Shown one piece after another: positions 1-64,000 of a DNA stretch of 64,000 nucleotides. The DNA lies in the NCBI GenBank assembly GCA_902761715.1, contig CACWLK010000008.1, positions 8,307 to 72,306 of the forward strand. Reading direction: 5' to 3'. The notes below the pieces were generated by a model. The model saw only the letters and a list, made by a program, of their open reading frames with translations, had not been told where the DNA came from and did not search any database. This DNA comes from an uncultured Rhodospirillales bacterium. GTDB taxonomy: Bacteria; Pseudomonadota; Alphaproteobacteria; RF32; CAG-239. The number at the start of each line of letters is the position of its first letter. Positions within the stretch are counted from its first letter, which is position 1. Made by a program: the position numbers and the translations under genes.

Positions 1-103
1 TTTGGAGATCAAGCAGAAATAAGCTGTTAAGAAACAAGAAACATCTCATATATCTCATTATTTCTCTAAAAACCACACCCTTATCTTTTTTGAAAAATTT
101 CAT
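1..103 (-). CDS. hypothetical protein, N-terminal part only (runs off left edge)
   Basis: ATG at 103 with GGAAG a few nt upstream. Open for 34 codons to the window edge (MKFFKKDKGVVF...). My own translation; too short for the ORF track. Confidence 0.25.
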   Translation of the reverse strand, partial: MKFFKKDKGVVFREIMRYMRCFLFLNSLFLLDLQ

Positions 104-115
104 TTGTGCTTCCTA

Positions 116-541
116 TCAGTCGTCTACATTTTTCTTGTTCAAATTATCTGTTCTCATATTATCCCTGTGAATAATGTAATTTGAAATTCCATGATTGATT
201 ATTGAGCGTTCTAGCGGACGAGTTGTATTTCGACCAAACGTTCTCATGCCTGCATATGTTCCCAACATACCGCTAATTCCGCCTAGCGATACATCAACAG
301 CAACATCTTTAACATTGTTATTCTCATTATTACCATATCCGTCTAATGCCGACATTGCAATATTATTTTTATATATTTGTGATGATTTTACCCACCATGG
401 TGCAGTTTTAGAATATTTGAATAAGGGAACACGGTTAGCTATTGAACCAACTCCCTCCGCAATGCCATATGCAATTTGCCTTTGTATTGGGTGTTCTCCG
501 TTAAAAACACCTTGTAAATACTCATAACTTGTGTCAGGCAT
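116..541 (-). CDS. hypothetical protein (141 aa, Gly/Asn-rich)
   Basis: ORF 116..571. Start moved to ATG 541, which has GGAG ~7 nt upstream. No motif recognised. Confidence 0.5.
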   Translation of the reverse strand: MPDTSYEYLQGVFNGEHPIQRQIAYGIAEGVGSIANRVPLFKYSKTAPWWVKSSQIYKNNIAMSALDGYGNNENNNVKDVAVDVSLGGISGMLGTYAGMRTFGRNTTRPLERSIINHGISNYIIHRDNMRTDNLNKKNVDD

Positions 542-588
542 TTGTTTTCTCCAATAAAAAAACCGCCCCAAAGGACGGTTATTTTTAT

Positions 589-665
589 TGGTAGGCGCGC
601 AGGGATTCGAACCCTGGACCCACTGATTAAGAGTCAGTTGCTCTAGCCAACTGAGCTACGCACCC
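589..665 (-). tRNA. tRNA-Lys (anticodon CUU), CCA encoded
   Basis: The reverse complement folds as a cloverleaf: acceptor GGGTGCG/CGCGCCT, anticodon stem ACTGA/TCAGT with loop CTCTTAA, T-arm CAGGG-TTCGAAT-CCCTG, then A-CCA. Confidence 0.9.
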
Positions 666-772
666 ATAATCTACCTGTGCAGGAATATAGACTGCTAACT
701 TTTTTTTTGCAACAACTTTTTTATATTTTTTGCAAAATCGCACAAGATATGCCACGAATCGCACCGACAATA

Positions 773-3037
773 TCATATTACCAAACTGTTTATATTGCCT
801 TTAGCACAGTCCGTAACATCTTTGAAAGCACTTATTTGCTCAAAAATTTGCAGTACTTGTTGTGCAGAATAGTTTTTATAACAAAAATCAGCTCGCAAAA
901 AGTCGGCTTTGACCTCTCCAGCCTCAGCAGCAAAACACAGCGGGCGATCATCAAATACAAAAGTTTGACAATTTCGTGATAATGCCCAGTATGTTGTCTT
1001 TTCTTGATGAAGTTCAATCCAACGGCTACCCTTTGGGCATTGAGAACAGGGATTATCACGAATACACACCGCACTACTGAACAACGGCACATCGCTATAA
1101 ACCGGTAAAACGACCGGCAATGGCGACTCTTGCGCAACAGTACGCATATTATTTGATGTATCTTCAAAAGACAGGCAAACACGATTAGCACCTATCTCTT
1201 TGGCCATAGAGATTGCCTGAGTATTCAGCGTATAAAGGCTGGTATCAAAGCTCAAGTCTATCCCCTGCTCCGGCAATAAATCAAGCCCCCACCAGTTGCC
1301 GATAGTCCATTTTTTATATCCGGCAGACAGAAAAGCAGATATAGAATTTTTCCATGCAACAGCATCTCGAGCCAATGCCGGTAAAACTAATCTGACCTTA
1401 TTTTTGGGGAAATTGCTGATATCCGCAACCTTAGTTTCACGGCTGAGCAAAAATTCTATCTCAGCAAGTTTATCAAAGTCTAAGAGGGCTAAATTTTCGG
1501 CGTTGTCAGTACGGACTATCCATTTTGATTGTTGATGGGCACATGCTTTTATAGCCGGAGGCAAGTTGCCGTGTTTGCTGTCAAAACTGATTTTTGCATA
1601 TAACTTGCGGCGTAACTCATTGAACATTGAAGCCGGAACAAATAAGCCGTCAGGATTGATGAGGTGCAATTCTTTTAGGCTCAATTCGGTATCGCCGGTT
1701 TTATTAAAGGCTTTAGTGGCGGCATCATTAGTCTTGCCAGCATCTTCGGCTTTAGCAAAATTGCCTTCTATTTCGGCAGAGAAATTTCCGCAAAAAGCTG
1801 AAATGTTATCTGATGTTACTTTAACTTCAACTTCTATATCATGACGGCGAATGTATTCTCCGTCTTTGGGATGAGTGTAGTTATAGCCGCCTTTGACTTC
1901 GCTTGATGATGCAAGGTAGATGTTTTGTCCTTTAGCAATGTCCGGACTTTTCGGGGGCAAACTAATTGACACTTCGTCTTTGGCATTAGCCTCAAAAACT
2001 CTGCGCCCGTTGACAGACATATTTTGGATAGAAAAGCCAAAAGGTTTTTCCTGTCCGGCAATATCGATTTGCAGACCATCATGACGGGCAATTTTATGAT
2101 TGGGCTTAAAAATAAGCTTTCCGTTTACAATCTGTAGTACTTTGCCGATCGGAAGCCCGCGGTGGCCTACAAAGTCACGATCAACCACACTCTTGTCTTT
2201 GCCGTGAAGCATAAATTTGCACCAAGGACGTGAAAAAATTTGTTTGATGTTTTCTTCTTTTTGAGCAATGGCTCCCTTGCCGTCCAAAATGTTGCGGTAA
2301 TAATCAGTAACAGCAGCTACATATAATGCGTTCTTTTTACGCCCTTCAATTTTGAGCGATGTAACCGGCATTTTGCGGACTTCGTCCTGCAAAGCCATGT
2401 CTTTCATTGAAAAATAGTGTTTGTCACCGCTTTTGCCGCTGAAAACCGAACGGCAGGGATACAAACATTTGCCACGGTTGGCACTGCGTCCGCTTTCAAG
2501 AGATGAAAACATACATAATCCGCTGTATGAATAACAGAGTGCACCATGGATAAATGCCTCAGTTTCTAAGTTCGGAATTGAAGCGATATCCTTGATTTCG
2601 GCAAGAGAGAGCTCTCGTGCTAAAACAACACGCTTAAAGCCCAGCTTTTGCAAAGCTAGTGCGCCTTGTTTGTTATGAACAGCCATTTGAGTGCTGGCAT
2701 GCAATTCGAGTTCGGGATATTGGGATTTGATAATTCTCGCAACGCCTAAATCCTGCAAAATAATGCCGTCAACGCCGCAATTTGAACAAGTATCAAGGCT
2801 GTCAATCAGCGACGGCAATTCGTTTTCTTGCACAAGGGTGTTAATAGTTACATAGACACGACGTTTCAAATGATGAGCATAGCCGACAAAGTTATTGAGT
2901 TCCGCGGCATCAAAATTGGTAGCAGTGGCACGAGCAGAAAAATGCTTAAGCCCAAGATATACGGCATCTGCACCATAATAAAGGGCTGCATATCCGGCCT
3001 CAATATCACCGGCAGGGGCTAAAAGTTCGGTTTTCAT
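773..3037 (-). CDS. U32 family peptidase (long, 754 aa form)
   Basis: The N-terminus MKTELLAPAGD...ALYYGADAVYLG...FSARA is the typical U32 (YhbU/YegQ-like) signature. One long uninterrupted ORF. Confidence 0.8.
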   Translation of the reverse strand: MKTELLAPAGDIEAGYAALYYGADAVYLGLKHFSARATATNFDAAELNNFVGYAHHLKRRVYVTINTLVQENELPSLIDSLDTCSNCGVDGIILQDLGVARIIKSQYPELELHASTQMAVHNKQGALALQKLGFKRVVLARELSLAEIKDIASIPNLETEAFIHGALCYSYSGLCMFSSLESGRSANRGKCLYPCRSVFSGKSGDKHYFSMKDMALQDEVRKMPVTSLKIEGRKKNALYVAAVTDYYRNILDGKGAIAQKEENIKQIFSRPWCKFMLHGKDKSVVDRDFVGHRGLPIGKVLQIVNGKLIFKPNHKIARHDGLQIDIAGQEKPFGFSIQNMSVNGRRVFEANAKDEVSISLPPKSPDIAKGQNIYLASSSEVKGGYNYTHPKDGEYIRRHDIEVEVKVTSDNISAFCGNFSAEIEGNFAKAEDAGKTNDAATKAFNKTGDTELSLKELHLINPDGLFVPASMFNELRRKLYAKISFDSKHGNLPPAIKACAHQQSKWIVRTDNAENLALLDFDKLAEIEFLLSRETKVADISNFPKNKVRLVLPALARDAVAWKNSISAFLSAGYKKWTIGNWWGLDLLPEQGIDLSFDTSLYTLNTQAISMAKEIGANRVCLSFEDTSNNMRTVAQESPLPVVLPVYSDVPLFSSAVCIRDNPCSQCPKGSRWIELHQEKTTYWALSRNCQTFVFDDRPLCFAAEAGEVKADFLRADFCYKNYSAQQVLQIFEQISAFKDVTDCAKGNINSLVI

Positions 3038-3046
3038 GTCAACTTC

Positions 3047-4810
3047 CTATTTTATTTGACTGCGGTATAGTGAAGAATATACACCGTCTTCTTTGGCAAT
3101 GAGTTCTTCGTGAGTGCCTTCTTCAACAATCTCACCATAGTTAACGACGACAATACGGTCAGCATTGCGAACCGTGGACAAACGGTGGGCAATAATCAGC
3201 ACGGTACGATCTTTCATAAGGTTATCGATGGCCTGTTGAACCACCGCTTCTGATTTGTTATCCAAAGCAGATGTAGCCTCGTCCAAGATAACAATCGGAG
3301 CATTTTTGATAAAGGCACGAGCAATAGCTATACGCTGTTTTTGACCGCCGGAAAGCAGAACACCGCGCTCGCCGATTTGGGTATCAAGCCCTTTGTCGAG
3401 GCTTGATATAAACTCATCAAGGCAGGCAGATTTGACAGCGTAACTGATTTCTTCTTCAGTGGCGTCTTCTTTACCCAACAGAATATTATCACGGATTGAT
3501 CCATCAAACAAGAAATTGTCTTGGAATACAATAGCAATGTTGTCGCGCAACGAGTTGAGGTCATATCGGCGAATATCAACACCGTCAATTTGAACCTCTC
3601 CTGATTTGACATCATAAAAGCGTGGCAACAGGTTGACCAATGTGGTTTTACCACCGCCGGAATTGCCTACAAATGCGACAGTTTGTCCAACTTTGATTGA
3701 CAAGTTGATGTTTTTAAGAACCGGTTTGTTCTTTATGTAAGCAAAAGATACGTTCTTGTAGTCAATGCTGTTCTTAACTTTGTTGAGCATAATCGGTTTT
3801 TCACAATTGTGAATTGCCGGCACACGTTCAAGTTGGGAAAAAATGCGCTCCATTGCCATTAAAGACATTTGGACGTTGTTATAGTTGTTACCGATTGATT
3901 TAATCGGATTGTACAACATGATTAAGGCGGTAATAAATGAAACAAAGTTACCGGCGGTAATTTCCTGATGGACAATCAAATAGCTGCCCGTCCAGATGAC
4001 CAATGCAATACCGAGAGAGACAATAAAGTGCATCAGTGGCGACATCATACCGGTACGCTGAACCATTTTAATACCGAGTTTAAAAACCTGTTTTAGTGTG
4101 GCATGAAAACGCTTACGTTGGTAGTCATATAAATTATATGAAGCGATAATACGGTTGCCGTTGTATGTCTCGTTATAGTGGCTCATTACTGCCGCACCGG
4201 AAAAGATGGTCTTGTCCATTACAGATTTGATACGACGACGCACGGTCGTCAACGGGTATAATGCGCCAAATAAGATGACTACAGCAATCAATGCCAATTG
4301 CCATGTATTGTAGAACAAAACGGCAATCAACGAGACTGAGGAGAAAACTCGGGTAGTAAACAGCTTAAGATTGGCGAGCAAGCCGTTACATGCCGTGTCA
4401 ACATCGTGATTATAACGCATCATGACATTACCGGAAGTGGTGGTATCAAAATAGCTGGCTTCGTTCAACATCAATTTGTCAAACAAATCCATTTTGACAT
4501 CATTGGCAATTTTGCGCCCTACCCAAGTGTTAAGATATGTTGCGGCATAGTTCAGCGAGCTTTGCAGGCAGCTGAATACAATAATCAGCAACGGAATATA
4601 GTTGGCAACATTGGTTGATTTTTCGACCATGACCACATCCATGTATGGCTTGAGCGACCAAGCAATGACCGCATCCATAGAGCCGATCGGTATGGTAATC
4701 AAAACCGAAATAAGACCGCGAAACCAATATGGTTTTACGTATGGAAAAATCTTGCGATAGTTAACCACAAGGTTTGTCGACATAATTTTTTGTATAAGTT
4801 TCTTGAACAT
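3047..4810 (-). CDS. ABC transporter, fused permease/ATPase (MsbA-like exporter)
   Basis: Six-TM N-terminal half. Walker A GNSGGGKTT, signature LSGGQKQR, Walker B ILDEATSALD. Confidence 0.85.
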   Translation of the reverse strand: MFKKLIQKIMSTNLVVNYRKIFPYVKPYWFRGLISVLITIPIGSMDAVIAWSLKPYMDVVMVEKSTNVANYIPLLIIVFSCLQSSLNYAATYLNTWVGRKIANDVKMDLFDKLMLNEASYFDTTTSGNVMMRYNHDVDTACNGLLANLKLFTTRVFSSVSLIAVLFYNTWQLALIAVVILFGALYPLTTVRRRIKSVMDKTIFSGAAVMSHYNETYNGNRIIASYNLYDYQRKRFHATLKQVFKLGIKMVQRTGMMSPLMHFIVSLGIALVIWTGSYLIVHQEITAGNFVSFITALIMLYNPIKSIGNNYNNVQMSLMAMERIFSQLERVPAIHNCEKPIMLNKVKNSIDYKNVSFAYIKNKPVLKNINLSIKVGQTVAFVGNSGGGKTTLVNLLPRFYDVKSGEVQIDGVDIRRYDLNSLRDNIAIVFQDNFLFDGSIRDNILLGKEDATEEEISYAVKSACLDEFISSLDKGLDTQIGERGVLLSGGQKQRIAIARAFIKNAPIVILDEATSALDNKSEAVVQQAIDNLMKDRTVLIIAHRLSTVRNADRIVVVNYGEIVEEGTHEELIAKEDGVYSSLYRSQIK

Positions 4811-4884
4811 TACTTTCTTCGTTAAAGTTAATTATGCCGCGATGTTAGCTGATTTTATGCGGTTTGCCAAGTAATTTTATCAAT

Positions 4885-5112
4885 TTATTTACAAAGCTCC
4901 AGTTCTTGCCGAAGTTTATCTATGCGAGCCAGCCACTCCCAGAAGGCCGAAGCACGGTTATACTCAATGTTTTCAAGCTCAGTGGCGACTTTAGGACCGG
5001 CAACGGGATAAACAGGGCAATACTCATAGTTGGTTTTGGCGCATGAGCTCAAGCAAAGTATTACGCCCGGCATGAGGGCTGGAATATATAGCAGACTTTT
5101 TCTTTTCAACAT
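4885..5112 (-). CDS. putative o-spanin (Rz1-like lipoprotein)
   Basis: Signal peptide ending in lipobox LSSC. 75 aa. Overlaps the preceding TM-protein gene out of frame at the distal end of the lysis cassette. Confidence 0.55.
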   Translation of the reverse strand: MLKRKSLLYIPALMPGVILCLSSCAKTNYEYCPVYPVAGPKVATELENIEYNRASAFWEWLARIDKLRQELELCK

Positions 5113-5230
5113 ATTTAATAACCTCTACTTGTTTGGTTACTATTTCGGTACGGGCATGGGAACGCCCAAGCAGGTACGAGAAAACGCATAAAATTACACA
5201 TAAACACCCGATTATTGATGATTTTGCCAT
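5024..5230 (-). CDS. putative i-spanin (Rz-like, N-terminal TM)
   Basis: 68 aa with an N-terminal TM helix (IIGCLCVILCVFSYLL) followed by a charged helical segment. Overlapped arrangement with the lipoprotein ORF. Confidence 0.45.
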   Translation of the reverse strand: MAKSSIIGCLCVILCVFSYLLGRSHARTEIVTKQVEVIKYVEKKKSAIYSSPHAGRNTLLELMRQNQL

Positions 5231-5374
5231 TTACCAAAGCTCCTTGACATTGATGCCCAACGCAAACATTACGGCTATTATGCCCCATAAAAGCCAATAT
5301 ATTTTGCGATGACGTAACGCCATACGTAAAAGCCATTTCAGAAAACGATAGCGACAATTTTTATGATCTTCCAT
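5231..5374 (-). CDS. small single-TM protein (47 aa), possible holin/antiholin or lysis regulator
   Basis: My own translation: MEDHKNCRYRFLKWLLRMALRHRKIYWLLWGIIAVMFALGINVKELW. GGAG lies 7 nt upstream of the ATG, and its stop abuts the next ATG (TAAATG). Below the ORF-track cutoff. Confidence 0.45.
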   Translation of the reverse strand: MEDHKNCRYRFLKWLLRMALRHRKIYWLLWGIIAVMFALGINVKELW

Positions 5375-5386
5375 TTCAATCTCCGA

Positions 5387-5827
5387 TTATTTAATATCGT
5401 TATAAAACAAATGGTGGGTGGTCTCATAGCAAGGGCTATGGTGTTTTGCCCATTCGGGAAAAATATTGCGAGTGTGATAAAAGGTGGCATTATTGGTAAA
5501 ATCAGGCAGTTTTCCGCTGATAACACGGGCGGCAATTTCCTTACACAAGCAAAATGTTTTGTCGGTATCGGTCAACCGCAAAACCTTGGAAAAATTCGGA
5601 TCATGATGGTTCCAACAACTGAATTGATACTTTTTCAGGCAGGTTTGTTTGATGTCAGGAATTTTAATACCGTTGTCGAGCCGATAACCGGTAAACCATT
5701 TGCGGGCATAAAAGCGGTTGATAATAACACGAGCAACCGCCTCCATGCCCTCTGTGCCATCACCTCGAGCCTCACCCCAAATTGTGGCAGCCATAACATG
5801 CAAATCGTCCCAGTCATCAGGAGACAT
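5387..5827 (-). CDS. endolysin, SleB-type cell wall hydrolase domain
   Basis: AATIWGEARGDGTEGMEAVARVIINR is the characteristic cell-wall hydrolase (SleB/Hydrolase_2) motif. Sits in the lysis cassette. Confidence 0.8.
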   Translation of the reverse strand: MSPDDWDDLHVMAATIWGEARGDGTEGMEAVARVIINRFYARKWFTGYRLDNGIKIPDIKQTCLKKYQFSCWNHHDPNFSKVLRLTDTDKTFCLCKEIAARVISGKLPDFTNNATFYHTRNIFPEWAKHHSPCYETTHHLFYNDIK

Positions 5828-6101
5828 GCTTGCCTCCCTTGTGTTTACAATTTAACAAAAGATCAAGTTTGGTTTCAAAGCTGTCAAATTTGCTTTCTAA
5901 TTTTGCCAACATTATGTTTTGTTGGTTTTGCATCATGATTGCCGAAGCAGTTTCTTTATCAGCTTTATCTATGCGTTGCAAAACACCTTCCATACGTTCC
6001 TCAAGCCGACCTTTCCAAGAACCTAATTTAACCAAATTCCAAATCATTCCGGTCAACGCAGCCATGCCGGATATGCCGCCGATTGTGTTGATAAAATCCA
6101 T
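5817..6101 (-). CDS. holin-like protein (one N-terminal TM plus coiled coil)
   Basis: ORF 5817..6152. Start moved to ATG 6101 (GGAGGT 4 nt upstream). TM segment GGISGMAALTGMIWNLV. Lies immediately upstream of the endolysin. Confidence 0.4.
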   Translation of the reverse strand: MDFINTIGGISGMAALTGMIWNLVKLGSWKGRLEERMEGVLQRIDKADKETASAIMMQNQQNIMLAKLESKFDSFETKLDLLLNCKHKGGKHVS

Positions 6102-6141
6102 AATTACCTCCAATAAAAAAGGGGCAACGAATGCCCCTTTG

Positions 6142-6831
6142 TCAAAAACCAATTGCTAACCAATGCCATGTGCCGAGATCGTTACTGCCAACCGTAAAAT
6201 CAGTTAAAGAGTGATCCAGCACAGAGGCGGTGGAATATGTAATGGGCGGAGTGGAACCGACAGAATGTGTCAGTGAAATGCAATACGAGTTGCTCGTAAA
6301 CGGAATTTCAAACGTACAGGTTTCTCCGGCACTGTCGCTGAGTTCGATTGTTCCCCACTGCATAAGCAGTCCGCCGGCAAATTTGATATGATTGGTCCCT
6401 TGACTGACGATGTTGCCTCCGTTGATAAAAGCTGTGGTAGCAACATTGGGGGATAAGTCATCCGATGCCGGAGTTACGGCTTGTAGCGTGCCTTCAAAGA
6501 TTTTGTCGCCGACAATGGTTTGTTCGGTATCAAGTGTCATGTAAGTTTGGTCATATGCCTCAATAACGGCATTGATGTTATCAATTCCGTCCTGCACGGC
6601 ATTATTAATTGAGGTAATTGACTGTGTGGTTTCAATATCTATTACCTGCTTTTGATCATTTACATAGTCGGATAAATCAGGTTTGCTGACCGAGGCCACA
6701 TGGTCATCTATCTCACTTTTTCCGTATTTTACATATTTCAAATCAGCCGTGGTATTGAGAGCGGCTTCGTCCTGAAAGCAGACATTAAGATCTTTAGAGG
6801 CATAATTTTCAAAAATGTTTATCTCTGTCAT
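6142..6831 (-). CDS. tail fibre protein
   Basis: Start ATG 6831 (MTEINIF...). The C-terminal segment ...KFAGGLLMQWGTIEL...FEIPF... resembles the short C-terminal domain common in phage tail fibres. Position is distal in the tail module. Confidence 0.55.
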   Translation of the reverse strand: MTEINIFENYASKDLNVCFQDEAALNTTADLKYVKYGKSEIDDHVASVSKPDLSDYVNDQKQVIDIETTQSITSINNAVQDGIDNINAVIEAYDQTYMTLDTEQTIVGDKIFEGTLQAVTPASDDLSPNVATTAFINGGNIVSQGTNHIKFAGGLLMQWGTIELSDSAGETCTFEIPFTSNSYCISLTHSVGSTPPITYSTASVLDHSLTDFTVGSNDLGTWHWLAIGF

Positions 6832-6832
6832 T

Positions 6833-7180
6833 TTACACTCCTTCGCTAATTCGGAGCAATGCATTATGGCTGATATCCTGCGGAAAAACAGTATGAACAT
6901 CGCCGTTGGCAAAAATTATTTTGATGTTTGCCTCATATGTACCGACATCAAGGCTTGAGTGTTGAGGGGTTATTTTGATAACGGCCTGCCCCTGCAGTGC
7001 ATCAATAATCTCTCCGTTGATGTGCAAAATGGTGTTTTCTTCATTGTCTTTGGCATCAAGAAAAATCTGTGATCCCGAAATATCCAACGGTGTCCCGTCT
7101 TTATGCTTAAAACGCATGGCTATGTCAAAGCTGTCGCCCTGACGAACCAGAATTCCGTCGGGTGTCATGGTTCCTGTCAT
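6833..7180 (-). CDS. phage structural protein, beta-rich (115 aa)
   Basis: Start ATG 7180 with AAGGAG 7 nt upstream. Lies between the two fibre genes. Confidence 0.45.
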   Translation of the reverse strand: MTGTMTPDGILVRQGDSFDIAMRFKHKDGTPLDISGSQIFLDAKDNEENTILHINGEIIDALQGQAVIKITPQHSSLDVGTYEANIKIIFANGDVHTVFPQDISHNALLRISEGV

Positions 7181-7184
7181 GATA

Positions 7185-8090
7185 TTACTCCTTATGCGGC
7201 ATTTTACAAGCAATGTCATAACGCAGTAACAGATAGCCGTTTTCGTCCTCAAAAACAGCTTCCGGATTAATCTGCATGACTTCTTGAGCAAGCAATCCGA
7301 TTTGCGGGGTCGGATTGTTTTTGAAATTAAAACAATAAACGGTCAGACCATTATCTAGTTTGCCCACAGGATTGATGTTTTCTTTAAGGCGAACATCAGA
7401 AAACAACATCAGACCGACCTGAGCAGCTGTACCCAGGGCATCACGACCTGATTGAATTTGGGCATCAGTATTGCTTTGTTTGTTGGCGGCAATACGGCTG
7501 TCAGCACCATGGCGAATATTATAAATATTCATGGCATTATCGTAACCGGAATGACCAAGTTGCAACTGAGAAATAATTTGACTGAGATAATTGTTTTTGG
7601 CAGCATTGCCAAAATTGGCCGACAGTGCAGAATTGTTCAGGCTTTGACTAAAAGCATTTTGACCGTTCAGAACAGATTGATATGCCGCCTGATTGTAGGC
7701 GTTGTTTTGAGTGTTTTGCAAATTGCTCATAGCTCGGTTATATGCATCACTACCGACCGTTATACCCTGATTTTGAAGACGGGTTTCAAGATCATCGGTT
7801 TGTTGGGCAAATTGTGGTCTGAGACGGTCAGTATAGGCCTGATAGGTAGCATTTTCAGCACGTATGCGAGCCTCATCAGAGCCGTCTATGTTATAAGTAT
7901 AGTCTCCGCTGTTGCTTAAATTGCGACTCATACTATAGGCATTATTGAGCAAATTTTGGACAGTATTATCATAGTTGGTAGTATTATAATTTTGCAAATA
8001 ATTAAGTATATTGCTTTCTGATTGGTAGGGAGATGTGCTGGCATTTCCGGCACCTAATAGTTTTCCTACCGCTTTGAATCCGCTAGACAT
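7185..8090 (-). CDS. tail fibre/spike with C-terminal S74 intramolecular-chaperone domain
   Basis: The C-terminus FSDVRLKENINPVGKLDNGLTVYCFNFK...IGLLAQEVMQINPEAV matches the SDxRxK autoproteolytic chaperone domain of endosialidase-type fibres. Start ATG 8090 follows AGGAG. Confidence 0.7.
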   Translation of the reverse strand: MSSGFKAVGKLLGAGNASTSPYQSESNILNYLQNYNTTNYDNTVQNLLNNAYSMSRNLSNSGDYTYNIDGSDEARIRAENATYQAYTDRLRPQFAQQTDDLETRLQNQGITVGSDAYNRAMSNLQNTQNNAYNQAAYQSVLNGQNAFSQSLNNSALSANFGNAAKNNYLSQIISQLQLGHSGYDNAMNIYNIRHGADSRIAANKQSNTDAQIQSGRDALGTAAQVGLMLFSDVRLKENINPVGKLDNGLTVYCFNFKNNPTPQIGLLAQEVMQINPEAVFEDENGYLLLRYDIACKMPHKE

Positions 8091-8529
8091 GATTTTCTCC
8101 TGTTGTTTGATGATTGATAAATTTACATTCTGAAGCCAACATGCCCAGTACAAGAGCATCTTGACCGGTTGAATAATATTTGCGCATTTTGCCCTCTATG
8201 ACAAAACCGCATCTTGTCGCTAACGAAATTGAGGCATGATTATCCGAACATATAAGTGCATTGAGACGTCGGCATTTGAGAGCATTGAAGGCAACTCCGA
8301 AAATTTGTTTTAAACAAATCTTCGTGCACCAATGTTTGTCCGTCGTATAAATGCTTATCCATGCTGAATCATCGGGAACATAACCGCTAAAAGTTATACC
8401 GCCGATAATTTTGTTGTTGTGCCTGATGGCAAAAGAAAAACCCGAGGATAATTCGTCGGGTTCAAGCCTTAAACCGTCAGCAACCCAGCGTGCTGTTGCA
8501 TCGCTGTTATCATAAATTAAGTCAGACAA
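8083..8529 (-). CDS. GNAT family N-acetyltransferase (phage-borne)
   Basis: The C-terminal half (...FNALKCRRLNALICSDNHASISLATRCGFVIEGKMRKYY...) is GNAT/RimJ-like. No in-frame ATG lies downstream of the upstream gene. I propose TTG at 8529, overlapping that gene's stop (ATTGTCTGA), with AGGGAG 6 nt upstream. Confidence 0.6.
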   Translation of the reverse strand: MSDLIYDNSDATARWVADGLRLEPDELSSGFSFAIRHNNKIIGGITFSGYVPDDSAWISIYTTDKHWCTKICLKQIFGVAFNALKCRRLNALICSDNHASISLATRCGFVIEGKMRKYYSTGQDALVLGMLASECKFINHQTTGENHV

Positions 8530-10069
8530 TGCCGGCTCCCTGTTCAAAGCGAAAACCGGTATTGTACCACTCGATAAGGTTGCCCTTGGTTTTTGTCTTG
8601 AATACAAGTGAAGCCTTAAAACCGGTGGCATTGTTGGCAATCCATTGGCTACGCACAATGCCTTTTAAGGTTGACCATTTGGTACCAATTTGATGTTCAA
8701 GACTGCTCCATTTACATTTGTTCCACTTGTTGCCGTTGCTTTCACCGATGTTTTCGGAATAATCACGTTCTGCATCGTCAAAATCCATATTGGTATAGAT
8801 ATTAAGACCAAAAATTGCAGAACTTTTGGTGCGTGGATTGAGCATTTGTATTTTTTTGAGGTTCGGAGTGCCAAGTGAACAATAGGCCTGATGTACATTG
8901 CCGCAAATAGCAATTCCGTTATCGGAATGCCCTTCATCAAATAAAAAAACGCCTCCGTCCGAACCAAAATAAAGCCGACCCTCAAACAAGCACCAGCAAA
9001 ACGAATATATATTGGTAAAACGACACCAGGCGCCGGAACTCATATTGATTACGTGCTGCTCAAATTGTCCGCCGACAGGAACATTAAACAAGACAAAACC
9101 TCCTCGTGGATAAATAATACTTTGCCAACCGGCAATGTTTTTGCCGGATTTGATACGAGACAAAACCAATCCGCGGATTTTATCGCTATATGCAACCTTG
9201 CCGGTAGAACTCTCGCCAATCGGCAATACCGAAGAAAGCGGCACATAGCCGTCTTCACAAATAACCACTATGTCTCCTTGGTATTGCATTGTGCAATGAT
9301 TGCCAATCGGTCGGCTGATAAAATATTTACCACGTAATGACCAATTATCAGCGTTGCCGGGGTTGGTGCCCGAATATACCAATACCTCGCCTTCGGTGGT
9401 AATAAAAACGGTCAAGTCATCTATACCCTGCCCGCCATCCTGTGTCCAACTTGCTATAGCAGCAATGCTCCCTCCACGGGTGACCAATGTTGATAAATCA
9501 ACACTACTAAGCACTCCCTCGACTTCGCCAACGCCTGATGAATACCAATATGTCAAAGAATCTTTTTCAATATAAAAAACTCGTTGTTTTGAGACTGCTA
9601 CGCTACATAATTTTTTGATATCAAGCCCCTCTCCGGCAATGTCAGTATTTTTCCATGTCCAGACGTCTTCTTCATTTTTATAGTAGGTTTGAGGAAAATC
9701 CATGCCATTGACAAGAAGTAAACGATTACGAAACTGAACATAGTTCCAGTCATTATAATTTAAGTTATCTACATCTACTGTATAGTTACCAGATGTTATA
9801 TCAATAATTTTACCATTGGCAGCGGCAAACAGTCGACTATTTTGTGAAGAAGAAAAAGTAATCAAACTTTCGATTTTGAGTCCCAGTCCTTCCAATGCAT
9901 ACATTTTGTACCCGCCACGCAGGCAAACATTGGTATCAGACGGATAATAATTGTCCATTATAACGGCATCGGTCTCAGGCATATTGTCAAGGCTGTCCCG
10001 ACAGTTCAAACCGCCAATCGGCGCCGGCAAAATGTAGTTTTGCGATCGGCTAGTTGCTCTGTTTAACAT
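8522..10069 (-). CDS. virion/tail hub protein (515 aa, beta-rich)
   Basis: Large ORF in the tail module of a short-tailed gene order. Function assigned by position only. Confidence 0.5.
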   Translation of the reverse strand: MLNRATSRSQNYILPAPIGGLNCRDSLDNMPETDAVIMDNYYPSDTNVCLRGGYKMYALEGLGLKIESLITFSSSQNSRLFAAANGKIIDITSGNYTVDVDNLNYNDWNYVQFRNRLLLVNGMDFPQTYYKNEEDVWTWKNTDIAGEGLDIKKLCSVAVSKQRVFYIEKDSLTYWYSSGVGEVEGVLSSVDLSTLVTRGGSIAAIASWTQDGGQGIDDLTVFITTEGEVLVYSGTNPGNADNWSLRGKYFISRPIGNHCTMQYQGDIVVICEDGYVPLSSVLPIGESSTGKVAYSDKIRGLVLSRIKSGKNIAGWQSIIYPRGGFVLFNVPVGGQFEQHVINMSSGAWCRFTNIYSFCWCLFEGRLYFGSDGGVFLFDEGHSDNGIAICGNVHQAYCSLGTPNLKKIQMLNPRTKSSAIFGLNIYTNMDFDDAERDYSENIGESNGNKWNKCKWSSLEHQIGTKWSTLKGIVRSQWIANNATGFKASLVFKTKTKGNLIEWYNTGFRFEQGAGIV

Positions 10070-10757
10070 AAGCTATTCCTCCATCAGCTAAACAATCTGA
10101 ATTTTCGGCCAGGTTAATGTCTTGGCTGGTTAATGTTGAGCCAAAGCGTTTGCGGCACTCTTTTTCATATTCGGCCATTTCTTCCTGATACGCCAAGCCG
10201 TTGCGCGCCTGCAGGCGCCAGCGAATTGCCAGTTTTACCAAATATTCGTCAAAAACCGGAATATCGGTGTCTTTAGTAATTTCGGTCTTTTCGGTAAACA
10301 TGCCGTTTTCGTACGCAACTACCGAAGAACGATATTGAAAAACAATTTTTATTCCCTCAGGAGGCGGAGTTAAGAAACGAAACATCGAATTCTGAATTTT
10401 AAATTTGATGCGGTTATCATCACTATGAAAAAATTTTTCACGTTGCCATTGTTCAGGACGGATTGAACCGATAATTTTCTCATTACTATCTTTTATATAG
10501 ACAGTATTGTTAAGCAACTGAAAAAAGTCAGGGCAAAACGCTTTAATCAGATAGTCTGTTTTATTTTTAGAAGTTATTAATTCTCCGTCTTTGGTGAGTT
10601 CTTGCCAATCGCCATAACGCAAAAGACCATTAAGGGCATCTTTGGCAATACTTTGGAAAACACGGTTGTTTTGGCTGCTGTTATTAAAAAGGCTTTGCGG
10701 CTCCTGAACACAGGCCAGATTAGCTGCATCTTGGCATATTTCGAGTATGTTTTTCAT
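10050..10757 (-). CDS. virion protein (head-tail adaptor position)
   Basis: 235-aa ORF between the capsid-proximal genes and the tail hub. Position only. Confidence 0.45.
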   Translation of the reverse strand: MKNILEICQDAANLACVQEPQSLFNNSSQNNRVFQSIAKDALNGLLRYGDWQELTKDGELITSKNKTDYLIKAFCPDFFQLLNNTVYIKDSNEKIIGSIRPEQWQREKFFHSDDNRIKFKIQNSMFRFLTPPPEGIKIVFQYRSSVVAYENGMFTEKTEITKDTDIPVFDEYLVKLAIRWRLQARNGLAYQEEMAEYEKECRKRFGSTLTSQDINLAENSDCLADGGIAYVKQSN

Positions 10758-11304
10758 TTTTGCTCCTTATTTTTTTTGACTGTTGCAAACTATCAACTTT
10801 GGTTTCCAACTCTTTGATACGTTGCTGATATTCGTGCTCCTTTTGTTGCCATTTAATGAGCGCTGAATTGTCTTTTGCCTGGGCAACAAATTTTATTGCA
10901 AGTTCACGTTCTTTACTAACACCGAGCTCTTCTGCATGTGCGGCATCCAGTCTGGTTAAGTGCTCAACCGTATAAATACCTCGCACCTTAAGACCGGCAA
11001 TCTCTGCTGCATCCAAAAAGGCAAATTGCTCCAGCGGAGTGCCCTCCTCGGCACATTTTTTAGCTTGTTTGTAAAGAGCATATTCTGTCGGAAAACGTCT
11101 GATTTTATCCGGGGTTGCGGGTTGGTTATAAACTTCGGAACTGTTGTCTTTTATGCGAATTTCACAAAAACAAACCAACTTAAATTTGGGCAACCCGTCT
11201 TTGGTAATTTGAGAAGTCTTTATTGCCTGGTCATAAAAACGTGCCACCACCCCGTCTTCGGAATTGCCGTTATGTATTACTTTTTCAAAAGTTGAAAAAT
11301 CCAT
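10720..11304 (-). CDS. phage hypothetical protein (194 aa)
   Basis: Start ATG 11304 with AAGGAG upstream. Follows the capsid-gene terminator. Confidence 0.45.
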   Translation of the reverse strand: MDFSTFEKVIHNGNSEDGVVARFYDQAIKTSQITKDGLPKFKLVCFCEIRIKDNSSEVYNQPATPDKIRRFPTEYALYKQAKKCAEEGTPLEQFAFLDAAEIAGLKVRGIYTVEHLTRLDAAHAEELGVSKERELAIKFVAQAKDNSALIKWQQKEHEYQQRIKELETKVDSLQQSKKIRSKNEKHTRNMPRCS

Positions 11305-11317
11305 TGTTGTCTCCTTA

Positions 11318-11347
11318 TTAAAAAGCGGCGCCATTGCTGGCGCCGCT
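11318..11347 (-). terminator. intrinsic terminator after capsid gene
   Basis: Hairpin AGCGGCGCC-ATTGCT-GGCGCCGCT followed by a T-run on the minus strand. Confidence 0.6.
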
Positions 11348-11360
11348 CGTTTGTGTTGCA

Positions 11361-12344
11361 TTATCCTTCTGCAGAAGATGTGTCAGTAAAAATCACACCT
11401 TGTAAAGCAGCATTTGACATGGTCAAGTTGCCGGCCCAACCGATGATTTTATAAATTGCATCTTGGTTAACAGACATTCTCTCGCCGCCGATTACTTTCA
11501 TATTGCGGTCTTTATGAGTACGCAAATACAAATAATTGGTATTGAGAAAATACATTTTGCCGTCAGGACAACCACCGCCTTGTCCACCATCGGATACGAT
11601 ATCGGCTCCCTTAAAGCGTAATGCTTCAAAACCGGCGTCAGCAAGTCTGGTATCAACAAAACGCTGTTGAGCGGTCAATGACTGTTCAAACAATGAGTAC
11701 CAATCATCACCGGTTACAATCAAATCGGGTTTGTCTGTGCCACGTGTCAATGACATATACATTGAATCCATTGCTGAGCGCAAACTATCAGGTGTAATGG
11801 TGCCGGTAAGTTCTTTGGCTTTGTTACGCCAAAACTCGTTGCCGGCGGTGGCACGATTGATGTTGCCGACAGTGCCACTGCTTGGAAAATCAGCTACCAA
11901 CAAGCTCAAGCCACCGATTGATTTGCCGTTGTGACTGGTACCATCGCTATATACGGCTTCGGCCATTTTATTGCTCATGGTTTTGACTGCGTTTTCAATG
12001 CGTTTTTCAAACAAATCTATCATTTGATACTGACCGGAGTTTTTGAGCAATTCTTCACCCGAAATTGCAACCGGAACAGCACATAATTTTAATGAATATT
12101 CGGCAGCGCTGAACAGCTGTTTCGGGGTATATGTAATTGTGTCATATCCTGAATACCATGATAAATCGCCCTCTCCGTATTCGAGTTCTTCAATAATTTT
12201 TGAACCGCCGGCAAGCATGCGGTTATGTCCTTTTTCCTGCAGGCGTTTTAACAATGCATTGTTGTTAGAAACAGCATCAGCAAGTTGACCGCTACGGCTG
12301 GTAAGTGTGGTAGTAAAGATATCATTATAATCGTTATTAGCCAT
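11361..12344 (-). CDS. major capsid protein
   Basis: 327 aa, directly downstream of an acidic helical scaffold-like gene and followed by a terminator. Identified by position and size, not by a motif. Confidence 0.65.
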   Translation of the reverse strand: MANNDYNDIFTTTLTSRSGQLADAVSNNNALLKRLQEKGHNRMLAGGSKIIEELEYGEGDLSWYSGYDTITYTPKQLFSAAEYSLKLCAVPVAISGEELLKNSGQYQMIDLFEKRIENAVKTMSNKMAEAVYSDGTSHNGKSIGGLSLLVADFPSSGTVGNINRATAGNEFWRNKAKELTGTITPDSLRSAMDSMYMSLTRGTDKPDLIVTGDDWYSLFEQSLTAQQRFVDTRLADAGFEALRFKGADIVSDGGQGGGCPDGKMYFLNTNYLYLRTHKDRNMKVIGGERMSVNQDAIYKIIGWAGNLTMSNAALQGVIFTDTSSAEG

Positions 12345-12366
12345 GTTTTTGTCCTTCTATAATTGA

Positions 12367-13062
12367 TTATTGTTCATCCAATTGTGCAAATTGGCGTTCA
12401 AGAATTTGTCTGGTGGTAAGACCTGAGTAGTCATCATCGGCACTGCGATGTCCGGTTACAGAAAAAGCAGCCTCTTTAGCGGCTTTGGCTTCTTCAGCTT
12501 TTGCTAAAAGTTCGGCCTCGTGTTTGTTCTTGTCATCAAATGCCGTGCGCAAAGCTGATACACTCTCAATCAGCATATTCATACCGTTTAGCAATGCATC
12601 AGTCTTGGCACTGTTTTCGCTACAAATTTGGGCGGTATTGCTATCGGAACTTTGCCCAATATCAATGCCGTACACACGAGCCAAAAATTGCAAAACTGCC
12701 GCCGGATTTTGCTCAATCAGATCTTCTGCCAAAATGAGGTGTTCAATCCACTCTCTGGCGTTTTTGAACCCTCTTTTTGAGCCTTTTGAGCTGAAAGCAT
12801 CATCAATAAAACGCCGGGCGTTGACCTCGGCGTTTAATTCTTCTAGCGATTTTGAAAATTCGCCCTCTCTTTCGTACAGATATTTGCGAACCTCCAAAGG
12901 CAATCCCTTAAACAGCTCTCGGATTTCTCCGATATAAGCTTCGGGAGCTTCAGCAAACTGTTCATCAGAAACAATAACGGTCGGCGTGTCGCTTGTTGGC
13001 ACGATTGAGCCGTTATGCTTTGCGAACTCCTGTTCGAGAAGCTCTCTGGTTGTTTGTTGCAT
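12367..13062 (-). CDS. scaffolding protein
   Basis: Start ATG 13062 (AAGGAG upstream). Acidic, Ala/Glu-rich and predicted helical. Lies between portal and capsid genes. Confidence 0.55.
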   Translation of the reverse strand: MQQTTRELLEQEFAKHNGSIVPTSDTPTVIVSDEQFAEAPEAYIGEIRELFKGLPLEVRKYLYEREGEFSKSLEELNAEVNARRFIDDAFSSKGSKRGFKNAREWIEHLILAEDLIEQNPAAVLQFLARVYGIDIGQSSDSNTAQICSENSAKTDALLNGMNMLIESVSALRTAFDDKNKHEAELLAKAEEAKAAKEAAFSVTGHRSADDDYSGLTTRQILERQFAQLDEQ

Positions 13063-13285
13063 TCCATATTCTCCTTTTATAATTATTGATAAATTCCGCA
13101 AAAAAATCTTTGCGAAGTGCCTGTTCCCGGTTAAATTTTACTGCCCGGCGGTAGGCATCCGAATAATCACCGGCAGAGCTCAAATTGTTGGCTCGCAAAT
13201 AGCGATCAACATCTTGAGCACAGACGGCAATAGTTCCATCAGGAAGAGTGAGTTCTTCCGTCCATTGTTTGGTAAAATAAGTCAT
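13013..13285 (-). CDS. small phage protein (90 aa)
   Basis: ORF between portal and scaffold genes. Overlaps the scaffold start by ~50 nt. Confidence 0.35.
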   Translation of the reverse strand: MTYFTKQWTEELTLPDGTIAVCAQDVDRYLRANNLSSAGDYSDAYRRAVKFNREQALRKDFFAEFINNYKRRIWNATNNQRASRTGVRKA

Positions 13286-13287
13286 TG

Positions 13288-15087
13288 CTACCTCATCACG
13301 TTTTTTTGAGCTTCAACTGCAGCTTCACGTGCTTTATTCAATGATTGTGCCTGAAGTTCCTGACGGGAAAAATCAAGTTTGTCGGCTTCAATCGCTGCTT
13401 TCAGATTGAGTTCTTTGTCCTTTAGTGCATTTTTCTGAAGTTCTATGATTTGTTCTGTTGTCGGCTCTGCCGGTTGAACTACCGGTTCTGGAGCTGACAG
13501 TTCCTGCTCAACAGCTGTAAACACCTGTTCCAAAACCGTTTCAAAGCAACGAGCTCTAGGCATAGTAGAAACAACTGCTTCAATCATGCTGCGATAAAGT
13601 GGTAAAAGCTTAGGCTGTTGGCTGACGGGAATAAGCGCATTTTGAACAAGTTGTCCAAGGCTTTCAACCGCGGATAAGGTAGCGGTATTTTCTTCGGTTT
13701 GATTTAAGATATTAGTGGTTTCGACACTAAACATCATGCCACGTAGTTTTTCTGTTTTTAACAAATTGACTGCAGACTGCGAAAGTTCCTCGTCTTTTTG
13801 AAGTTCTTCAGGCAAAAATGATTTTAGTTTATCAGCAGAAAAATATTCGCAAATAATCTCAGCTTTTATCCTTAGCAAATCACGGATAAAACGTTGCATA
13901 TCGTTCTGGCGATCCTGATTGCGTAAGGTGCCGAAATTGGTCTTTTTTACCACCGCGGTTGCTGTCTCATTGCTATCTGAATTACCGCGCATAATATCTG
14001 ATACACCGGTAATTTCAAAAATACTGTTGATGACTTCTTGTCTGCGTAATGATAGTTGTTCTAGTGCTGCTATGTATTGTTCAAGAGGTACAAAATCGAT
14101 AATACCGCGAATGCCGCCGCTGTCACGCAAGCGCGAAAAATCGTTGACTGAAATCAAAGTAATATCTTTGCTCAATATATCGGCCAATTCGGGAAAAGAG
14201 TTGTCATAAGCGCCGCTGATTTTTAGTGCCTGCATAGTCATACGCATCCGACTGTTAATACCGTTCAGTTCATTTAACATCTCCTTTATCAAGCAATAAT
14301 CGGGGGTAGGAATTATGCTGTCGTTGGTTTGAGTTGACCAAATCGGTTTGGGACAAGGAAAAAAGTTTTTGGTACTGCGAACGTTGGTATTAACTTTGAG
14401 AAAACGATTGGGATATGCTTTGGAAAGCCAATATACAGTATGTGTTTTTTTATCCCAGATTTCATAAATACAGATATCTCCCTGTTGAGCAATATCAGGC
14501 ACATCAAACTGCTTTGCGACATCCTCTGAGCTCATATAAATACGACGAGCAATCCACTCAACATCTTCCCATACGCCTTTTTTATCGCAATCAGCTAAAA
14601 AGTCCTTGGGATCAATATAGATTGTTTCGACGCTTTCATCAGTTTTTAATGTAATGTTTTCCTCTGGATTAGCGGGGTTCGGGACTTCAGTAAATTCCGG
14701 AATATATTGTTCCCAAACAAGGCCGGTTCCGGAAATTAAAAAATCGTTCCGTGCATATTTGATTACGCTGTCAAAATCAAATTGGCTTAAGTTCCAAATC
14801 AAGGCCTTTTCAAGTATGGTGCAAGCAGCACGCTCAACCGGATCCGAACTTTTATTCTGTCGCTCAATATAAAATTGAGGTTGTTTGAAATATAAAAATG
14901 GTTTTAAGGTTTCAATAGTTGACCAAAAAATGTTGTAGTTGCCGCCACGTCGGTGTCGGCTATCCTTATAAAAACTTCTGGTCTCATTGATTAATTCATA
15001 ATAAGGCTGATAAACTTTTTCGGCGGCGGAAATTTTTTGCAGCCATAAATCAACCTGTTCTCGTTGTGGTTTGTTATTCATCTTCAA
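13288..15087 (-). CDS. portal protein
   Basis: 599 aa, next large gene after the large terminase, with a long C-terminal helical tail. Position and size. Confidence 0.7.
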   Translation of the reverse strand: MKMNNKPQREQVDLWLQKISAAEKVYQPYYELINETRSFYKDSRHRRGGNYNIFWSTIETLKPFLYFKQPQFYIERQNKSSDPVERAACTILEKALIWNLSQFDFDSVIKYARNDFLISGTGLVWEQYIPEFTEVPNPANPEENITLKTDESVETIYIDPKDFLADCDKKGVWEDVEWIARRIYMSSEDVAKQFDVPDIAQQGDICIYEIWDKKTHTVYWLSKAYPNRFLKVNTNVRSTKNFFPCPKPIWSTQTNDSIIPTPDYCLIKEMLNELNGINSRMRMTMQALKISGAYDNSFPELADILSKDITLISVNDFSRLRDSGGIRGIIDFVPLEQYIAALEQLSLRRQEVINSIFEITGVSDIMRGNSDSNETATAVVKKTNFGTLRNQDRQNDMQRFIRDLLRIKAEIICEYFSADKLKSFLPEELQKDEELSQSAVNLLKTEKLRGMMFSVETTNILNQTEENTATLSAVESLGQLVQNALIPVSQQPKLLPLYRSMIEAVVSTMPRARCFETVLEQVFTAVEQELSAPEPVVQPAEPTTEQIIELQKNALKDKELNLKAAIEADKLDFSRQELQAQSLNKAREAAVEAQKNVMR

Positions 15088-15331
15088 TTACTCCTAATAT
15101 GCTGTTTTCTCTTACTACGACGATGTCTTCAGATGGTCCGGGAAGATCATCAAAAATATGAAAAAACACTCGGTCTCCGACTTTGACCGAGTGCACTTTT
15201 TCGCCAACCGATATTACCTCGCCGATTGTGCGCCGATTGGGACCATCGGTCGAAATAAATATGCCTCCGTCGGTGGTTTCTTTTTGGGGTGGAAGTTTAA
15301 TAAAAACTCTATCCATAACCGCTTGTATCAT
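15074..15331 (-). CDS. GroES/Cpn10-like co-chaperonin (phage-encoded)
   Basis: 85 aa. DRVFIK...ETTDGGIFI...GEVISVG...VKVGDRVFF...SILGVIE follows the Cpn10 pattern (DRVLVK / T.GGI / G.V.AVG / V.VGD.V.F / DILAVI). Confidence 0.7.
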   Translation of the reverse strand: MIQAVMDRVFIKLPPQKETTDGGIFISTDGPNRRTIGEVISVGEKVHSVKVGDRVFFHIFDDLPGPSEDIVVVRENSILGVIEDE

Positions 15332-15357
15332 GGTTTATCCTTTCAAAAAAATTAGTT

Positions 15358-16680
15358 TTACCAATCTTCGTGGCGGCGAGATTGGTATTTGAAAATATCT
15401 TCAACACTGACGGAACCGCTGTTATACAGCTTGGGGATTCCGTAGTCGTATATCGGTTCGGCAAAAGTAAGGGCAAGAGCATCGGCTTTGTCCGGTGAGC
15501 GACCGAGTTTTTTCTTGATTTCGTCTTTGTTCTCGAGCATAAGACGACCGCGATTATCATATTTTTTATCAACGCTAACCAGCTCATTAAAAAGCTCATC
15601 ATCTTCAACAAGTTGGGGTTGAGGTTTTTCCTCAAGCCAGCGAGCGATTTTGTCCCACATCTCGGCCCGACGATTAAAATAGCGATCAGTTTTGATTGCC
15701 TTTTCCCCAAAATAAATACCGCGGATTATTTCTCCAAATCCGCGGTCTTTCAAAATATCAAACACTCCGGCACCCTGCCCGCCTATATCCATAAAAATAC
15801 GTCGGGGTTTGTATTCATTGATGATGTTGGTGGCAATGTTGGCAACATCAACGTTGCTTTGTGCTTCAAAGCTCTCAAACTTATAACACAGACGCCCTTT
15901 GCGAAAGCAAAACACCGTGCGATCATCGCCAAAACGAGCAATATCAAGCCCGATGACCAAAGGCGATGTTGTTGACATGATAGTTTTTTCAAATGCACGT
16001 TGGACCGATTGTGAAGATATCAATCTACAGCCACTTTGTGACAAAGGTTCTCCAAGCCAAATATGACCAAAATTTTCAGGATGCTCACGACGACATCTTT
16101 CGGCTTGCAGTTTTATTTCTTCAGGGCAAAACGGATTGTCATAATAATTGACTTTTAAAACCAATGTGCGTTTGTCGGGGCGAGCGGCAACAGCTTTCCA
16201 CAACGGGTCGTTTTCGTACAGCCTGTTCATAGAAATCCAAATTTCAGATCCGTCTTTTCGAATAGTCGGCTCTAAAATTTTCCATGAGCCGGATGTGATT
16301 GTTTGAGCTTCTTCTATCCATGCAATATCAACGCCTTCCAAAGATTTTATTTTTTGAATATCCTGCTCACGCAACCCTTTAAAAATAAAACGAGTGCCGG
16401 TGATTTTGTTCTCAATTTTGTCTTCAAAAACCTTGTAATCAGAGAGCCCGTAACTGCTGATACGATCGCATAGCAATTTGTAAACCGAATCTCTCATGCT
16501 ATCTTGGATTTCGCGCAGGCAAGCAATCAATAATTTTTTTTGCCGACCAAGAAACAAAAGACTATCTGCAAATGCATAACTCTTGCCTCCGGCACGCCCG
16601 CCGTAGTAAAACTTAATTCGATATTTTTGCGTCATCAGAGGGGCAAAAATCTCCGGTATTTGCGCTGTTATTTTTTTCAA
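15358..16680 (-). CDS. terminase large subunit
   Basis: Walker A region KFYYGGRAGGKSYAF and PBSX/Terminase_3-like organisation. 440 aa. Confidence 0.9.
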   Translation of the reverse strand: MKKITAQIPEIFAPLMTQKYRIKFYYGGRAGGKSYAFADSLLFLGRQKKLLIACLREIQDSMRDSVYKLLCDRISSYGLSDYKVFEDKIENKITGTRFIFKGLREQDIQKIKSLEGVDIAWIEEAQTITSGSWKILEPTIRKDGSEIWISMNRLYENDPLWKAVAARPDKRTLVLKVNYYDNPFCPEEIKLQAERCRREHPENFGHIWLGEPLSQSGCRLISSQSVQRAFEKTIMSTTSPLVIGLDIARFGDDRTVFCFRKGRLCYKFESFEAQSNVDVANIATNIINEYKPRRIFMDIGGQGAGVFDILKDRGFGEIIRGIYFGEKAIKTDRYFNRRAEMWDKIARWLEEKPQPQLVEDDELFNELVSVDKKYDNRGRLMLENKDEIKKKLGRSPDKADALALTFAEPIYDYGIPKLYNSGSVSVEDIFKYQSRRHEDW

Positions 16681-17113
16681 TGTTTTCTCCTTTTGTTTTT
16701 ACAAATTGAACCAATACTTGTTTGAGCTCGTCATCCAAACTTTGTTTGTCGCTTTTGTCTGACCAACCATGGTTGGCTTTGAGGGCCATAATTGACATTG
16801 ATGAGTTGTAAAAGCCCAAACCGGCCGCATTCATCAGCCATTCTTCCTGAAAGTGCATGGCCTGTTCATAGGCGCTGTGAAAGTCTGGCACAAGATTGCG
16901 CCACACCAACACCCGATCGATGCTGACTTTTAAGCTGTCGGCAAAACGAACAATACTCGGGCAAGGCGCCGCAACTTTGTTGATGACTGTTTCAATATGA
17001 TCAGTTTTTTTGTTATAAATTTCTTGGGTTTCTTGTAAGAAAAGCGGTGCATCTCGAAACCATGCAATGAGTTTTGCGGCATATTCGGTCTTGTAATCTT
17101 TGGGGTATTTCAT
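16613..17113 (-). CDS. terminase small subunit (putative)
   Basis: 166-aa ORF immediately upstream of TerL and overlapping it. Position only. Confidence 0.5.
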   Translation of the reverse strand: MKYPKDYKTEYAAKLIAWFRDAPLFLQETQEIYNKKTDHIETVINKVAAPCPSIVRFADSLKVSIDRVLVWRNLVPDFHSAYEQAMHFQEEWLMNAAGLGFYNSSMSIMALKANHGWSDKSDKQSLDDELKQVLVQFVKTKGENIEKNNSANTGDFCPSDDAKISN

Positions 17114-17175
17114 ATATTTTCCATAAAAAAACGGCAGATAAAAATCTGCCGTTTGATATAAAGATGAGGATTAAT

Positions 17176-17859
17176 TTATTTTAGTTTTTTGACTGTTTGT
17201 TTGATAACTTTATAACCGTTGGTTTTGGAAAAGTCGTATTGAGCCGAAAAATCATCAAACAAAGCACAAGCATCGTGCATATTCATAAGCTCTCGCATGT
17301 CTTCGCTCCATTTAATTTTGTCAGTGCTGACATTGTAATGGTTAGCGGCCAACCAAATAATGGCGTTTTTGCGGAAATTTTCCATGTCTTCGGCAACTGA
17401 TTGGGAAACGACCTCATCGCCTTGGCTCTCGATGCGTTCATAAAGCTGTTCGAGACTGTATCCGTTTGCTTGGGCAGCGTTTTCAATCTTATCAATGTCT
17501 TTTTTCATGAACTTGACAAAGTTTTCAGGATATTGTGTAAGCTCAAAATCGTATTGTTTGCAAAACTGTTTGTAGGCAACCGTGTGGCGATATATAATGC
17601 CGGCAGCCATACCTATGTTGTAGTCCTCATTATGGATAATTTTTTTCTGCGGTTTAACAAAATAAATTATAGCGCCGATAACTGCAGCCATAATCAAGAT
17701 GAAGAGCAGTTTTCTTAAATGCTCAATAAAGCTGTTACCGGAATCTTTGATCGCAGGTTTAGAAACTACTGCTTTAGGCTTTGTTGTTTTTACGGTTTTG
17801 GTAGTTTTAGACTGTGATACAGTTTTCTTTGGTGTAGGTACAGTTTTTTTAGAATTCAT
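17176..17859 (-). CDS. membrane-anchored hypothetical protein (Lys/Thr-rich N-terminus, one TM)
   Basis: Start ATG 17859 (GGAGGA upstream). TM segment LFILIMAAVIGAIIYFV. Confidence 0.5.
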   Translation of the reverse strand: MNSKKTVPTPKKTVSQSKTTKTVKTTKPKAVVSKPAIKDSGNSFIEHLRKLLFILIMAAVIGAIIYFVKPQKKIIHNEDYNIGMAAGIIYRHTVAYKQFCKQYDFELTQYPENFVKFMKKDIDKIENAAQANGYSLEQLYERIESQGDEVVSQSVAEDMENFRKNAIIWLAANHYNVSTDKIKWSEDMRELMNMHDACALFDDFSAQYDFSKTNGYKVIKQTVKKLK

Positions 17860-18002
17860 AATGTGTCCTCCAATCAATACGATTTATAGTAACAATTTGA
17901 TGAAATATATCAATAAAAATTTATATTTTGCAATATGATATAAAAAAGGAAGAGTTTTAAGTTTAAAACCCTTCCTTGCGACAACCATATTTTTATTTGG
18001 AA

Positions 18003-18197
18003 TCAGAGAGACACTTGTTCTTTATTTTCTTTGATAGTGTTTACCCAAGAAACGGCAATAAAAATCATATTAAGCACCATAAAGACAATGTGCTTGAAAC
18101 TACATGCGTCAAAAATTGCAATCATACCTAATACACAAAGTATGGTTGCTATGACTGACATTATCATAATGATGTTATTAAATTTTATTTCTGCCAT
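18003..18197 (-). CDS. small two-TM membrane protein (64 aa), moron-like
   Basis: Start ATG 18197 (AGGAG upstream). Has its own promoter (18228-18256) and a downstream hairpin at ~17945-17978. Confidence 0.5.
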   Translation of the reverse strand: MAEIKFNNIIMIMSVIATILCVLGMIAIFDACSFKHIVFMVLNMIFIAVSWVNTIKENKEQVSL

Positions 18198-18227
18198 CTT
18201 GTTTATCTCCTGTTTGAATTCAAATTG

Positions 18228-18256
18228 AAGATAGAACAAAAGTAGAACATTGTCAA
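18228..18256 (-). promoter_or_regulatory. sigma70-type promoter for the 64-aa membrane protein gene
   Basis: Minus strand reads TTGACA, 17 nt, TATCTT. Confidence 0.45.
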
Positions 18257-18274
18257 GATTTATTTTAACAAAAA

Positions 18275-18303
18275 AGAGGTTGGTTCGTCATGAACCCACC
18301 TCT
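18275..18303 (-). terminator. intrinsic terminator after the 116-aa gene
   Basis: Hairpin AGAGGTGGGTTC-ATGA-CGAACCAACCTCT followed by TTTTTT on the minus strand. Confidence 0.6.
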
Positions 18304-18344
18304 TCCAGTTTATGAAAAATGTATAGCACGGCGTGACACAAAAG

Positions 18345-18695
18345 TCAATGGAGTGCTTCTTTGCCTGTGGATAACTCAGAAATATATGCTGATTTATCAA
18401 GGCTTATGTTGGCAATTTGCAATCCGTCATGCAAAGCCCCTTTACATAGATTGCAAACGTTAGTTCGTAATTTTTGAGAATCGTCTTCCATTTCTGCCAT
18501 AAGAGTTATTTCTTTACATGTGGTTTCATACCTTATTATTAGTTGGTATATACCATATAATATATTAAATACATATATAGCCTGTGAGCTATTGAGATCA
18601 GATTGCATCATCTTATCAATCAGTTGCCACAGATTATCACGTTCATGTTGCGGAAACACAGTGCGTAAGCTACTTTTTATGATATTTTGAGTCAT
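18345..18695 (-). CDS. hypothetical protein (116 aa)
   Basis: ORF with its own AT-rich upstream region containing palindromes at 18712-18732 and 18766-18780. Confidence 0.45.
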   Translation of the reverse strand: MTQNIIKSSLRTVFPQHERDNLWQLIDKMMQSDLNSSQAIYVFNILYGIYQLIIRYETTCKEITLMAEMEDDSQKLRTNVCNLCKGALHDGLQIANISLDKSAYISELSTGKEALH

Positions 18696-18786
18696 TTTCT
18701 TCCTCTACATAATATCAATTAAAAATTGATATATTTATAAATATACAATTAAAAAAAGAATGTCAACAATATAATATTGTATGTAT

Positions 18787-19278
18787 TTAAAATTTAATTT
18801 TGAAAGCTGTATAATGGTCAATCAGGCGGTCAAGACCTCGACAGAGATCCCAACAAAAGAGATATTTAAGTTCTGTGCGGCGACGTGCAGGGATATCAAC
18901 CGGCGGTTGAGGTAAGATATTTTCAATGCAAACTTGCCGAACTGCTGACCAAAATTCATGCGGTATTGATTTGACTGCCGTAAGATATCGACTGCGAAAA
19001 TATTCCACAGACGGTGAGGCTCGCCCCGATTGCTGATCTACTTTGTCATTTTTCCAAAAAGAACTTATGGTATTAAAATGAGATTTTTCATAATCCGAGG
19101 ACAATTTATTTGCTGCCCGTAAACGATCTTCTTCACAATAACGTTTGTTCCCATAGCTGAGCCGACCTTTATAGAATAGTTGCTCGATTGCCGTAAGCTT
19201 TACCACACCTGCGGAAGTACGAACAAACCCTTGCGCTTCGGCTTTGGCTTTATCTATATATTTTGTATTATCTGACAT
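18787..19278 (-). CDS. early-region protein (163 aa), divergent from the repressor
   Basis: Start ATG 19278 (AGGAGG upstream). Occupies the Cro/antirepressor position opposite the cI-like gene. Confidence 0.5.
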   Translation of the reverse strand: MSDNTKYIDKAKAEAQGFVRTSAGVVKLTAIEQLFYKGRLSYGNKRYCEEDRLRAANKLSSDYEKSHFNTISSFWKNDKVDQQSGRASPSVEYFRSRYLTAVKSIPHEFWSAVRQVCIENILPQPPVDIPARRRTELKYLFCWDLCRGLDRLIDHYTAFKIKF

Positions 19279-19301
19279 ATTGTGCCTCCTACAACAAAAA
19301 A

Positions 19302-19368
19302 TACATTTTGTGTAATAATAGTCAATACAGATTATGTATTTTATACCCAACTTTTTACAATTATTGTA
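19302..19368. promoter_or_regulatory. three putative operator sites, TACA-N5-TGTA
   Basis: The sites are TACAttttgTGTA (19302-19314), TACAgattaTGTA (19326-19338) and TACAattatTGTA (19356-19368). All lie in the divergent intergenic region. A candidate rightward promoter (TTGCTT, 17 nt, TATATT) sits at ~19376-19404. Confidence 0.5.
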
Positions 19369-19433
19369 ACTTTTTCTTGCTTTTACGCAGGCATTGACAT
19401 ATATTTGAAGACAGGATCAAAAGTATCACGGAA

Positions 19434-20105
19434 ATGGTTATGCAAAATTGGGAATGGTTAAGAGAGCGTATGCGCAAACTCGGCATTAGTCAAAAAGATG
19501 CCGCAGAGGCTTTGCAGTGGCAAAAGACACGAATTTCAGAACTACTGTGCGGCAAACGAGATTTGCCGGTAGATAAAGTTTTTCTTGCAGCACGCTTTTT
19601 TAATCTGGATTTGGAGCAATTAACAAAATACAACTCCGGTTTTTCGGATAAAATCCCGCAAGAACCTAACAAATTGCCTAAAAGCGTGGAACAGACAAAG
19701 ATTGCATTTATTGATGTAGTAGATGCTTCTGCCGCAAAAGGTCGCGGGCTTAATACTCCGCCGGTTGCCAAACAACCAATTAATGACGATGTTCTAAAAC
19801 TAATCCCCTCATTAAAAGGCAAAAAACTAAAACTGCTGATTGCCAGCGGTGATGCTATGAGCCCGACAATAAATGACCGAGATATTGTGCTGATTGATGT
19901 AAATATTAAAAGACCAAATAAGGACGGGATGTACCTGTTTGATTTGCAAGGTGAACTGTTTATTAAACGAGTGGTGTTTAATGAGTTTGAGAAAAGCGCA
20001 CAAATAATCTCTGATAATCCACTCTATCCGCCGATTAAGGTTAATGACCTGAGCAAATTGCATTGCTTGGGTAAGATTGGTGCAGTGTGCAAAATGTTTT
20101 TCTAA
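19434..20105 (+). CDS. cI/LexA-type repressor (XRE HTH plus S24 peptidase domain)
   Basis: N-terminal HTH (LGISQKDAAEALQWQKTRISELL). The C-terminal domain has the Ser motif GDAMSPTI and Lys motif ELFIKRV typical of the S24 family. Confidence 0.85.
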   Translation: MVMQNWEWLRERMRKLGISQKDAAEALQWQKTRISELLCGKRDLPVDKVFLAARFFNLDLEQLTKYNSGFSDKIPQEPNKLPKSVEQTKIAFIDVVDASAAKGRGLNTPPVAKQPINDDVLKLIPSLKGKKLKLLIASGDAMSPTINDRDIVLIDVNIKRPNKDGMYLFDLQGELFIKRVVFNEFEKSAQIISDNPLYPPIKVNDLSKLHCLGKIGAVCKMFF

Positions 20106-20785
20106 TCATCGTAACCGATGTTGAGCTCCAACGGGGCATCACTTGCTTGTAAGCGACGAGCAAAATCATCAATTTCAGGTCCCATATCAATGCCCCACGG
20201 AGAGCTATGATAGTTGCCGCCGTGAATTACTAAGCCACGCCGATTTTTAATATCGGTACCGGCTTTTGGAACAAGCCAAATTCGATAGTTTCCCCAAATG
20301 TTTTTACCGCCGGGCCAATCTCCTCTGCCCCACCAGCCTTTGACTTTGTTCATCAGACCTTGATCAGCGTAACTTTGCAGTGTTTTAGGACCGACCATCC
20401 AAATTCCGGCAGGAATGCGGCTACTGTCCTCGCCACGCTCGGCTTCAAAAATTTTGAACTGGTGATAACGGTTGTATTCTGATACATGCATATTGGCAAT
20501 TGAAACAACAGCAACGCAAATTGCAACAACAGCGGCACGTTTAAAATCAGACTTACGGCAATGCCAAACATAGAACATGGCACCCGATAAAAGCAAAATA
20601 TAAAAAAGATTAAACCACAAGAAAAAGCTGGGAGATGAATAAAGACGTCCCCACTGAGGGTATCCCCAATAGAAAAAACGATCCATAAAATATTCGCTTA
20701 TCAAGCTCTCTAGCAAAACCAGAATGTAAAAAACATTCCAAATGCAACATACTGCGAACAGCTGATCGGGCAGCTTTTTAGTCAT
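20102..20785 (-). CDS. membrane protein with periplasmic C-terminal domain
   Basis: Three N-terminal TM helices. The C-terminal segment ...RRGLVIHGGNYHSSPWGIDMG... is loosely YkuD/DUF2778-like but has no Cys. Translationally coupled (ATGA) to the upstream gene. Confidence 0.5.
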   Translation of the reverse strand: MTKKLPDQLFAVCCIWNVFYILVLLESLISEYFMDRFFYWGYPQWGRLYSSPSFFLWFNLFYILLLSGAMFYVWHCRKSDFKRAAVVAICVAVVSIANMHVSEYNRYHQFKIFEAERGEDSSRIPAGIWMVGPKTLQSYADQGLMNKVKGWWGRGDWPGGKNIWGNYRIWLVPKAGTDIKNRRGLVIHGGNYHSSPWGIDMGPEIDDFARRLQASDAPLELNIGYDD

Positions 20786-21510
20786 TTATCTATCTCCAGA
20801 AAAAAGTATTCATAAGTTTTGGCCAAAATTATGTTGAAATATACAATAACTACCGAACCGAGAAAAATTATCAGCCAGCTGTTACCGGATAACACGGAAT
20901 CAAGTGCTTCAACAAGAGAAAATAATACACTGAATAAAGCGCTGATTGCCAGGAACTTACAATAGTTGCCTTTGGTACGGCCAAAAGCGGTGGAAAGCAA
21001 GCCACTACGACCTATGAGTGAACCAATCCATGCCATCATCGGACGATAAAAAATAAACGGAGATATGATAGTCATGATAATGCTAGCAACGATGTTGATA
21101 GTTGCGGTGTCTTCAGTATATTTTTGCAAATGATCAACATAACTGTCAACCCATGGGCTGTTTACGCTGATAAAAGGAATTAAAAACGGGATTGAGACAA
21201 TCAGTATAGTTATGAGCATACTCAACACCAAAATGCGGGTTGACGGTAATAAAGTATCAAAAATCATCGTCGTCATAACATATGGCTTACGCCCGAAATA
21301 AAAACGGAAGAAAAAGCACCAAAACATATAATAGGGGACAATCCACAATAAAAATAATTTATCGTGCCAACCGTTTATAAACTTAAAGCCTACAATCAGA
21401 AGCAGTATATGTACTACGGTAAACAGAGAAAGTTCGTGCCATTTGCGCAAACTGTATTTGATTGAATTGATAAACAATCGTTTGAGTGAAATAGTGTTGT
21501 TCTCTGCCAT
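20782..21510 (-). CDS. polytopic membrane protein (242 aa)
   Basis: Multiple hydrophobic helices. Starts 12 nt downstream of tolA. Confidence 0.5.
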   Translation of the reverse strand: MAENNTISLKRLFINSIKYSLRKWHELSLFTVVHILLLIVGFKFINGWHDKLFLLWIVPYYMFWCFFFRFYFGRKPYVMTTMIFDTLLPSTRILVLSMLITILIVSIPFLIPFISVNSPWVDSYVDHLQKYTEDTATINIVASIIMTIISPFIFYRPMMAWIGSLIGRSGLLSTAFGRTKGNYCKFLAISALFSVLFSLVEALDSVLSGNSWLIIFLGSVVIVYFNIILAKTYEYFFLEIDK

Positions 21511-21522
21511 TGTTTTTTCCTG

Positions 21523-22479
21523 TTAGTTTACGGTGTGGCTCATCGGGTTAAAGCGTAACAACATAGTCTTCCACATATCGTATTTATGCGGATATTTCTC
21601 AGCCAAAATGTTGTATGGCTGGCATACATAGACAGCACGACGTGCGCTATCCGCAACCGAGTGGAAGTGTCTATCGCTGTTGTAGCGTCCCTTATCCAAA
21701 ATATCGACATCACGAACCGAACCGTCTTTGTTCAGATGAGCGCGGATTTCGATAACCATATCTTCAATACCCATAGCTCCGGGGTCAAGGTTCCAACAAG
21801 CACGGAGACGACCGGCGATAGCATCAGCCTCAGAAATGGATAAATCGCTGAAATATGATCCTCCGACACCACCGGCAATTCCCATATTGTTGACTTGAGT
21901 ACCCGTTTTGATGGTGGCATTTGCAGTTTGCTCGCCGAGTTTTTTCTCCATATTATCGACAGATGCCAGCAAGTCTTTTAACGGGTTGTCAAGTACCGGT
22001 TGGTTTTTCGGAGCCGGCTTTTTAGGTTCCGGAGTTTGCTTCGGAGGTGTTGGCTTTTTGGGTTGTGGCGGAGGTGTCGGGCGTTTGGGCTCCGGCTTTT
22101 TCTCCGGCAATTTCGGTTTGCTCGGTTGAGGCGGAACAATAAAGTCCTGTGTCGGTTCTACCGGTGTTTCATCTTCAGGAACATCTTCCGTTTCTTGAGT
22201 GTCATCGGCTTCGTTAGGTTTCATCTCTTGAGGAGGAGTTTCGTCCTTGGCGTGGATTTCCTCAATCTTTTCGCGAGTTGCAGGACTGTCTTGGTCTGCA
22301 AACTCGGCTTTGGTCGGCAGATTGGTTATTTCAGAAATTTTGACGTCATTCAAATCAACAATAATCGGCACCTGATCAAGTGTCATATTTTTACGCCATA
22401 ACCACGACATATCAATCGTCACCAACAAAAGGGCGATTCCGTGTAATGCTAGCGATTTGTATATGGACGACTTTCTCAC
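21523..22479 (-). CDS. tolA: TolA (TonB-family energy transducer)
   Basis: N-terminal TM, a Pro/Lys/Glu-rich linker (PKLPEKKPEPKRPTPPPQPKKP...) and a C-terminal TonB/TolA-type domain. Follows tolQ-tolR. Confidence 0.7.
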   Translation of the reverse strand: MRKSSIYKSLALHGIALLLVTIDMSWLWRKNMTLDQVPIIVDLNDVKISEITNLPTKAEFADQDSPATREKIEEIHAKDETPPQEMKPNEADDTQETEDVPEDETPVEPTQDFIVPPQPSKPKLPEKKPEPKRPTPPPQPKKPTPPKQTPEPKKPAPKNQPVLDNPLKDLLASVDNMEKKLGEQTANATIKTGTQVNNMGIAGGVGGSYFSDLSISEADAIAGRLRACWNLDPGAMGIEDMVIEIRAHLNKDGSVRDVDILDKGRYNSDRHFHSVADSARRAVYVCQPYNILAEKYPHKYDMWKTMLLRFNPMSHTVN

Positions 22480-22485
22480 AGTTAG

Positions 22486-22935
22486 TTACTTCTTTTCTTG
22501 TTTTGATTGATTCGGTGCGGGATCTGTTTTTAACCCTACTCTTTCAAAGCCGGCATTTTTCAACAATGCCATAAGCCCCAAAACACGACCATATTGAGCA
22601 TCGGTATCGCCGGAAATTATAACGCTGATTTCGGGATTTGCCTCTCGTACCGCCTGAACTTTGGCAACGATTTCATCGGCAGGAATTTCCTCTTTGCCGA
22701 TGTAGTAATAGCCGTTTTCATCAACGCTGATGTTAAGTGATGTTTCTTTGCCGGTAAGATTTTTACCGCCGACCTTAGGCAAATCGAGTGCAATGCCTGA
22801 AGTCATGAGCGGAGCGGCAACCATAAACACCACCAACAGCACCATCATTACATCCATCAGATTGGTAATGTTAATATCTGCATTACGACGGCTGGAGCGA
22901 CGAGAAGAACGTGTTTTTGTTTGCAATTGAACCAT
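22486..22935 (-). CDS. tolR: TolR/ExbD family protein
   Basis: INITNLMDVMMVLLVVFMV TM region followed by the ExbD fold pattern. Operon context. Confidence 0.85.
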   Translation of the reverse strand: MVQLQTKTRSSRRSSRRNADINITNLMDVMMVLLVVFMVAAPLMTSGIALDLPKVGGKNLTGKETSLNISVDENGYYYIGKEEIPADEIVAKVQAVREANPEISVIISGDTDAQYGRVLGLMALLKNAGFERVGLKTDPAPNQSKQEKK

Positions 22936-22937
22936 TA

Positions 22938-23681
22938 TTACTCACCTGCCATATCGGCTCTGATTGTTGTATCATCAATTTCGCGAGAAAGAATGCTCGA
23001 AAATTCAGCAGCAAAATTCTCTAAACGGTTGGCGTAGCGGTCAATATCCGAAGAAATTTTGTTATAGGCAACAACCGCCGGAATAGCCGCAATCAAACCA
23101 AATGCCGTTGTAAACAAAGCCTCGGCAATACCGGGGGCAATAGCTGACAAAGAGTTGCTTTGAGTGGCGGCAATAGCGTTAAAGCTGTTGATAATTCCCC
23201 ATACGGTACCGAACAAGCCGACCAATGGTGCAACCGAACCGGTTGAAGCCAAAAAGCCCATACGGGTATCAAGACTGTCAATTTCTTTGTCCATTGACAC
23301 AGCCATAGCTTTTTCAATACGTTGTTGGAGAGAAACACCGCGCAAACCACGATCAGTCTTAGATTTCATGATATTGGTACGCTTCCACTCACGCATGGCA
23401 GCCATAAACATAGCCGACATAGGGTCAGCAGGACGATTGCCGATACTGTCATACAGTTTATCAAGCGAACCACCTGACCAAAACTTTGATTCAAAACTGC
23501 GGGAACGTTGTTTGACTTCACGCAAGGTGGCAAGTTTGTCAATGATGATGGCCCATGACCATATTGATGCCAAAATCAGACCAATCATTACGACCTTGGT
23601 AACTGTGTCAGAGCTCCAAACCATGCTCCACATTGACATTGAGCTGCCGTCGGCAACATCTGCTAAAGTTTGTGTATCCAT
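22938..23681 (-). CDS. tolQ: TolQ/ExbB (MotA family proton channel)
   Basis: Three TM helices. Conserved ...APLVGLFGTVWGIINSF... and ...IAEALFTTAFGLIAAIPA... motifs. Confidence 0.85.
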   Translation of the reverse strand: MDTQTLADVADGSSMSMWSMVWSSDTVTKVVMIGLILASIWSWAIIIDKLATLREVKQRSRSFESKFWSGGSLDKLYDSIGNRPADPMSAMFMAAMREWKRTNIMKSKTDRGLRGVSLQQRIEKAMAVSMDKEIDSLDTRMGFLASTGSVAPLVGLFGTVWGIINSFNAIAATQSNSLSAIAPGIAEALFTTAFGLIAAIPAVVAYNKISSDIDRYANRLENFAAEFSSILSREIDDTTIRADMAGE

Positions 23682-23780
23682 TTTTACCTCGTTTGTTTGT
23701 ATACAAGCAATATTTTAGTGTAAGCTATACTAAATTCCTAAAGAATCAATTAATTTATTATAAAAAATGACAACTAAAAT

Positions 23781-24218
23781 CTATTTTTTAAACAGATTTT
23801 TCAGCTTTTCCGGAATGCGGGACGGACGTTTGTTTTTGAGTGTGATATAAACCACTTTTACATCAACAACCGCCAAAACGGTATCGTCTCGGGTGATTTC
23901 CTGATGTATAGTACAAGAAGCACCGCCCATTTCCGTGATTTTACAAGAAATACACAGTAAATCATCAAGTACGGCCGGTGAGCGATAATCAATCTCACAA
24001 TGACGAACAACAAAACCGGCACGGTCATCGGCTTCCAAACCGGACTGTTGATTAAAGTCCAATGCTCGCAAAAATTCGGTGCGGGCTCGCTCGGCAAATT
24101 TGAGATAGTTGGCATAATATACTATACCACCGGCATCGGTATCCTCATAATAAACACGAGCCGGAAAATAAAACACACCATCAATAAACTGACCTTGCGG
24201 AGCGGAAATAAAAGACAT
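23781..24218 (-). CDS. ybgC: YbgC/4-hydroxybenzoyl-CoA thioesterase family protein
   Basis: RVYYEDTDAGGIVYYANYLKFAERAR hotdog-fold motif. Lies upstream of tolQ. Confidence 0.8.
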   Translation of the reverse strand: MSFISAPQGQFIDGVFYFPARVYYEDTDAGGIVYYANYLKFAERARTEFLRALDFNQQSGLEADDRAGFVVRHCEIDYRSPAVLDDLLCISCKITEMGGASCTIHQEITRDDTVLAVVDVKVVYITLKNKRPSRIPEKLKNLFKK

Positions 24219-24229
24219 TTTTAATCTCC

Positions 24230-25279
24230 TTAATCAAACAAGTCGTCTTGTTCGTTGAATTGCTTTATATTTTTGCGAAGTTTGGGAATGCCTAAGTATT
24301 CACATCCCAAATCAGAAATGACACGTCCGCGCGGAGTACGCTGTAAAAAACCAAGTTTTAGCAAAAACGGCTCAATTACTTCCTCGATTGTATCACGCTC
24401 CTCAGATAAAGCGGCTGCCAAAGTATCAGCACCGACCGGACCTCCGCCGTAGTTTTTGGCAATGCAGGTAAGATAGCGTTTGTCAAAAGCATCAAGCCCG
24501 AGTTTATCAACATTCAAGCGTTGCAAGGCTTCATCAGCAATATCACGACCGATATTGCCACCGGAAGCGACCTCGCCAAAGTCGCGGACACGACGCAACA
24601 GGCGACCGGCGACACGAGGAGTGCCACGTGAACGGCAGGCAATTTCGTGTGCTCCCTCGTCGGTCATCGGAACATTAAGCAAACGAGCACCACGCAAAAC
24701 TATTTTTTGCAGATCTTCAGGAGAATAAAAATCAAGCCGCAGAGGAATGCCGAAACGTTCACGCAAAGGTGTCGACAACAAACCGGAACGAGTGGTAGCT
24801 CCGACAAGAGTAAAAGGTTGCAAGTCAATTTTGACCGAACGAGCTGACGGACCTTCACCAATAATCAGGTCAAGCTGAAAATCTTCCATGGCAGAATAAA
24901 GAACTTCTTCAATAGCCGGATTGAGGCGGTGTATTTCATCAATGAACAAGACATCATTAGCCTCCAAATTGGTGAGAATCGCCGCTAAATCACCGGATTT
25001 TGAAATCATCGGGGCTGATGTGGCCTTAAAGTTTACGCCCAACTCTTTAGCAATAATGGAAGCCAGAGTAGTTTTGCCCAATCCCGGAGGACCAAAAAGC
25101 AAAACGTGATCCAGAGCCTCATGGCGCATTTTGGCGGCTTCAATAAAGATTTTAAGATTTTCGCAGACCTGACGCTGACCGACAAACTCACTTAAGGCAT
25201 TCGGGCGCAAATTAATCGGTGCATTGACGATGTTTTCGTCTTCAGGCAGGGCTTTGGGGGTTACAATTCGTTGTTCCAT
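24230..25279 (-). CDS. ruvB: Holliday junction helicase RuvB
   Basis: [14 protein letters not shown] Walker [11 protein letters not shown], and a conserved C-terminal winged helix. Confidence 0.95.
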
Positions 25280-25282
25280 GTT

Positions 25283-25930
25283 TTACAGCTCCTTTGAGGC
25301 GAATTCTTTAAGCGCCAATTTAATTAAGGTTGAAACATCAGCATCGGGATTTTTGCCGGCAGCAATATTAACCACACGGTAGGCATCAATGCGTTGATAT
25401 CCAAGGTTGGTTAGGGCTGAAATAGCATCTTCAACATTACTTTGCGGAATTTCGGCAACACTCGGGGCAGCAACGTTTTCTTTGTCTTCAAGAGCGGCGG
25501 CATAGTCGGCGGTGTCAGCTCCGATGGGCAGACCGACCATTTTGCCGTTTAATTCGGTAACAATGCGAGCGGCAAGTTTAGGTCCCACACCATTAGCACG
25601 TGAAAAAGAAGCTTTGTCCTGTGCGGATATTGCCTGTGCCAACTGCATCGGGGTTAGTACAGACAGAATGCTTAAGCAAACTTTTGCACCAACGCCCTGC
25701 ACTTTGGTTAGGGTCAAAAACCACTCTTTTTCCAAAGCTGAGGCAAATCCGTAAAGGCTTATACTGTCCTCACGGACAATCGTTTCTATAAACAACACAG
25801 CTTCGGCACCTTTTACCAAACGTGAAAGTGTGCGGGTTGAAACATATACCAAATAACCGACACCGTTGACATCAATAATCACGCTGTCATCGCCAAAACT
25901 GTCGATAATTCCCCTTAATTTAGCAATCAT
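25283..25930 (-). CDS. ruvA: Holliday junction DNA-binding protein RuvA
   Basis: MIAKLRGIIDS...VNGVGY...L..V.GVGAK/GVGPK HhH motifs. Lies upstream of ruvB. Confidence 0.9.
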   Translation of the reverse strand: MIAKLRGIIDSFGDDSVIIDVNGVGYLVYVSTRTLSRLVKGAEAVLFIETIVREDSISLYGFASALEKEWFLTLTKVQGVGAKVCLSILSVLTPMQLAQAISAQDKASFSRANGVGPKLAARIVTELNGKMVGLPIGADTADYAAALEDKENVAAPSVAEIPQSNVEDAISALTNLGYQRIDAYRVVNIAAGKNPDADVSTLIKLALKEFASKEL

Positions 25931-26167
25931 GTGTAATCCTTTGCAATAAAACTGCCTTAAGATTAAACGAAATTAGTCGTGTCGGCAAGTATAATTTGGG
26001 TTATGCAATGCAATAAAACAGCGGGTTTTCAATTAAATATTTCTGATTTGTAATGTTTTGTTATCAAGGCCAAAACACTTTTTAATTGTTTATTAAGAAA
26101 TATGGGGCTAGCATGGGGGCATCCGAAATAAAAATTTCGGTAAGTAAACTATTAAAGGAGATATCTC

Positions 26168-26956
26168 ATGAACTTTAAAACTATGCTTTTAACTACAGCT
26201 GCCGTAACAATGATTGCCGGCGTTGCTAATGCAAAAGATTTTACCGGTTCTTTGTTCTTGCCGGCTAAAGGTGAACTCTTGTCTAACACAAGTATTGATC
26301 ATTCTCGTCTTAAAGATAAATATGCGGGTGTTGAGAAAACATTGGTTGCCGGTGAAGAATTGACCTATGGTGTTACCGACAATTTCTCTATAGTTGGCGC
26401 TATTGCTAATGCATTTGATGATGGCGAATTCTCTAGTAAGAAAAATTTCAACAATGATCACAACTTTGCTTATGAAGTTGGTGCTAAATACAACCACAAC
26501 TTTGGTAAAGTTTTGACACAAGTTGGTTTGGGTTATAGAACATGGCAACCAGAAACTTGGTATGGACATAGAGTTTGGGGAGATTCTGATTGGAGCAAAA
26601 TGATTGAAGCAGAAGTTCAGGTCGGATATGATATGGGCAACGGTTGGGTCCCATATGCTATGTTCACAGCTGATACAGTTGTTGATGAACACCATAGACC
26701 TATTGATTATTCTGCTTTTGTAGGTGTTCATAAGACATTTGATAAATTCGCTGTTGATACTGGTGTACGTTATGACCATGACAAGAATTGGGATGACGAT
26801 TACAATCAATACTTCTGGCAGTTGGAAGCTGACTACTTCTTGACCGACAATGTTGCTTTGGGTATCCATGGTGATTACTTCCTCGGTGGTGATGACACAA
26901 AATGGAAGACAAAGTATGAATATACAATCGGCGCTCAGCTGAAAGTATTGTTCTAG
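26168..26956 (+). CDS. outer-membrane beta-barrel protein (porin-like)
   Basis: Signal peptide ...IAGVANA, alternating amphipathic strands, and a C-terminal ...GAQLKVLF ending in Phe. Confidence 0.7.
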   Translation: MNFKTMLLTTAAVTMIAGVANAKDFTGSLFLPAKGELLSNTSIDHSRLKDKYAGVEKTLVAGEELTYGVTDNFSIVGAIANAFDDGEFSSKKNFNNDHNFAYEVGAKYNHNFGKVLTQVGLGYRTWQPETWYGHRVWGDSDWSKMIEAEVQVGYDMGNGWVPYAMFTADTVVDEHHRPIDYSAFVGVHKTFDKFAVDTGVRYDHDKNWDDDYNQYFWQLEADYFLTDNVALGIHGDYFLGGDDTKWKTKYEYTIGAQLKVLF

Positions 26957-26975
26957 TTCATAATTAGAACCAAAT

Positions 26976-27007
26976 AAAAATCCCCTCAAATTTGAGGGGA
27001 TTTTTTT
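26976..27007. terminator. bidirectional intrinsic terminator
   Basis: AAAAATCCCCTCAAATTTGAGGGGATTTTTTT. Confidence 0.7.
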
Positions 27008-27046
27008 GTTGGTATGTATTGTGCCTGAACTTAGTATATCACAAGT

Positions 27047-28114
27047 CTAGCGAGTACGAGACCGAGGACGTGGTTGCATGCGTCCACGGGTTGGAGTTTT
27101 ACTCTTTGTCGGTGTAGACTTGCGAACATAAGTGCGGGCTAAATCCTGTTTCATTGCATAGTGCAGTGAATCTGTCGGGCAGGCAAGTTTGGAATCAGGG
27201 GCAAAGCGCTCCTCAATCTTGTCAGCATCGCCGTGGCAACCATGTAAGGCGCCAAGCATTGTGCCCTTGAGCCTTGAAATTGGCAAATCGACCTCGCCTG
27301 ACAAAATAGCGTATTCATTCTGGCGGCGGTCAAGCAAAATGTTGGCTCCTGATTTTGCACGTTTGTAGGACAAATATTTTTCTTTGAATTCACGTTCAGA
27401 ACCTTCTGTCCTCAATACAAAATGAATTGTGGCAATGTCTGAAAGCTCCGATGGGGTACGGTCTTTGTTGCGCAATTTTCCACTACCGGTATTGTACAGC
27501 AGGCTACCCATAACCGCAATTTCGACTTCAGACATATGCTCCATCGGGAGATATTTTACCATATCATCGGCCATGTTTTTATCAATATGGTGAGTAACAA
27601 CGGCAACGCCTTCTTCTTCAGTGCGGATTGCATCGCCCCTAACGACTTTGGTTCCGTTGGCTTTTTCGCAGTTGCCGACGCCATAGGTCCAGCATTTGCC
27701 ATTGGGATCCCAATAAGCACGGCTCTTAAAGCCTTCAAAGTGAGCAATCAGATAAACCATGTATTCTTCGCACGCTTTAAGCTTTTCACGGCGTAAGTTT
27801 AGAATACTATCATTTTGAGTAGTGGCACGGTAGGTATCTAAGTATAATTTTTTCTTTGTCTCTGATTTGCTAATACTACTATATATTTCTTCATTGAGAC
27901 TATCAGCTTTAGAAGCGCTTAGCTCAAATGATGCACTGTCTTGTTTTTGCTCAATGGGAGAACGTACCATTTCAGTTTTTTCTGAATTTAGGCTATCCTG
28001 TTCTAACAAAGGTGCTTCTTGTGCATTGAGTGCACTGTGAAAACCGGTTGCTCCCAAAAACAAGCTGAGACGTGTGGCAGCACTGACTAATTTATCTTTC
28101 ATTCTCTTATTCAT
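27047..28114 (-). CDS. secreted protein with GH24 (T4-type) lysozyme domain and basic C-terminal tail
   Basis: Signal-like N-terminus. HFEGFKSRAYWDPNGKCWTYGVGN matches the E...D...T catalytic pattern of phage-type lysozymes. The C-terminus is KSTPTKSKTPTRGRMQPRPRSRTR. Confidence 0.7.
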   Translation of the reverse strand: MNKRMKDKLVSAATRLSLFLGATGFHSALNAQEAPLLEQDSLNSEKTEMVRSPIEQKQDSASFELSASKADSLNEEIYSSISKSETKKKLYLDTYRATTQNDSILNLRREKLKACEEYMVYLIAHFEGFKSRAYWDPNGKCWTYGVGNCEKANGTKVVRGDAIRTEEEGVAVVTHHIDKNMADDMVKYLPMEHMSEVEIAVMGSLLYNTGSGKLRNKDRTPSELSDIATIHFVLRTEGSEREFKEKYLSYKRAKSGANILLDRRQNEYAILSGEVDLPISRLKGTMLGALHGCHGDADKIEERFAPDSKLACPTDSLHYAMKQDLARTYVRKSTPTKSKTPTRGRMQPRPRSRTR

Positions 28115-28213
28115 CTTACTCTCCTATTTTTCTTGGGGGTATTATAGCATATTTTGCTAAGCGCTTCAACCCCTTGAGAAAAATAATTAATAAGTTTTTT
28201 AATCACCTGGTTT

Positions 28214-28610
28214 TTCAGCTCAAGTAAATAGCCAATAAAAAATCCCCCATATGGGGGATTTTAGGCTCTTGTTCCGTAAGTTTTGTGGGTAATCGCAAAA
28301 CTAACTTCAATTCGGTCAAAGCGACTTGTAAAATTCGCTTCACAGGCTGTCGCTCTGTTCGCTCATCAACAAGTGCTTTTCAGCCAATAAAAAATCCCCC
28401 ATGTGGAAAAAAATAAAAATGTGCTTCACCTTAGATGGTGCGCGCGCTTTCGCACTGCGCATCTCTCGCTAAAGCTCGAGACCTCGGATGGCTTGCGCCA
28501 CCTCGTCATCTCGGCTTGCAAAATTCGCAAGCCGAGCTTCGAACCACTTGGTTCTTCAGCTTAGGTAAATAGCCAATAAAAAATCCCCCATGTGGGGGAT
28601 TTTTTATTGG
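28214..28610. repeat. three copies of the tRNA-Gln terminator hairpin plus a partial tRNA 3' end
   Basis: TTCAGC(T.A.GTAAATA)GCCAATAAAAAATCCCCCAT.TGG occurs at 28214-28262, 28379-28406 (truncated) and 28555-28610. The 10-nt tRNA 3' segment TGCTTCACCT recurs at ~28422-28431. Confidence 0.7.
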
Positions 28611-28681
28611 CTGCTTCACCTGGATTCGAACCAAGATTAACGGAGTCAGAGTCCGCTGTCCTACCATTAGACGATGAAGCA
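28608..28681 (-). tRNA. tRNA-Gln (anticodon CUG), CCA encoded
   Basis: Cloverleaf on the reverse complement: acceptor TGCTTCA/TGAAGCA, anticodon stem GCGGA/TCCGT with loop CTCTGAC, T-arm CTTGG-TTCGAAT-CCAGG. Confidence 0.85.
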
Positions 28682-28737
28682 AACATCAAAACTGGAAGTT
28701 TTTTATGCCAAAACAATCTTGATGTCAATAATATTTT

Positions 28738-30507
28738 TTATTTCTTTTCGTCTTCAACAATCTCAATGTGCAATTCTTTTTTCTGTTGTTCGGTAACATA
28801 GTTCGGAGCTTGCATCATCAAGTCTTGAGCCTTGCCGTTCAACGGGAAAAGAATTACATCGCGAATAATCGGCTCATCTAAAAGCAACATCACCAAACGA
28901 TCAATGCCATAAGCCGAGCCGGCGTGCGGTGGTGCGCCAAACTTAAAGGCACTTATCATGCCACCGAATTTGTTATCAACGACAGAATTATCATAACCGG
29001 CAATCTCAAATGCCTTGTACATAATATCTGGTTCATGATTTCTGACAGCACCAGACAGTAACTCTACGCCGTTGCAGACAAAGTCATACTGATAAGCTAA
29101 AATATCCAATGGTTTTTTATTTAGCAATGAATCCATACCGCCCTGAGGCATAGAAAAAGGATTGTGCGAAAATTCTACCGCGCCAGTTTCTTCATTTTCT
29201 TCATAGAACGGAAAATCTACTATCCAGCACATTTTGAAACTGTTTTGATCAATCAAACCAAGTTCTTCACCGACTTTGTTACGCAGGCGACCACTGAACT
29301 TGTCAAATTTCATACCGGAACCGACCATAAAGATGACAGCATCGCCATCGCTTAAGCCGAAACTTTGTTTGAGTTCGTCCATCTTAGCCTCACTAAGCAG
29401 GCGGGCAATACCCTTAGCTCCGTTTGCAGACAATGCAACGTACGCTATGCCGCCCATGCCTTCTTCTTTGGCGTAAGCATCAAGCTTATCAAAGAAAGAA
29501 CGTGGTTTGTCGGCAATACCGGTAACCACCATGGCTTTTACGGTTTTTCCTTCTTTTACCATGCTGTCGTAGACACCAAAACCGCTATCACCAAAAAATG
29601 AAGTGGCGTTTTGGAGTTTAAGCGGGTTACGCAAGTCCGGTTTATCCGAGCCGTAGGTCATCATTGCCTCACGGAAAGGAATTCTGATAAACGGAGCCTG
29701 ATCAACGGTTTTGCCGTTGGCAAATTCATTAAAAATTGCGCCAAGAGTATGCTCGTTGACAGCAAATACATCTTCTTGGGTAGCAAAACTCATTTCCAAG
29801 TCGAGCTGATAAAACTCACCGGGTGAGCGGTCAGCACGCGGGTCCTCATCACGAAAACAAGGGGCAACCTGAAAATAGCGATCAAATCCTGAAACCATCA
29901 AAAGCTGCTTGAACTGTTGCGGGGCTTGTGGAAGAGCGTAAAATTTGCCGGGGTTTAGACGGGACGGAACCAAGAAGTCACGAGCTCCCTCCGGAGAAGA
30001 AGCGGTAAGAATCGGAGTTTGGTATTCTGTGAACCCCTGCTCTCTCATCAACTCACGCGAACGCTGTATAACTGCTGAACGCAATAAAATGTTTTTGTGA
30101 ATGCGGTCTTTACGCAAATCAAGAAAACGGTATTTCAAGCGAATTTCTTCAGGAGCATCATCTTCAATAGCTACTTGGAACGGCAAAACATCGGCTTTGG
30201 AATATATGGTTAAGGCATCAACCTTGATTTCGATTTCGCCGGTAGGAATGTTTTTATTGATGCTTTCTCTGATTACGGCTTCACCTTCAATACCAATAAC
30301 GGATTCTACACGTAAGTCCTGAATTTGTGCAAACAGCGGAGATGCGCTGTTAAATACACACTGAGTAATACCGTAATGATCTCGCAAATCGACAAAGCAC
30401 AAGTTGCCCAAATTACGTTTACGATGAATCCAGCCGGCAAGTTTAACGCGCTTTCCGGCATCGGACGCTCTGAGCTGTCCGCAAGTAAAATTACGATATT
30501 CGTTCAT
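28738..30507 (-). CDS. aspS: aspartate--tRNA ligase
   Basis: 589 aa class IIb aaRS: N-terminal OB fold, ...FRDED.RADR..EF.Q.D.E... motif 2 region, and GGIAYGIDRLVM-like motif 3 (GSAYGIDRLVMLL). Confidence 0.95.
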   Translation of the reverse strand: MNEYRNFTCGQLRASDAGKRVKLAGWIHRKRNLGNLCFVDLRDHYGITQCVFNSASPLFAQIQDLRVESVIGIEGEAVIRESINKNIPTGEIEIKVDALTIYSKADVLPFQVAIEDDAPEEIRLKYRFLDLRKDRIHKNILLRSAVIQRSRELMREQGFTEYQTPILTASSPEGARDFLVPSRLNPGKFYALPQAPQQFKQLLMVSGFDRYFQVAPCFRDEDPRADRSPGEFYQLDLEMSFATQEDVFAVNEHTLGAIFNEFANGKTVDQAPFIRIPFREAMMTYGSDKPDLRNPLKLQNATSFFGDSGFGVYDSMVKEGKTVKAMVVTGIADKPRSFFDKLDAYAKEEGMGGIAYVALSANGAKGIARLLSEAKMDELKQSFGLSDGDAVIFMVGSGMKFDKFSGRLRNKVGEELGLIDQNSFKMCWIVDFPFYEENEETGAVEFSHNPFSMPQGGMDSLLNKKPLDILAYQYDFVCNGVELLSGAVRNHEPDIMYKAFEIAGYDNSVVDNKFGGMISAFKFGAPPHAGSAYGIDRLVMLLLDEPIIRDVILFPLNGKAQDLMMQAPNYVTEQQKKELHIEIVEDEKK

Positions 30508-30643
30508 TTTTACACCTTAATTTAATTTATTAACTGGGCGCTATTATTATGCTAAAATATGCGAAAATCAACATTAAAAACAAAATTTAAAACAATCTTA
30601 AGTATGTTTTGCTAATTTAGTGGAAAAATTAAGGAACAAAAAT

Positions 30644-31786
30644 ATGCAACTTATCTATCAAACCAAAGAACTTAATGAGCTATGCTCCCGCCTGTACGAA
30701 AAGGATTTTGTGGCAGTCGATTTGGAATTTATCCGTGAAAAAACTTATTATCCGATTTTATGTTTAATTCAAATTGCTTCCGATGATGAAGCGGCAATCA
30801 TTGACCCTTTGGCGCCGGATATGGATTTCAGCGTTTTTTTTAAGTTGATGCAAAATCAAAAGGTTGTAAAAGTCTTTCACTCCTGCCGACAAGATGTTGA
30901 AATATTGTATAAAATGTCGGGAAAAGTGCCGACTCCGCTGTTTGACACGCAAATTGCCGCAATGGTGTGCGGTTTTGGAGAAAGTGTAGGCTATGAAAGA
31001 CTGGTAAAAGCCGTCTTCGGCATCGAACTCGATAAAACCGATTGTCTTTCAAACTGGCAGTTGCGACCATTGAACGAACACCAGTTGGAATACGCCTGCG
31101 GCGATGTTACGCATTTGGTCAATTTGTATACATATTTTAAGCAAAAACTTGAAGAAAACGGACGTCTCGGCTGGATAAAGGAAGAACTGGCAGTGGCAGC
31201 TGATCCTAAAACATATCAGGTCAATCCTCAAGAAATATGGCAAAAAATAAAATTTCGCTCTCACAACAGTAAGGTATTGTCCAACCTGCGAGATTTGGCA
31301 GCTTGGCGAGAGTTGCGTGCGCAAGAAAAAAACACCCCGCGCCAGAGTATTATTAAAGATGACATTTTAACCATGATTGCCACAGCAGCTCCTAAAAGCA
31401 AAGATGAGCTGGAAAAAATCCGCGGCATGCGCAAAGATGTGGCATCAGGCAAGCTCGGCGATGAGATTATTGAGGTCATAAAAAAGGTCAAGACAGACAA
31501 TAAAATTACTAAAAATCAGGCTGTTGAGGACATCAACTTTATCCCGTCATTGGTTGAAATGTTTAAGCTGTTGCTTAAAATTGTAAGCCAGCAACATGAT
31601 GTGGTGCCAAAATTGATTGCCTCGGAGTATGATTTGCACCGACTCGGAGCATTTAAGGATAAAAACAACCCGGTTCTTGAAGGGTGGAGAAACGAGGTGT
31701 TCGGAGAAAAAGCCCTAAAACTGAGAAAAGGAGAACTCTCAATTCGCTATAACCCCAAGACCAAAAATATTGATTTTCAGGAATAA
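30644..31786 (+). CDS. rnd: ribonuclease D
   Basis: DEDDy 3'-5' exonuclease motifs (VAVDLEF..., VFHSCRQDVE, YACGDVTHL) plus an HRDC region. Start moved to ATG 30644 (AAGGA upstream). Confidence 0.9.
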   Translation: MQLIYQTKELNELCSRLYEKDFVAVDLEFIREKTYYPILCLIQIASDDEAAIIDPLAPDMDFSVFFKLMQNQKVVKVFHSCRQDVEILYKMSGKVPTPLFDTQIAAMVCGFGESVGYERLVKAVFGIELDKTDCLSNWQLRPLNEHQLEYACGDVTHLVNLYTYFKQKLEENGRLGWIKEELAVAADPKTYQVNPQEIWQKIKFRSHNSKVLSNLRDLAAWRELRAQEKNTPRQSIIKDDILTMIATAAPKSKDELEKIRGMRKDVASGKLGDEIIEVIKKVKTDNKITKNQAVEDINFIPSLVEMFKLLLKIVSQQHDVVPKLIASEYDLHRLGAFKDKNNPVLEGWRNEVFGEKALKLRKGELSIRYNPKTKNIDFQE

Positions 31787-31816
31787 AAAAAAGCTCCCAA
31801 GAAGGGAGCTTTTTTA
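31784..31816. terminator. bidirectional intrinsic terminator between rnd and yebC
   Basis: AAAAAAAAGCTCCCAAGAAGGGAGCTTTTTT. Confidence 0.7.
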
Positions 31817-31830
31817 TAGTCCGAAACGAA

Positions 31831-32586
31831 TTATTCACTTTCCAAGGCTTTGAGAACTTCTTCGGAGAACTCGGCATTGTGATAAACATGCTGAACATCA
31901 TCATCGTCCTCAAGAGCATCTATAAACTCTAAGAATTTACGCGCCTGCTCAAGATCGGTAATATCAACTTTTACGGTTGGTTTCCAGTCAAGACGTGAGG
32001 CCGATGGAGTACCGAATTGTTTTTCCAAGTTTTCGGTAACGCTGTTCAAGTCATCGGGCAAAGTCTCAATTTCGTGGCACTCGGTATCGGTGACTACATC
32101 ATTGGCACCGGCTTCCAAGGCGCTTTCAAACATTTTGTCAGCATCGGCGGCTTCGAGAGGATATTTGATATATCCGATATGTTCAAAGTTGAAAACAACT
32201 GAACCGCTGTCCCCTAAAGCACCGCCACGTTTGCCGAAAATGGTACGAATGTTGCCGACCGTACGATTTTTATTGTCGGTCAAAGCCTCAACAATTACCG
32301 CAACTTTTCCGGGACCAAAGCCCTCGTAACGCATTGAAACATAGTCATCACCACCGGCAACCTGTGTAGCTTTGGCAATAGCACGCTCAATATTGTCTTT
32401 AGGCATACTCTCGGCACGTGCGGCCTGAATGGCCAAGCGCAAGCGAGGGTTTTTATCAGGATCGGGAAGTCCGGTTTTGGCGGCCAAAGTGATATCACGC
32501 GCTAACTTGGCAAATACTTTGGCTTTTTTGGCATCTTGGGCACCTTTGCGGTACATAATATTCTTAAACTGGGAATGTCCAGACAT
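31831..32586 (-). CDS. yebC: YebC/PmpR family DNA-binding regulator
   Basis: MSGHSQFKNIMYRKGAQDAKKAKVFAKL... is the canonical family N-terminus. Confidence 0.9.
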   Translation of the reverse strand: MSGHSQFKNIMYRKGAQDAKKAKVFAKLARDITLAAKTGLPDPDKNPRLRLAIQAARAESMPKDNIERAIAKATQVAGGDDYVSMRYEGFGPGKVAVIVEALTDNKNRTVGNIRTIFGKRGGALGDSGSVVFNFEHIGYIKYPLEAADADKMFESALEAGANDVVTDTECHEIETLPDDLNSVTENLEKQFGTPSASRLDWKPTVKVDITDLEQARKFLEFIDALEDDDDVQHVYHNAEFSEEVLKALESE

Positions 32587-32615
32587 TGTAAAATCTCCTA
32601 CAATTTCTTTTGTTT

Positions 32616-33398
32616 TTATTTATTTGCTGCTTCGGCGAGAATCATATACTCTACGCGTGAGTCATCCGCACCAAAGATTTTTATTTCTACGCCGGCGATT
32701 TGAATAATCCCCGGTTTGTTTTCAAAATTATAAGTATGAAACTCACCCGTAGCTCCGCCGGCATCATATTGCATTAATGTAAACGTCATTATGTTGTTTT
32801 TGACGCCGTTAAACTTAATTTCAAAGCCGTCGACCATGTCGCTTTGCAATACGCGACTTTTGGTAACCGGCTCAAACTGAAAACCTTCAGGAGTAACCGT
32901 AAAAGTATCACTCAGCAAAACAAGTTTGTCGTCACGGACAGTGCCGATATGTTTTTGCAAAGTGTAGTTTTCGTCAACCAAAAATACGGTCGTGGGGCTG
33001 TCTGAAGCGATGAGGTAATATGTTTGACCATCAATATGGGTGCGACCGAACACCTCGTATTTTTTACCGCCTTCAATAAACGAAGGGCTGACACCAGAAC
33101 TAAGCATGGCGTTACTCGGGGCAATAATCGACTCCTGAACATAGTAGTTTTTGTCATAGCTCTTGGTGTCAACAACAGTAAAGCCTTTGTATGCGGTCAA
33201 CAGCTTATTAGCCTTAAAATTTGACTCGTGCATGGTTTCACTGCCTAAAAGACGCTCTTTTGCGGATGCCATATATTCAATCGGGTAGCTGGAAAGACCG
33301 GCAATCCAGCCACTGCGTTCCGGCCAGAAGTTTAACTCTCCTGCGTGGATGCACCCACTGAGGCATAGGACAATACCTAATATTCTCAAAGCTCTCAT
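32616..33398 (-). CDS. lipoprotein, function unknown
   Basis: Signal peptide with lipobox LSGC. 260 aa. Confidence 0.55.
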   Translation of the reverse strand: MRALRILGIVLCLSGCIHAGELNFWPERSGWIAGLSSYPIEYMASAKERLLGSETMHESNFKANKLLTAYKGFTVVDTKSYDKNYYVQESIIAPSNAMLSSGVSPSFIEGGKKYEVFGRTHIDGQTYYLIASDSPTTVFLVDENYTLQKHIGTVRDDKLVLLSDTFTVTPEGFQFEPVTKSRVLQSDMVDGFEIKFNGVKNNIMTFTLMQYDAGGATGEFHTYNFENKPGIIQIAGVEIKIFGADDSRVEYMILAEAANK

Positions 33399-33494
33399 AT
33401 TACAATCTCTTCAAAAAGTTTTTATAATTTTTAACTTTTATATACTATAAACTTTATTTAGTAAATAACAGATTGTAACTTATAGGATAATTTT

Positions 33495-34373
33495 ATGAGT
33501 GAATCCATCGGTGAGAGTTGGCAGATTGTTTTTGAGCCCGTGAGCAAGCCTGATTCGGCTTTTGACGAGTTTGTTGAAAGCTATTTTGAAGTTGTAACCA
33601 TTGACTATACGGATCAAGGATTATTGCAATATTCGGGGTGTTTATCCCATAAACCGGATGAGAAAAATTTAAACGAATCGGCAAAATCAGCCGGTATAGT
33701 TTTGCCGCATTACAAATGCGTGTTTGTGCCGGCACAGAATTGGCTGACCAAAAATGTAATTAAATTTCCGCCACTTGAAACCGAAGATTTTTTGATTTAC
33801 GGTGCCCACGAGGACCACACACCCAAAACCGACAAACTAGCAATCAAGATTTATGCCGCAACCGCTTTCGGCTCGGGACAGCATCAAACAACCAGACTAT
33901 GCCTAAAACTGTTGAGCTCACTTAATGCTCAGGGCAAAAAAGCCGAAAACATTTTGGATATGGGGTGTGGATCGGGAATTTTGGCGTTGAGCGCATGCAA
34001 ACTTTGGGAATCGGCTCAAGCCTTGGGGGTTGATATTGACGGAGAAGCGGTAGCCGTAACTTTGAAAAATGCCGCTGACAACAAACTCGACACACAAGTT
34101 CATGCTATTGAAAGCAACGGATTTAACAATCATCTGATTGATAAAAGGGCACCATTTCAACTTATATTTGCCAATATCTTGGCACGTCCTTTGATTGAGA
34201 TGGCCCCTGATATTGCAAAAAATTTACAAACGCGAGGTTGGGCCGTTTTGTCGGGATTTATTGATGAACAAGTCGACTGGATAAAGCAAGAGTATAAAAA
34301 GCACGGAATGACCGCAATTAAAATTCTTAATGACGAAAATTGGTATGCAATTTTGATGGAGAAAATACGATGA
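33495..34373 (+). CDS. prmA: ribosomal protein L11 methyltransferase
   Basis: ...FGSGQHQTTRLCL... and the SAM motif DMGCGSGILAL. Confidence 0.85.
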   Translation: MSESIGESWQIVFEPVSKPDSAFDEFVESYFEVVTIDYTDQGLLQYSGCLSHKPDEKNLNESAKSAGIVLPHYKCVFVPAQNWLTKNVIKFPPLETEDFLIYGAHEDHTPKTDKLAIKIYAATAFGSGQHQTTRLCLKLLSSLNAQGKKAENILDMGCGSGILALSACKLWESAQALGVDIDGEAVAVTLKNAADNKLDTQVHAIESNGFNNHLIDKRAPFQLIFANILARPLIEMAPDIAKNLQTRGWAVLSGFIDEQVDWIKQEYKKHGMTAIKILNDENWYAILMEKIR

Positions 34374-36055
34374 AAATACGTGATATACAAGACCATATGG
34401 ATTGTGATGCTCTGATTGTTTTTCGTAACAATCAATTTTTGGGGCAGGATATTCTCGATGAGGAAAATCGTATTTTGGAGTTAACCAATTTCAGCGGTTC
34501 GGCCGGAACTTTGGTAATTATGCGCAAAAAAGCCTTTTTGTTTGTGGACGGAAGATATGAAATTCAAGCCCAAAAGCAAACCGATGCCAAAACAGTATCT
34601 GTCATTGTTGAAAGTGCCGAACAAAATTTTAATACCTGGCTAAAGGATAACCTGTCATCTGCAACAATTACATACAATCCTTGGCAAATTTCTGAATCGA
34701 GAATACAAAAACTTAAAAGAATGTTGCCTGATGCAAAATGGATATCACAACCGCAAATCTTGGCAACACCACGTGCAACGGCATTTGAACAACCATTGAA
34801 ATATGCAGGACAAAAGACTGCCGATAAAGTAAAAGAGCTGAAAAATCAGATGTCGGAGAACAATTGCGGAGCGGTGTTGGTATGTGCTGCCGACAGTGTT
34901 TCGTGGTTGTTGAATCTACGGTCAAATGCCCTGCCCGAAACACCGATTGTGCGTGCCATGGCAATGGTTACCAAAAGCGGAAAAGTTATAATGTTTGCAG
35001 ACAATTTGGTGCTCCCAAAAGATTGTAAATTTGAAAAAAGACCGTTGTCCAAAATTAATTCGGCTTTAAAAGAATCGGGAGCTGAAAAAATTATACTCGA
35101 TTTTGCAACATCGCCGGCAATTATTGCCGAGATGTGTCGAGAAGCAAAAATCAAAACCGTTAACAAACCTGACTTGTGTGCAATATTAAAGGCCGAAAAA
35201 AACAAAAATGAGTTACAAGGCATGATTAATGCCCACATCAAAGATGGTGTGGCAATGTGCAAATTTTTGGCGTGGTTTGAAAACAACTATCAAAAAAAGA
35301 GCGAAATTGATATTGTGAAAAAAGTTTTGAGCTTTCGCAAACAGCAAGAACTTTTTCATTCGGTTAGTTTCGGAACAATTGCGGGAAGCGGAGCCAATGC
35401 CGCAATTATTCACTATCAGCCGACTGAAAAACAATTCGGAAAAATCAAAAACAATTCGGTATTACTGCTAGACAGCGGTGCACAATATCAAGATGGAACA
35501 ACCGATATTACCCGTACAATTGCCGTCGGAAAACCTACCAAAGATATGATTGAGAAGTTTACCATTGTACTCAAGGCACATATTGCGCTAAGCTCACAAA
35601 AGTTTCCTGAGCACACAAGCGGCAACCGACTTGATGCAATATGTCGCAGCATGATGTGGAGATACGGACTTGATTATAAACACGGAACCGGTCATGGTGT
35701 CGGAAGTTTTTTGAATGTACACGAGGGACCGCAGAGTATGGGAGCAACAGGAAACTCTTATCCGCTGAAGCCGAATATGGTGCTTTCTATTGAACCGGGG
35801 TATTATAAAGAGAACAATTTCGGAATTAGAATCGAAAATTTGGTGTATGTTGCAAAGTCATCCGTATCAGGATTTTTGAATTTTGTACCATTAACCCTTG
35901 TGCCTATTGATTTTAAGTTGATTGATAAATATCTCCTGAACGAGAGGGAAATAAACTGGCTTAATGAGTATCATCATACAACCTACAAACTTATTGCTCC
36001 GCACCTTGATAAAAGCGAGCGTGAGTGGTTGCAAAAGGCCTGCGCCCCTCTGTAG
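34370..36055 (+). CDS. pepP: Xaa-Pro aminopeptidase (M24B)
   Basis: Pita-bread metal ligands (LLDSGAQY.DGTTDITRT, HGTGHGVG, EPGYY, IRIENL). Start ATG 34370 overlaps the prmA stop (ATGA). Confidence 0.85.
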   Translation: MKIRDIQDHMDCDALIVFRNNQFLGQDILDEENRILELTNFSGSAGTLVIMRKKAFLFVDGRYEIQAQKQTDAKTVSVIVESAEQNFNTWLKDNLSSATITYNPWQISESRIQKLKRMLPDAKWISQPQILATPRATAFEQPLKYAGQKTADKVKELKNQMSENNCGAVLVCAADSVSWLLNLRSNALPETPIVRAMAMVTKSGKVIMFADNLVLPKDCKFEKRPLSKINSALKESGAEKIILDFATSPAIIAEMCREAKIKTVNKPDLCAILKAEKNKNELQGMINAHIKDGVAMCKFLAWFENNYQKKSEIDIVKKVLSFRKQQELFHSVSFGTIAGSGANAAIIHYQPTEKQFGKIKNNSVLLLDSGAQYQDGTTDITRTIAVGKPTKDMIEKFTIVLKAHIALSSQKFPEHTSGNRLDAICRSMMWRYGLDYKHGTGHGVGSFLNVHEGPQSMGATGNSYPLKPNMVLSIEPGYYKENNFGIRIENLVYVAKSSVSGFLNFVPLTLVPIDFKLIDKYLLNEREINWLNEYHHTTYKLIAPHLDKSEREWLQKACAPL

Positions 36056-36070
36056 ATAACAGGGGAAAAT

Positions 36071-36532
36071 ATGAATAAAATTATCGCAATTGCCATGGTA
36101 ATGCTTTTGCCGTGTTGGGTAATGGCACAGTTGCCGCAGTATCAAGGACAATACAATCCACAAGAAAGTCTGCAGGAATATTTTGCGCAAACACAACCGC
36201 ATTATGACAGATCAATCATTTTTGTGTTTTTTAATAACAATCCATGTTACGGTTGTCCGCAGGCAATATCAATGTTGGATAGAATATACCGGCAATACTA
36301 CGCACAAAAGTATAGTCTGCTTATGGTAGATTATCAAAGCGATACAGAATATAATTTTGCGGCAACGTATGATTTGTCGCAGCCGCTAGAGGTTGTTTTG
36401 GTGCGTATTGATGACGGGGCGGTTTTCGGATACCAGAAAATTGAAGGTTTGCAAAATCAAATATCGGACAAAACTTCGTTTGAAGAATATGTCCGATATC
36501 GAATTGACAGTTTTTTGGGCAATAACGGTTAG
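36071..36532 (+). CDS. secreted thioredoxin-fold-like protein
   Basis: Signal peptide plus a CYGC (CxxC) motif in ...FFNNNPCYGCPQA... Confidence 0.45.
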   Translation: MNKIIAIAMVMLLPCWVMAQLPQYQGQYNPQESLQEYFAQTQPHYDRSIIFVFFNNNPCYGCPQAISMLDRIYRQYYAQKYSLLMVDYQSDTEYNFAATYDLSQPLEVVLVRIDDGAVFGYQKIEGLQNQISDKTSFEEYVRYRIDSFLGNNG

Positions 36533-37488
36533 CGTTTGGTACCAAACAATTTTTGACCGTTGAGCAATTTGATTTGCTGTTGTTCCATCATTGTAGCAAA
36601 GTTGAGTTTTCCGCTTTTGATTGCACCGCGAACCTGACAGGCTTCTTCCACAACCGGATTAGCAAACAAAAAGTTGAGTACCAAATGTTTGGGAATACCG
36701 GTCAATTTTTGGTGCAAACAAGCTAAAATACTGGTTGAAACCAAATCATATGCCATGTCTTCAGAGATAGTAGAAGCTGCGGCGTATTTTACCAAAGCAT
36801 TGATTGCATCTGGAACCGAGTTGGCGTGAATGGTTGACAATACCAAGTGTCCTGATGTAGCAGCTTGCAGAGCTTCAGCAGCAACGTCAGGAGAACGAAT
36901 CTCGCCCAACATGATATAGCGTGGGCAACTACGCAAAGCTGACTTTAATGAATCTTTCCAGTTATCATTGATAGGCGTAGTTTGTTTGCACAAACCTAGT
37001 TCTCCGGTGGGACCGCGATATACACCGTCCAGCGGCAGCTCAATCGGGTCTTCAATAGTAAAGGCATATCCGCCTTCGTTAAGCAAATATTCTTTAAGCA
37101 AGGCGGCAAGAGTGGTTGATTTACCAGAACCGGTAGCACCGGCGATCAGAATAAGTCCGGAAGATCTGCCTAATGATTGCAGGTGTTTAGCAACAGGATC
37201 AGGCATGCCTAAGTCTTTAATAAAAGGAATTAATGTTGGCATTTTACGCACACAATATTGCGGACCACCTAGTGCAATGGTACGCTCTACACGATAGCTG
37301 TGTTTTTGGTAGATAACCGAGTAGCTGGGATTGCTTTTAAAACTGCTTTCCACTGCATTAAGGAATGCAGCATAGTCATCAAAGCTTGCTTCTTTCAGTC
37401 CGTATTGACTTTTACCGCTCCACATATATGCATGTTTGCCCGGTGTAATGTATAAATCAGAAAAATCCACATCATTAATATTTGCCAT
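36529..37488 (-). CDS. PilT/DotB-like secretion-family hexameric ATPase (orphan)
   Basis: Walker A GATGSGKSTT, Asp box FTIEDPIE, Walker B IMLGEIR, His box LVLSTIHANS. Confidence 0.8.
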   Translation of the reverse strand: MANINDVDFSDLYITPGKHAYMWSGKSQYGLKEASFDDYAAFLNAVESSFKSNPSYSVIYQKHSYRVERTIALGGPQYCVRKMPTLIPFIKDLGMPDPVAKHLQSLGRSSGLILIAGATGSGKSTTLAALLKEYLLNEGGYAFTIEDPIELPLDGVYRGPTGELGLCKQTTPINDNWKDSLKSALRSCPRYIMLGEIRSPDVAAEALQAATSGHLVLSTIHANSVPDAINALVKYAAASTISEDMAYDLVSTSILACLHQKLTGIPKHLVLNFLFANPVVEEACQVRGAIKSGKLNFATMMEQQQIKLLNGQKLFGTKR

Positions 37489-37623
37489 TTTTTTATCCTT
37501 ATAAATTAAAGTTTATTTGGCTAGACCATTTGTATTGATAATAATATCTTTATGTTTCTTAAAAGTTAATTTTGTTTGACAATAATTAAATATATTTTAT
37601 ACCTACTTTGATTTGAGGTAAAA

Positions 37624-38997
37624 ATGCAAGATATGACAACCGGCAAACCGCTGGGATTGATAGTAAAATTCGCAATTCCGCTGCTGATAAGCAACTGCTT
37701 TCAGCAACTTTACAGTATTTCAGATATTATGTTGGTCGGCAACCTGATAGGGGTTAAGGCCTTGGCGGCAGTCGGGGCGGCGGCACCGTTGTTTTTCTTT
37801 TTGGTGGTGGTAAGCATTGGTTTTACAAACGGACTTACTGTCATTACGGCTCAAAGTTTTGGCGCAAAAAATTATAAAAAAATGCGAAAATCGGTGGCAA
37901 CCGCCACAATTCTCAGCACCGTTTTTACATTAGCATTCAGCATAATCATATTTTTGTTTTTGGATCAACTGTTAGCAATAATGAACGTGCCGCAAGAAAT
38001 TTATGCTGACACACGAATCTTTTTATCAGTAATTTGCAGCGGCGTAATCATGATTGTGGCATTCAACCTGTTGTCGGGGCTGATGCGAGCATTAGGCGAC
38101 AGCAAAACACCGTTATATTTTTTGATATTTACAACCATAATCAATATTTTGCTCAACATTGTTTTTATTTATTATTGCAAGATGGGAGTTAAGGGCTCGG
38201 CATTAGGTACGATTGTCGCCATGACAATTTCTGTGATATCGTGCCTGTTTTATATGAACAAAAAGTTCCCTATTTTGCACCCCAGACGCCGCGACTGGAA
38301 ACTTGACCTTGAGTTTTGCAAACAACACCTGATAATCGCAATTCCGATGGCAATTCAATTTTCAATAATTGCATTAAGTTCAGCAATTACACAGTCGATA
38401 TGCAACAAGTTCGGTTTTGAGACCATTGCGGCAATGACAGCAGCAATGAGGGTTGAACAGCTGGGAGCACAACCGATGGTGTCTTTTGGAATCGCAATGT
38501 CAACCTATGTCGCCCAAAACTATGGGGCACGCAAAATTGCCCGAATTCGCCGCGGGGTGTTCCAATGCTCTATTTTATCATTAACCATGAGTTTGGTATT
38601 GGCGTTGTTTGTTTTTGGATTCGGTAAGCAGATGGTGGGGATTTTTGTGCCTGACGACAACCCCGAAATGACAAGTCGGGTAATCGGTATGGCTTGCACA
38701 TATTTAAACATAAGTATTTTGTTTTACTTTTTCCTCGGGCAGATTTTTATTTTCCGCAATTCGTGCCAAGGCATGGGAAATTCGGTTGTCCCGATGATTT
38801 CAAGTTTTGTAGAATTGTTAATGAGAGCATTTGCGGCAATTTATTTGGCCTCAATTTTCGGATTCGTAGGCCTATGTATGGCTAGTCCGCTGGCTTGGAT
38901 AGGCGGAGCGGCCATTGTCGCCGGCGGTTATTTTGCCTCGATTCGAAAAATGAGTAACCATTTAAAACAAGGTGATTTTTCGTTCTCAATATCTTGA
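37624..38997 (+). CDS. MATE family efflux transporter
   Basis: 12-TM protein. The N-terminus ...KPLGLIVKFAIPLLISNCFQQLYSISDIMLVG is typical of MATE pumps. Confidence 0.85.
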   Translation: MQDMTTGKPLGLIVKFAIPLLISNCFQQLYSISDIMLVGNLIGVKALAAVGAAAPLFFFLVVVSIGFTNGLTVITAQSFGAKNYKKMRKSVATATILSTVFTLAFSIIIFLFLDQLLAIMNVPQEIYADTRIFLSVICSGVIMIVAFNLLSGLMRALGDSKTPLYFLIFTTIINILLNIVFIYYCKMGVKGSALGTIVAMTISVISCLFYMNKKFPILHPRRRDWKLDLEFCKQHLIIAIPMAIQFSIIALSSAITQSICNKFGFETIAAMTAAMRVEQLGAQPMVSFGIAMSTYVAQNYGARKIARIRRGVFQCSILSLTMSLVLALFVFGFGKQMVGIFVPDDNPEMTSRVIGMACTYLNISILFYFFLGQIFIFRNSCQGMGNSVVPMISSFVELLMRAFAAIYLASIFGFVGLCMASPLAWIGGAAIVAGGYFASIRKMSNHLKQGDFSFSIS

Positions 38998-39104
38998 TTT
39001 TGCAAAATATTCTTGAGTTTTGCAAAAAAGTATTTATATTAAGTTTAAATTAATAAATGTGCTTTATAGTGCAATTAACATTAACTATGATGATGGGGAT
39101 AGAA

Positions 39105-39611
39105 ATGAACAAATTACATTTATTGTTGGGTGTTGTGCTGTCAGTTTCGGCATGTGCCTATGGTTATGACTGTGATGAAAATCCTGTTGTTGAAGAGCCC
39201 TGCCCGTGTGAAGAAGAAGTTGTAGCACCTGCACCGGCTCCGGTTCCGGCTCCGCAACCTTGCTATGATTGCAATCGTCCGGTTGTTCAGCCTGTTGCTC
39301 CGCAACCTGTTGTTCAACAGCCGGCCAATGGCTGCCAAGGCGAGATTCGTACTGTTCGCGAACCTGTAGAAGTTGTTTATAAACGTACAACTTATGGTAC
39401 TGTTTATGAGCCGAGACATTTCCAAAATGTTGCTTATGAAAGACAAAGCGTAAACGGCGGATATTATGCTCAGCCTGAAGTTGTAAACGTTCCTGCCGGT
39501 GAACAATATGTTCCGGTTCAACAAGTACAAGCTGCTCAACAGGCTCAGCCTGCTCAACCTGCAGCTCCTAAATATACAGGACCGGTTGTAGTTGTTCCTG
39601 CTCAAGAATAA
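39105..39611 (+). CDS. Pro/Val/Gln-rich lipoprotein
   Basis: Start ATG 39105. Lipobox VSAC, a Cys-rich then Pro-rich low-complexity region. Confidence 0.55.
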   Translation: MNKLHLLLGVVLSVSACAYGYDCDENPVVEEPCPCEEEVVAPAPAPVPAPQPCYDCNRPVVQPVAPQPVVQQPANGCQGEIRTVREPVEVVYKRTTYGTVYEPRHFQNVAYERQSVNGGYYAQPEVVNVPAGEQYVPVQQVQAAQQAQPAQPAAPKYTGPVVVVPAQE

Positions 39612-39620
39612 TTTGAGTTA

Positions 39621-39659
39621 ATTTTGATAAAAGCCGAAGGCAAGACCTTCGGCTTTTTT
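39621..39659. repeat. terminator hairpin, copy A of a 39-bp direct repeat
   Basis: ATTTTGATAAAAGCCGAAGGCAAGACCTTCGGCTTTTTT. Copy B lies at 40311-40349 and differs at 1 nt in the loop. Confidence 0.85.
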
Positions 39660-39773
39660 TGGGTTATTAGAAATAGAATTTGTATTAAAAAAACGCCCCC
39701 CGCAATAAGTAGCCCAATCTAAAAAAGAAAGGAACAATTTTATTGCGAGGGGTGTTTTTTCAGGCTAATGGTC

Positions 39774-40133
39774 TTAGAGCATTATCTTGCAGCAAATGTA
39801 CGTTTGTACAAAGCAGGGAACTATAAAGATTAACTTTAAAATTCCCCTTACAAGCTGCTCTTTGGTTTCATACTCAATCATCCTCGCAAGATTTCCATAG
39901 CTATACCATAGCGCGCAGCTATTGACCAAAATCCATACCCTTAATATGGTGTTTTGTTGGTCTTGCCACGCAAAAATGTTAAGTATAACTACTGTTGATA
40001 CAAAGATGAGGCATACCCCTACCATAAACCACTTAGGAAGGCCTTTGGGGGTAGCCACAAAAATAAGCGCGTAGATAACCAGAAGAGCAATGATGAAATT
40101 ATTCATGGTATAGATTTTAAATTTAACATTCAT
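39774..40133 (-). CDS. small polytopic membrane protein (119 aa) inside the repeat-bracketed cassette
   Basis: Four hydrophobic helices. Its own large-loop terminator hairpin lies at ~39688-39760. Start uncertain (ATG 40133 or 40106). Confidence 0.5.
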   Translation of the reverse strand: MNVKFKIYTMNNFIIALLVIYALIFVATPKGLPKWFMVGVCLIFVSTVVILNIFAWQDQQNTILRVWILVNSCALWYSYGNLARMIEYETKEQLVRGILKLIFIVPCFVQTYICCKIML

Positions 40134-40310
40134 TTAAAAACAACTATCATGAAAGAAGACCAAAAGCCTTAAAGTATAATATACATATACCATCCATAAT
40201 AATTGTTATTAGGATTTTATTATACCATATTTGGGGGTGAAACACAATAAAAATCAAAAACGCACAAAAAGCGTAAGTTACGAGTAGTTATTTTGCTTTT
40301 TTATAAATTG

Positions 40311-40349
40311 ATTTTGATAAAAGCCGAAGGCAAAACCTTCGGCTTTTTT
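40311..40349. repeat. terminator hairpin, copy B
   Basis: ATTTTGATAAAAGCCGAAGGCAAAACCTTCGGCTTTTTT, 690 bp from copy A. Confidence 0.85.
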
Positions 40350-40364
40350 GTTGATTCTGACGCA

Positions 40365-41168
40365 TTACCCAACTTTAATTAATCTAAACCAGCTGTGCAA
40401 TCCGGTCGGTATGGAAAACAATATTTTCTCATTGCTATGTTGGGGCATCGGCTCACCGACACCATGTTTAATTTTATACTTATATTTGCGAATGAGGTAT
40501 TTTTGGCCTAAAAACGAAAATGAAAATTTGTCTCTCAGACGCCAAGCGGGACGCCAACTGCCCGAATAGTGATGGATAGCGTAGGCATTTTTATTGTCCG
40601 TACAAAAATATGTATATGGATAAAGCCAACAATTTTCGGTAATTTTAACCCTGCCCTTTTTAATATAAGTATTTTCTATATTATAGTTTTTCTTTAGGAC
40701 ATTTGTAAAAAGAGTTGGGTTCGGGGTTTGATTATAACTGCCGTCTGATCTGATAAACTCAAGTTCATTATACGCATCTAGGAGATGTTTGATAATTTCG
40801 TGATGAGGCACAGCGCCGATAAGCGCCGGATTAATTTCTTTGGAAGAACCGCAGCGTTGTGAACCGATAACGAAATCATGGTCTAAAAATACATCAAGAG
40901 GTTTTATAATTTCTTCATCTGTATCAAAATAAAAGCCCCCGTAATTCCACAAGGCAAACAAACGTACATAGTCCGAAACAAATGCCCACTTTTGCGCTTC
41001 TACAGCCTGACAAAGATATTTATTATCAAAGTTTTTCAAACACTCATTGCCCCAATGAATTATTTGATACTTCGGCAAAATCTTTGACCATGAAGCAATA
41101 CATTTTTGCTCTACAGGTCCGGGTTTTTTGTCTCCAAACCAGCAATAATGGATAATTTTCGGTATCAT
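40365..41168 (-). CDS. glycosyltransferase (GT32-like, DXD sugar-transferase family)
   Basis: MIPKIIHYCWFG... N-terminus and ...GGFYFDTDEE... DXD region. Confidence 0.75.
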   Translation of the reverse strand: MIPKIIHYCWFGDKKPGPVEQKCIASWSKILPKYQIIHWGNECLKNFDNKYLCQAVEAQKWAFVSDYVRLFALWNYGGFYFDTDEEIIKPLDVFLDHDFVIGSQRCGSSKEINPALIGAVPHHEIIKHLLDAYNELEFIRSDGSYNQTPNPTLFTNVLKKNYNIENTYIKKGRVKITENCWLYPYTYFCTDNKNAYAIHHYSGSWRPAWRLRDKFSFSFLGQKYLIRKYKYKIKHGVGEPMPQHSNEKILFSIPTGLHSWFRLIKVG

Positions 41169-41652
41169 ATTTTAACTCCCATACTATGAATAATAAACTG
41201 TCAGAATTTTAAAACAACAATAAATTGTTTTTAATTTAAAATTCAAGTAAAGGTTTAGTAAAACATGAAAAAATGGTATAATTTTTGTATGTCTAAGGTA
41301 TTATTTTTGCTCATAGTTTACTTCCTTTTTTAGTTATAAAAAAGTCGCCCTTTTGAGGCGACTGGAAGTTGAGAACTACTTATCTGAAATAGTGCGATAT
41401 ATTGACCGCAAGGCTTATTTTACCGCCTTCCAGTCATTGTATAAATAACTAGTTGGCGTGCAAAATTTAACGTCTTACACCAGACGCAGATAACGAGGTT
41501 CTCACACCCCAGATAGGAACACCCCATCCACTTAAGACTTTATAAATAAACAAGGAAAAAGTAAAGAAGAAAAAAAGTTATAGAATACTGCGGTTCGGAA
41601 AATCTCTATATAATAACCATTAAAAAACCTCCCGCTTGGGGAGGTTTTTTAA

Positions 41653-41728
41653 TGGTGCCGACACACGGACTCGAACCGCGGACCCACTGATTACAAATCA
41701 GTAGCTCTACCAACTGAGCTATGTCGGC
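41653..41728 (-). tRNA. tRNA-Thr (anticodon UGU), CCA encoded
   Basis: Cloverleaf: acceptor GCCGACA/TGTCGGC, anticodon stem ACTGA/TCAGT with loop TTTGTAA, T-arm CGCGG-TTCGAGT-CCGTG. Confidence 0.9.
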
Positions 41729-41854
41729 AATCTCTGGATAGGTTTTATATATGACATCATTTTTACTGTCAAGCAAAAAAAATTATGATAAAAACAACTG
41801 CAATATTATGTTGCAGACAAACTAAATTCTTATATATTGTTGATGAGGTATGAA

Positions 41855-42865
41855 ATGGACTTTAATAAACTGCAAATAATAAAATTGTTAAATGATGCCG
41901 AGCAACAAAAAACGTTGTTCAAAAAGGCTGATAACATCCGTCGGCAATATGTTGGCGATGAAGTGCATTTGCGCGGTTTAATTGAGTTTTCCAACATTTG
42001 CAGAAACAATTGCCTGTATTGCGGAATAAGGCGTGGTAACAACAAGGTTGTACGCTATCATATGACTGAAGATGAGCTGATTGATACCGCCAGAAAAGCT
42101 GCAAATATCGGTTTTAAGACTATTGTTATGCAATCCGGCGAAGACATGTATTATACTCAAGACAAAATGTGCCGGATTATTGAAGCTATCAAAAAGTTTG
42201 ATGTAGCAATAACCTTGAGCATCGGCGAGAGAACTTATGATGAGTATAAGGCCTTTCGGGAGGCAGGTGCTGATCGCTATTTGATGAGGATTGAAACAAC
42301 CGATAAAGATTTGTATCACAAACTTGATCCAGAGATGAGTTGGCAACATCGTTATGATTGTTTGATGATGATTAAGGAACTCGGATATGAACTGGGCTCG
42401 GGAATTATGGTCGGACTTCCGGAACAAACTGTCGAATCTATTGCTGACGACTTGCTGTTTTTGAAAGATATCGGGATTGATATGGCCGGTATCGGACCGT
42501 TTATTCCTCACCCGCAGACACCTTTGGCCGGGGCTGCCGGCGGAACGTTGGATTTGGCCTTGCGGACAATGGCAGTTATGCGGTTGATGATGCCTGATAT
42601 AAATATTCCGGCAACCACGGCGATGGAAAGTTTGCACCCGAAAGGGAGAATTATGGCCCTACAAGCCGGAGCAAACGTGGTTATGCCAAACGTTACCGAA
42701 GGAGAATATCGTAAGCTGTACGAGCTTTATCCGGGGAAAATTTGCGTTAATGACACACCGGTACACTGCCGTAGCTGTATAGGCATGAAAATTGAGGCAA
42801 TCGGGCGCACTATCGGTAAAGGTTATGGCGGACACCAAAAGTCTATGCAAAAAACTAAAGATTAA
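41855..42865 (+). CDS. hydE: [FeFe]-hydrogenase maturase HydE (radical SAM)
   Basis: GLIEFSNICRNNCLYCGIRRGN (CX3CX2C), ...VMQSGED..., ...IGPFIPHPQTPL... and ...YPGKIC... are collinear with HydE as I recall it. Start ATG 41855 follows GAGG. Confidence 0.85.
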   Translation: MDFNKLQIIKLLNDAEQQKTLFKKADNIRRQYVGDEVHLRGLIEFSNICRNNCLYCGIRRGNNKVVRYHMTEDELIDTARKAANIGFKTIVMQSGEDMYYTQDKMCRIIEAIKKFDVAITLSIGERTYDEYKAFREAGADRYLMRIETTDKDLYHKLDPEMSWQHRYDCLMMIKELGYELGSGIMVGLPEQTVESIADDLLFLKDIGIDMAGIGPFIPHPQTPLAGAAGGTLDLALRTMAVMRLMMPDINIPATTAMESLHPKGRIMALQAGANVVMPNVTEGEYRKLYELYPGKICVNDTPVHCRSCIGMKIEAIGRTIGKGYGGHQKSMQKTKD

Positions 42866-44066
42866 AAACTTTTACAACCCTGTCCAAAACACCCTGTGTC
42901 TTTGAAATGGCAACACCATAGTTGGTAATTGCCACACCACGGCGAACACATTCATGCAAGCGACGGAGCATTTCTGCACGGTTGAGCATACAGGCTCCGC
43001 AATGGATTACGAGGGCGTATTCTTCCAAATTGTCGGGAAAATCCGCACCATGGCAAAAATCAAAATTTATGTTCTTGCCGGTGTACTGTTTAATCCAGTT
43101 AGGAATTTTGACTTTGCCGATGTCATCAGACATGGCATGGTGAGAACAAGCCTCGGCAATCAAAATTTTATCCCCGTCTTTGAGGGCGTCAATTTTGCGG
43201 GCTCCGTCAACCATTATCGGCAAATCGCCTTTGTTGCGGGCAAACAAAATTGAAAAAGTCGTAAGGTTAATGTTGGTAGGCACGATTGAGGAAACTTTTT
43301 TGATTACCTGAGAATCGGATATAATCAATGACGGCTGATGATGTTGATTGTTCAGCGCAGAGGACAAGTCGTTTTCTTTGACAACCACAGCGGTGGCGTT
43401 GCTATCCAAAATTTCACGCAGGACTTGAACTTGCGGGAGTATCAGCCTGCCCTTGGGCGCGGAAAGATCAAGTGGAACAACCATAAATACGGTTTCTCCG
43501 GCAGAAAATAAATCACCGGCAAGCAAAGGAGCATCCTTAAAATCAGGCGGAACAATACTGATGACTGCTGATTTGAGCGCATCAATATTTTGCTTTTGGG
43601 TGGACGAAACAATCACATACAGCAATTTATTGTCTTTGCAAAAGGCGATGTCATCAGCTGAAGGCTCGTGTTTATCCTGCTTGTTAAAGGCAATTACAAA
43701 TGGGATTTTCATGTCTTGAAGACGAGTGATGATTTCTTTTTCAACCTGTCCTAATCCGGCTTCTCCGCAAACCAAAACCGCAATGTCGCTGCGTGCCAAA
43801 ACTTTTAGAGTGGCTTTGATGCGCAACTCTCCGAGGGTGCCGTCATCGTCAAGTCCGGCGGTGTCATAGAGGGTAACAGGTCCAAGCGGCAAAAGTTCAT
43901 AAGGCTTGGATACGGCATCAGTAGTGGTGCCGGGGTGATCTGACACGATGGCAACGTCTTGTCCGGTAAAGGCGTTTATTAACGATGATTTTCCGGCATT
44001 TCGACGCCCGATAAAACTGATGATACAACGTAAGGCACGCGGTGTGGACGAGGCATTGTCACTCAT
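42855..44066 (-). CDS. hydF: [FeFe]-hydrogenase maturation GTPase HydF
   Basis: GRRNAGKSSLINAFTGQDVAIVSDHPGTTTD G1/G2 motifs. C-terminal CSHH...HCGAC cluster-binding motifs. Start ATG 44066 (AAGGAG upstream). Confidence 0.85.
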   Translation of the reverse strand: MSDNASSTPRALRCIISFIGRRNAGKSSLINAFTGQDVAIVSDHPGTTTDAVSKPYELLPLGPVTLYDTAGLDDDGTLGELRIKATLKVLARSDIAVLVCGEAGLGQVEKEIITRLQDMKIPFVIAFNKQDKHEPSADDIAFCKDNKLLYVIVSSTQKQNIDALKSAVISIVPPDFKDAPLLAGDLFSAGETVFMVVPLDLSAPKGRLILPQVQVLREILDSNATAVVVKENDLSSALNNQHHQPSLIISDSQVIKKVSSIVPTNINLTTFSILFARNKGDLPIMVDGARKIDALKDGDKILIAEACSHHAMSDDIGKVKIPNWIKQYTGKNINFDFCHGADFPDNLEEYALVIHCGACMLNRAEMLRRLHECVRRGVAITNYGVAISKTQGVLDRVVKVFNL

Positions 44067-44214
44067 GATTGTCTCCTTTAATTTTTTATCAAAAGTATGA
44101 CGTTTATCAGTTATTGTCAATAAGTATTAAAATACTTTAGTTTTTGTAAAAAGTGTGGTATAGCTTGAGGCATTGAGACGTAATATTACTGATATTTTTG
44201 ACAGAGTATTGGAT

Positions 44215-45018
44215 ATGCAGCAGAAAATTAATGATTTTATAAACCGCGTTTTGGAGAAAACCACCGCATTACGCAAGACAATTAAACATACAATTCGTAA
44301 AATTACCAAATCAGAGGCTTTTACCACTTTTGTCGGTAAAGCCATGTTTTATTATTGTCAGTTGGTCTGGAAAACGACCAGATGGCAAATATTCGGTGTA
44401 AACCGTTTTTATCCGATATGGGAGCAGGATAAGTCAATTATTTTGACAATTTGGCACGGGCGTGTGTTGATGATTCCGTATTTTTGGAACAAGAAAAGAC
44501 CGCTCAATGCTTTGGTTTCTCCGCATAACGACGGTCGTATTGCCGCTTCTTTTCTAAAAAAGGTCGGGTTCGGCATTATTGACGGCTCGAGCAACGATGG
44601 TGCCAATGTGGCTGCCATTAACTTGTTGCGCTCGCTTGAAAAAGATGAAGCAATTGCTATTATTCCCGATGGTCCGAGAGGTCCGAGAATGAAAATGAAC
44701 ATCAGCCCGCTCTATTTTGCTAAAAAATCAGGAAAAGCCTTGTTTGGAGCAACCTATTCGATTGAACATTCGATTGTTGCCAAGAGCTGGGATGCCATGC
44801 TTATTCCGTTGCCTTTCTGCCGCGGTATTGTCCATGTTACACAACCGTACTATATTCCGGCAGATGCTACCGATGAGGATTTGGAGAGATATCGCCAGCA
44901 AATTGAAGATGAGTTAAACAATTTGACACTCAGAGCCGATCAGGTTTTGAAATTGCCTCGTATTGAGCCCGGTGTCAGCGCCAAAGAAAAACGCCACCAT
45001 GAGGAAGATCCTAAATGA
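44215..45018 (+). CDS. DUF374-type lysophospholipid acyltransferase family protein
   Basis: ...LTIWHGRVLMIPYFW...SPHNDGRIAA...PDGPRGPR... Sits immediately upstream of waaA, as commonly seen in Alphaproteobacteria. Confidence 0.7.
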   Translation: MQQKINDFINRVLEKTTALRKTIKHTIRKITKSEAFTTFVGKAMFYYCQLVWKTTRWQIFGVNRFYPIWEQDKSIILTIWHGRVLMIPYFWNKKRPLNALVSPHNDGRIAASFLKKVGFGIIDGSSNDGANVAAINLLRSLEKDEAIAIIPDGPRGPRMKMNISPLYFAKKSGKALFGATYSIEHSIVAKSWDAMLIPLPFCRGIVHVTQPYYIPADATDEDLERYRQQIEDELNNLTLRADQVLKLPRIEPGVSAKEKRHHEEDPK

Positions 45019-46286
45019 TGTTTATTAAAGTTTATAACACTCTAATCAGGGTTATGTACCCGATTGTTATCAGCCGTTATATCAAAAAACGTAAAGAGCG
45101 CGGCAAAGAAGATTTGAAACGTTTTAACGAGCGTGTCGGTCGTCCGACAATGGCCAGACCGGAGGGCAAGCTGTTTTGGTTCCACGGGGCATCGGTCGGA
45201 GAATCGCTTTCAATGTTGCCGCTGATTAACCGTATATTGGACACTTATCCCGACTCTCATGTGATGGTTACAACCGGCACCCTGACTTCTGCAGAGTTGA
45301 TGGGCAAACGCCTGCCGGAGAGAGCTTTTCATCAGTATATTCCGATTGATAATCCGGTGTTTACCACACGTTTTGTAAAGCATTGGCACCCTGATGCAAT
45401 TTTGTGGTTTGAGTCTGATTTGTGGCCGGCAATGTTGTCATCAATCAAGCGCAAGAATATTCCGCTGATTTTGGTCAATGGGCGAATCTCAAACAAATCG
45501 TTCAAACGTTGGCAACAGTTTGATTTTATATGCAAAGAGTTGTTGTCATGCTTTACATTTTGTTTGGGGCAGTCTGATGAAGATGCCTATCGTCTGCGGG
45601 TGTTGGGCGCTAAAGAAGCCGTTTGTCTCGGCAATGTAAAATATGCAGGTCTGCCGTTGCCGGTTGATGAGGAGAAAAAAGCCGAGATTGAAAAACAGAT
45701 TAACGGTCGTACGGTATGGCTGGCAAGCTCTACTCACGATGATGAAGAGTTCAAAATTGCTAAATTTCATAACGAGCTCAAAAAAGATTTTCCGGATTTG
45801 TTATTAATCTGTGCGCCTCGCCACCCGCACAGAGGTGTTGAAATTCAGGAAAGGCTGGAAAAAGAACTGGGGCTGAAAACTGCGTTGCGTTCAAAAAATG
45901 AACCGTTAAAGCCGGATACAGACGTTTATATTGCCGACACTATCGGTGAGTTGGGTATTTGGTACGGGATATGCCCGTTGGTGTTTATCGGCGGATCACT
46001 TATTCCGCACGGCGGACAAAACTTTATGGAGCCGTCACGCTGTCGTGATGCCGTTATTGTCGGACCGCATATGCATAACTTTACCGATGCAATCAATCGT
46101 GCCAAAAAGGCTGATGCGGTTATTCAGGTTAATGATGTTTTGGATTTGACCGACAATGTCAGACAACTGCTCGGCAATAAGGAGCTGTTGGAAGCAAAGC
46201 GCAGTTTGGCTTATAACTGGGCAATGTCCGAGGCCAAAGTTTTGGACGGTATTATGGACAAGGTACGGAGCTATCTGCCGGAATGA
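45015..46286 (+). CDS. waaA: 3-deoxy-D-manno-octulosonic acid (Kdo) transferase
   Basis: ...LFWFHGASVGESLS..., ...IGGSL.PHGGQN..EP... motifs. Lies upstream of lpxK. Confidence 0.9.
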   Translation: MMFIKVYNTLIRVMYPIVISRYIKKRKERGKEDLKRFNERVGRPTMARPEGKLFWFHGASVGESLSMLPLINRILDTYPDSHVMVTTGTLTSAELMGKRLPERAFHQYIPIDNPVFTTRFVKHWHPDAILWFESDLWPAMLSSIKRKNIPLILVNGRISNKSFKRWQQFDFICKELLSCFTFCLGQSDEDAYRLRVLGAKEAVCLGNVKYAGLPLPVDEEKKAEIEKQINGRTVWLASSTHDDEEFKIAKFHNELKKDFPDLLLICAPRHPHRGVEIQERLEKELGLKTALRSKNEPLKPDTDVYIADTIGELGIWYGICPLVFIGGSLIPHGGQNFMEPSRCRDAVIVGPHMHNFTDAINRAKKADAVIQVNDVLDLTDNVRQLLGNKELLEAKRSLAYNWAMSEAKVLDGIMDKVRSYLPE

Positions 46287-47236
46287 GAACGCCCTCGCAT
46301 TGGAAAAATAAAAATTTGTGCGCATTGGCTTTGTTGCCTTTGGGGTGTGTTTATGCCGGTATAACCGCGTTGAGACTTAAACTCAAAAAGCCGAAAAAAG
46401 TCAATGTGCCGGTGATTTGTATCGGCAATTTGACAGCCGGCGGAACCGGAAAAACTCCGACTGCGGTTTCGATTGCAAAAATCATAAAATCTTTGGGAAA
46501 AGAGCCGTTTTTTGTATCACGCGGATATGGCGGAACATTGTCCGGCGTAATTGTTGACGAACGAAAACATACTCCGCAACAAGTCGGGGACGAGCCTTTG
46601 CTGTTGGCAAGGGAGGCAAAAGTTTCTATAAACGCCAACCGTGCCGAAGCGGCAAAAAAGGCAATCAGCAACGGGGCGGAAGTTATTGTTATGGATGACG
46701 GTTTTCAAAACCCGACGTTGCACAAAGATTTATCATTTTTGGTGTTTGACGGTGGCGTGGGTATCGGCAACGGATTGCCGGTGCCGGCAGGTCCGCTACG
46801 TGAGTTTTTCAAAAGCGGAATGAAACGTGCCGATGCGGCGATTATTATCGGCGAGGACAAATGCGGATTGCGTGAAAAATTGGGCAAAATGCCGGTGTTT
46901 GAGGGGCAAATTTGCTCCCTGCCCTTGCCGGATTTGAGGGCAAAAGTTATTGCATTTGCCGGCATCGGACGACCGGAGAAGTTTTATAATTCGTTGAGAG
47001 AAAGCGGTGCTAATGTGGTGCAGACTTTTGATTTTCCGGATCATCACTATTATACGCACAAAGAGTTAGAAGATTTGATTGCGTTGGCAAAAAAACTTGG
47101 TGCCGACTTGGTTACCACCGCCAAAGATTTTGTAAAAATCCCTAACGAGCTGAAACCGAATTTTAAGGTGCTGGAAATCGAAATAAGATGGAAAGACGAA
47201 GGTGCTTTAAGGGAGTTTTTAGAAGAGAAAATTTAG
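46283..47236 (+). CDS. lpxK: tetraacyldisaccharide 4'-kinase
   Basis: VICIGNLTAGGTGKTP P-loop and ...SRGYGG...GDEP... Confidence 0.9.
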   Translation: MRTPSHWKNKNLCALALLPLGCVYAGITALRLKLKKPKKVNVPVICIGNLTAGGTGKTPTAVSIAKIIKSLGKEPFFVSRGYGGTLSGVIVDERKHTPQQVGDEPLLLAREAKVSINANRAEAAKKAISNGAEVIVMDDGFQNPTLHKDLSFLVFDGGVGIGNGLPVPAGPLREFFKSGMKRADAAIIIGEDKCGLREKLGKMPVFEGQICSLPLPDLRAKVIAFAGIGRPEKFYNSLRESGANVVQTFDFPDHHYYTHKELEDLIALAKKLGADLVTTAKDFVKIPNELKPNFKVLEIEIRWKDEGALREFLEEKI

Positions 47237-47240
47237 AGGA

Positions 47241-48968
47241 TTAAAAGAGTTCAAGTTGCTTTTTCTCTTTTTGATATTTTTTATTTTCTTCTTCGTCTGC
47301 ATATCGCCAAATGTAACCACCGGCAGTGTGTCTAATCCCTTTTAGTACCATTCCAATATTACCACTGCTAATTTTCATTTTACGTGATGCATCAGATATT
47401 GATATAAATGTCTGTATAATCTTATTAGTTTTAGGATTAATCATATTTACAGCTTTCCGTTTTGCTTGTGTAGATTTTTCTATTCCGCATATTTTACAAC
47501 CATATCCATATATTCTATGGCTAATTGAGGTTTCATATTCATAACCACATTTAGGACATAGCCACCAAACTTTATGATCAGACCCTGGCTTGAACATATT
47601 GGGAGTTAATTTCCCATTTTTACTAGGATGCCATTCTTTCGCAATTTCAGGGTAAAGTTCACCTAAAGATCCTTTTTTATATTCTTGACTATATTCATTT
47701 AATATTTTTAACCTGTCCCTTCTAATATTAACATCGTAATCATATGATGTAAAAACATGATTTCTGGAAGCTGAAAAATCTAACATATGTAAAATGCGAG
47801 GAATGAATGTATCTAAATTTTCTTCTGTATATAAATCAGAAATACAAATACATTTATCAGCAATATTTGTGTATTTTTCGTCTTTTTCCTTCAAGCGGAT
47901 TAATTGTATATCATTAGCCTTACATAATTTGTATTTTTTCTGTTCTCTTTCCCTCTTATTTTCTTTATGCCAAGCCATTCCATCATATTCTATTGCAATT
48001 CTTGTGGAAGGTATAAATATATCTAATTCCATTTTGCCTAGAAATGGAGCTCTATATCTATTTATAGCATCTGGGTATATCTTTTTGATATAAAAATAAA
48101 ATGCCTGTTCTGCAAACGATGTTTGCCTTCCCGAATAACATATGGGACAATTTGTCCCGCTATTTGTCCTTTTGTTCACGGTGGATTGGTATTCATGACC
48201 ATGTGGACAAAGCCACCAAACTTTTTTACCATAACCATAACTGACTTTTTCCGGTGTCAAATTACCATTTTTTGTCGGATGCCATTCTTTTGCTAGTTCC
48301 GGGTGTGTTGTCATTAAATCATTTTTTCCAATAACCACCACTTTATTCGAACAGCATGGGCATCCTCTCTTCAGTTTTGCTCTATTACTTATTCTTGCTT
48401 CCCAATTATAACCACACTTTTCACATATCCACCATACTTTCTTGGGATTACTAGCAAGCACCTTATATGGATCGACTTTCGTATTTTTTTCATAATCCCA
48501 TTCCTTTAGCAATTCAGGATTTGTAATAGTCAGGTTTTTCTTATCTAGCACATTTTGTTTTTTACAGTCGATACATCCTATATAATCTCCAATACTTCTT
48601 TCTATTTCTTTTCCACAAATATGACACTTCCACCATGCTTTGTAACGAGAATTTCTTGTGAACATATCTGGGGTTAGTTTTCCGTTCCTTGTAGGATGCC
48701 AGTCTTGTATTATACCAGCGGGAATCTGGAAAGAAGATCTTTTTGCTTTGGACCAACGGCCGTAATGGCATTTTGGACAACTCCTACCATCATGTGCACG
48801 GTGACTGATTGAAGATTGCCACTTGTGACCGCAAAGATAACATTTCCACCATACCTTTTTTTGACTGCCGAGAGTCAATTCTTCTGGAGAAATTTTATTC
48901 GCTTCCCAATCCCATTCTTGCATGAGATGTTCGTCATCTATTATGTATTTCTTTGGTGCTTGTGGCAT
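47241..48968 (-). CDS. selfish-element-like protein with five zinc-ribbon repeats, a PD-(D/E)xK-like nuclease core and a C-terminal homing-endonuclease-type HTH
   Basis: Five repeats of L..EW(D/H)..KN..P......KKVWW.C..CG..W...I..R.....CP.C. Central ...ELDIFIPSTRIAIEYDGMAWH... nuclease-like core. The C-terminal ...IQTFISISDASRKMKISSGNIGMVLKG..HTAGGYIWRY is NUMOD/IENR-like. Markedly AT-rich. Start taken as ATG 48968 (MPQAPKK). Confidence 0.7.
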   Translation of the reverse strand: MPQAPKKYIIDDEHLMQEWDWEANKISPEELTLGSQKKVWWKCYLCGHKWQSSISHRAHDGRSCPKCHYGRWSKAKRSSFQIPAGIIQDWHPTRNGKLTPDMFTRNSRYKAWWKCHICGKEIERSIGDYIGCIDCKKQNVLDKKNLTITNPELLKEWDYEKNTKVDPYKVLASNPKKVWWICEKCGYNWEARISNRAKLKRGCPCCSNKVVVIGKNDLMTTHPELAKEWHPTKNGNLTPEKVSYGYGKKVWWLCPHGHEYQSTVNKRTNSGTNCPICYSGRQTSFAEQAFYFYIKKIYPDAINRYRAPFLGKMELDIFIPSTRIAIEYDGMAWHKENKREREQKKYKLCKANDIQLIRLKEKDEKYTNIADKCICISDLYTEENLDTFIPRILHMLDFSASRNHVFTSYDYDVNIRRDRLKILNEYSQEYKKGSLGELYPEIAKEWHPSKNGKLTPNMFKPGSDHKVWWLCPKCGYEYETSISHRIYGYGCKICGIEKSTQAKRKAVNMINPKTNKIIQTFISISDASRKMKISSGNIGMVLKGIRHTAGGYIWRYADEEENKKYQKEKKQLELF

Positions 48969-49153
48969 ATTGTTCCCTCTGGCTGTATATTCGCATTTAC
49001 GCTTTATTTTTGCAACCAAAAAACATCATGCCTTTTTAATAATAAACGTCATCGCTCCAAAAGCGTAAGTCTTTTGGTCAAGCGATCTTCTATATTGTTT
49101 TAAAACAAGGAAGATCCCTGGACGATTTTGCAAGCAAAATCGAGGGATGACTT

Positions 49154-49213
49154 TAAACAACAAAAAACTCCGGCCGGGTGTTCGGAGTTTTTTGGTTGAT
49201 AATATTGAGTGGT
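49154..49213. repeat. copy A of the gyrA 3'-flank/terminator repeat
   Basis: TAAACAACAAAAAACTCCGGCCGGGTGTTCGGAGTTTTTTGGTTGATAATATTGAGTGG. Near-identical to 49788-49847, which is the authentic gyrA terminator and the spacer up to the gyrA stop codon. Confidence 0.85.
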
Positions 49214-49483
49214 AGTAATAAAGTTCCTGAAGAGTCATACACAAGCAAGGCGTATATTGTAAAAAATAAAGATGGTTCTGTAAGACAATACAGAGAATTT
49301 GATGAAAGACATAAACCCAAGATAGATGTTGATTATCAAATAAAACCATCTTACGATAAAAAGAACAAAACATTACATATACATGATTATAAAAATGGTG
49401 AAAGACAGCCTCCGAGGAGATTAACGGTTGAAGAATATGTTAAATATGGCAAGTATTTCAATGTGAATTTATTGAGGAGGTAA
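49178..49483 (+). CDS. hypothetical protein, possibly a 5'-truncated remnant (toxin C-terminal-domain-like)
   Basis: The ORF opens inside the repeated hairpin (GTG), has no internal Met and no convincing SD. Basic/His-containing C-terminus (...KTLHIHDYKNGERQPPRRL...). Tightly followed by a well-signalled small gene. Confidence 0.35.
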   Translation: MFGVFWLIILSGSNKVPEESYTSKAYIVKNKDGSVRQYREFDERHKPKIDVDYQIKPSYDKKNKTLHIHDYKNGERQPPRRLTVEEYVKYGKYFNVNLLRR

Positions 49484-49487
49484 AAAT

Positions 49488-49790
49488 ATGATAGGAACAA
49501 CGTTTCAGGAATTTTATGATAAATTATACTACGGCACGGATATTGAGATGAGCTATGGCGGTTCAGATTACATTTTGAGTTCCGCAGGACTTGTTGTAAA
49601 TGATAAACTCATAAAGCATGAAATACGACTATATAAAATAAATACTTCTGATAAGCTTCTCAAAAGTATGTATGAGCAGAGTTGCCCAAAAACAGAAGAT
49701 AGCATAAATAACTTTCTTAATGCTAAAATTTTTGATGGAAAGTCGTTTCTAGAAATAGAAAATAATGTGCAAATTGATACAATATTATAA
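49488..49790 (+). CDS. hypothetical small acidic protein (immunity-like position)
   Basis: ATG 49488 preceded by GAGGAGG at ideal spacing. 100 aa. Its stop lies in the first bases of repeat copy B. Confidence 0.6.
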   Translation: MIGTTFQEFYDKLYYGTDIEMSYGGSDYILSSAGLVVNDKLIKHEIRLYKINTSDKLLKSMYEQSCPKTEDSINNFLNAKIFDGKSFLEIENNVQIDTIL

Positions 49791-49847
49791 ACACAAAAAA
49801 CTCCGGCCGGGTGGTCGGAGTTTTTTTCTTTGATAATATTGAGCGGA
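49788..49847. repeat. copy B: gyrA intrinsic terminator and 3' spacer
   Basis: TAAACACAAAAAACTCCGGCCGGGTGGTCGGAGTTTTTTTCTTTGATAATATTGAGCGG, directly abutting the gyrA stop (49848-49850). Confidence 0.85.
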
Positions 49848-52592
49848 TTACTCGTCTTCTTCTTGAGTTTCCGGCTCGGTAATATCCTCAATGTTGAGGT
49901 CGCTGTCATCGGCAACGCTTTCGCCCAAGACTTCAGAACCGGTTTCGTTTTCCAGCTCTTCCTCGTCTTCGGAGTCAGCATCAAGCCAAGTTACAGATAC
50001 GACCTTTTCTTTGTCTCCCGTACGGAACAAGATTACACCTTGTGTCTTACGTCCGGCAATACGAATGTCTTCTACAGGCATGCGGATAAGTTTGCCGCCG
50101 TCGGTTACCATCATAATTTGGTTGTCGTTCTCAATCGGGAATGAGCTTACAACCTCTTTGTTACGAGGAGACATTTCCATGTTGGCAATACCCGAACCGC
50201 CACGACCGGTAACACGATATTCATAAGAAGAAGAACGTTTACCATAGCCGGTGCAGGTTACGGTCAAAATAAACTGCTCGTTGGCTTGCATTTCGGCAAA
50301 TTTTTCAGCGGTCAACAAGTTGAGCAGACCTGTGTCTTCTGCCTTTATGCCGGCTACGCCGTCATGTTCGGCTTCCATACGTTTGATGGCTGAAACAATC
50401 TTGGCGTATTCATCACGCTCTTCTGATGTAGCGTCGCTGTGCTTCAATACCGACATTGAAATAACTTCATCTTTGTCAGCAAGTTTGATACCACGTACAC
50501 CGACCGAATTACGTCCGACAAATACACGAACCTCAGTTACCGGGAAGCGGATGCATTTACCGCTCTTGGTAGCCAACATTACGTCGTCTTTTTCGGTACA
50601 GATACGAACGTTAATCAGCTTGTCGTCATCATCAAGTTTCATTGCAATTTTGCCGTTGGACTGAATGTTTACAAAGTCCATAAGGCTGTTGCGACGAACC
50701 ATACCGCTCTTGGTTGCAAACATAATCGACAAGTTTTTGCAATCAGCCTCTTTTTCCGGCAACGGCATAATGGTGGTAATGTTTTCGCCCTCGTCAAGCG
50801 GCAACAGGTTTACAAACGGTTTGCCCTTTGAGGTCGGAGAACCTAACGGCAATTTATAAACTTTGAGCTTGTAAACCAGACCTTTGGACGAGAAGAACAA
50901 AACCGGCGTATGGGTAGAGGTTACAAACAAGCGAGATACAAAATCTTCTTCTTTGGTAGTCATACCCGATTTGCCTTTGCCACCGCGTTTTTGCGCCTTG
51001 TAAGCATTGAGCGGAACACGTTTGATATAGCCGGCCTCGGTTACGGTAACAACCATATCTTCACGCTGAATAAGAGATTCAACATCTTGTTCAAACTCAA
51101 ATTCTTCAATCTTGGTCAAGCGTGGAGTTGCGTACTCATCTTTAATGGCAATTAATTCATCACGCATAATGCCATAGAGCTTTTCACGGCTGCCCAAAAT
51201 AGACAGGCATTCTTTGATTTCATCGCCCAAGTTATATAATTCTTGGTGGATTTTATCACGCTCCAAACCGGTCAAACGTTGCAATCTCAAGTCCAAAATG
51301 GCTTTGGCTTGAGCTTCGGACAAATGATAATGTCCGTTCTCAACCTTGCGGTCAGGCTCGTCAATCAAAATTACCAAAGGTTCAACATCGCCGGCCGGCC
51401 ATGCTCTCGCCAGCAAGGCATCTTTGGCTTCTTGCGGTGACGGAGCTGTACGAATAAGCTCGATTACGGGGTCAATATTTTCAACCGCAATTGCCAAACC
51501 GACCAATGTATGAGCGCGATCACGGGCTTTGTTCAGCTCGTAAATGGTGCGGCGACGAATGACTTCTTCACGGAACTCTATAAATGCAGCAATAATGTCT
51601 TTTAAGTTCAACATCATCGGGCGACCGCCGTTGATGGCAAGCATATTCATACCAAAACTGGTCTGCAACGGAGTGAGTTTGTAAAGCTGATTTAAGATAA
51701 CATCGGCTTGGACATCTTTTTTGACTTCAATAACCACGCGAACACCTTGACGGTCGGACTCATCGCGGATGTCAGAAATGCCCTCAACTTTCTTTTCTTT
51801 AACCAGTTCGGCAATACGCTGAACCATAGCGGCCTTATTGACCTGATAGGGGATTTCGTGGACAATGATTGCCTCTCTGTCCTTGCGGATCTCCTCAATA
51901 GTGCATTTAGCACGCATAACAACAGAACCACGTCCGGTATAATATGCAGACTTGGCACCACTCTGCCCCAAAATTAAACCACCAGTCGGGAAATCAGGTC
52001 CGGGGACATAATGAATGAGTTCATCAATGGTAATATCCGGATTGTCAATATATGCACAGCAGGCCGAAATAACCTCGCCCAAGTTGTGAGGAGGAATGTT
52101 GGTGGCCATACCGACGGCAATACCGTTGGTGCCGTTGACGAGCAAGTTCGGATAGCGAGCCGGCAAAACAATAGGCTCTTGCAAGCTTTCATCATAGTTG
52201 GGCATGAAGTCAACGGTGTCTTTGTCAATGTCTTCAATCAAAGCATGGGCAACTTTGGCGAGCCTTGCCTCGGTGTAACGCATAGCGGCGGCACCGTCTC
52301 CGTCCATTGAACCAAAGTTTCCTTGTCCGTCAACCATCGGAACACGCATGGCAAAAGGTTGAGCCATACGAACCATTGCATCATAAACCGAGCTGTCGCC
52401 GTGCGGGTGATATTTACCCAAAACATCACCGACGATACGGGCTGATTTACGGAACGGACGGTTGTAATCATAGCCATTCTCAAACATTGAATAGATGATG
52501 CGGCGGTGAACCGGCTTTAAGCCGTCACGGACATCAGGCAATGCACGAGAGACAATAACACTCATTGCATAGTCGAGGTAAGAACGGCGCAT
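49848..52592 (-). CDS. gyrA: DNA gyrase subunit A
   Basis: [49 protein letters not shown] (QRDR), [10 protein letters not shown] (active-site Tyr), C-terminal beta-pinwheel repeats and an acidic tail. The ORF starts only 3 codons before SYLDY. Confidence 0.95.
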
Positions 52593-52660
52593 TACTTATG
52601 CCCATATAAAATGGGCAAATTCCTCTCTACGGGCAAAAAAACGCCCTTTAAAACGATTTT
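52392..52660. repeat. gyrA 5' end plus 5'UTR/promoter-proximal region, copy 1 of a long direct repeat
   Basis: The 201 coding nt (52392-52592) match 53742-53942 with 2 mismatches. An upstream 44-nt block, ATGCCCATATAAAATGGGCAAATTCCTCTCTACGGGCAAAAAAA, is identical at 52598-52641 and 53963-54006. Looser similarity continues further. Confidence 0.9.
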
Positions 52661-52794
52661 GGTTAAAATTAAAATGAAAAAGTTAACGATATTTCACTGT
52701 AGCGCCATAAAAAACGATTAGACAATTTTGTCAAAAAGTAAAAAAACAAATTATTATTTCAAATAACTCATTGAAATATAATAATTTATTTATA

Positions 52795-52823
52795 TTGAGC
52801 AAAGGTTAAAAATATGGTACAAT
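52795..52823 (+). promoter_or_regulatory. strong sigma70-type promoter with extended -10, firing toward the 125-aa ORF
   Basis: TTGAGC, 17 nt, (TGG)TACAAT, inside a very AT-rich stretch. Confidence 0.45.
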
Positions 52824-53075
52824 ATAATTACAAAATAATTATTAGCATTTATTAATTTAACACAGGTAGGTAAGGAAGAACACGAGTTCATTTATATTGT
52901 TGAAAGACTGCATGACACGCGGCGCCCATATTATTGCTTTTGCATAATATAATCGTACAAGGTATGGTTTAGGGATCAGAATATAAGGCAATATATTGGA
53001 TTTTAAGTATTCCCCAGGGATTTGTGTTATTATTTAAAGGAGGCGATTCTGAGGCACGGAAGTGCGTAAAGGGTC

Positions 53076-53453
53076 GTGGTTAGTATGGGAAACATGATTA
53101 ACTTTGTCGTCAGCAATCCTTGGATGTGGGTCCTTGTCGCTCTGGCTCTCATTCCTCTCGGGTGGGGGTTAGTCGTATTCGCAGTTCAGCTCTACAGCTC
53201 AGCGCGTGGAGAGAAATGTGTCGAAAAATTTAAGGAGTTCTGGCAGTATTGCGTCCGACTGGATCGCGACAGCTATCATCATGGATGGAGCAAATTGTTC
53301 TACAACAAGTTTGTGCGGCTACTGATGATTGTGTCTCTGTATTTTGTATGGGGATACGTTCTCGTGCTGCTCGGGCTTGCTCTTGGATGGCTCTTCAAGA
53401 TTATCTTCGGTAATCTATGGAAAGGCATTAAAGCACTCTACAACATGATCTAA
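53076..53453 (+). CDS. small membrane protein (two to three TM helices)
   Basis: 125-aa ORF (GTG 53076, or ATG 53085/53094). Hydrophobic helices WMWVLVALALIPLGWGLVVFAV and LLMIVSLYFVWGYVLVLLGLALGWLF. By eye more GC-rich than its surroundings. Confidence 0.5.
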   Translation: MVSMGNMINFVVSNPWMWVLVALALIPLGWGLVVFAVQLYSSARGEKCVEKFKEFWQYCVRLDRDSYHHGWSKLFYNKFVRLLMIVSLYFVWGYVLVLLGLALGWLFKIIFGNLWKGIKALYNMI

Positions 53454-53471
53454 CTTCTCCATTCTCATAGC

Positions 53472-53500
53472 AAAAAAGCCTCCATTACGGGGGCTTTTTT
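53472..53500. terminator. bidirectional intrinsic terminator between the 125-aa ORF and the porin fragment
   Basis: AAAAAAGCCTCCATTACGGGGGCTTTTTT. Confidence 0.65.
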
Positions 53501-53561
53501 GTTTAAGTTGTTGTGCAATGAAAAAATAAATACCGCTTCACCTGCAAGGCAGGAAAACAGC

Positions 53562-53942
53562 CTACCAGGCATAATTGAAACTGGCGCCAAGGGCATACGC
53601 ATCATAAGAGCTGCCGAAGGTGTAGTTAGCCCAGGCATAAGCTGACAGAGCGTCGGTAAAGCCGTAACGTCCGCCAATCTCGATACATCCCAAGATTTGG
53701 TCAGAGTATGTGCCAGTCTTGTTCATACCGCTTATGGTTACGCTGTCGCCGTGCGGGTGATATTTACCCAAAACATCACCGACGATACGGGCTGATTTAC
53801 GGAACGGACGGTTGTAATCATAGCCATTCTCAAACATTAAATATATGATGCGGCGGTGAACCGGCTTTAAGCCGTCACGGACATCAGGCAATGCACGAGA
53901 GACAATAACACTCATTGCATAGTCGAGGTAAGAACGGCGCAT
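53562..53942 (-). pseudogene. chimeric ORF: gyrA codons 1-67 fused in frame to the last ~59 codons of a foreign beta-barrel porin gene
   Basis: MRRSYLDY...GKYHPHGDS is identical to gyrA except for S to L, then ...[36 protein letters not shown] (OMP-type C-terminus ending in an aromatic residue). It is preceded by a copy of the gyrA 5'UTR. Confidence 0.8.
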
Positions 53943-54025
53943 TACTATTTTTTATGCAACTCATGCCCATATAAAATGGGCAAATTCCTCTCTACGGGCA
54001 AAAAAATGCCCTTAAAATCGATTTT
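53742..54025. repeat. gyrA 5' end plus upstream region, copy 2
   Basis: See copy 1. Offset is exactly 1350 bp in the coding part. Copy 2 has 15 extra nt between the ATG and the conserved block. Confidence 0.9.
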
Positions 54026-54080
54026 TTAAAAAAATTCCAAACTTAAAAATTAACTAATTTTGTCTGTAGGGTCAAAAAAA

Positions 54081-54112
54081 GAGGGCACATTTTGATGTGT
54101 CCTCTTTTTTTT
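54081..54112 (-). terminator. intrinsic terminator after the 353-aa gene
   Basis: AAAAAAAGAGGGCACATTTTGATGTGTCCTCTTTTTTTT. Confidence 0.65.
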
Positions 54113-54129
54113 GCTAAAATGATTTGCCT

Positions 54130-55191
54130 CTAGCCATTGATGACTGATGCAAATGCCTGAGCCTGCGTGAGCGGAGTTTCGCCTCTGCGGAGCATGTCTC
54201 TGACATAGCGATGAGTCATTTCGTTGGCATCAACAGTCAAATTCCATCCGTCTTCGCTACAAACAGGAATGAGCTTGGTCCAGTTGATGCCAAGTGCACG
54301 AGCCTCAGATATCAGGTTCATCTGTTCACCAGTGAATATAACATCCGCATTGTTGTTAGCGGCAACGTAAAGTGCCATGTAGTATCCACTAGCGTTAGCG
54401 TTGTTGACCTTTATGTGCCCCTCCCCCATTTCATCCATGATAATGAAGGTCGGACCTTGCTCGGTTGTGGCCAACACCAGAACGGTTTGTTTTGGGATTC
54501 GTCTACACCGTAACACGTCAATTGCGGCGTTCTGCGGACCGAAGTCATTGCTTTTGTCACTGCAAGTGCAAGAACGTAAGCTATGAAAAACCACATAGAT
54601 ATCTCGTCCTGCGGCTTTTGTCATAGCGAGATCAGCTGTGGTGAGAAACTGTTCTACGGTGTTTTCTTTCCAGTGGTCGGGATTGCTTTCAGTAGGATCA
54701 GCAACACGACCGCCAAAGAAGAAATAAAGCGCCGGAAAACAGCCGAGGATCGCATTACATACTGCAGTAATGTTGTTCTGGGCAAAATCAGCGGCATAAT
54801 TGCGCATGACTTCAACATCGGGAGCGGCGACAAGATCAGCCGGAAGCAAAACTACGTTGCTGACCACTCCGGCAATACGATACTTGTCGAGAACCCATTG
54901 TGGTGCGATGATGGTCAAACGGGAACAGCGGAGATCTTGCAAATTTTCGTATCCGTAACGATCCGTTGCAAGAACCATCGGGTTGCCGGCACCGTACTTT
55001 TTGAGAAGATCAAACCCCATTCTTCCTGCGGAAACCAGGGTTATATCTTCGTCAAAAGTGCCAAAACCCATGTCCATTGCGTCGATAATCGTCGAGTTTG
55101 GAGCCATTGACGCAAGAGCCTTAACAGAGGTGCTACAACCTTTGTTCGTGGATTCATTTGTTAAAAAAACATACTTTGCCATTTTTGTCAT
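54130..55191 (-). CDS. hypothetical protein (353 aa)
   Basis: Long ORF with no motif I recognise. A 100-nt sample is ~53% G+C, versus ~37% and ~50% in 100-nt samples of neighbouring pheT and gyrA. Confidence 0.55.
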   Translation of the reverse strand: MTKMAKYVFLTNESTNKGCSTSVKALASMAPNSTIIDAMDMGFGTFDEDITLVSAGRMGFDLLKKYGAGNPMVLATDRYGYENLQDLRCSRLTIIAPQWVLDKYRIAGVVSNVVLLPADLVAAPDVEVMRNYAADFAQNNITAVCNAILGCFPALYFFFGGRVADPTESNPDHWKENTVEQFLTTADLAMTKAAGRDIYVVFHSLRSCTCSDKSNDFGPQNAAIDVLRCRRIPKQTVLVLATTEQGPTFIIMDEMGEGHIKVNNANASGYYMALYVAANNNADVIFTGEQMNLISEARALGINWTKLIPVCSEDGWNLTVDANEMTHRYVRDMLRRGETPLTQAQAFASVING

Positions 55192-55312
55192 TTTAAAATA
55201 ATAAAAAAATAATTATTTAACACGGGGCATGTTATAACACATATTTAAAAATATAACAACTAAAAACCGCCCTCAAAGGAGAGCGGTTTGGGTTGTCCGG
55301 TGATTTGGGAAA

Positions 55313-57700
55313 TTACTGTCTTAAGACAGCATCAGTTTTTTTGCCGACTTCTAAAATCACTTTTTTCATCAGACCATCTAACTCTTGGTCGGTAAAGCTC
55401 TTTTCCTTAGGTTGGAAAGTTACCGACAGAGCAATTGATTTTTTGTTCTCCGGCAAATTTCCGCCTTCAAAAACATCAAAAATGCGAACTTCGGAAATAT
55501 ATTCACGATCAGCATTTTTAGCAGCGGCAAGAATATTGGCAGCGGCAACATCTTTGTTGACAACAAAGGCCAAGTCTTTATCAACTGCCTGCAGAGAATA
55601 AAGTTCCAACTTCTTTTTAGATTTGTTGGCGTTGATACGCGGCAACGGAATGTTGTCTAAAAAGACCTCAAAAGCAACTACCCTACCCTTGATATCATAG
55701 GCTTTTAAGACCATCGGATGAATCTCACCAAAATAAGCAATCACATTTTTGCCTAAGCGCAGAGTTCCACTACGTCCGGGGTGATAATATTCCGGCGCAT
55801 CGGTGGTGATTTGGGCACTATCCCAAGGGCCGTTAGCGGCGGCAATAGCGGCAATTGCATCAGCCTTGGCATCAAACACGTCATAAGCACGCTCGTCTTT
55901 AAGCCAATGTTTTTTAGAGGTCATACCGCAACGAATACCGGCGGCAACGGTTCCCTGCTCGGTCGGACGGCAGCCATAAAACTCAGGACCGACTTCAAAC
56001 AATGCCATATTGTTATCGCCGCGGGCAATGTTGTTGTGTGCAGCAAGCAATAAATTGGGCAAAATCGACGGGCGCATTTCATCAAGCTCGGCAACAATCG
56101 GGTTCATTAATTTGACCGGATTTTTGCCTTTGCGGAACGGTTGGCACAATTTTGAATCGGTAAAGCTCCAAGTTACGGTTTCATACATACCGCGAGAGGC
56201 TAATTCGTGTTTTGTAACCACAACCCGCTGTTGTTTTGCACTCAATGTCTGTTTTGGAAATTCGTCACTCGGCATTGAAGTCGCCGGAATGTTATCTAAA
56301 CCAACCATGCGGACAATTTCTTCAACCAAATCGGCTTCAAATTCAATATCACCGCGCCATGTCGGACAAATTGCTTCAACAGAATTACCGTGGTCGGTAA
56401 GTTTGAAACCTAATGCGGTCAAAATACGAATTATTTCTTCCTTTGATACGTCTATGCCGGCTAATGTCTTAACACGTTCATAGCGCAGAGTTACAGGTTG
56501 AGCGCAATAATTTTCTTCACCGCAAATCACAATCTCGGAAGCCTCACCACCGCAAATGTCCAAAATCAGCGATGTTGCATAGTCTGATCCCATAACGTTG
56601 GAGTTAGGATCTACCCAACGTTCGTAACGATAACGAGAATCCGAATCAATTTGGAAATGGCGACCGGTGCGGGCAATGCACTCAGGTTTGAATGCAGCAC
56701 TTTCAAGCAAAACATTGGTGGTATCAGCCGAGCAACCTTTAGCCAATCCGCCCATTACACCACCAAGGCACTGAACACCTTCATCATCGCAAATGCCCAA
56801 ACTTTTGCTGTCGAGCTTATATTCTTTTTCTTCCAAAGAAGTAAATGGTTCTCCCTCTTTAGCCATGCGGATTACAAGATCGCCTTTCAATTTGTCGGCA
56901 TCAAAAACGTGCAACGGACGAGCTAAATCATAGTTGAGATAGTTGGTTACATCAACCAACGGTGAAATAGGACGCAGGCCGATTGCAGACAGACGAGCTT
57001 TCATCCATTTAGGGGTTTCGGCATGATTGTTTACGCCTTTAATGTAACGACCGGTATAAACAGGGCAAGCCTCAGGGGCTTCTACTCTGATATTAATCGG
57101 GCATTTGAAAGAGGCATTTGTTTTTTTGATTTCAAGCGGTTTTAATGTACCAAGACCGGAAGCGGCCAAATCACGAGCAACACCACGGACACCCAAACAT
57201 TCAGCACGGTTCGGCGTTATAGAAATTTCAATAACCGGATCAATATTTAAGACCTCGGCGGCAGGAATGCTGATTGGGGTGTCGGCAGGAAGTTCGATGA
57301 TACCGTTATGATCTTCGCCAATGCAGAGTTCTTTTTCTGAGCAAAGCATACCAAAACTCTCTACACCACGAATTTTGCCAACGGTAAGTTTTTCGTTATA
57401 GCAAGGGATTATTACGCCGACGGGAGCAAAAATTCCGATTGTGCCTAGTTTGACATTAGGTGCGCCACAGACAACCTGCAAAACCTCTTTACCGTTATTA
57501 ACGCTCAAAAGGTGAAGGTGGTCTGAATCCGGGTGCATTTCGCATTTTTCAACCTTTGCAGTAATAAATCCCTTGAGAGCAGCGGCAGGGTTGAAAACTT
57601 CTTCAACTTCCAAACCAATTGAGGTCAGACGTTCGGCAATTTCATCTACCGTTGCAGTTGTATCTAAGTGCTCTTTTAACCAAGATAATGTAAATTTCAT
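55313..57700 (-). CDS. pheT: phenylalanine--tRNA ligase beta subunit
   Basis: MKFTLSWLKEHLDT... canonical N-terminus. tRNA-binding, B3/4, B5 and FDX-ACB order. Overlaps the pheS stop. Confidence 0.95.
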   Translation of the reverse strand: MKFTLSWLKEHLDTTATVDEIAERLTSIGLEVEEVFNPAAALKGFITAKVEKCEMHPDSDHLHLLSVNNGKEVLQVVCGAPNVKLGTIGIFAPVGVIIPCYNEKLTVGKIRGVESFGMLCSEKELCIGEDHNGIIELPADTPISIPAAEVLNIDPVIEISITPNRAECLGVRGVARDLAASGLGTLKPLEIKKTNASFKCPINIRVEAPEACPVYTGRYIKGVNNHAETPKWMKARLSAIGLRPISPLVDVTNYLNYDLARPLHVFDADKLKGDLVIRMAKEGEPFTSLEEKEYKLDSKSLGICDDEGVQCLGGVMGGLAKGCSADTTNVLLESAAFKPECIARTGRHFQIDSDSRYRYERWVDPNSNVMGSDYATSLILDICGGEASEIVICGEENYCAQPVTLRYERVKTLAGIDVSKEEIIRILTALGFKLTDHGNSVEAICPTWRGDIEFEADLVEEIVRMVGLDNIPATSMPSDEFPKQTLSAKQQRVVVTKHELASRGMYETVTWSFTDSKLCQPFRKGKNPVKLMNPIVAELDEMRPSILPNLLLAAHNNIARGDNNMALFEVGPEFYGCRPTEQGTVAAGIRCGMTSKKHWLKDERAYDVFDAKADAIAAIAAANGPWDSAQITTDAPEYYHPGRSGTLRLGKNVIAYFGEIHPMVLKAYDIKGRVVAFEVFLDNIPLPRINANKSKKKLELYSLQAVDKDLAFVVNKDVAAANILAAAKNADREYISEVRIFDVFEGGNLPENKKSIALSVTFQPKEKSFTDQELDGLMKKVILEVGKKTDAVLRQ

Positions 57701-58803
57701 CGTGCAAGTCCTCCGTTATTGCTCAAGCCACCGGTCATCGAAGACGTATCAAGCGGAACAAAGCCGTAGTGTTTCAACCAACGCAAATCAGATTCAAAGA
57801 ATGTGCGCAAGTCGGGAATTCCATATTTTAACATGGCAAGGCGGTCAATACCCATGCCAAAGGCAAAACCTTGGTATTCATCGGGATCAATGCCACCGGC
57901 ACGCAGTACATTGGGATGGACCATACCGCAACCCAAAATCTCGAGCCAATCATCGCCCTCACCGATTTTAAGTTCTTCTTTGCCTTTGCGACAGCCGATA
58001 TCCATCTCGGCACTGGGCTCGGTGAACGGAAAATATGACGGACGGTAACGAACTTTAATGTCGTCAATTTCAAAAAAAGCTTTAACAAAGTCGTACAGAC
58101 AGCCTTTGAGGTGCGCCATAGTGGTGGTCTTGTCAATCACTAAACCCTCGACTTGATGGAACATCGGGGTGTGGGTTGCGTCAAAGTCACTACGATAAGT
58201 ACGACCAGGAGCAATAATGCGGATCGGCGGCTTTTTGGCCTCCATGGTACGAATTTGAATGCCTGATGTGTGGGTGCGGACAACAAAGCTGTCATCAAAA
58301 TCGGCACTGTCAGGATTGGCAATGTAAAATGTGTCCTGCATTTGACGAGCCGGATGGTTGGCCGGCATATTCAAGGCATTAAAATTATGGAATTGATCTT
58401 CAACATCAGGTCCTTCGGCAACTTCAAAGCCCATTTGACCAAAGATGGCAACAACTTCTTCATAAATTTTTGAAACAGGATGAATACGCCCCTGTGTTTC
58501 AGGACGTATCGGCAGGGTTACGTCAATGCGCTCACCGGCAAGCTTTTTGTTGAGCTCGGCAGTTTCAAGCTCATGCTTTTTGCTGTCGATAGCTGTTTCG
58601 ATTGTGTTTTTCAATATGTTCAAGGCTTTTCCGGCAGCGATTTTTTCTTCTTGCGGTAGGGTTCCGAGAGATTTCATCTTTTCGGTGAGAGAGCCTTTTT
58701 TGCCCAAAACGGATACTCTGACCTCATCTAGGGCGCGCAAATCTGCCGCATTATTAATACTCTGCAGCACATTTGCTTCTAATTCTTTTAAGTCTTCCAT
58801 CAA
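57697..58803 (-). CDS. pheS: phenylalanine--tRNA ligase alpha subunit
   Basis: Class II motifs: ...HPARQMQDTFY..., ...RTHTSGIQIR..., ...FRPSYFPFTEPSAE..., ...GFAFGMGIDRLAML... Confidence 0.95.
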   Translation of the reverse strand: MMEDLKELEANVLQSINNAADLRALDEVRVSVLGKKGSLTEKMKSLGTLPQEEKIAAGKALNILKNTIETAIDSKKHELETAELNKKLAGERIDVTLPIRPETQGRIHPVSKIYEEVVAIFGQMGFEVAEGPDVEDQFHNFNALNMPANHPARQMQDTFYIANPDSADFDDSFVVRTHTSGIQIRTMEAKKPPIRIIAPGRTYRSDFDATHTPMFHQVEGLVIDKTTTMAHLKGCLYDFVKAFFEIDDIKVRYRPSYFPFTEPSAEMDIGCRKGKEELKIGEGDDWLEILGCGMVHPNVLRAGGIDPDEYQGFAFGMGIDRLAMLKYGIPDLRTFFESDLRWLKHYGFVPLDTSSMTGGLSNNGGLAR

Positions 58804-58883
58804 TTTTCCTTATTCTTAAAAAATAAAAAAGAGTCTGGCCTGATTGCTCAAGCAGACTCTTCTTTCGCATTTATTAAAATTGC

Positions 58884-59240
58884 TTATTTTAAAGCGTCCT
58901 TAGCTTGCGCAACTAACTTGGCAAACGCCTCGGGCTCTTTTAATGCGATATCGGCCAAAACTTTACGATCAAGCTCAATACCTGCTTTGTTGAGCCCGTT
59001 CATAAATCGAGAATATGTCATATCGTTAAGTCTGGTCGCAGCACTGATACGTTGAATCCAGAGCATACGGAAATTTCTTTTCTTTGCGCGTCTGTCACGG
59101 TATGCATATTGCAAACCTTTTTCAACTTTTTCGATTGCTACTCTAAATACGTTTTTGGAACGACCGCGGTAACCTTTCGCCATTTCAAAGATTTTTTTAT
59201 GACGAGCACGAGCCGTTACACCTCTTTTTACACGAGACAT
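58884..59240 (-). CDS. rplT: 50S ribosomal protein L20
   Basis: [17 protein letters not shown]...GYRGR... Confidence 0.95.
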
Positions 59241-59252
59241 CTAACTATCCTC

Positions 59253-59450
59253 CTACAAATATGGCAAAAATTGTTTAACAATCTGAACATCGCTGGTATC
59301 AACCAAAGTTGTACCGCGAGCCTGTCTTTTCATTTTTTGAGTTTTGCAGAAGAGGCAGTGTCTCTTTTTGGCAAAATTTCTTTTTAATTTGCCGGTTCCG
59401 GTAACGCTAAAGCGTTTTTTAACCGAACTTCTTGTTTTCATTTTTGGCAT
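59253..59450 (-). CDS. rpmI: 50S ribosomal protein L35
   Basis: MPKMKTRSSVKKRFSVTGTGKLKR... Start moved to ATG 59450 (GGGAAG upstream). Confidence 0.9.
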   Translation of the reverse strand: MPKMKTRSSVKKRFSVTGTGKLKRNFAKKRHCLFCKTQKMKRQARGTTLVDTSDVQIVKQFLPYL

Positions 59451-59536
59451 TTTGCTTCCCTTTCTATAAATTTTTGGATGCGAACAAACGGCAACAGGCA
59501 TGCCTTTTAGCCCGTTTACCGAGATTAACGTTGTGG

Positions 59537-59565
59537 GTTATACAGCAGATTTTATGTAATGTCAA
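59537..59565 (-). promoter_or_regulatory. sigma70-type promoter of the rpmI-rplT-pheST operon
   Basis: Minus strand reads TTGACA, 17 nt, TATAAC, ~85 nt upstream of the rpmI ATG. Confidence 0.5.
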
Positions 59566-59799
59566 TCGGTAATTTTAATATTTGTATCTATTTGTATATT
59601 AAGATTTTTGCTTGACTTTAGCGCATTTAATAAATAACGTAAAAGTGCGTCGAATGATTATCGACGTGAGGTTTGAAACCCTCTTCTGGTTGTTCGAATA
59701 TTGAACGTAAAACTACCTTTTTGCTGTGGCAGGAAGGTAATTAATAAGATATTTATATCAAATACACTACACTATTCCAGAAATAGGTTTCAACTTCCT

Positions 59800-59826
59800 G
59801 CTACCTCTAATCAAGGTAGCTTTTTT
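59800..59826 (+). terminator. intrinsic terminator/attenuator 18 nt upstream of the GT2 gene start
   Basis: GCTACCT-CTAATCA-AGGTAGC followed by TTTTTT on the plus strand. Confidence 0.55.
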
Positions 59827-59844
59827 GTTAACCTTTTTTGGAGA

Positions 59845-60825
59845 ATGTGTGTGATAGATAATGTTTGTGATATCAGTATTATTGTTCCTGTTTACAATAC
59901 TGAAAATTTTTTAGAAAAATGTTTAAATAGCCTTATTGACCAAACTTTTACCAACTGGCAAGCAATATGCATAAATGATGGAAGTAGCGACAGTTCTCTA
60001 AAAATTTTGCAACATTATGCTCAAAAAGACAAACGATTTGTGATTATAAACCAAGAAAACAAGGGGGTATCGACAGCAAGAAACGTCGGATTAAAAGCTG
60101 CAACTGGAAAATATATTATGTATCTGGACAGCGACGATATAATACACCCTAAGTGCATGGAAATTGCATTAAAAACTATTACTGATACTCAGACTGACGT
60201 GTGCGACTTTGGTTTTGTAAGAGTGAAAGAAAAGCAAAATATATCTCATGTGCAATATGATAATGCGGAAAATATTGAAATTCTCGAATCACCGTTAAAA
60301 AATTTTGCACTAAAGGACGATAAGTCTGCCTTAATGCTTTGCAAAAAAATGTATAAAGCGGAAATTGCCAAAAGTGCCGTCTTTGCGCCGATTGCCATAG
60401 GGGAAGATATATTATATTCATTTGATGTCTTCAGAAAAGTTAAGAATTATACCAAAATATCAAACAACTTGATGTATTATGTACAAAGACAATCATCAGT
60501 CATGCATGATCCAAATAAAATAAGACTTTATCAAAACAAACTCGTGTTTACTGATTTATTGTATGATAAAATTTGTCATTTTTGCAAACAAGGACAGTTG
60601 TCGGCAGAAGCGTGCGAACTGTGGCATCGATATATTTGTAACAAACTGTTTCGATATTATGTTATTAAACCGTATCAACTAAAATTTTCCCAAGAAAGTA
60701 TTATGGAAAATGTAAAAAAATTAAAAACAAAAAACTTTAACAGGAAAGCTTTGAAATTGAGATATAGAATTATCTTATACCTGATGGAGTACGGATGTTG
60801 GCCCATTTTGCGAATTTTTGCATAA
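59845..60825 (+). CDS. family 2 glycosyltransferase
   Basis: ISIIVPVYNTENFLEKCLNSL..Q....W..I.INDGS.D.S, then YIMYLDSDD (DXD). Start moved to ATG 59845 (GGAGA upstream). Confidence 0.8.
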   Translation: MCVIDNVCDISIIVPVYNTENFLEKCLNSLIDQTFTNWQAICINDGSSDSSLKILQHYAQKDKRFVIINQENKGVSTARNVGLKAATGKYIMYLDSDDIIHPKCMEIALKTITDTQTDVCDFGFVRVKEKQNISHVQYDNAENIEILESPLKNFALKDDKSALMLCKKMYKAEIAKSAVFAPIAIGEDILYSFDVFRKVKNYTKISNNLMYYVQRQSSVMHDPNKIRLYQNKLVFTDLLYDKICHFCKQGQLSAEACELWHRYICNKLFRYYVIKPYQLKFSQESIMENVKKLKTKNFNRKALKLRYRIILYLMEYGCWPILRIFA

Positions 60826-60913
60826 TTGAAGTTTATGTGTAATAAAATGATATAAGCCTTGCACAAGTTGGGGGTATAGGGTATATCTTTCAGGTAATTA
60901 AGGAGTATTTCGT

Positions 60914-62158
60914 ATGTTTAATAGGTTTGAGCGCATGGTGGCGCGCCGCTATCTTAAAGCCAAGCGTAAAGAAGGTTTTATTTCGGTTATTACCGGTTTT
61001 GCTTTTACGGGAATCGCATTGGGCGTTGCAACGCTGATTATTGTTATGTCGGTGATGAATGGTTTCAGGAGCGAACTGTTAGGCAGAATTTTGGGGATTA
61101 ACGGACATATCGGGATTGTATCAAATAACTCAATGCCTTTTACAAACTATAAGCAGGCAATAAAAGACATTAATGCTCTTGATAATGTTGAGATAGCTAT
61201 CCCTTTGATTGAAAAACAACTTTTGGTATCGTCGGGACGAGCTGCCGAAGGTGCTATGGTTAGAGGTATCAGGCGTGAAGATATTGAGCTGAAAAAGACC
61301 ATTCGCAACGGTATGCTTGACATTAATCTTGATGAGTTTGAAGGCGATAATGTACTGGTCGGCTATCGATTGGCGCAAAAGATGGGATTGATGACCGGCG
61401 ATGAAATCACGCTTATTTCACCTAACGGCAAAGTTACAGCTTTCGGAACCGTACCACGGATGAAATCTTACAGAATTGCCGGATTGTTTGAGCTCGGTAT
61501 GTATGAATATGATGCCAACTTTATTTTTATGCCGCTTGATACCGCTCAGACCTATTTTGGTACCGGTGATGGAGTTACAAATATTGATGTAACACTTAAA
61601 CACCCTGATTTGCTCTATCAAACACGAGAAGTAATCCGTAACGGTATAGGTAACGAAGCATATATTTTTGACTGGAAACAATCAAATGCAGCATTTTTTA
61701 ATGCAATAGATGTTGAACGCAATGTTATGTTCCTGATTTTGACGCTGATTATTTTGGTGGCGGCGTTTAATATCATTACCGGACTGATTATGCTGGTGAA
61801 AGACAAGGGGCGAGATATTGCAGTTTTGCGCACAATGGGCGCGACAAAGGGCATGATTATGCGCATATTCTTTATGGACGGCGCTTTTATCGGTGTGGTC
61901 GGAACCACAATCGGTGTTGTTCTCGGTGTGTTGTTCTGCAACAATATTGAAAGTATCAGACAATTTTTACAGAATATCTCGGGAAAAGAACTGTTTTCGG
62001 CAGAAATTTACTTTTTATCACGTCTGCCGGCAGAAGTTAACGTTACCGAGGTGGTGATGGTGGTACTGATATCTTTGTTGCTGTCGTTTATGGCAACAAT
62101 TTATCCGGCTTACAGAGCCGCAAAAATGGATCCGGTGGAGGCTTTGCGCTATGAATAA
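60914..62158 (+). CDS. lolC: lipoprotein-releasing ABC transporter permease LolC/LolE family
   Basis: MFNRFERMVARRYLKAKRKEGFISVIT... canonical N-terminus, MacB-type periplasmic domain and a C-terminal FtsX region. Overlaps lolD. Confidence 0.85.
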   Translation: MFNRFERMVARRYLKAKRKEGFISVITGFAFTGIALGVATLIIVMSVMNGFRSELLGRILGINGHIGIVSNNSMPFTNYKQAIKDINALDNVEIAIPLIEKQLLVSSGRAAEGAMVRGIRREDIELKKTIRNGMLDINLDEFEGDNVLVGYRLAQKMGLMTGDEITLISPNGKVTAFGTVPRMKSYRIAGLFELGMYEYDANFIFMPLDTAQTYFGTGDGVTNIDVTLKHPDLLYQTREVIRNGIGNEAYIFDWKQSNAAFFNAIDVERNVMFLILTLIILVAAFNIITGLIMLVKDKGRDIAVLRTMGATKGMIMRIFFMDGAFIGVVGTTIGVVLGVLFCNNIESIRQFLQNISGKELFSAEIYFLSRLPAEVNVTEVVMVVLISLLLSFMATIYPAYRAAKMDPVEALRYE

Positions 62159-62864
62159 TATTTTGAGCTTGAGAAACGTCTGTAAGTCATTTAATCAAGG
62201 GGCGCAAAAATTGGAAGTTTTGCGCGGAGTAAATTTTGATATAAATGAAGGGGAAGTTGTAGCATTAATCGGTCCTTCGGGGTCGGGAAAATCTACCCTG
62301 CTCCAAATTGCCGGACTGTTGGAAGTGCCGACCAGCGGTAGCATTTTGTTGAATGGTCAGGACTGCTCAAAGCAAAGTGATGTTATCAGAACATCGCTGC
62401 GCCGGGATTTTTTGGGTTTTGTGTATCAGTATCACAACCTGTTGCCGGACTTTAATGCTCTTGAAAACGTAATGATTCCGCAGCTGATTGCCGGCAAAAA
62501 TCCCAAAGATGCCAAAGAAAAAGCTGAGTGGCTCTTAAATAAGATGAAGCTGGACAATCGTCTTACTCATCGTCCGGCGGAACTTTCCGGCGGAGAACAA
62601 CAGCGTGTGGCGATTGCACGTGCATTGGCAAACACCCCGAAAATGCTGCTCGCCGACGAGCCGACCGGAAACCTTGATCCAAAAACAGCAGACATTGTTT
62701 TTGAAGCATTAATGAATATTATTAAAGAAACCGGTTTGGCTGCACTGATTGCTACGCATAATATGGAACTGGCAAAAGCCATGGACAAACAGGTCGGACT
62801 GGAAGAAGGACGTTTGGTCGAATTAGGGATTTCTTCCATTATCGGAAACAACAGTTTTTATTAG
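62151..62864 (+). CDS. lolD: lipoprotein-releasing ABC transporter ATPase
   Basis: [37 protein letters not shown]. Confidence 0.9.
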
Positions 62865-62873
62865 GAGAAAATT

Positions 62874-63242
62874 ATGAAAAAATTGTGGTTATGCGGAACA
62901 GCGGCTATCTTGGCAACTTGTAATGCAGAGGCAAAGTTTAATCCTCCGGCAAATTATATTACAAACTCACAAAAAATTGCTATGTATCAGATGAATATGT
63001 ATGATGCTGACCATGACGGAAAATTGTCGCCGGAAGAGTTTGCCAATAAATCTCAGGTGGCAGAAACCAGAGAAACCAGAAGACAAATCAGACAAGCTAA
63101 AAAAGCCGGCATTTATCAAGTCCCTGATGAGCAGTTCAAGACCATTGATGCTAACGAAGACGGATATATTACTTTGCCGGAACTTAATAACTATATTTCC
63201 GAGCAAACGAAGAAAACTAAAGGCAAAGTTAAGTACTATTAG
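62874..63242 (+). CDS. secreted EF-hand calcium-binding protein
   Basis: Signal peptide plus two EF-hand loops, DADHDGKLSPEE and DANEDGYITLPE. Confidence 0.65.
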   Translation: MKKLWLCGTAAILATCNAEAKFNPPANYITNSQKIAMYQMNMYDADHDGKLSPEEFANKSQVAETRETRRQIRQAKKAGIYQVPDEQFKTIDANEDGYITLPELNNYISEQTKKTKGKVKYY

Positions 63243-63251
63243 ATGAATGAT

Positions 63252-63292
63252 TATAACAAAAAACCGCTCTTTTTACAGAGCGGTTTTTGTTG
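63252..63292. repeat. terminator hairpin, copy A of a perfect 41-bp direct repeat
   Basis: TATAACAAAAAACCGCTCTTTTTACAGAGCGGTTTTTGTTG, identical at 63910-63950. Confidence 0.9.
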
Positions 63293-63298
63293 CAACGA

Positions 63299-63784
63299 TT
63301 AAGAATTTTGCCGATTTTGGGAAATCATGTGTTTTAATTTCGCAAATTTTTTTGCTTCTTCATATGCAAGAGCTTTTTTCTTTTTATCGTCAGAAATGGT
63401 AGCTACAGAATTTTGCATATTGTCATCATCAGTCTTGTTGTCTTTTGAAGCAGAAGAAGTCTGTTCCTTTTTTGAAATTTTTGCATCCTCAGCAGCTTCT
63501 ATGCTCTTTTTTATTTGATGTTCTTTTTTAAATTCCCTAATTTGTTTATTATACTCTTCGCGCGACAAATAAGTAGCACCTGGATCACGAATATAAAGTT
63601 CTGTTGTATCAAGTTTATGCGTATTTGCATATTCTTTAAGTTCTTCTTCATTAAGACTGCTTAGCCCCGAGTTTTCTTTATTATCACAAGAACCTGCGGT
63701 GGCGCCAAGTCCAAACAAAGCTGTACCGACAGCAACCTTTTTAAGCAATTTCTTGGCTTTTTCTATTCTTTCTTTTATACTCAT
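63299..63784 (-). CDS. Lys/Glu-rich lipoprotein (161 aa) inside the repeat-bracketed cassette
   Basis: Start ATG 63784 (GGGAGA upstream). Signal peptide ending in ...TAGSC. Confidence 0.55.
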   Translation of the reverse strand: MSIKERIEKAKKLLKKVAVGTALFGLGATAGSCDNKENSGLSSLNEEELKEYANTHKLDTTELYIRDPGATYLSREEYNKQIREFKKEHQIKKSIEAAEDAKISKKEQTSSASKDNKTDDDNMQNSVATISDDKKKKALAYEEAKKFAKLKHMISQNRQNS

Positions 63785-63909
63785 GGCTGTTCTCCCTGAA
63801 TGTGATGAAAGCATGAATTGGTTAAATTTTCGTCAACATTTTTTAAACACTTTAATATTCATAGTATTAAGTTTAGCACAAAAAAGATATTTTGTCTAAT
63901 ATTTTCGAG

Positions 63910-63950
63910 TATAACAAAAAACCGCTCTTTTTACAGAGCGGTTTTTGTTG
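63910..63950. repeat. terminator hairpin, copy B
   Basis: Perfect copy, 658 bp from copy A. Confidence 0.9.
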
Positions 63951-64000
63951 TTTTAAGATAGGAGTTGTATCTTATTTTAAAATCTTAGATACAACGCCGG

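Follow-up and report, generated by a model that had tools for sequence, protein, structure and literature searches.

Several small foreign inserts were found to adjoin core genes of an uncultured gut alphaproteobacterium, with the local terminator or promoter present on both sides of each. These structures are true insertion scars that vary between strains, and they are best read as a variant of known insertion-duplication. The inserts are foreign in composition, polymorphic and devoid of the features of mobile elements, and both cargo turnover and gene conversion have taken place at these sites; there is no sign of a discrete or new mobile element.

The window (the whole 64-kb stretch of DNA analysed here) was scanned for exact 16-mers recurring 150–6000 bp apart. 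Local direct repeats were found at five places, designated (a) to (e), and nowhere else; these are the five reported in the initial annotation, all of them present where it had placed them (Table 1). The chance expectation, obtained with block-shuffled sequence, is a mean of 0.04 such repeats. The repeats of (a), (b) and (c) form strong hairpins with A/T runs on both strands (−16 to −20 kcal/mol, z-scores −3.9 to −7), which are among the top-ranked terminator-like sites of the window in consensus scans. Each of these hairpins is present in two copies at its own locus and nowhere else in the window, in keeping with the earlier view that they are pair-specific and not members of a dispersed REP-like family. 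None of the three had a match among IMG/VR viral contigs. The five cases are heterogeneous, (d) and (e) being unlike the rest.

Table 1. Coordinates of the direct repeats, inserts and adjoining features in the window
Feature	Position	Strand	Description
Case (e)	28201–28603	−	two full copies and one half copy of the unit
tRNA-Gln	28608–28681	−	
Repeat (a), copy 1	39618–39659		bidirectional terminator 3' of lipoprotein gene (39057–39611, +)
Insert (a)	39660–40307	−	648 bp, 34% GC
Repeat (a), copy 2	40308–40349		terminator of glycosyltransferase gene 40365–41168 (−)
Repeat (b), copy 1	49154–49213		copy of gyrA terminator and 3'UTR
Insert (b)	49214–49787	+	574 bp, 30% GC
Repeat (b), copy 2	49788–49847		functional gyrA terminator
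gyrA	49848–52592	−	conserved core gene; insertion points at both ends
Repeat (d), copy at intact gene	52392–52660	−	gyrA 5' coding end and promoter/hairpin region
Insert (d)	52661–53741		1081 bp
Repeat (d), second copy	53742–54025	−	native gyrA upstream region and first 67 codons
Repeat (c), copy 1	63249–63292		terminator common to EF-hand gene (62874–63242, +) and cargo gene
Insert (c)	63293–63906	−	614 bp, 33% GC
Repeat (c), copy 2	63907–63950		terminator of tuf (EF-Tu, −; last codons only within window)

At site (c), a perfect repeat of 41 nt (period 658) encloses a promoter and an ORFan lipoprotein gene (63299–63814, − strand) that has no terminator of its own. The same structure is found, identical, in independent assemblies (L083, L084). 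Empty sites, with one terminator between the EF-hand gene and tuf, occur in conspecific contigs (L082, L086, L088/L119 and L089/L118, ~97% identity) and also in the more distant L120 and L122, whose identity over that block is only ~84%. Filled alleles are closely grouped (1–15 SNPs per 2400 bp) and the empty alleles differ by 28–47. In the L114 lineage the site is occupied by a 2.7-kb insert with two different hairpins and no duplication.

The repeat at site (b) (~55 nt, 49160–49213/49793–49847, 92% identical, period 633) ends, in copy 2, 1 nt short of the gyrA stop codon (49848–49850), and its hairpin was encountered in just 2 of 241 million metagenome records. The insert had been described as carrying two small genes. 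The second, an immunity-like gene (49488–49790), is indeed intact; the first ORF (frame to 49483) is not, being the C-terminal fragment of a 5'-truncated toxin gene, within which the insert begins at about residue 45 of the 140-aa homolog in L040. In L040 the full-length toxin is accompanied by two immunity paralogs, the module adjoining XRE and ImmA-like genes, and L105 holds a copy of the module with a different truncation in an unrelated context. The (b) structure is identical in four independent assemblies (L090, L091, L103, L104), its cargo has been remodelled inside the bracket in a related strain (L112), and the sister species L053 has an empty site, where one gyrA terminator is followed by the same conserved flank.

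Site (d) differs in kind, since here the promoter and 5' end of a gene have been duplicated and are kept uniform by gene conversion. The repeat exists as first annotated, but its length (~270 bp) was understated: it measures at least 333 bp, with 100% identity, in conspecific L103. In the window it comprises two blocks separated by a 15-bp indel (52392–52596/53742–53946, 99% identical, and 52594–52660/53959–54025, 94% identical). Gene conversion is indicated by a 90-bp in-frame deletion, which the window and L090 have in both copies and L103 in neither. The insert contains 415 bp of non-coding sequence, a small membrane-protein gene (53076–53453, + strand), a terminator (~53474–53500) and the 3' fragment of an outer-membrane-protein gene (53562–53741, − strand), a homolog of which natively adjoins gyrA on its upstream side in L048; the second gyrA 5' copy joins this fragment in frame, creating a chimeric ORF (53562–53942; PF00521 match). 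The structure is present in L090, L103, L115 and L117, and L001 has the insert itself. The non-coding part of the insert is 98.6% identical to L001, against just 81% at gyrA third codon positions of the same two lineages, which indicates that lateral exchange has taken place at this site recently. In conspecific L118 and L119 the site is empty, a 353-aa gene being followed directly by the promoter and full gyrA.

A single repeat copy is thus found at the (b), (c) and (d) sites of related genomes, which confirms for these three the claim that the insertions are bracketed by duplicated pre-existing host sequence. It is highly improbable that the brackets were created by assembly, through the stitching of strain-variant paths at short repeats, an artefact that the initial annotation had named as grounds for refutation. 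Contigs do break at the repeats (L087–L089; L001 at its first base), and cargo (c) was also assembled as a separate 586-bp contig (L081). However, the same structures recur in independent assemblies from other samples, the junctions being identical with different assemblers and in many independent samples; alleles of both kinds, filled and empty, are self-consistent and tied to distinct flank haplotypes; and the repeats are shorter than the assembly k-mers (87 and 141, where contig names give them).

At site (a), the repeat (42 nt, 95% identical, period 690) encloses a promoter, an ORFan membrane-protein gene (39774–40133, − strand) and that insert's own terminator (39688–39760). The structure is identical in independent assemblies L092–L095, L097–L099 and L103, and conspecific L096 carries another cargo (159 aa) between the same two repeat copies. 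Both alleles keep the same loop SNP between copies and the same 11 bp beyond one copy, as would be expected if the terminators were duplicated once, long ago, to give fixed slots whose contents have since turned over through conserved flanks (compare minimal mobile elements, below). Empty sites would then result from deletion between the copies, and insertion with duplication would not be recurrent. The cargo remodelling within the (b) bracket also agrees with such a history, and gene conversion can hold copies identical whatever their age, as in (d). We nevertheless regard it as rather unlikely: empty (c) sites are found in diverse and even distant lineages while the filled alleles constitute one young group, the hairpins at orthologous sites of different species are unrelated (L053 versus the window), and each new cargo would still require an insertion step.

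Case (e) is built from a unit of ~30 nt plus the terminator and 10–15 nt of the tRNA-Gln 3' end (copies at 28201–28262 and 28382–28406, the latter with half a hairpin, and a third ending at 28603). Only non-coding sequence, 120–135 bp long, lies between the copies, and no variation was seen among conspecific contigs.

The inserts are AT-rich (30–34% GC, against 41% for the window and 46–47% for most flanking core genes). Two cargos, those of (a) and (c), are strict ORFans found only in this species: the former has no homolog outside its own cluster, and nor has the latter among 1.84 billion representative proteins searched in full with HMMER. The brackets of relatives contain mixed cargos (an S41 peptidase; RhuM; TetR with a hydrolase), and the duplicated sequence is a promoter-like 48-mer in L046 and a terminator in L053, L057 and L078. 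The claim that no transposase, integrase or inverted terminal repeats accompany the inserts is upheld by a Pfam search of the called genes (~34–64 kb), which found neither enzyme, and by an inspection of the inserts for terminal inverted repeats, which gave nothing apart from the terminators' own palindromes. No promoter or insert-end motif was found to be shared among the inserts.

On the other hand, the proposal that these cassettes form a mobile-element class with defined properties was not supported. The cargos are unrelated and have no common ends, and over the cases and their relatives the repeats range from 31 to at least 333 bp and the inserts from 0.5 to 2.2 kb. Two inserts end within genes, (b) in the toxin gene and (d) in the outer-membrane-protein gene; a neighbouring gene-sized GT2 indel has no flanking repeat; and the L114-type insert lacks a duplication. 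The similarity of periods (690, 633 and 658) remarked on earlier is not general either, since the brackets of relatives span 538–2207 bp and the period is 637 bp in the alternative allele of (a). The inserts are arbitrary fragments rather than defined cassettes, (b) and (d) being cut inside genes.

Decayed site-specific integrative elements (phages, ICEs or small islands) that had entered at terminators and at a tRNA 3' end could leave a similar picture, with 30–60 bp of attachment-site identity: internal deletions would reduce each to attL, one cargo gene and attR, a CIME-like remnant that might be mobilisable in trans. A repeat length of 31–60 bp is usual for attachment-site identity blocks, the tRNA-Gln 3' end forms part of the (e) copies (L030 and L054 have comparable copies at other tRNAs), and cargo genes lie directly against one repeat, which serves as their terminator, like morons beside an attachment site. 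Moreover, the (b) cargo derives from a toxin-immunity module next to XRE and ImmA-like genes in L040, and it has been remodelled since insertion. This origin is possible, if improbable, because it would need at least four elements with four specificities within 25 kb, each ≤1.1 kb and without an integrase pseudogene, and the (d) repeat of at least 333 bp lies inside a coding region. Furthermore, the repeats and cargo homologs are on no viral contig, and the (a) and (c) cargos have no homologs, although genes carried by a circulating element would be expected to have them. Neither the matches listed (8–10 places per look-up, out of 22 EF-hand and 22 L20 contigs) nor the further conspecific contigs examined included a larger intermediate.

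We give roughly even chances to the reading that host recombination and repair captured foreign or relocated DNA, independently in each case and with no element-encoded enzyme, and that the structures are the scars. How the first event came about at the molecular level, and what part selection played, we infer as follows. In formal terms, a short target interval (31 to at least 333 bp) has been duplicated in tandem, and filler DNA occupies the junction. Such a structure could arise from a single crossover with a circular molecule sharing the target interval (Campbell-type insertion-duplication), or from a linear fragment that joins sister chromatids, or a replication fork, at two staggered points. 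The first of these, which had been put forward initially, is a legitimate route to the product, but in its simple form does not explain the first event, because the circle must already carry the local repeat. As to the second, a donor fragment bridging sister chromatids gives rise to tandem duplications in pneumococcus, through interchromatid crossovers triggered by transformation (PMC3784515). Capture would take place at permissive intergenic points beside conserved genes, and selection would retain the events that spare the regulatory signals of both neighbours. Once formed, the slots evolve by ordinary homologous recombination, including spread or loss via the flanks, cargo replacement, gene conversion between the two copies and small deletions. 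Recombination is seen to act on them in the paired 90-bp deletion and the L001 exchange at (d), the cargo swap at (a) and the remodelled cargo at (b).

The sites affected are short spacers by conserved core genes (both gyrA ends, tuf, tRNA-Gln and a lipoprotein gene), a clustering that is likely due to the small number of permissive points in a compact genome and to the use of conserved genes as anchors for recombination between lineages. Spacers between convergent genes are 65–75 bp long and consist almost entirely of terminator. The duplicated piece would usually be a bidirectional terminator for this reason, and because only duplications of the whole terminator leave both neighbours terminated; the preference for terminators therefore need not imply a terminator-specific mechanism. 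In the case of gyrA, it is the promoter and 5' end that would have to be included.

Several observations count against capture by host recombination. A donor context was found for no insert, and no L001-like recombination tract is visible in the gyrA 5' end of the window. A length of 31–44 bp is short for a RecA-dependent crossover. Several cargo genes end 0–30 nt from one repeat copy and have just 66–174 nt upstream, a spacing tighter than expected of random fragments. Orthologous sites were hit repeatedly across lineages (L053 at the lipoprotein site, L078 at the gyrA 3' end). In (a), (c), L053 and L057 the repeats stay within a few nt of the hairpin and never extend into the flanking genes, and since no harm would come of extending further, a step directed by the hairpin may be involved rather than selection on random events. 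In a dedicated pathway of that kind, a structure-specific enzyme acting in trans, or breakage at an extruded terminator hairpin, would cut both sides of the palindrome, foreign DNA would be joined, and fill-in would duplicate the terminator (compare CRISPR spacer integration). It would account for repeats centred on hairpins with just 0–19 nt of flank, for recurrent hits at orthologous terminators and for compact, gene-sized inserts; three such brackets lie within 25 kb of the window, versus ~3–4 terminator or promoter brackets in ~1.4 Mb of related loci. We find it unlikely all the same, since non-terminator sequence is duplicated in (d) and L046, the repeat flanks are asymmetric and variable in length, duplication is missing from the GT2 indel and from what L114 has inserted at the (c) site, the window holds no candidate enzyme, and spacer geometry with selection can explain the pattern.

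Known systems resemble these structures in part. CIMEs are integrase-less islets flanked by att sites and derived from ICEs; they share with the present cases direct repeats of tens of bp around cargo without recombination genes and targets at the 3' ends of conserved genes or tRNAs. Unlike CIMEs, the sites described here comprise four repeat sequences within 25 kb, one of at least 333 bp within a coding region, and no cognate integrase-bearing element or attP was found. In PeSL cassettes of T4-type phages (Arbiol et al. 2010), promoter and terminator stem-loop repeats surround small AT-rich ORFan genes, and recombination between repeats frees mini-circles that could reintegrate (PMC2839356). 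The likeness lies in AT-rich ORFans between regulatory direct repeats and in presence, absence or replacement among close relatives. However, PeSLs are one conserved family dispersed in a phage genome, any pair of which can recombine, whereas our pairs are locus-unique, derived from host spacers on a bacterial chromosome, and their cargos have no shared motif.

Minimal mobile elements, reportedly described in Neisseria by Saunders and Snyder in 2002, are said to consist of conserved flanks with alternative whole-gene cassettes in each strain, to lack transposase, integrase and terminal repeats, and to be exchanged, it is presumed, via the homologous flanks. They fit site (a), with its two cargos, and the presence/absence polymorphism of (c). 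To our knowledge, their definition does not involve a target or terminator that flanks the cassette in duplicate, as it does in the structures found here.

Homology-facilitated illegitimate recombination, reportedly set out by de Vries and Wackernagel and by Prudhomme et al., both in 2002, is similar in that 0.3–2.5 kb of foreign DNA come to lie beside a homologous anchor with the foreign end cut arbitrarily. In its classical form it replaces or deletes recipient DNA, whereas a duplication is seen here, with no L001-type tract in the gyrA anchor. The model has been applied to orphan toxin-immunity modules (PMC5361080), and an orphan immunity gene with a toxin C-terminal remnant is what insert (b) contains. 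In E. coli, most candidate events proved to be single crossovers (56 of 60 in conjugation, by circular molecules and with target duplications of 109–950 bp; PMC3240628). Compared with these Campbell-type cases, the shared segment here is shorter, mostly 31–60 bp, centred on a terminator and without a known circular or plasmid donor. The product of Campbell-type insertion-duplication is nonetheless the same: foreign DNA within a direct duplication of host sequence, of which the empty site has one copy.

A GyrA-based scan with one genome per species grouped the window with uncultured Alphaproteobacteria of gut and rumen whose MAGs are filed under "Azospirillum sp." or "Alphaproteobacteria bacterium". 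Its nearest species representatives are L001 (gyrA identity to the window 99% at the amino-acid and 93% at the nucleotide level) and L053 (96 and 89%, respectively). Exact-protein look-ups also yielded many conspecific contigs from independent samples and assemblers, so that a comparison at the population level was possible. Direct repeats 150-6000 bp apart were found by an exact-16-mer scan at only five loci in the 64 kb (block-shuffled control: mean 0.04 loci); these are referred to as cases (a) to (e). All repeats listed in the initial annotation were recovered as described there, and the observation is extended below. The same junctions were assembled independently in many samples; the structures are therefore real, and not the assembly artefacts that the initial annotation had allowed for.

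The repeats of (a), (b) and (c) fold into strong hairpins and have runs of A and T on each strand; they are thus bidirectional terminators. Each was seen solely as its own pair, in the window and at the conspecific loci, in agreement with the earlier proposal that the hairpins are pair-specific and not dispersed. A metagenome scan with the (b) hairpin returned two records, one from a related strain (L112) and one a chance match in a high-GC organism (L113), and the three hairpin sequences were absent from the viral contigs searched. A 33-nt similarity between two stretches of the window (family D12) does not extend beyond its limits, and an Rfam search gave three tRNAs and nothing else. A spacer of ~480 bp between a glycosyltransferase gene and tRNA-Thr has no convincing ORF; it contains a terminator-like hairpin with no Rfam match.

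Coordinates of the repeat-flanked loci and of related features
Feature	Sequence	Coordinates	Remark
Case (a), insert between lipoprotein gene and glycosyltransferase gene	window	39618-40349	119-aa cargo
Case (b), gyrA 3' end	window	49154-49847	
Case (c), insert between EF-hand protein gene and tuf	window	63249-63950	insert 614 bp
Case (d), gyrA 5' end	window	52392-54025	
Case (e), tRNA-Gln terminator copies	window	28201-28603	
33-nt similarity (D12)	window	40246-40278; 49038-49070	
Spacer before tRNA-Thr	window	41170-41650	hairpin at 41343-41363
Insert at (c) site	L114	118-2932	2.7 kb, 34% GC
Stretch with (c) cargo	L102	660-1105	
Family-2 glycosyltransferase gene	window	59545-60824	between rpmI and ftsX-like gene
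Sequence in its place	L082, L086	(3906-3951)	54 bp
Toxin-immunity module	L040	13101-15740	
gyrA 3' site	L001	4128-6433	
Hairpin CCCTGGACGATTTTGCAAGCAAAATCGAGGG	window	49118-49148	
Conserved counterpart	L053	12874-12954	
592-aa protein gene	window	47241-49019 (-)	34% GC
(d) comparison span	window; L001	52661-53453; 9-959	
gyrA extension sites	window	52590-52600; 53940-53960	
gyrA extension sites	L103	13300-13480	
gyrA extension sites	L090	1350-1422	
β-barrel gene	window	26168-26956	
REP-like palindromes CCTCCCCCCTCAAGGGGGAGG	L049	12700-17300	downstream of gyrA

At site (c), the conspecific contigs are of two kinds, whose flanks are otherwise almost the same: L082, L086, L088 and L089 have a single terminator, and the window, L083, L085 and L087 have two terminators with the insert between them. 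L084 is also filled, but has lost the 3' end of the cargo gene through a ~50-bp microhomology deletion. Flank SNPs per 2.4 kb number 1-15 among the filled alleles themselves and 28-47 for the empty alleles, and the site is also empty in L120 and L122, whose lineages are only ~84% identical over this block. Empty sites across lineages together with near-identical filled alleles show that the empty state is ancestral and that the window's sub-lineage gained the insert recently. Its cargo is a 171-aa lipoprotein (33% GC); beyond the cluster to which it belongs, no homologs were found in the collection of 5.8 billion clustered proteins or, by exhaustive HMMER, among 1.84 billion representatives. 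The more divergent lineage L114 carries another insert here, whose product is a repeat-rich protein of 838 aa without a recorded family annotation. On one side of the insert lies the native terminator, on the other a different hairpin, the outer arm of which matches the native flank; the site is thus a hotspot, with or without duplication of the target. A 586-bp contig (L081) is a linear fragment with no circular junction. L102 was considered as a case of the (c) cargo in a new context and rejected: the cargo is joined to unrelated higher-GC sequence, yielding a spurious 207-aa fusion protein (P0002), and the scaffold is probably chimeric. The family-2 glycosyltransferase gene flanked by rpmI and an ftsX-like gene in the window is missing from L082 and L086, which also lack insert (c). 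No direct repeat flanks this gene-sized indel, so that bracketed insertion (cargo between two copies of a local terminator or promoter) is one mode of gene gain among several.

Site (a) is filled in all conspecific contigs. In L096, however, a different cargo, a 159-aa membrane protein (33% GC), lies between the same two terminator copies, and the loop SNP that distinguishes the two copies in the window is kept; the bracket thus predates the difference in cargo. The two alleles have 11 bp in common past one copy, and differ at the other junction. In L053, the sister species, a bracket likewise follows the orthologous lipoprotein gene, there enclosing an S41-peptidase gene, with a 31-bp perfect terminator repeat unrelated to that of the window. 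The window's own cargo is an ORFan, for which only its own cluster was returned from the 5.8-billion-protein collection.

Site (b) is empty in L053, where one terminator is followed by the same conserved hairpin-containing flank. In the window the repeat ends 1 nt short of the gyrA stop codon. The initial annotation had counted two small genes in this insert; the immunity gene is present, but the first is a fragment of a toxin, aligning from ~residue 45 to the end of a 140-aa protein of L040. The L040 module consists of this protein (starting MGGRGSY) and two paralogous immunity-like genes (~97 aa), and adjoins an XRE regulator, a 189-aa protein judged by eye to be ImmA/IrrE-like and a 211-aa protein; the window keeps the truncated toxin and one immunity gene of such a module. 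Pfam has no family for the L040 toxin, the toxin fragment or the immunity gene of the window. L105 has a shorter toxin remnant and an immunity gene (66% identical) in an unrelated context. In L112 (92.6% identity) the repeat-to-toxin junction is the same as in the window, the toxin C-terminus differs and the other immunity type is present, indicating an older insertion whose contents have since been remodelled. The gyrA 3' site of L001 holds, with no duplication, a gene judged by eye to be methyltransferase-like and a GmrSD-N/HNH endonuclease gene (Pfam), that is, a defence-type module, and in the distant L078 a 54-bp terminator repeat surrounds TetR and hydrolase genes at the same site, which behaves as a clade-wide hotspot for defence and immunity genes. 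Next to (b), the hairpin CCCTGGACGATTTTGCAAGCAAAATCGAGGG and its surroundings are ~80% conserved with L053; the genes beside it differ between the two, and it has no Rfam match. The neighbouring 592-aa protein, with five DUF4379 treble-clef zinc-finger repeats and a NUMOD/I-HmuI-like DNA-binding domain, resembles a free-standing homing endonuclease. Its gene, which has internal 100-nt repeats, is found in conspecific contigs and missing from L001 and L053, and so represents a further insertion beside the cassette.

Site (d) is empty in the conspecific L118 and L119 (a lineage ~97% identical to the window), where a 353-aa gene, its terminator and the gyrA upstream region precede full-length gyrA. 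In the window, the native upstream region and first gyrA codons run in-frame into the last 59 codons of an OMP gene. After these come a terminator, a gene for a small membrane protein on the opposite strand and 415 bp of non-coding sequence, and then intact gyrA with a second copy of the upstream region. The native upstream neighbour of gyrA is an OMP homolog in L048 and a homolog of the 353-aa gene in L003; the window thus combines two arrangements known in the clade. The OMP fragment has no internal source in the window's own β-barrel gene, to which it is unrelated. In the conspecific L103, the two copies of the repeat are 100% identical over at least 333 bp. The same 90 bp, encoding a 30-residue N-terminal extension, are missing from both copies in the window and in L090, which shows gene conversion between copies and makes their identity uninformative on age; the extension is polymorphic (30 codons; 944 versus 914 aa). 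Compared with L103, the window lacks a further 162 bp in the intact and 146 bp in the truncated copy, including the 5'UTR and ribosome-binding site, either as a real variant or through an assembly error in the window. L001 shares insert (d): the non-coding part is 98.6% and the gene 96.3% identical, against 91% for terminator and spacer and 83% for the OMP fragment, a fall towards the latter that resembles the gradient of a recombination tract. Identity at third codon positions of gyrA is only 81% between the two lineages, so that the insert's core has been transferred between lineages recently, at the same site. Entry together with an L001-like gyrA anchor was considered and rejected, the gyrA 5' end of the window being 97-100% identical to conspecific empty-site strains and ~92% to L001.

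In case (e) the copied unit comprises ~30 nt, the terminator and the 3'-terminal 10-15 nt of tRNA-Gln, and the 120-135 bp between copies are non-coding with no tRNA homology. No variation was seen here among conspecific contigs, and similar duplications of a terminator and tRNA 3' end occur in the relatives L030 and L054. Of the five cases, this one is the most compatible with remnants of integrase-mediated insertion.

In a survey of ~1.4 Mb of gyrA-centred loci from 80 species, a few pair-specific terminator or promoter brackets around one or two genes were found (L053, L057, L078 and L046). Dispersed repeat families and tandem paralogs occur beside them and are distinct from them. Candidates rejected as further brackets were a dispersed REP-like family in L049 (L043 and L064 probably likewise), tandem paralogs with conserved promoters (L015, L017 and L034) and coding repeats (L044, L041 and L065). 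The palindrome family of L049, a higher-GC relative, has many copies, some of them inside a long ORF.

A donor was also sought. Four cargo proteins have no homolog in IMG/VR, and the searches run against the 5.8-billion-protein collection and, for cargo (c), with HMMER over 1.84 billion representatives returned only the cargos' own clusters, plus the L105 immunity homolog; neither a circular nor any other donor for any insert was found in these viral and protein collections. The new mobile-element class implied in the initial annotation is not supported: no mobility genes, terminal inverted repeats or shared ends were found, the cargos are unrelated, two inserts end inside genes and repeats range from 31 to at least 333 bp, all of which argues against a defined element. 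The absence of empty sites, which it had named as grounds for abandoning its idea, was not what we observed, as single-copy sites exist at (b) in L053 and at (c) and (d). Its sketch of a Campbell-type event is compatible with the data, the product matching that of a single crossover. The brackets are consistent with the host's own machinery capturing arbitrary DNA and duplicating the target interval in the process. Either a Campbell-type single crossover or a fragment bridging sister chromatids would yield a duplicated target around the insert; in Escherichia coli, single crossovers leaving 109-950 bp duplications outnumber one-ended illegitimate events (PMC3240628), and sister chromatids bridged at staggered points give the same product (PMC3784515). 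The prevalence of terminators would follow from spacer geometry and selection: spacers measure 65-75 bp and the hairpin occupies nearly all of this length, only duplications that include the whole hairpin would keep both neighbours terminated, and, if long ones are rarer, the shortest of these should prevail. The loci document empty sites, the swapping of cargo, gene conversion and lateral spread.

Four points are left unexplained by such capture: (i) how the first molecule paired with its target, (ii) why the terminator repeats (a, c, L053 and L057) never reach into flanking genes, (iii) why several cargos are trimmed tightly to promoter and ORF and (iv) why the same orthologous spacers are struck repeatedly. 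They keep two alternatives alive. The brackets may be decayed att-flanked islets; as in CIME-like islets, direct repeats flank the insert and the empty site has one copy. None of the three hairpins and no cargo homolog was found in viral contigs, nor any larger allele among the conspecific contigs listed. We consider it unlikely, though worth stating, that bidirectional terminators between convergent genes are reusable landing pads for hairpin-directed gene capture with no mobile element involved. An extruded terminator would be cut on both sides of the palindrome, foreign DNA would be joined in and fill-in synthesis would duplicate the terminator, so that each captured gene would be insulated on arrival and the same slots would be targeted repeatedly in different lineages. 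Such a process would parallel CRISPR spacer integration, with its repeat duplication, but with gene-sized inserts.

Gain of single accessory genes is usually ascribed to mobile elements or to exchange through homologous flanks, accounts that hardly touch on how such a gene arrives between two core genes in the first place. The loci described here, whose empty, filled and cargo-swapped alleles still segregate within one uncultured gut species, keep this first step as a readable scar, a tandem target duplication with the new gene at its junction. If the pattern is general, a terminator or promoter duplicated as a specific pair would serve as a simple marker in genomes for genes captured recently, one that does not depend on any mobile element and could help to date arrivals of ORFans and immunity genes. 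If the preference for terminators is mechanistic and not selective, a new integration route would be implied.

Insertion sequences and transposons need a transposase or, as MITEs, terminal inverted repeats matching those of a transposase-bearing relative, and their target-site duplications are short and of fixed length (2-15 bp). As the initial annotation had stated, neither accompanies the inserts: no transposase family was found in genes called over ~34-64 kb or in cargo ORFs, insert ends have no inverted repeats other than the palindromes of the terminators themselves, and the target duplications measure 42, ~55, 41-44 and 269 to at least 333 bp. Integrons have an IntI integrase with a nearby attI, and every cassette carries at its end an attC of its own, an imperfectly palindromic sequence containing conserved core sites. 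No integrase was found in the window region examined; unlike attC sites, the repeats are copies of the host spacer and form GC stems that are nearly perfect, with A/T runs, and the two members of a pair are identical instead of cassette-specific. REP and BIME sequences have many scattered copies independent of insertions, whereas each hairpin here is confined to its own pair in the window and at the conspecific loci; the family of L049 is of the genuine dispersed kind and looks different from the window hairpins. Searches of the literature found no account of chromosomal gene insertions bracketed by terminator duplications specific to their locus. As expected of a Campbell-type product, (b), (c) and (d) have foreign DNA between copies of a host segment of which the empty site has only one, the foreign composition of the inserts being shown by GC content. 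As in minimal mobile elements, alternative cassettes with no mobility genes lie between the same flanking genes: the 119-aa or (in L096) 159-aa cargo at (a), which behaves like a minimal mobile element of Neisseria, and nothing, the 614-bp insert or the 838-aa gene at (c). [quoted passage not shown] In architecture, the nearest analogue is the PeSL of T4-type phages, in which ORFan genes lie between direct repeats of promoter-terminator cassettes and can be released as mini-circles (PMC2839356). No shared motif was found in the upstream regions of eight cargos, and PeSL belong to one dispersed promoter-terminator family present at many loci, whereas the repeats described here are specific to their locus.

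Follow-up and report, generated by a model that had tools for sequence, protein, structure and literature searches.

The window, by which we mean the whole 64,000-nucleotide stretch of DNA analysed here, comes from a ruminant-gut alphaproteobacterium that we take to belong to the gut lineage RF32. In it, gyrA and geneX are separated by an insert that is bracketed by two copies of the gyrA 5′ end and upstream region (Table 1). A repeat search of the window found positions 52392–52596 repeated at 53742–53946 (205 nt, 99% identity, spacing 1350) and 52594–52660 repeated at 53959–54025 (67 nt, 94% identity), and BLASTN stretches the similarity to 52392–52713 versus 53742–54080. Within the 201 nt of coding sequence the copies differ by two substitutions, one silent (ATC to ATA) and one that changes Ser to Leu (TCA to TTA), as the initial annotation had reported together with the repeated upstream sequence. 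The Ser that closes the His-Gly-Asp-Ser of copy 1 is the equivalent of E. coli GyrA Ser83. The upstream gyrA region of copy 1 has a fold z of −3.8 and forms a block that is kept in relatives (BLASTN, alignment). Whereas the proximal block of copy 2 is 94% identical to its counterpart, the distal block has just 58% identity over 75 nt.

Table 1 Features of the gyrA upstream region, in window positions
Feature	Position	Strand	Description
gyrA	49848..52592	-	914 aa as called in the window; Pfam PF00521
Repeat copy 1, coding part	52392..52592	-	True gyrA codons 31-97, last residues His-Gly-Asp-Ser (repeat search, alignment)
Collapse point, copy 1	52593..52594	.	158 nt absent: remaining gyrA leader, ribosome-binding site, codons 1-30
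Repeat copy 1, upstream gyrA region	52594..52713	-	Proximal hairpin block 52594-52660; distal promoter block 52661-52713
ORF122 promoter	52795..52828	+	TTGAGC, 17 nt, TG-n-TACAAT, overlapping TATAAT (promoter scan)
ORF122 transcript 5′ leader	52844..53084	+	Unusually conserved
ORF122	53085..53453	+	Two-TM small membrane protein, uncharacterised family, 122 aa (125 aa from 53076)
Bidirectional intrinsic terminator, ORF122 and chimeric ORF	53469..53503	.	-21.2 kcal/mol, z -6.0 (+); z -4.1 (-)
Autotransporter beta-domain remnant	53562..53741	-	Last 59 codons and stop; homologues named autotransporter
11-nt microhomology at novel junction, ACGGCGACAGC	53742..53752	-	gyrA CAC GGC GAC AGC; intact autotransporter alleles AAC GGC GAC AGC
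Repeat copy 2, coding part	53742..53942	-	gyrA codons 31-97; head of chimeric ORF
Collapse point, copy 2	53946..53947	.	143 nt absent (alignment to full forms L003-L005)
Repeat copy 2, upstream gyrA region	53947..54080	-	Proximal block 53959-54025; distal block 54026-54080
geneX terminator	54074..54111	-	Fold z -5.4
geneX	54130..55191	-	353 aa, no family match; adjoins copy 2 on its upstream side

ORF122 and the chimeric reading frame

Between the copies lie an AT-rich stretch (52661–53075, GC 0.29) and ORF122, a real, working gene that is strongly transcribed. RNA contigs of ~600 nt were found in every RNA run examined, and 16 RNA runs contain 34–53% of the sampled words. These contigs start at 52844–52876, just 3′ of the near-consensus extended −10 promoter that had already been recognized, and stop at 53441–53480, near the terminator shared with the chimeric ORF, which folds on both strands as had been proposed. 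The dN/dS of ORF122 is about 0.35 and distant relatives share conserved residues, although no Pfam or NCBIfam family matched. The promoter is kept in L103, L107 and L109. The leader has only 2 variable sites in 241 nt, compared with 29 of 366 sites for the ORF in the same lineages, and is largely kept 5′ of a 34%-identical ORF122 allele; a cmscan of 52300–54300 gave no Rfam match to it near the gathering score.

Convergent to ORF122 is a gene end that the initial annotation assigned to a porin. It encodes instead the tail of an autotransporter (type Va secretion) β-domain: full-length relatives match PF03797 (E values of 7e-25 and 1e-10), and the 59-aa remnant aligns with their C terminus and ends in the aromatic β-signal (NYAW). 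The complete ~250-aa barrel, the passenger domain and the signal peptide are absent from the window, in which only these last residues are found, fused to a GyrA head. With about a quarter of the barrel left, no signal peptide or passenger, and a conserved Arg changed to Cys, a functional barrel is impossible. Because the Logan depth at the remnant is 3–12 times that of the genome, the family is multi-copy, and multiple copies are found in related genomes.

The 59-codon tail (53741..53562) is in frame with the gyrA copy, giving an ORF that has 126 aa in the window but 156 aa in the actual genome. This frame is open in all strains. The gyrA head carries the Ser-to-Leu change in all of them, and in L003–L005 the invariant SYLDYAM motif also has Leu replaced by Pro. 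The chimera yielded no RNA contig, and neither did gyrA. These few substitutions, with the Arg-to-Cys change in the barrel tail, suggest that the chimera is a non-functional, in-frame gyrA′::autotransporter pseudogene, probably a decaying by-product.

The novel junction lies at an 11-nt microhomology, ACGGCGACAGC, that is common to gyrA codons 94–97 (HGDS) and the autotransporter β-barrel (NGDS). At the place aligned with the chimera junction, the autotransporter of L093 reads NGDS-VTITGMNK. Loose ends at 53752 in X1, X2, X4, X6, X10, X15 and X18 continue into an intact autotransporter.

Assembly of the repeat and support for the junction

The window contig is mis-assembled locally, with 158 nt lost from copy 1 and 143 nt from copy 2; the ribosome-binding site and gyrA codons 1–30 are among the lost sequence. 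This collapse is why gyrA is called 30 codons short and without a ribosome-binding site; the real gyrA is 944 aa (L003, L065 and L097). It also misled the initial annotation, which numbered the repeated codons 1–67 (they are codons 31–97) and described a 5′ UTR that is in part a product of the collapse. In runs X1, X2, X3 and X13, unitigs hold 158 letters between 52597 and 52594. At copy 2, unitigs of the four runs that carry the strain hold 151 extra letters between 53943 and 53948, and none of the unitigs in these runs supports the adjacency of the window at either collapse point. The full form is seen in assemblies L003–L007, and L001, which has another collapse of 90 nt, is elsewhere 100% identical to the window. 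The true repeat comprises ~430 nt at 97–99% identity and ~75 diverged nt, with a spacing of 1511 nt. Unsupported sequence inside the repeat is confined to two small points, 52593/4 and 53946/7.

The insert-plus-direct-repeat structure is confirmed as real rather than an assembly chimera. Contigs L003, L004 and L005 cover the whole path from geneX through the chimera and ORF122 to gyrA, and contigs L001, L002 and L012 also cross the novel junction. To the initial annotation, a lack of reads across the junctions would have meant a chimeric assembly or strain-variant collapse. In four runs, which come from three studies, unitigs at k = 31 cross the novel junction at genome depth: 53723–53771 in X1 (49 nt, depth 49.9 versus 38–46 in the flanks) and X2 (depth 4.2 versus 6–7), 53722–53782 in X6 (61 nt, depth 10 versus 8–12) and 53723–53787 in X15 (65 nt, depth 10 versus 6). 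In X1 the depth is the same across the insert, its flanks and the junction, and the repeat unitig has ~1.3–2.7 times the depth of the flanks. Junction-bearing contigs come from at least six samples, several studies and several assemblers, and the composite haplotype is common in cattle-gut studies from 2019 to 2025.

An artefact, created by co-assembly of strains with different arrangements (R-type and D-type, below) or by a collapsed repeat, is scarcely credible. The window does contain errors inside the repeat, and contigs of several assemblies break there. However, the sequence common to gyrA and the autotransporter is just 11 nt long, much shorter than any k used, and the unitigs at genome depth, the number of samples and the equal depth in X1 all argue against it. 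Variants can be swapped between the copies during assembly, which makes apparent conversion tracts, such as that in copy 1 of L003, unreliable.

Native versions of the locus and origin of the composite

The population contains single-copy haplotypes of two kinds, of which the window haplotype is a composite. In the first kind (D-type), an autotransporter and a convergent ORF122-family gene lie upstream of gyrA. A conspecific 28-kb unitig in X18 (depth 68) extends without branching through gyrA, its start (in single copy) and ORF122 and departs from the window at 53553; its geneX may fall below the 92% identity threshold used. In the conspecific L103–L105, an ORF122-family allele faces an intact autotransporter in convergent orientation, and gyrA is 97.3% identical to that of the window. 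In the sister lineage L013, ORF122 adjoins gyrA; L093 has an intact autotransporter convergent to ORF122; and L060 and L100 have an autotransporter upstream of gyrA, in L100 in the order geneX, autotransporter, convergent small ORF, gyrA. In the second kind (R-type), a geneX homologue is directly upstream of gyrA, as in L015 and in L097 (pheT, autotransporter, geneX, gyrA), the latter with a distal block of the copy-2 type and without the insert. L097 is a single MEGAHIT contig whose path through the repeat is possibly mis-resolved, and, instead of being a parent, it may have arisen from the composite by pop-out. Relatives of the same species do carry the single-copy gyrA upstream region that the initial annotation had raised (X18 unitig, L103 and L097).

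These neighbourhoods bear on the proposal that a convergent-gene junction was captured from another genome, perhaps via the process behind the terminator-bracketed cassettes. Its topology of an insert between direct repeats is genuine, and the window has four further small cassettes with duplicated terminators on either side. GC3 also exceeds the genome value of 0.42 ± 0.05 (16 long ORFs) in both ORF122 (0.58) and the barrel tail (0.57). This is the sole raised composition measure and the part that stands of the claim that the ORF is more GC-rich; its overall GC (0.463) is not atypical beside gyrA (0.467) and geneX (0.476). The module, however, is native beside gyrA in conspecific and sister lineages (L013, X18 and L103–L105), and related genomes have multiple copies of the autotransporter family. 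Domain searches found no transposase or integrase domains in ORF122, the chimera or geneX, and no inverted repeat flanks the insert, the flanking repeat being ~0.5 kb. The likeness to the other cassettes is confined to topology; their GC is low (0.31–0.38) and their repeated terminators are 42–62 nt. A foreign origin is therefore largely refuted by the native module and the typical GC, and we consider it highly improbable.

We propose instead, with a probability of roughly 0.7, that the window haplotype arose by recombination between two native versions of the gyrA upstream region. One illegitimate join and one homologous exchange most likely made the composite. The version D parent would have carried the autotransporter, terminator, convergent ORF122-family gene, gyrA promoter and gyrA, and the version R parent geneX, the gyrA promoter and gyrA. 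At one end, an illegitimate join at ACGGCGACAGC would have linked gyrA codons 94–97 with the autotransporter β-barrel; at the other, an ordinary homologous exchange would have taken place in flanking sequence, with gyrA, or pheT plus geneX, as candidate anchors. We infer the order of events and the kind of DNA that recombined, for which homology-facilitated illegitimate recombination of linear DNA is a candidate route; equivalently, a 1.5-kb circle closed at ACGGCGACAGC could have been integrated by a single crossover. The product would run from geneX through a full gyrA promoter and leader into gyrA codons 1–97 fused to the last 59 autotransporter codons and on to the terminator, followed by convergent ORF122, a second full promoter and intact gyrA. 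Gyrase would be unaffected, because the intact gyrA retains its complete promoter.

The 58% identity at the distal edge would arise because the two parents differ in ancestry. The repeat core (~430 nt, 97–99%) is either recent or held alike by gene conversion. A near-identical core beside so diverged an edge needs an added assumption: either conspecific parents that differed only upstream, or later gene conversion.

Tandem duplication in a version D chromosome could also have produced the junction, which is exactly as expected for a join at direct microhomologies ~1.5 kb apart. Unequal exchange or slippage between the 11-mers would have doubled the stretch between the autotransporter tail and gyrA codon 97, and in a second event geneX and its flank would have replaced the upstream autotransporter, ORF122 and AT-rich spacer. 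The order in L100 could then be ancestral. We regard this as unlikely, as two events are required and the expected second ORF122 and AT-rich spacer are missing from every assembly. Only the promoter and gyrA codons 1–97 are doubled, whereas ORF122, the spacer and the barrel tail are single. Nor does a single duplication date fit distal blocks at 58% and the rest at 97–99%, and the distal block of copy 2 is of the type found in the single-copy haplotype L097.

The duplication could be kept for function: the GyrA(1–97) chimera or extra promoter might modulate gyrase expression or titrate a regulator or gyrase-targeting agent, or the repeat might be retained because losing it would remove ORF122. 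The composite was common from 2019 to 2025 although direct repeats of ~430 nt would be expected to recombine out, every strain has the frame of the chimera open, and ORF122 is highly expressed. Yet non-synonymous changes have struck invariant GyrA and barrel residues, no chimera RNA contig was recovered (gyrA likewise yielding none), and single-copy haplotypes persist in the same species, which makes such a role improbable.

Relation to known systems and implications

Homology-facilitated illegitimate recombination is described as joining DNA at 3–10 bp beside a homologous anchor, according to the summary in PMC6382021 of the original accounts (de Vries & Wackernagel 2002; Prudhomme et al. 2002; Meier & Wackernagel 2003). 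The gyrA locus resembles that summary in its microhomology join (11 nt here, compared with the 3–10 bp reported), its homologous anchor and the extra DNA beside the anchor. Both a microhomology join and two differing parental arrangements with an anchor are found (D-type in X18 and L103, R-type in L097). The locus differs in that it is known from sequence, the donor is a conspecific haplotype rather than foreign DNA, and ~0.5 kb of the promoter and 5′ end of an essential gene is doubled.

Bacterial tandem duplications also have microhomology join points, reportedly treated by Reams and Roth in Cold Spring Harb Perspect Biol in 2015. The gyrA locus shares with them one novel junction at a short direct repeat, an in-frame hybrid ORF and a remaining complete copy of each parental gene’s function; however, the duplication covers just the gyrA promoter and 5′ part, the remainder of the expected unit is missing upstream and the distal edges are unlike. 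As in Campbell-type insertion-duplication, an insert lies between direct repeats of the homology segment, and pop-out would yield a single-copy locus like that of L097, but there is no replicon, integrase or vector sequence here and the 1.5-kb circle is hypothetical. The PeSL elements of T4-type phages, which Arbiol, Comeau and Krisch are said to have described in 2010 as repeat-flanked regulatory cassettes, are small, exchangeable and bracketed by repeated regulatory hairpins. They resemble the four cassettes of the window and, loosely, the gyrA locus, which differ in being part of a bacterial chromosome. The terminator repeats are local ones that differ from pair to pair, and the gyrA repeat consists of promoter and coding sequence.

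It is very improbable that one recurrent, undescribed cassette-insertion process of this lineage, copying 40–500 nt of flanking target per insertion, lies behind both the gyrA repeat and the four low-GC cassettes with their bracketing terminators. In that case, the slot that holds ORF122, hypervariable and highly expressed behind a conserved promoter and leader, would serve beside gyrA as a dedicated site of exchange. Under the origin that we favour, recombination between two native versions, the locus would be an ordinary recombination scar rather than captured foreign DNA.

A duplicated gyrA start

The first 201 coding nucleotides of gyrA, as called in the window, are found again 1350 nt away, with two differences between the copies, one silent and one changing Ser to Leu (BLASTN alignment), which bears out the initial annotation of a gyrA start duplicated upstream. 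A repeat search in the window matched 52392–52596 with 53742–53946 at 99% and 52594–52660 with 53959–54025 at 94%, and in BLASTN the similarity stretches over 52392–52713 (copy 1, gyrA's own start and upstream region) versus 53742–54080 (copy 2). Between the copies lie an AT-rich spacer, a small two-transmembrane membrane-protein gene (ORF122), a strong terminator and the tail of a beta-barrel gene (Table).

The duplicated-start structure is real. L003, L004 and L005, from different samples and different assemblers, cover geneX (an ORF upstream of copy 2), a 156-aa chimeric ORF in which gyrA′ is fused to the barrel tail, ORF122 and gyrA, and L001, L002 and L012 traverse the junction between gyrA′ and the barrel. 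Rather than being left unspanned, as in a chimeric assembly, the repeat-to-insert junctions are crossed in several samples by contigs and by k = 31 unitigs at about genome depth (sequencing runs X1, X2, X6 and X15; 49.9 at the X1 junction versus 38–46 in its flanks), and repeat unitigs have ~1.3–2.7 times the depth of their flanks. Because gyrA and the autotransporter gene that supplied the tail have just 11 nt in common at the junction, a de Bruijn assembler could not have invented the join.

The window is also locally mis-assembled inside both repeat copies. In the independent assemblies L003–L007, GyrA is 944 aa long: the gene starts 30 codons earlier (MTEETMEENVIANVVDKPAQDITPVDISEE), and there is also a ribosome-binding site and a longer leader. 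Both window copies lack these parts; copy 1 is 158 nt short and copy 2 is 143 nt short. In four runs that contain the window strain at zero mismatch, Logan unitigs have additional letters at the gap points, 158 for copy 1 and 151 for copy 2, and none of them backs the window's adjacency there. L001, 100% identical to the window elsewhere, has a distinct 90-nt collapse. The repeat leads assemblers to lose the true gyrA start: in public contigs (the window, L001 and others) it has collapsed in differing ways, each of which removes that start, and the annotated gene then has 914 aa where the real one has 944. The duplicated codons, given initially as 1–67, are really 31–97 in the full-form assemblies and unitigs. 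In the full form, the repeat core runs from the palindrome AAAATCGATTTT through codon 97 (429/431 nt, 6–14 mismatches) at a spacing of 1511 nt, and the adjoining 75 nt upstream of the core are only 58% identical.

Table. Features of the gyrA region and its relatives (window positions unless a locus is named)
Feature	Position	Strand	Remarks
gyrA	49848..52592	minus	ORF list
Collapse points in the repeat	52593/52594; 53946/53947; L001 about 1351-1421		158 nt; 143 nt; 90 nt
AT-rich spacer	between copies		GC 0.29; TTGAGC-17-TG-TACAAT promoter match
ORF122	between copies	plus	122/125-aa
ORF122 leader + ORF	52844-53084 + 53085-53453
ORF122-family slot in relatives	L103 2095-2703; L107 2775-3393; L109 2759-3390
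Bidirectional hairpin terminator, strong	53469-53503	both	folding z -6.0 and -4.1
Beta-barrel gene tail	between copies	minus	59 codons, in-frame fusion to gyrA copy (ORF list)
Conserved gyrA upstream block	52594-52713; 53959-54080; L015 6690-6910; L060 300-510; L100 10540-10750
geneX	54130-55191		353-aa
pheT-geneX spacer	55192-55312		120-nt
pheT-geneX interval in other strains	L097 5537-8875; L003 9685-10788		full 1112-aa autotransporter in some strains
ABC-type substrate-binding protein gene	L065 5804-6911; L107 1353-2467
Terminator-bracketed segments	28201-28262/28542-28603; 39618-39659/40308-40349; 49154-49212/49788-49846; 63249-63292/63907-63950
DUF4379-repeat ORF	47241-49019		592-aa

Native parts and a microhomology join

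The DNA comes from an uncultured alphaproteobacterium of the ruminant gut; its relatives bear the labels 'uncultured Azospirillum sp.' or Alphaproteobacteria MAG. The insert had been described as foreign DNA containing the 3′ end of a porin gene. The tail belongs instead to an autotransporter beta-barrel, as named in its homologues and matched by PF03797 on its full-length relatives. This family is multi-copy: two members lie at contig ends of one related genome, further members occur near gyrA in L097, L100 and L060, and Logan depth across the tail is several-fold above that of the genome. Divergence from the L093 autotransporter is mostly synonymous (pS 0.81, pN 0.12), implying that the tail was part of a working gene until recently; the two are different alleles.

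The ORF122 module is native beside gyrA. A D-type arrangement, defined as this module next to a single gyrA start, occurs in the sister lineage L013, in a 28-kb X18 unitig (depth 68, unbranched through gyrA, its start and ORF122, departing from the window at 53553) and in L103–L105. In these three loci, gyrA (97.3% identical to that of the window) is accompanied by an intact autotransporter and, convergent to it, an ORF122-family allele of just 34% identity. Among more distant relatives, L100 has the order pheT, geneX, autotransporter, convergent small ORF, gyrA, and L060 has autotransporter, gyrA. R-type arrangements place geneX next to gyrA: L015 has geneX, gyrA, and L097 has pheT, autotransporter, geneX, gyrA without the insert and with a distal block of the copy-2 type, although L097 may be a pop-out derivative and not a parent. 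Across 80 loci of relatives, no second gyrA start was found outside the window's species. The window haplotype consists of an R left half joined to a D right half. We conclude that it is a real rearrangement scar in native DNA, of a known kind and polymorphic in the population, and reject a captured foreign cassette.

At the junction, the chimeric protein reads ...KYHPHGDS up to the join and VTISGMNK... after it; the intact autotransporter of L093, convergent to ORF122, reads ...TFTNGDS VTITGMNK.... Contigs from seven runs follow the window to 53752 and then run on as intact autotransporter (...ACC AAC GGC GAC AGC GTA ACC...). The join sits on the 11-mer ACGGCGACAGC, which is common to gyrA (CAC GGC GAC AGC) and the autotransporter and puts the fusion in frame automatically. 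Because about two common 11-mers are expected by chance between two genes of about 3 kb (by arithmetic), this match calls for no special explanation.

The most economical account is one illegitimate join at ACGGCGACAGC plus one homologous exchange, which would lie in gyrA or in geneX/pheT; this would be homology-facilitated illegitimate recombination or, equivalently, a single crossover integrating a 1.5-kb circle that had been closed at the 11-mer. For this process, joins of 3–10 bp next to a homologous anchor have been reported (PMC6382021). Such an account would explain why only the promoter and codons 1–97 are duplicated and why the distal edges of the two copies differ as much as orthologous regions of other genera in alignment while the core is 97–99% identical. 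A possible alternative, in which a tandem duplication arose at the 11-mer and its upstream copy was later replaced, requires two events and predicts identical distal edges. Under the join-plus-exchange account, the crossover has no clear breakpoint in sliding identity profiles against L013, L065 and L003, in which gyrA is mosaic throughout. The mosaic copy 1 of L003 was considered as a sign of gene conversion and rejected, since short-read assembly may move variants from one copy to the other.

The intact gyrA retains its full promoter. We read the chimera as a decaying by-product, as its substitutions hit positions invariant in real GyrA and barrel proteins (Ser>Leu, common to all strains; Leu>Pro inside SYLDYAM, in L003–L005; and Arg>Cys within the barrel motif LGR(I/V)E(I/V/L)GGR). 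Its reading frame remains open.

The strongly transcribed gene ORF122

No family in Pfam or NCBIfam matched ORF122, geneX or the cassette ORFs. Distant relatives of ORF122, about ten proteins of 119–135 aa, have two hydrophobic segments in common, with W13 and W89-G90 invariant and N11, P24, W53, N74 and R78 nearly so; dN/dS of ORF122 is about 0.35. A scan of JGI metagenomes gave no relatives with ORF122 as the query and only three loci with the family alignment. The recorded protein is the 122-aa ATG form; the 125-aa form with a GTG start had no exact match.

Transcription of ORF122 is strong. Of the sampled words of 52600–53760, 34–53% are present in 16 metatranscriptome runs belonging to ten studies, and each RNA run compared has an ORF122 contig or contig pair spanning roughly 52844–52932 to 53381–53480 (longest, about 600 nt), with little or none for gyrA and geneX. 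The extent of these contigs supports the promoter and the terminator called initially. The sole other RNA signal of this scale in the last 20 kb, at 58869–59508 in two of four RNA runs (X25 and X30), lies directly upstream of pheS, and the matching L097 position is ribosomal protein L20. Pop-out of the duplication would remove ORF122, which offers a reason for the persistence of the composite haplotype.

Within one species, different ORF122-family alleles can occupy the position next to gyrA (window versus L103, 34% amino-acid identity). Despite these differences, the promoter is conserved, as is most of the leader of about 230–250 nt. In the window-type allele, 2 of 241 leader sites are variable; the central loop of the protein is hypervariable, without third-position bias. 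The leader may be a cis-regulatory RNA. A four-sequence consensus fold had a weak covariation term (-0.81; single-sequence z, -1.9), too little to claim a structure. An Rfam scan of the region returned nothing close to a gathering score.

The pheT–gyrA interval

Between strains whose flanks are 96–98% identical, geneX has 87–92% nucleotide identity, falling to about 50% amino-acid identity in the next relatives, and it looks fast-evolving or often exchanged. Some strains have a full autotransporter between pheT and geneX, where the window has only a short spacer. The block upstream of gyrA that these gut alphaproteobacteria have in common, comprising GTTAAC, the perfect palindrome AAAATCGATTTT, a T-run then GCCCGTAGAG (twice), and GGGCATAAGTT, is probably promoter or operator architecture. 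This block is absent from L065 and L107, in which an ABC-type substrate-binding protein gene stops 3–16 nt before the gyrA start codon, suggesting that gyrA is co-transcribed with the upstream gene in these lineages. Misassembly of L065 was dropped as an explanation because L107 has the identical arrangement.

Elsewhere in the window, four segments of 340–690 nt each lie between near-identical duplicated terminator hairpins (42–62 nt, 90–98%). Three are low in GC (0.33–0.35) with small orphan ORFs; the one at 28.2 kb has a GC of 0.43 and lacks a clear ORF. L003, of the same species, and L013 lack the 49.2-kb cassette and have just one terminator in its place; in L097 the bracket is present with partly different contents. 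A nearby ORF of 592 aa, whose length differs in other strains (450 aa in L003), looks like a homing endonuclease: it combines five treble-clef zinc fingers of the DUF4379 type with NUMOD/I-HmuI-like motifs, and has internal 100-nt repeats and a GC of 0.34.

The extra PF00521 match from the chimeric ORF can inflate single-copy-marker 'contamination' estimates. The gyrA part of copy 2 stops at the equivalent of Escherichia coli Ser83, the principal residue in quinolone resistance, and could confuse typing of the quinolone-resistance region. The locus provides a clean natural case of a microhomology-mediated join, in which the composite and both putative parental haplotypes are retrievable from public metagenomes, uncommon for uncultured gut bacteria. 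In these gut alphaproteobacteria the pheT–gyrA interval is a rearrangement hotspot: besides multi-copy autotransporters it holds geneX, which evolves fast, and a small membrane protein that is strongly expressed and swaps alleles.
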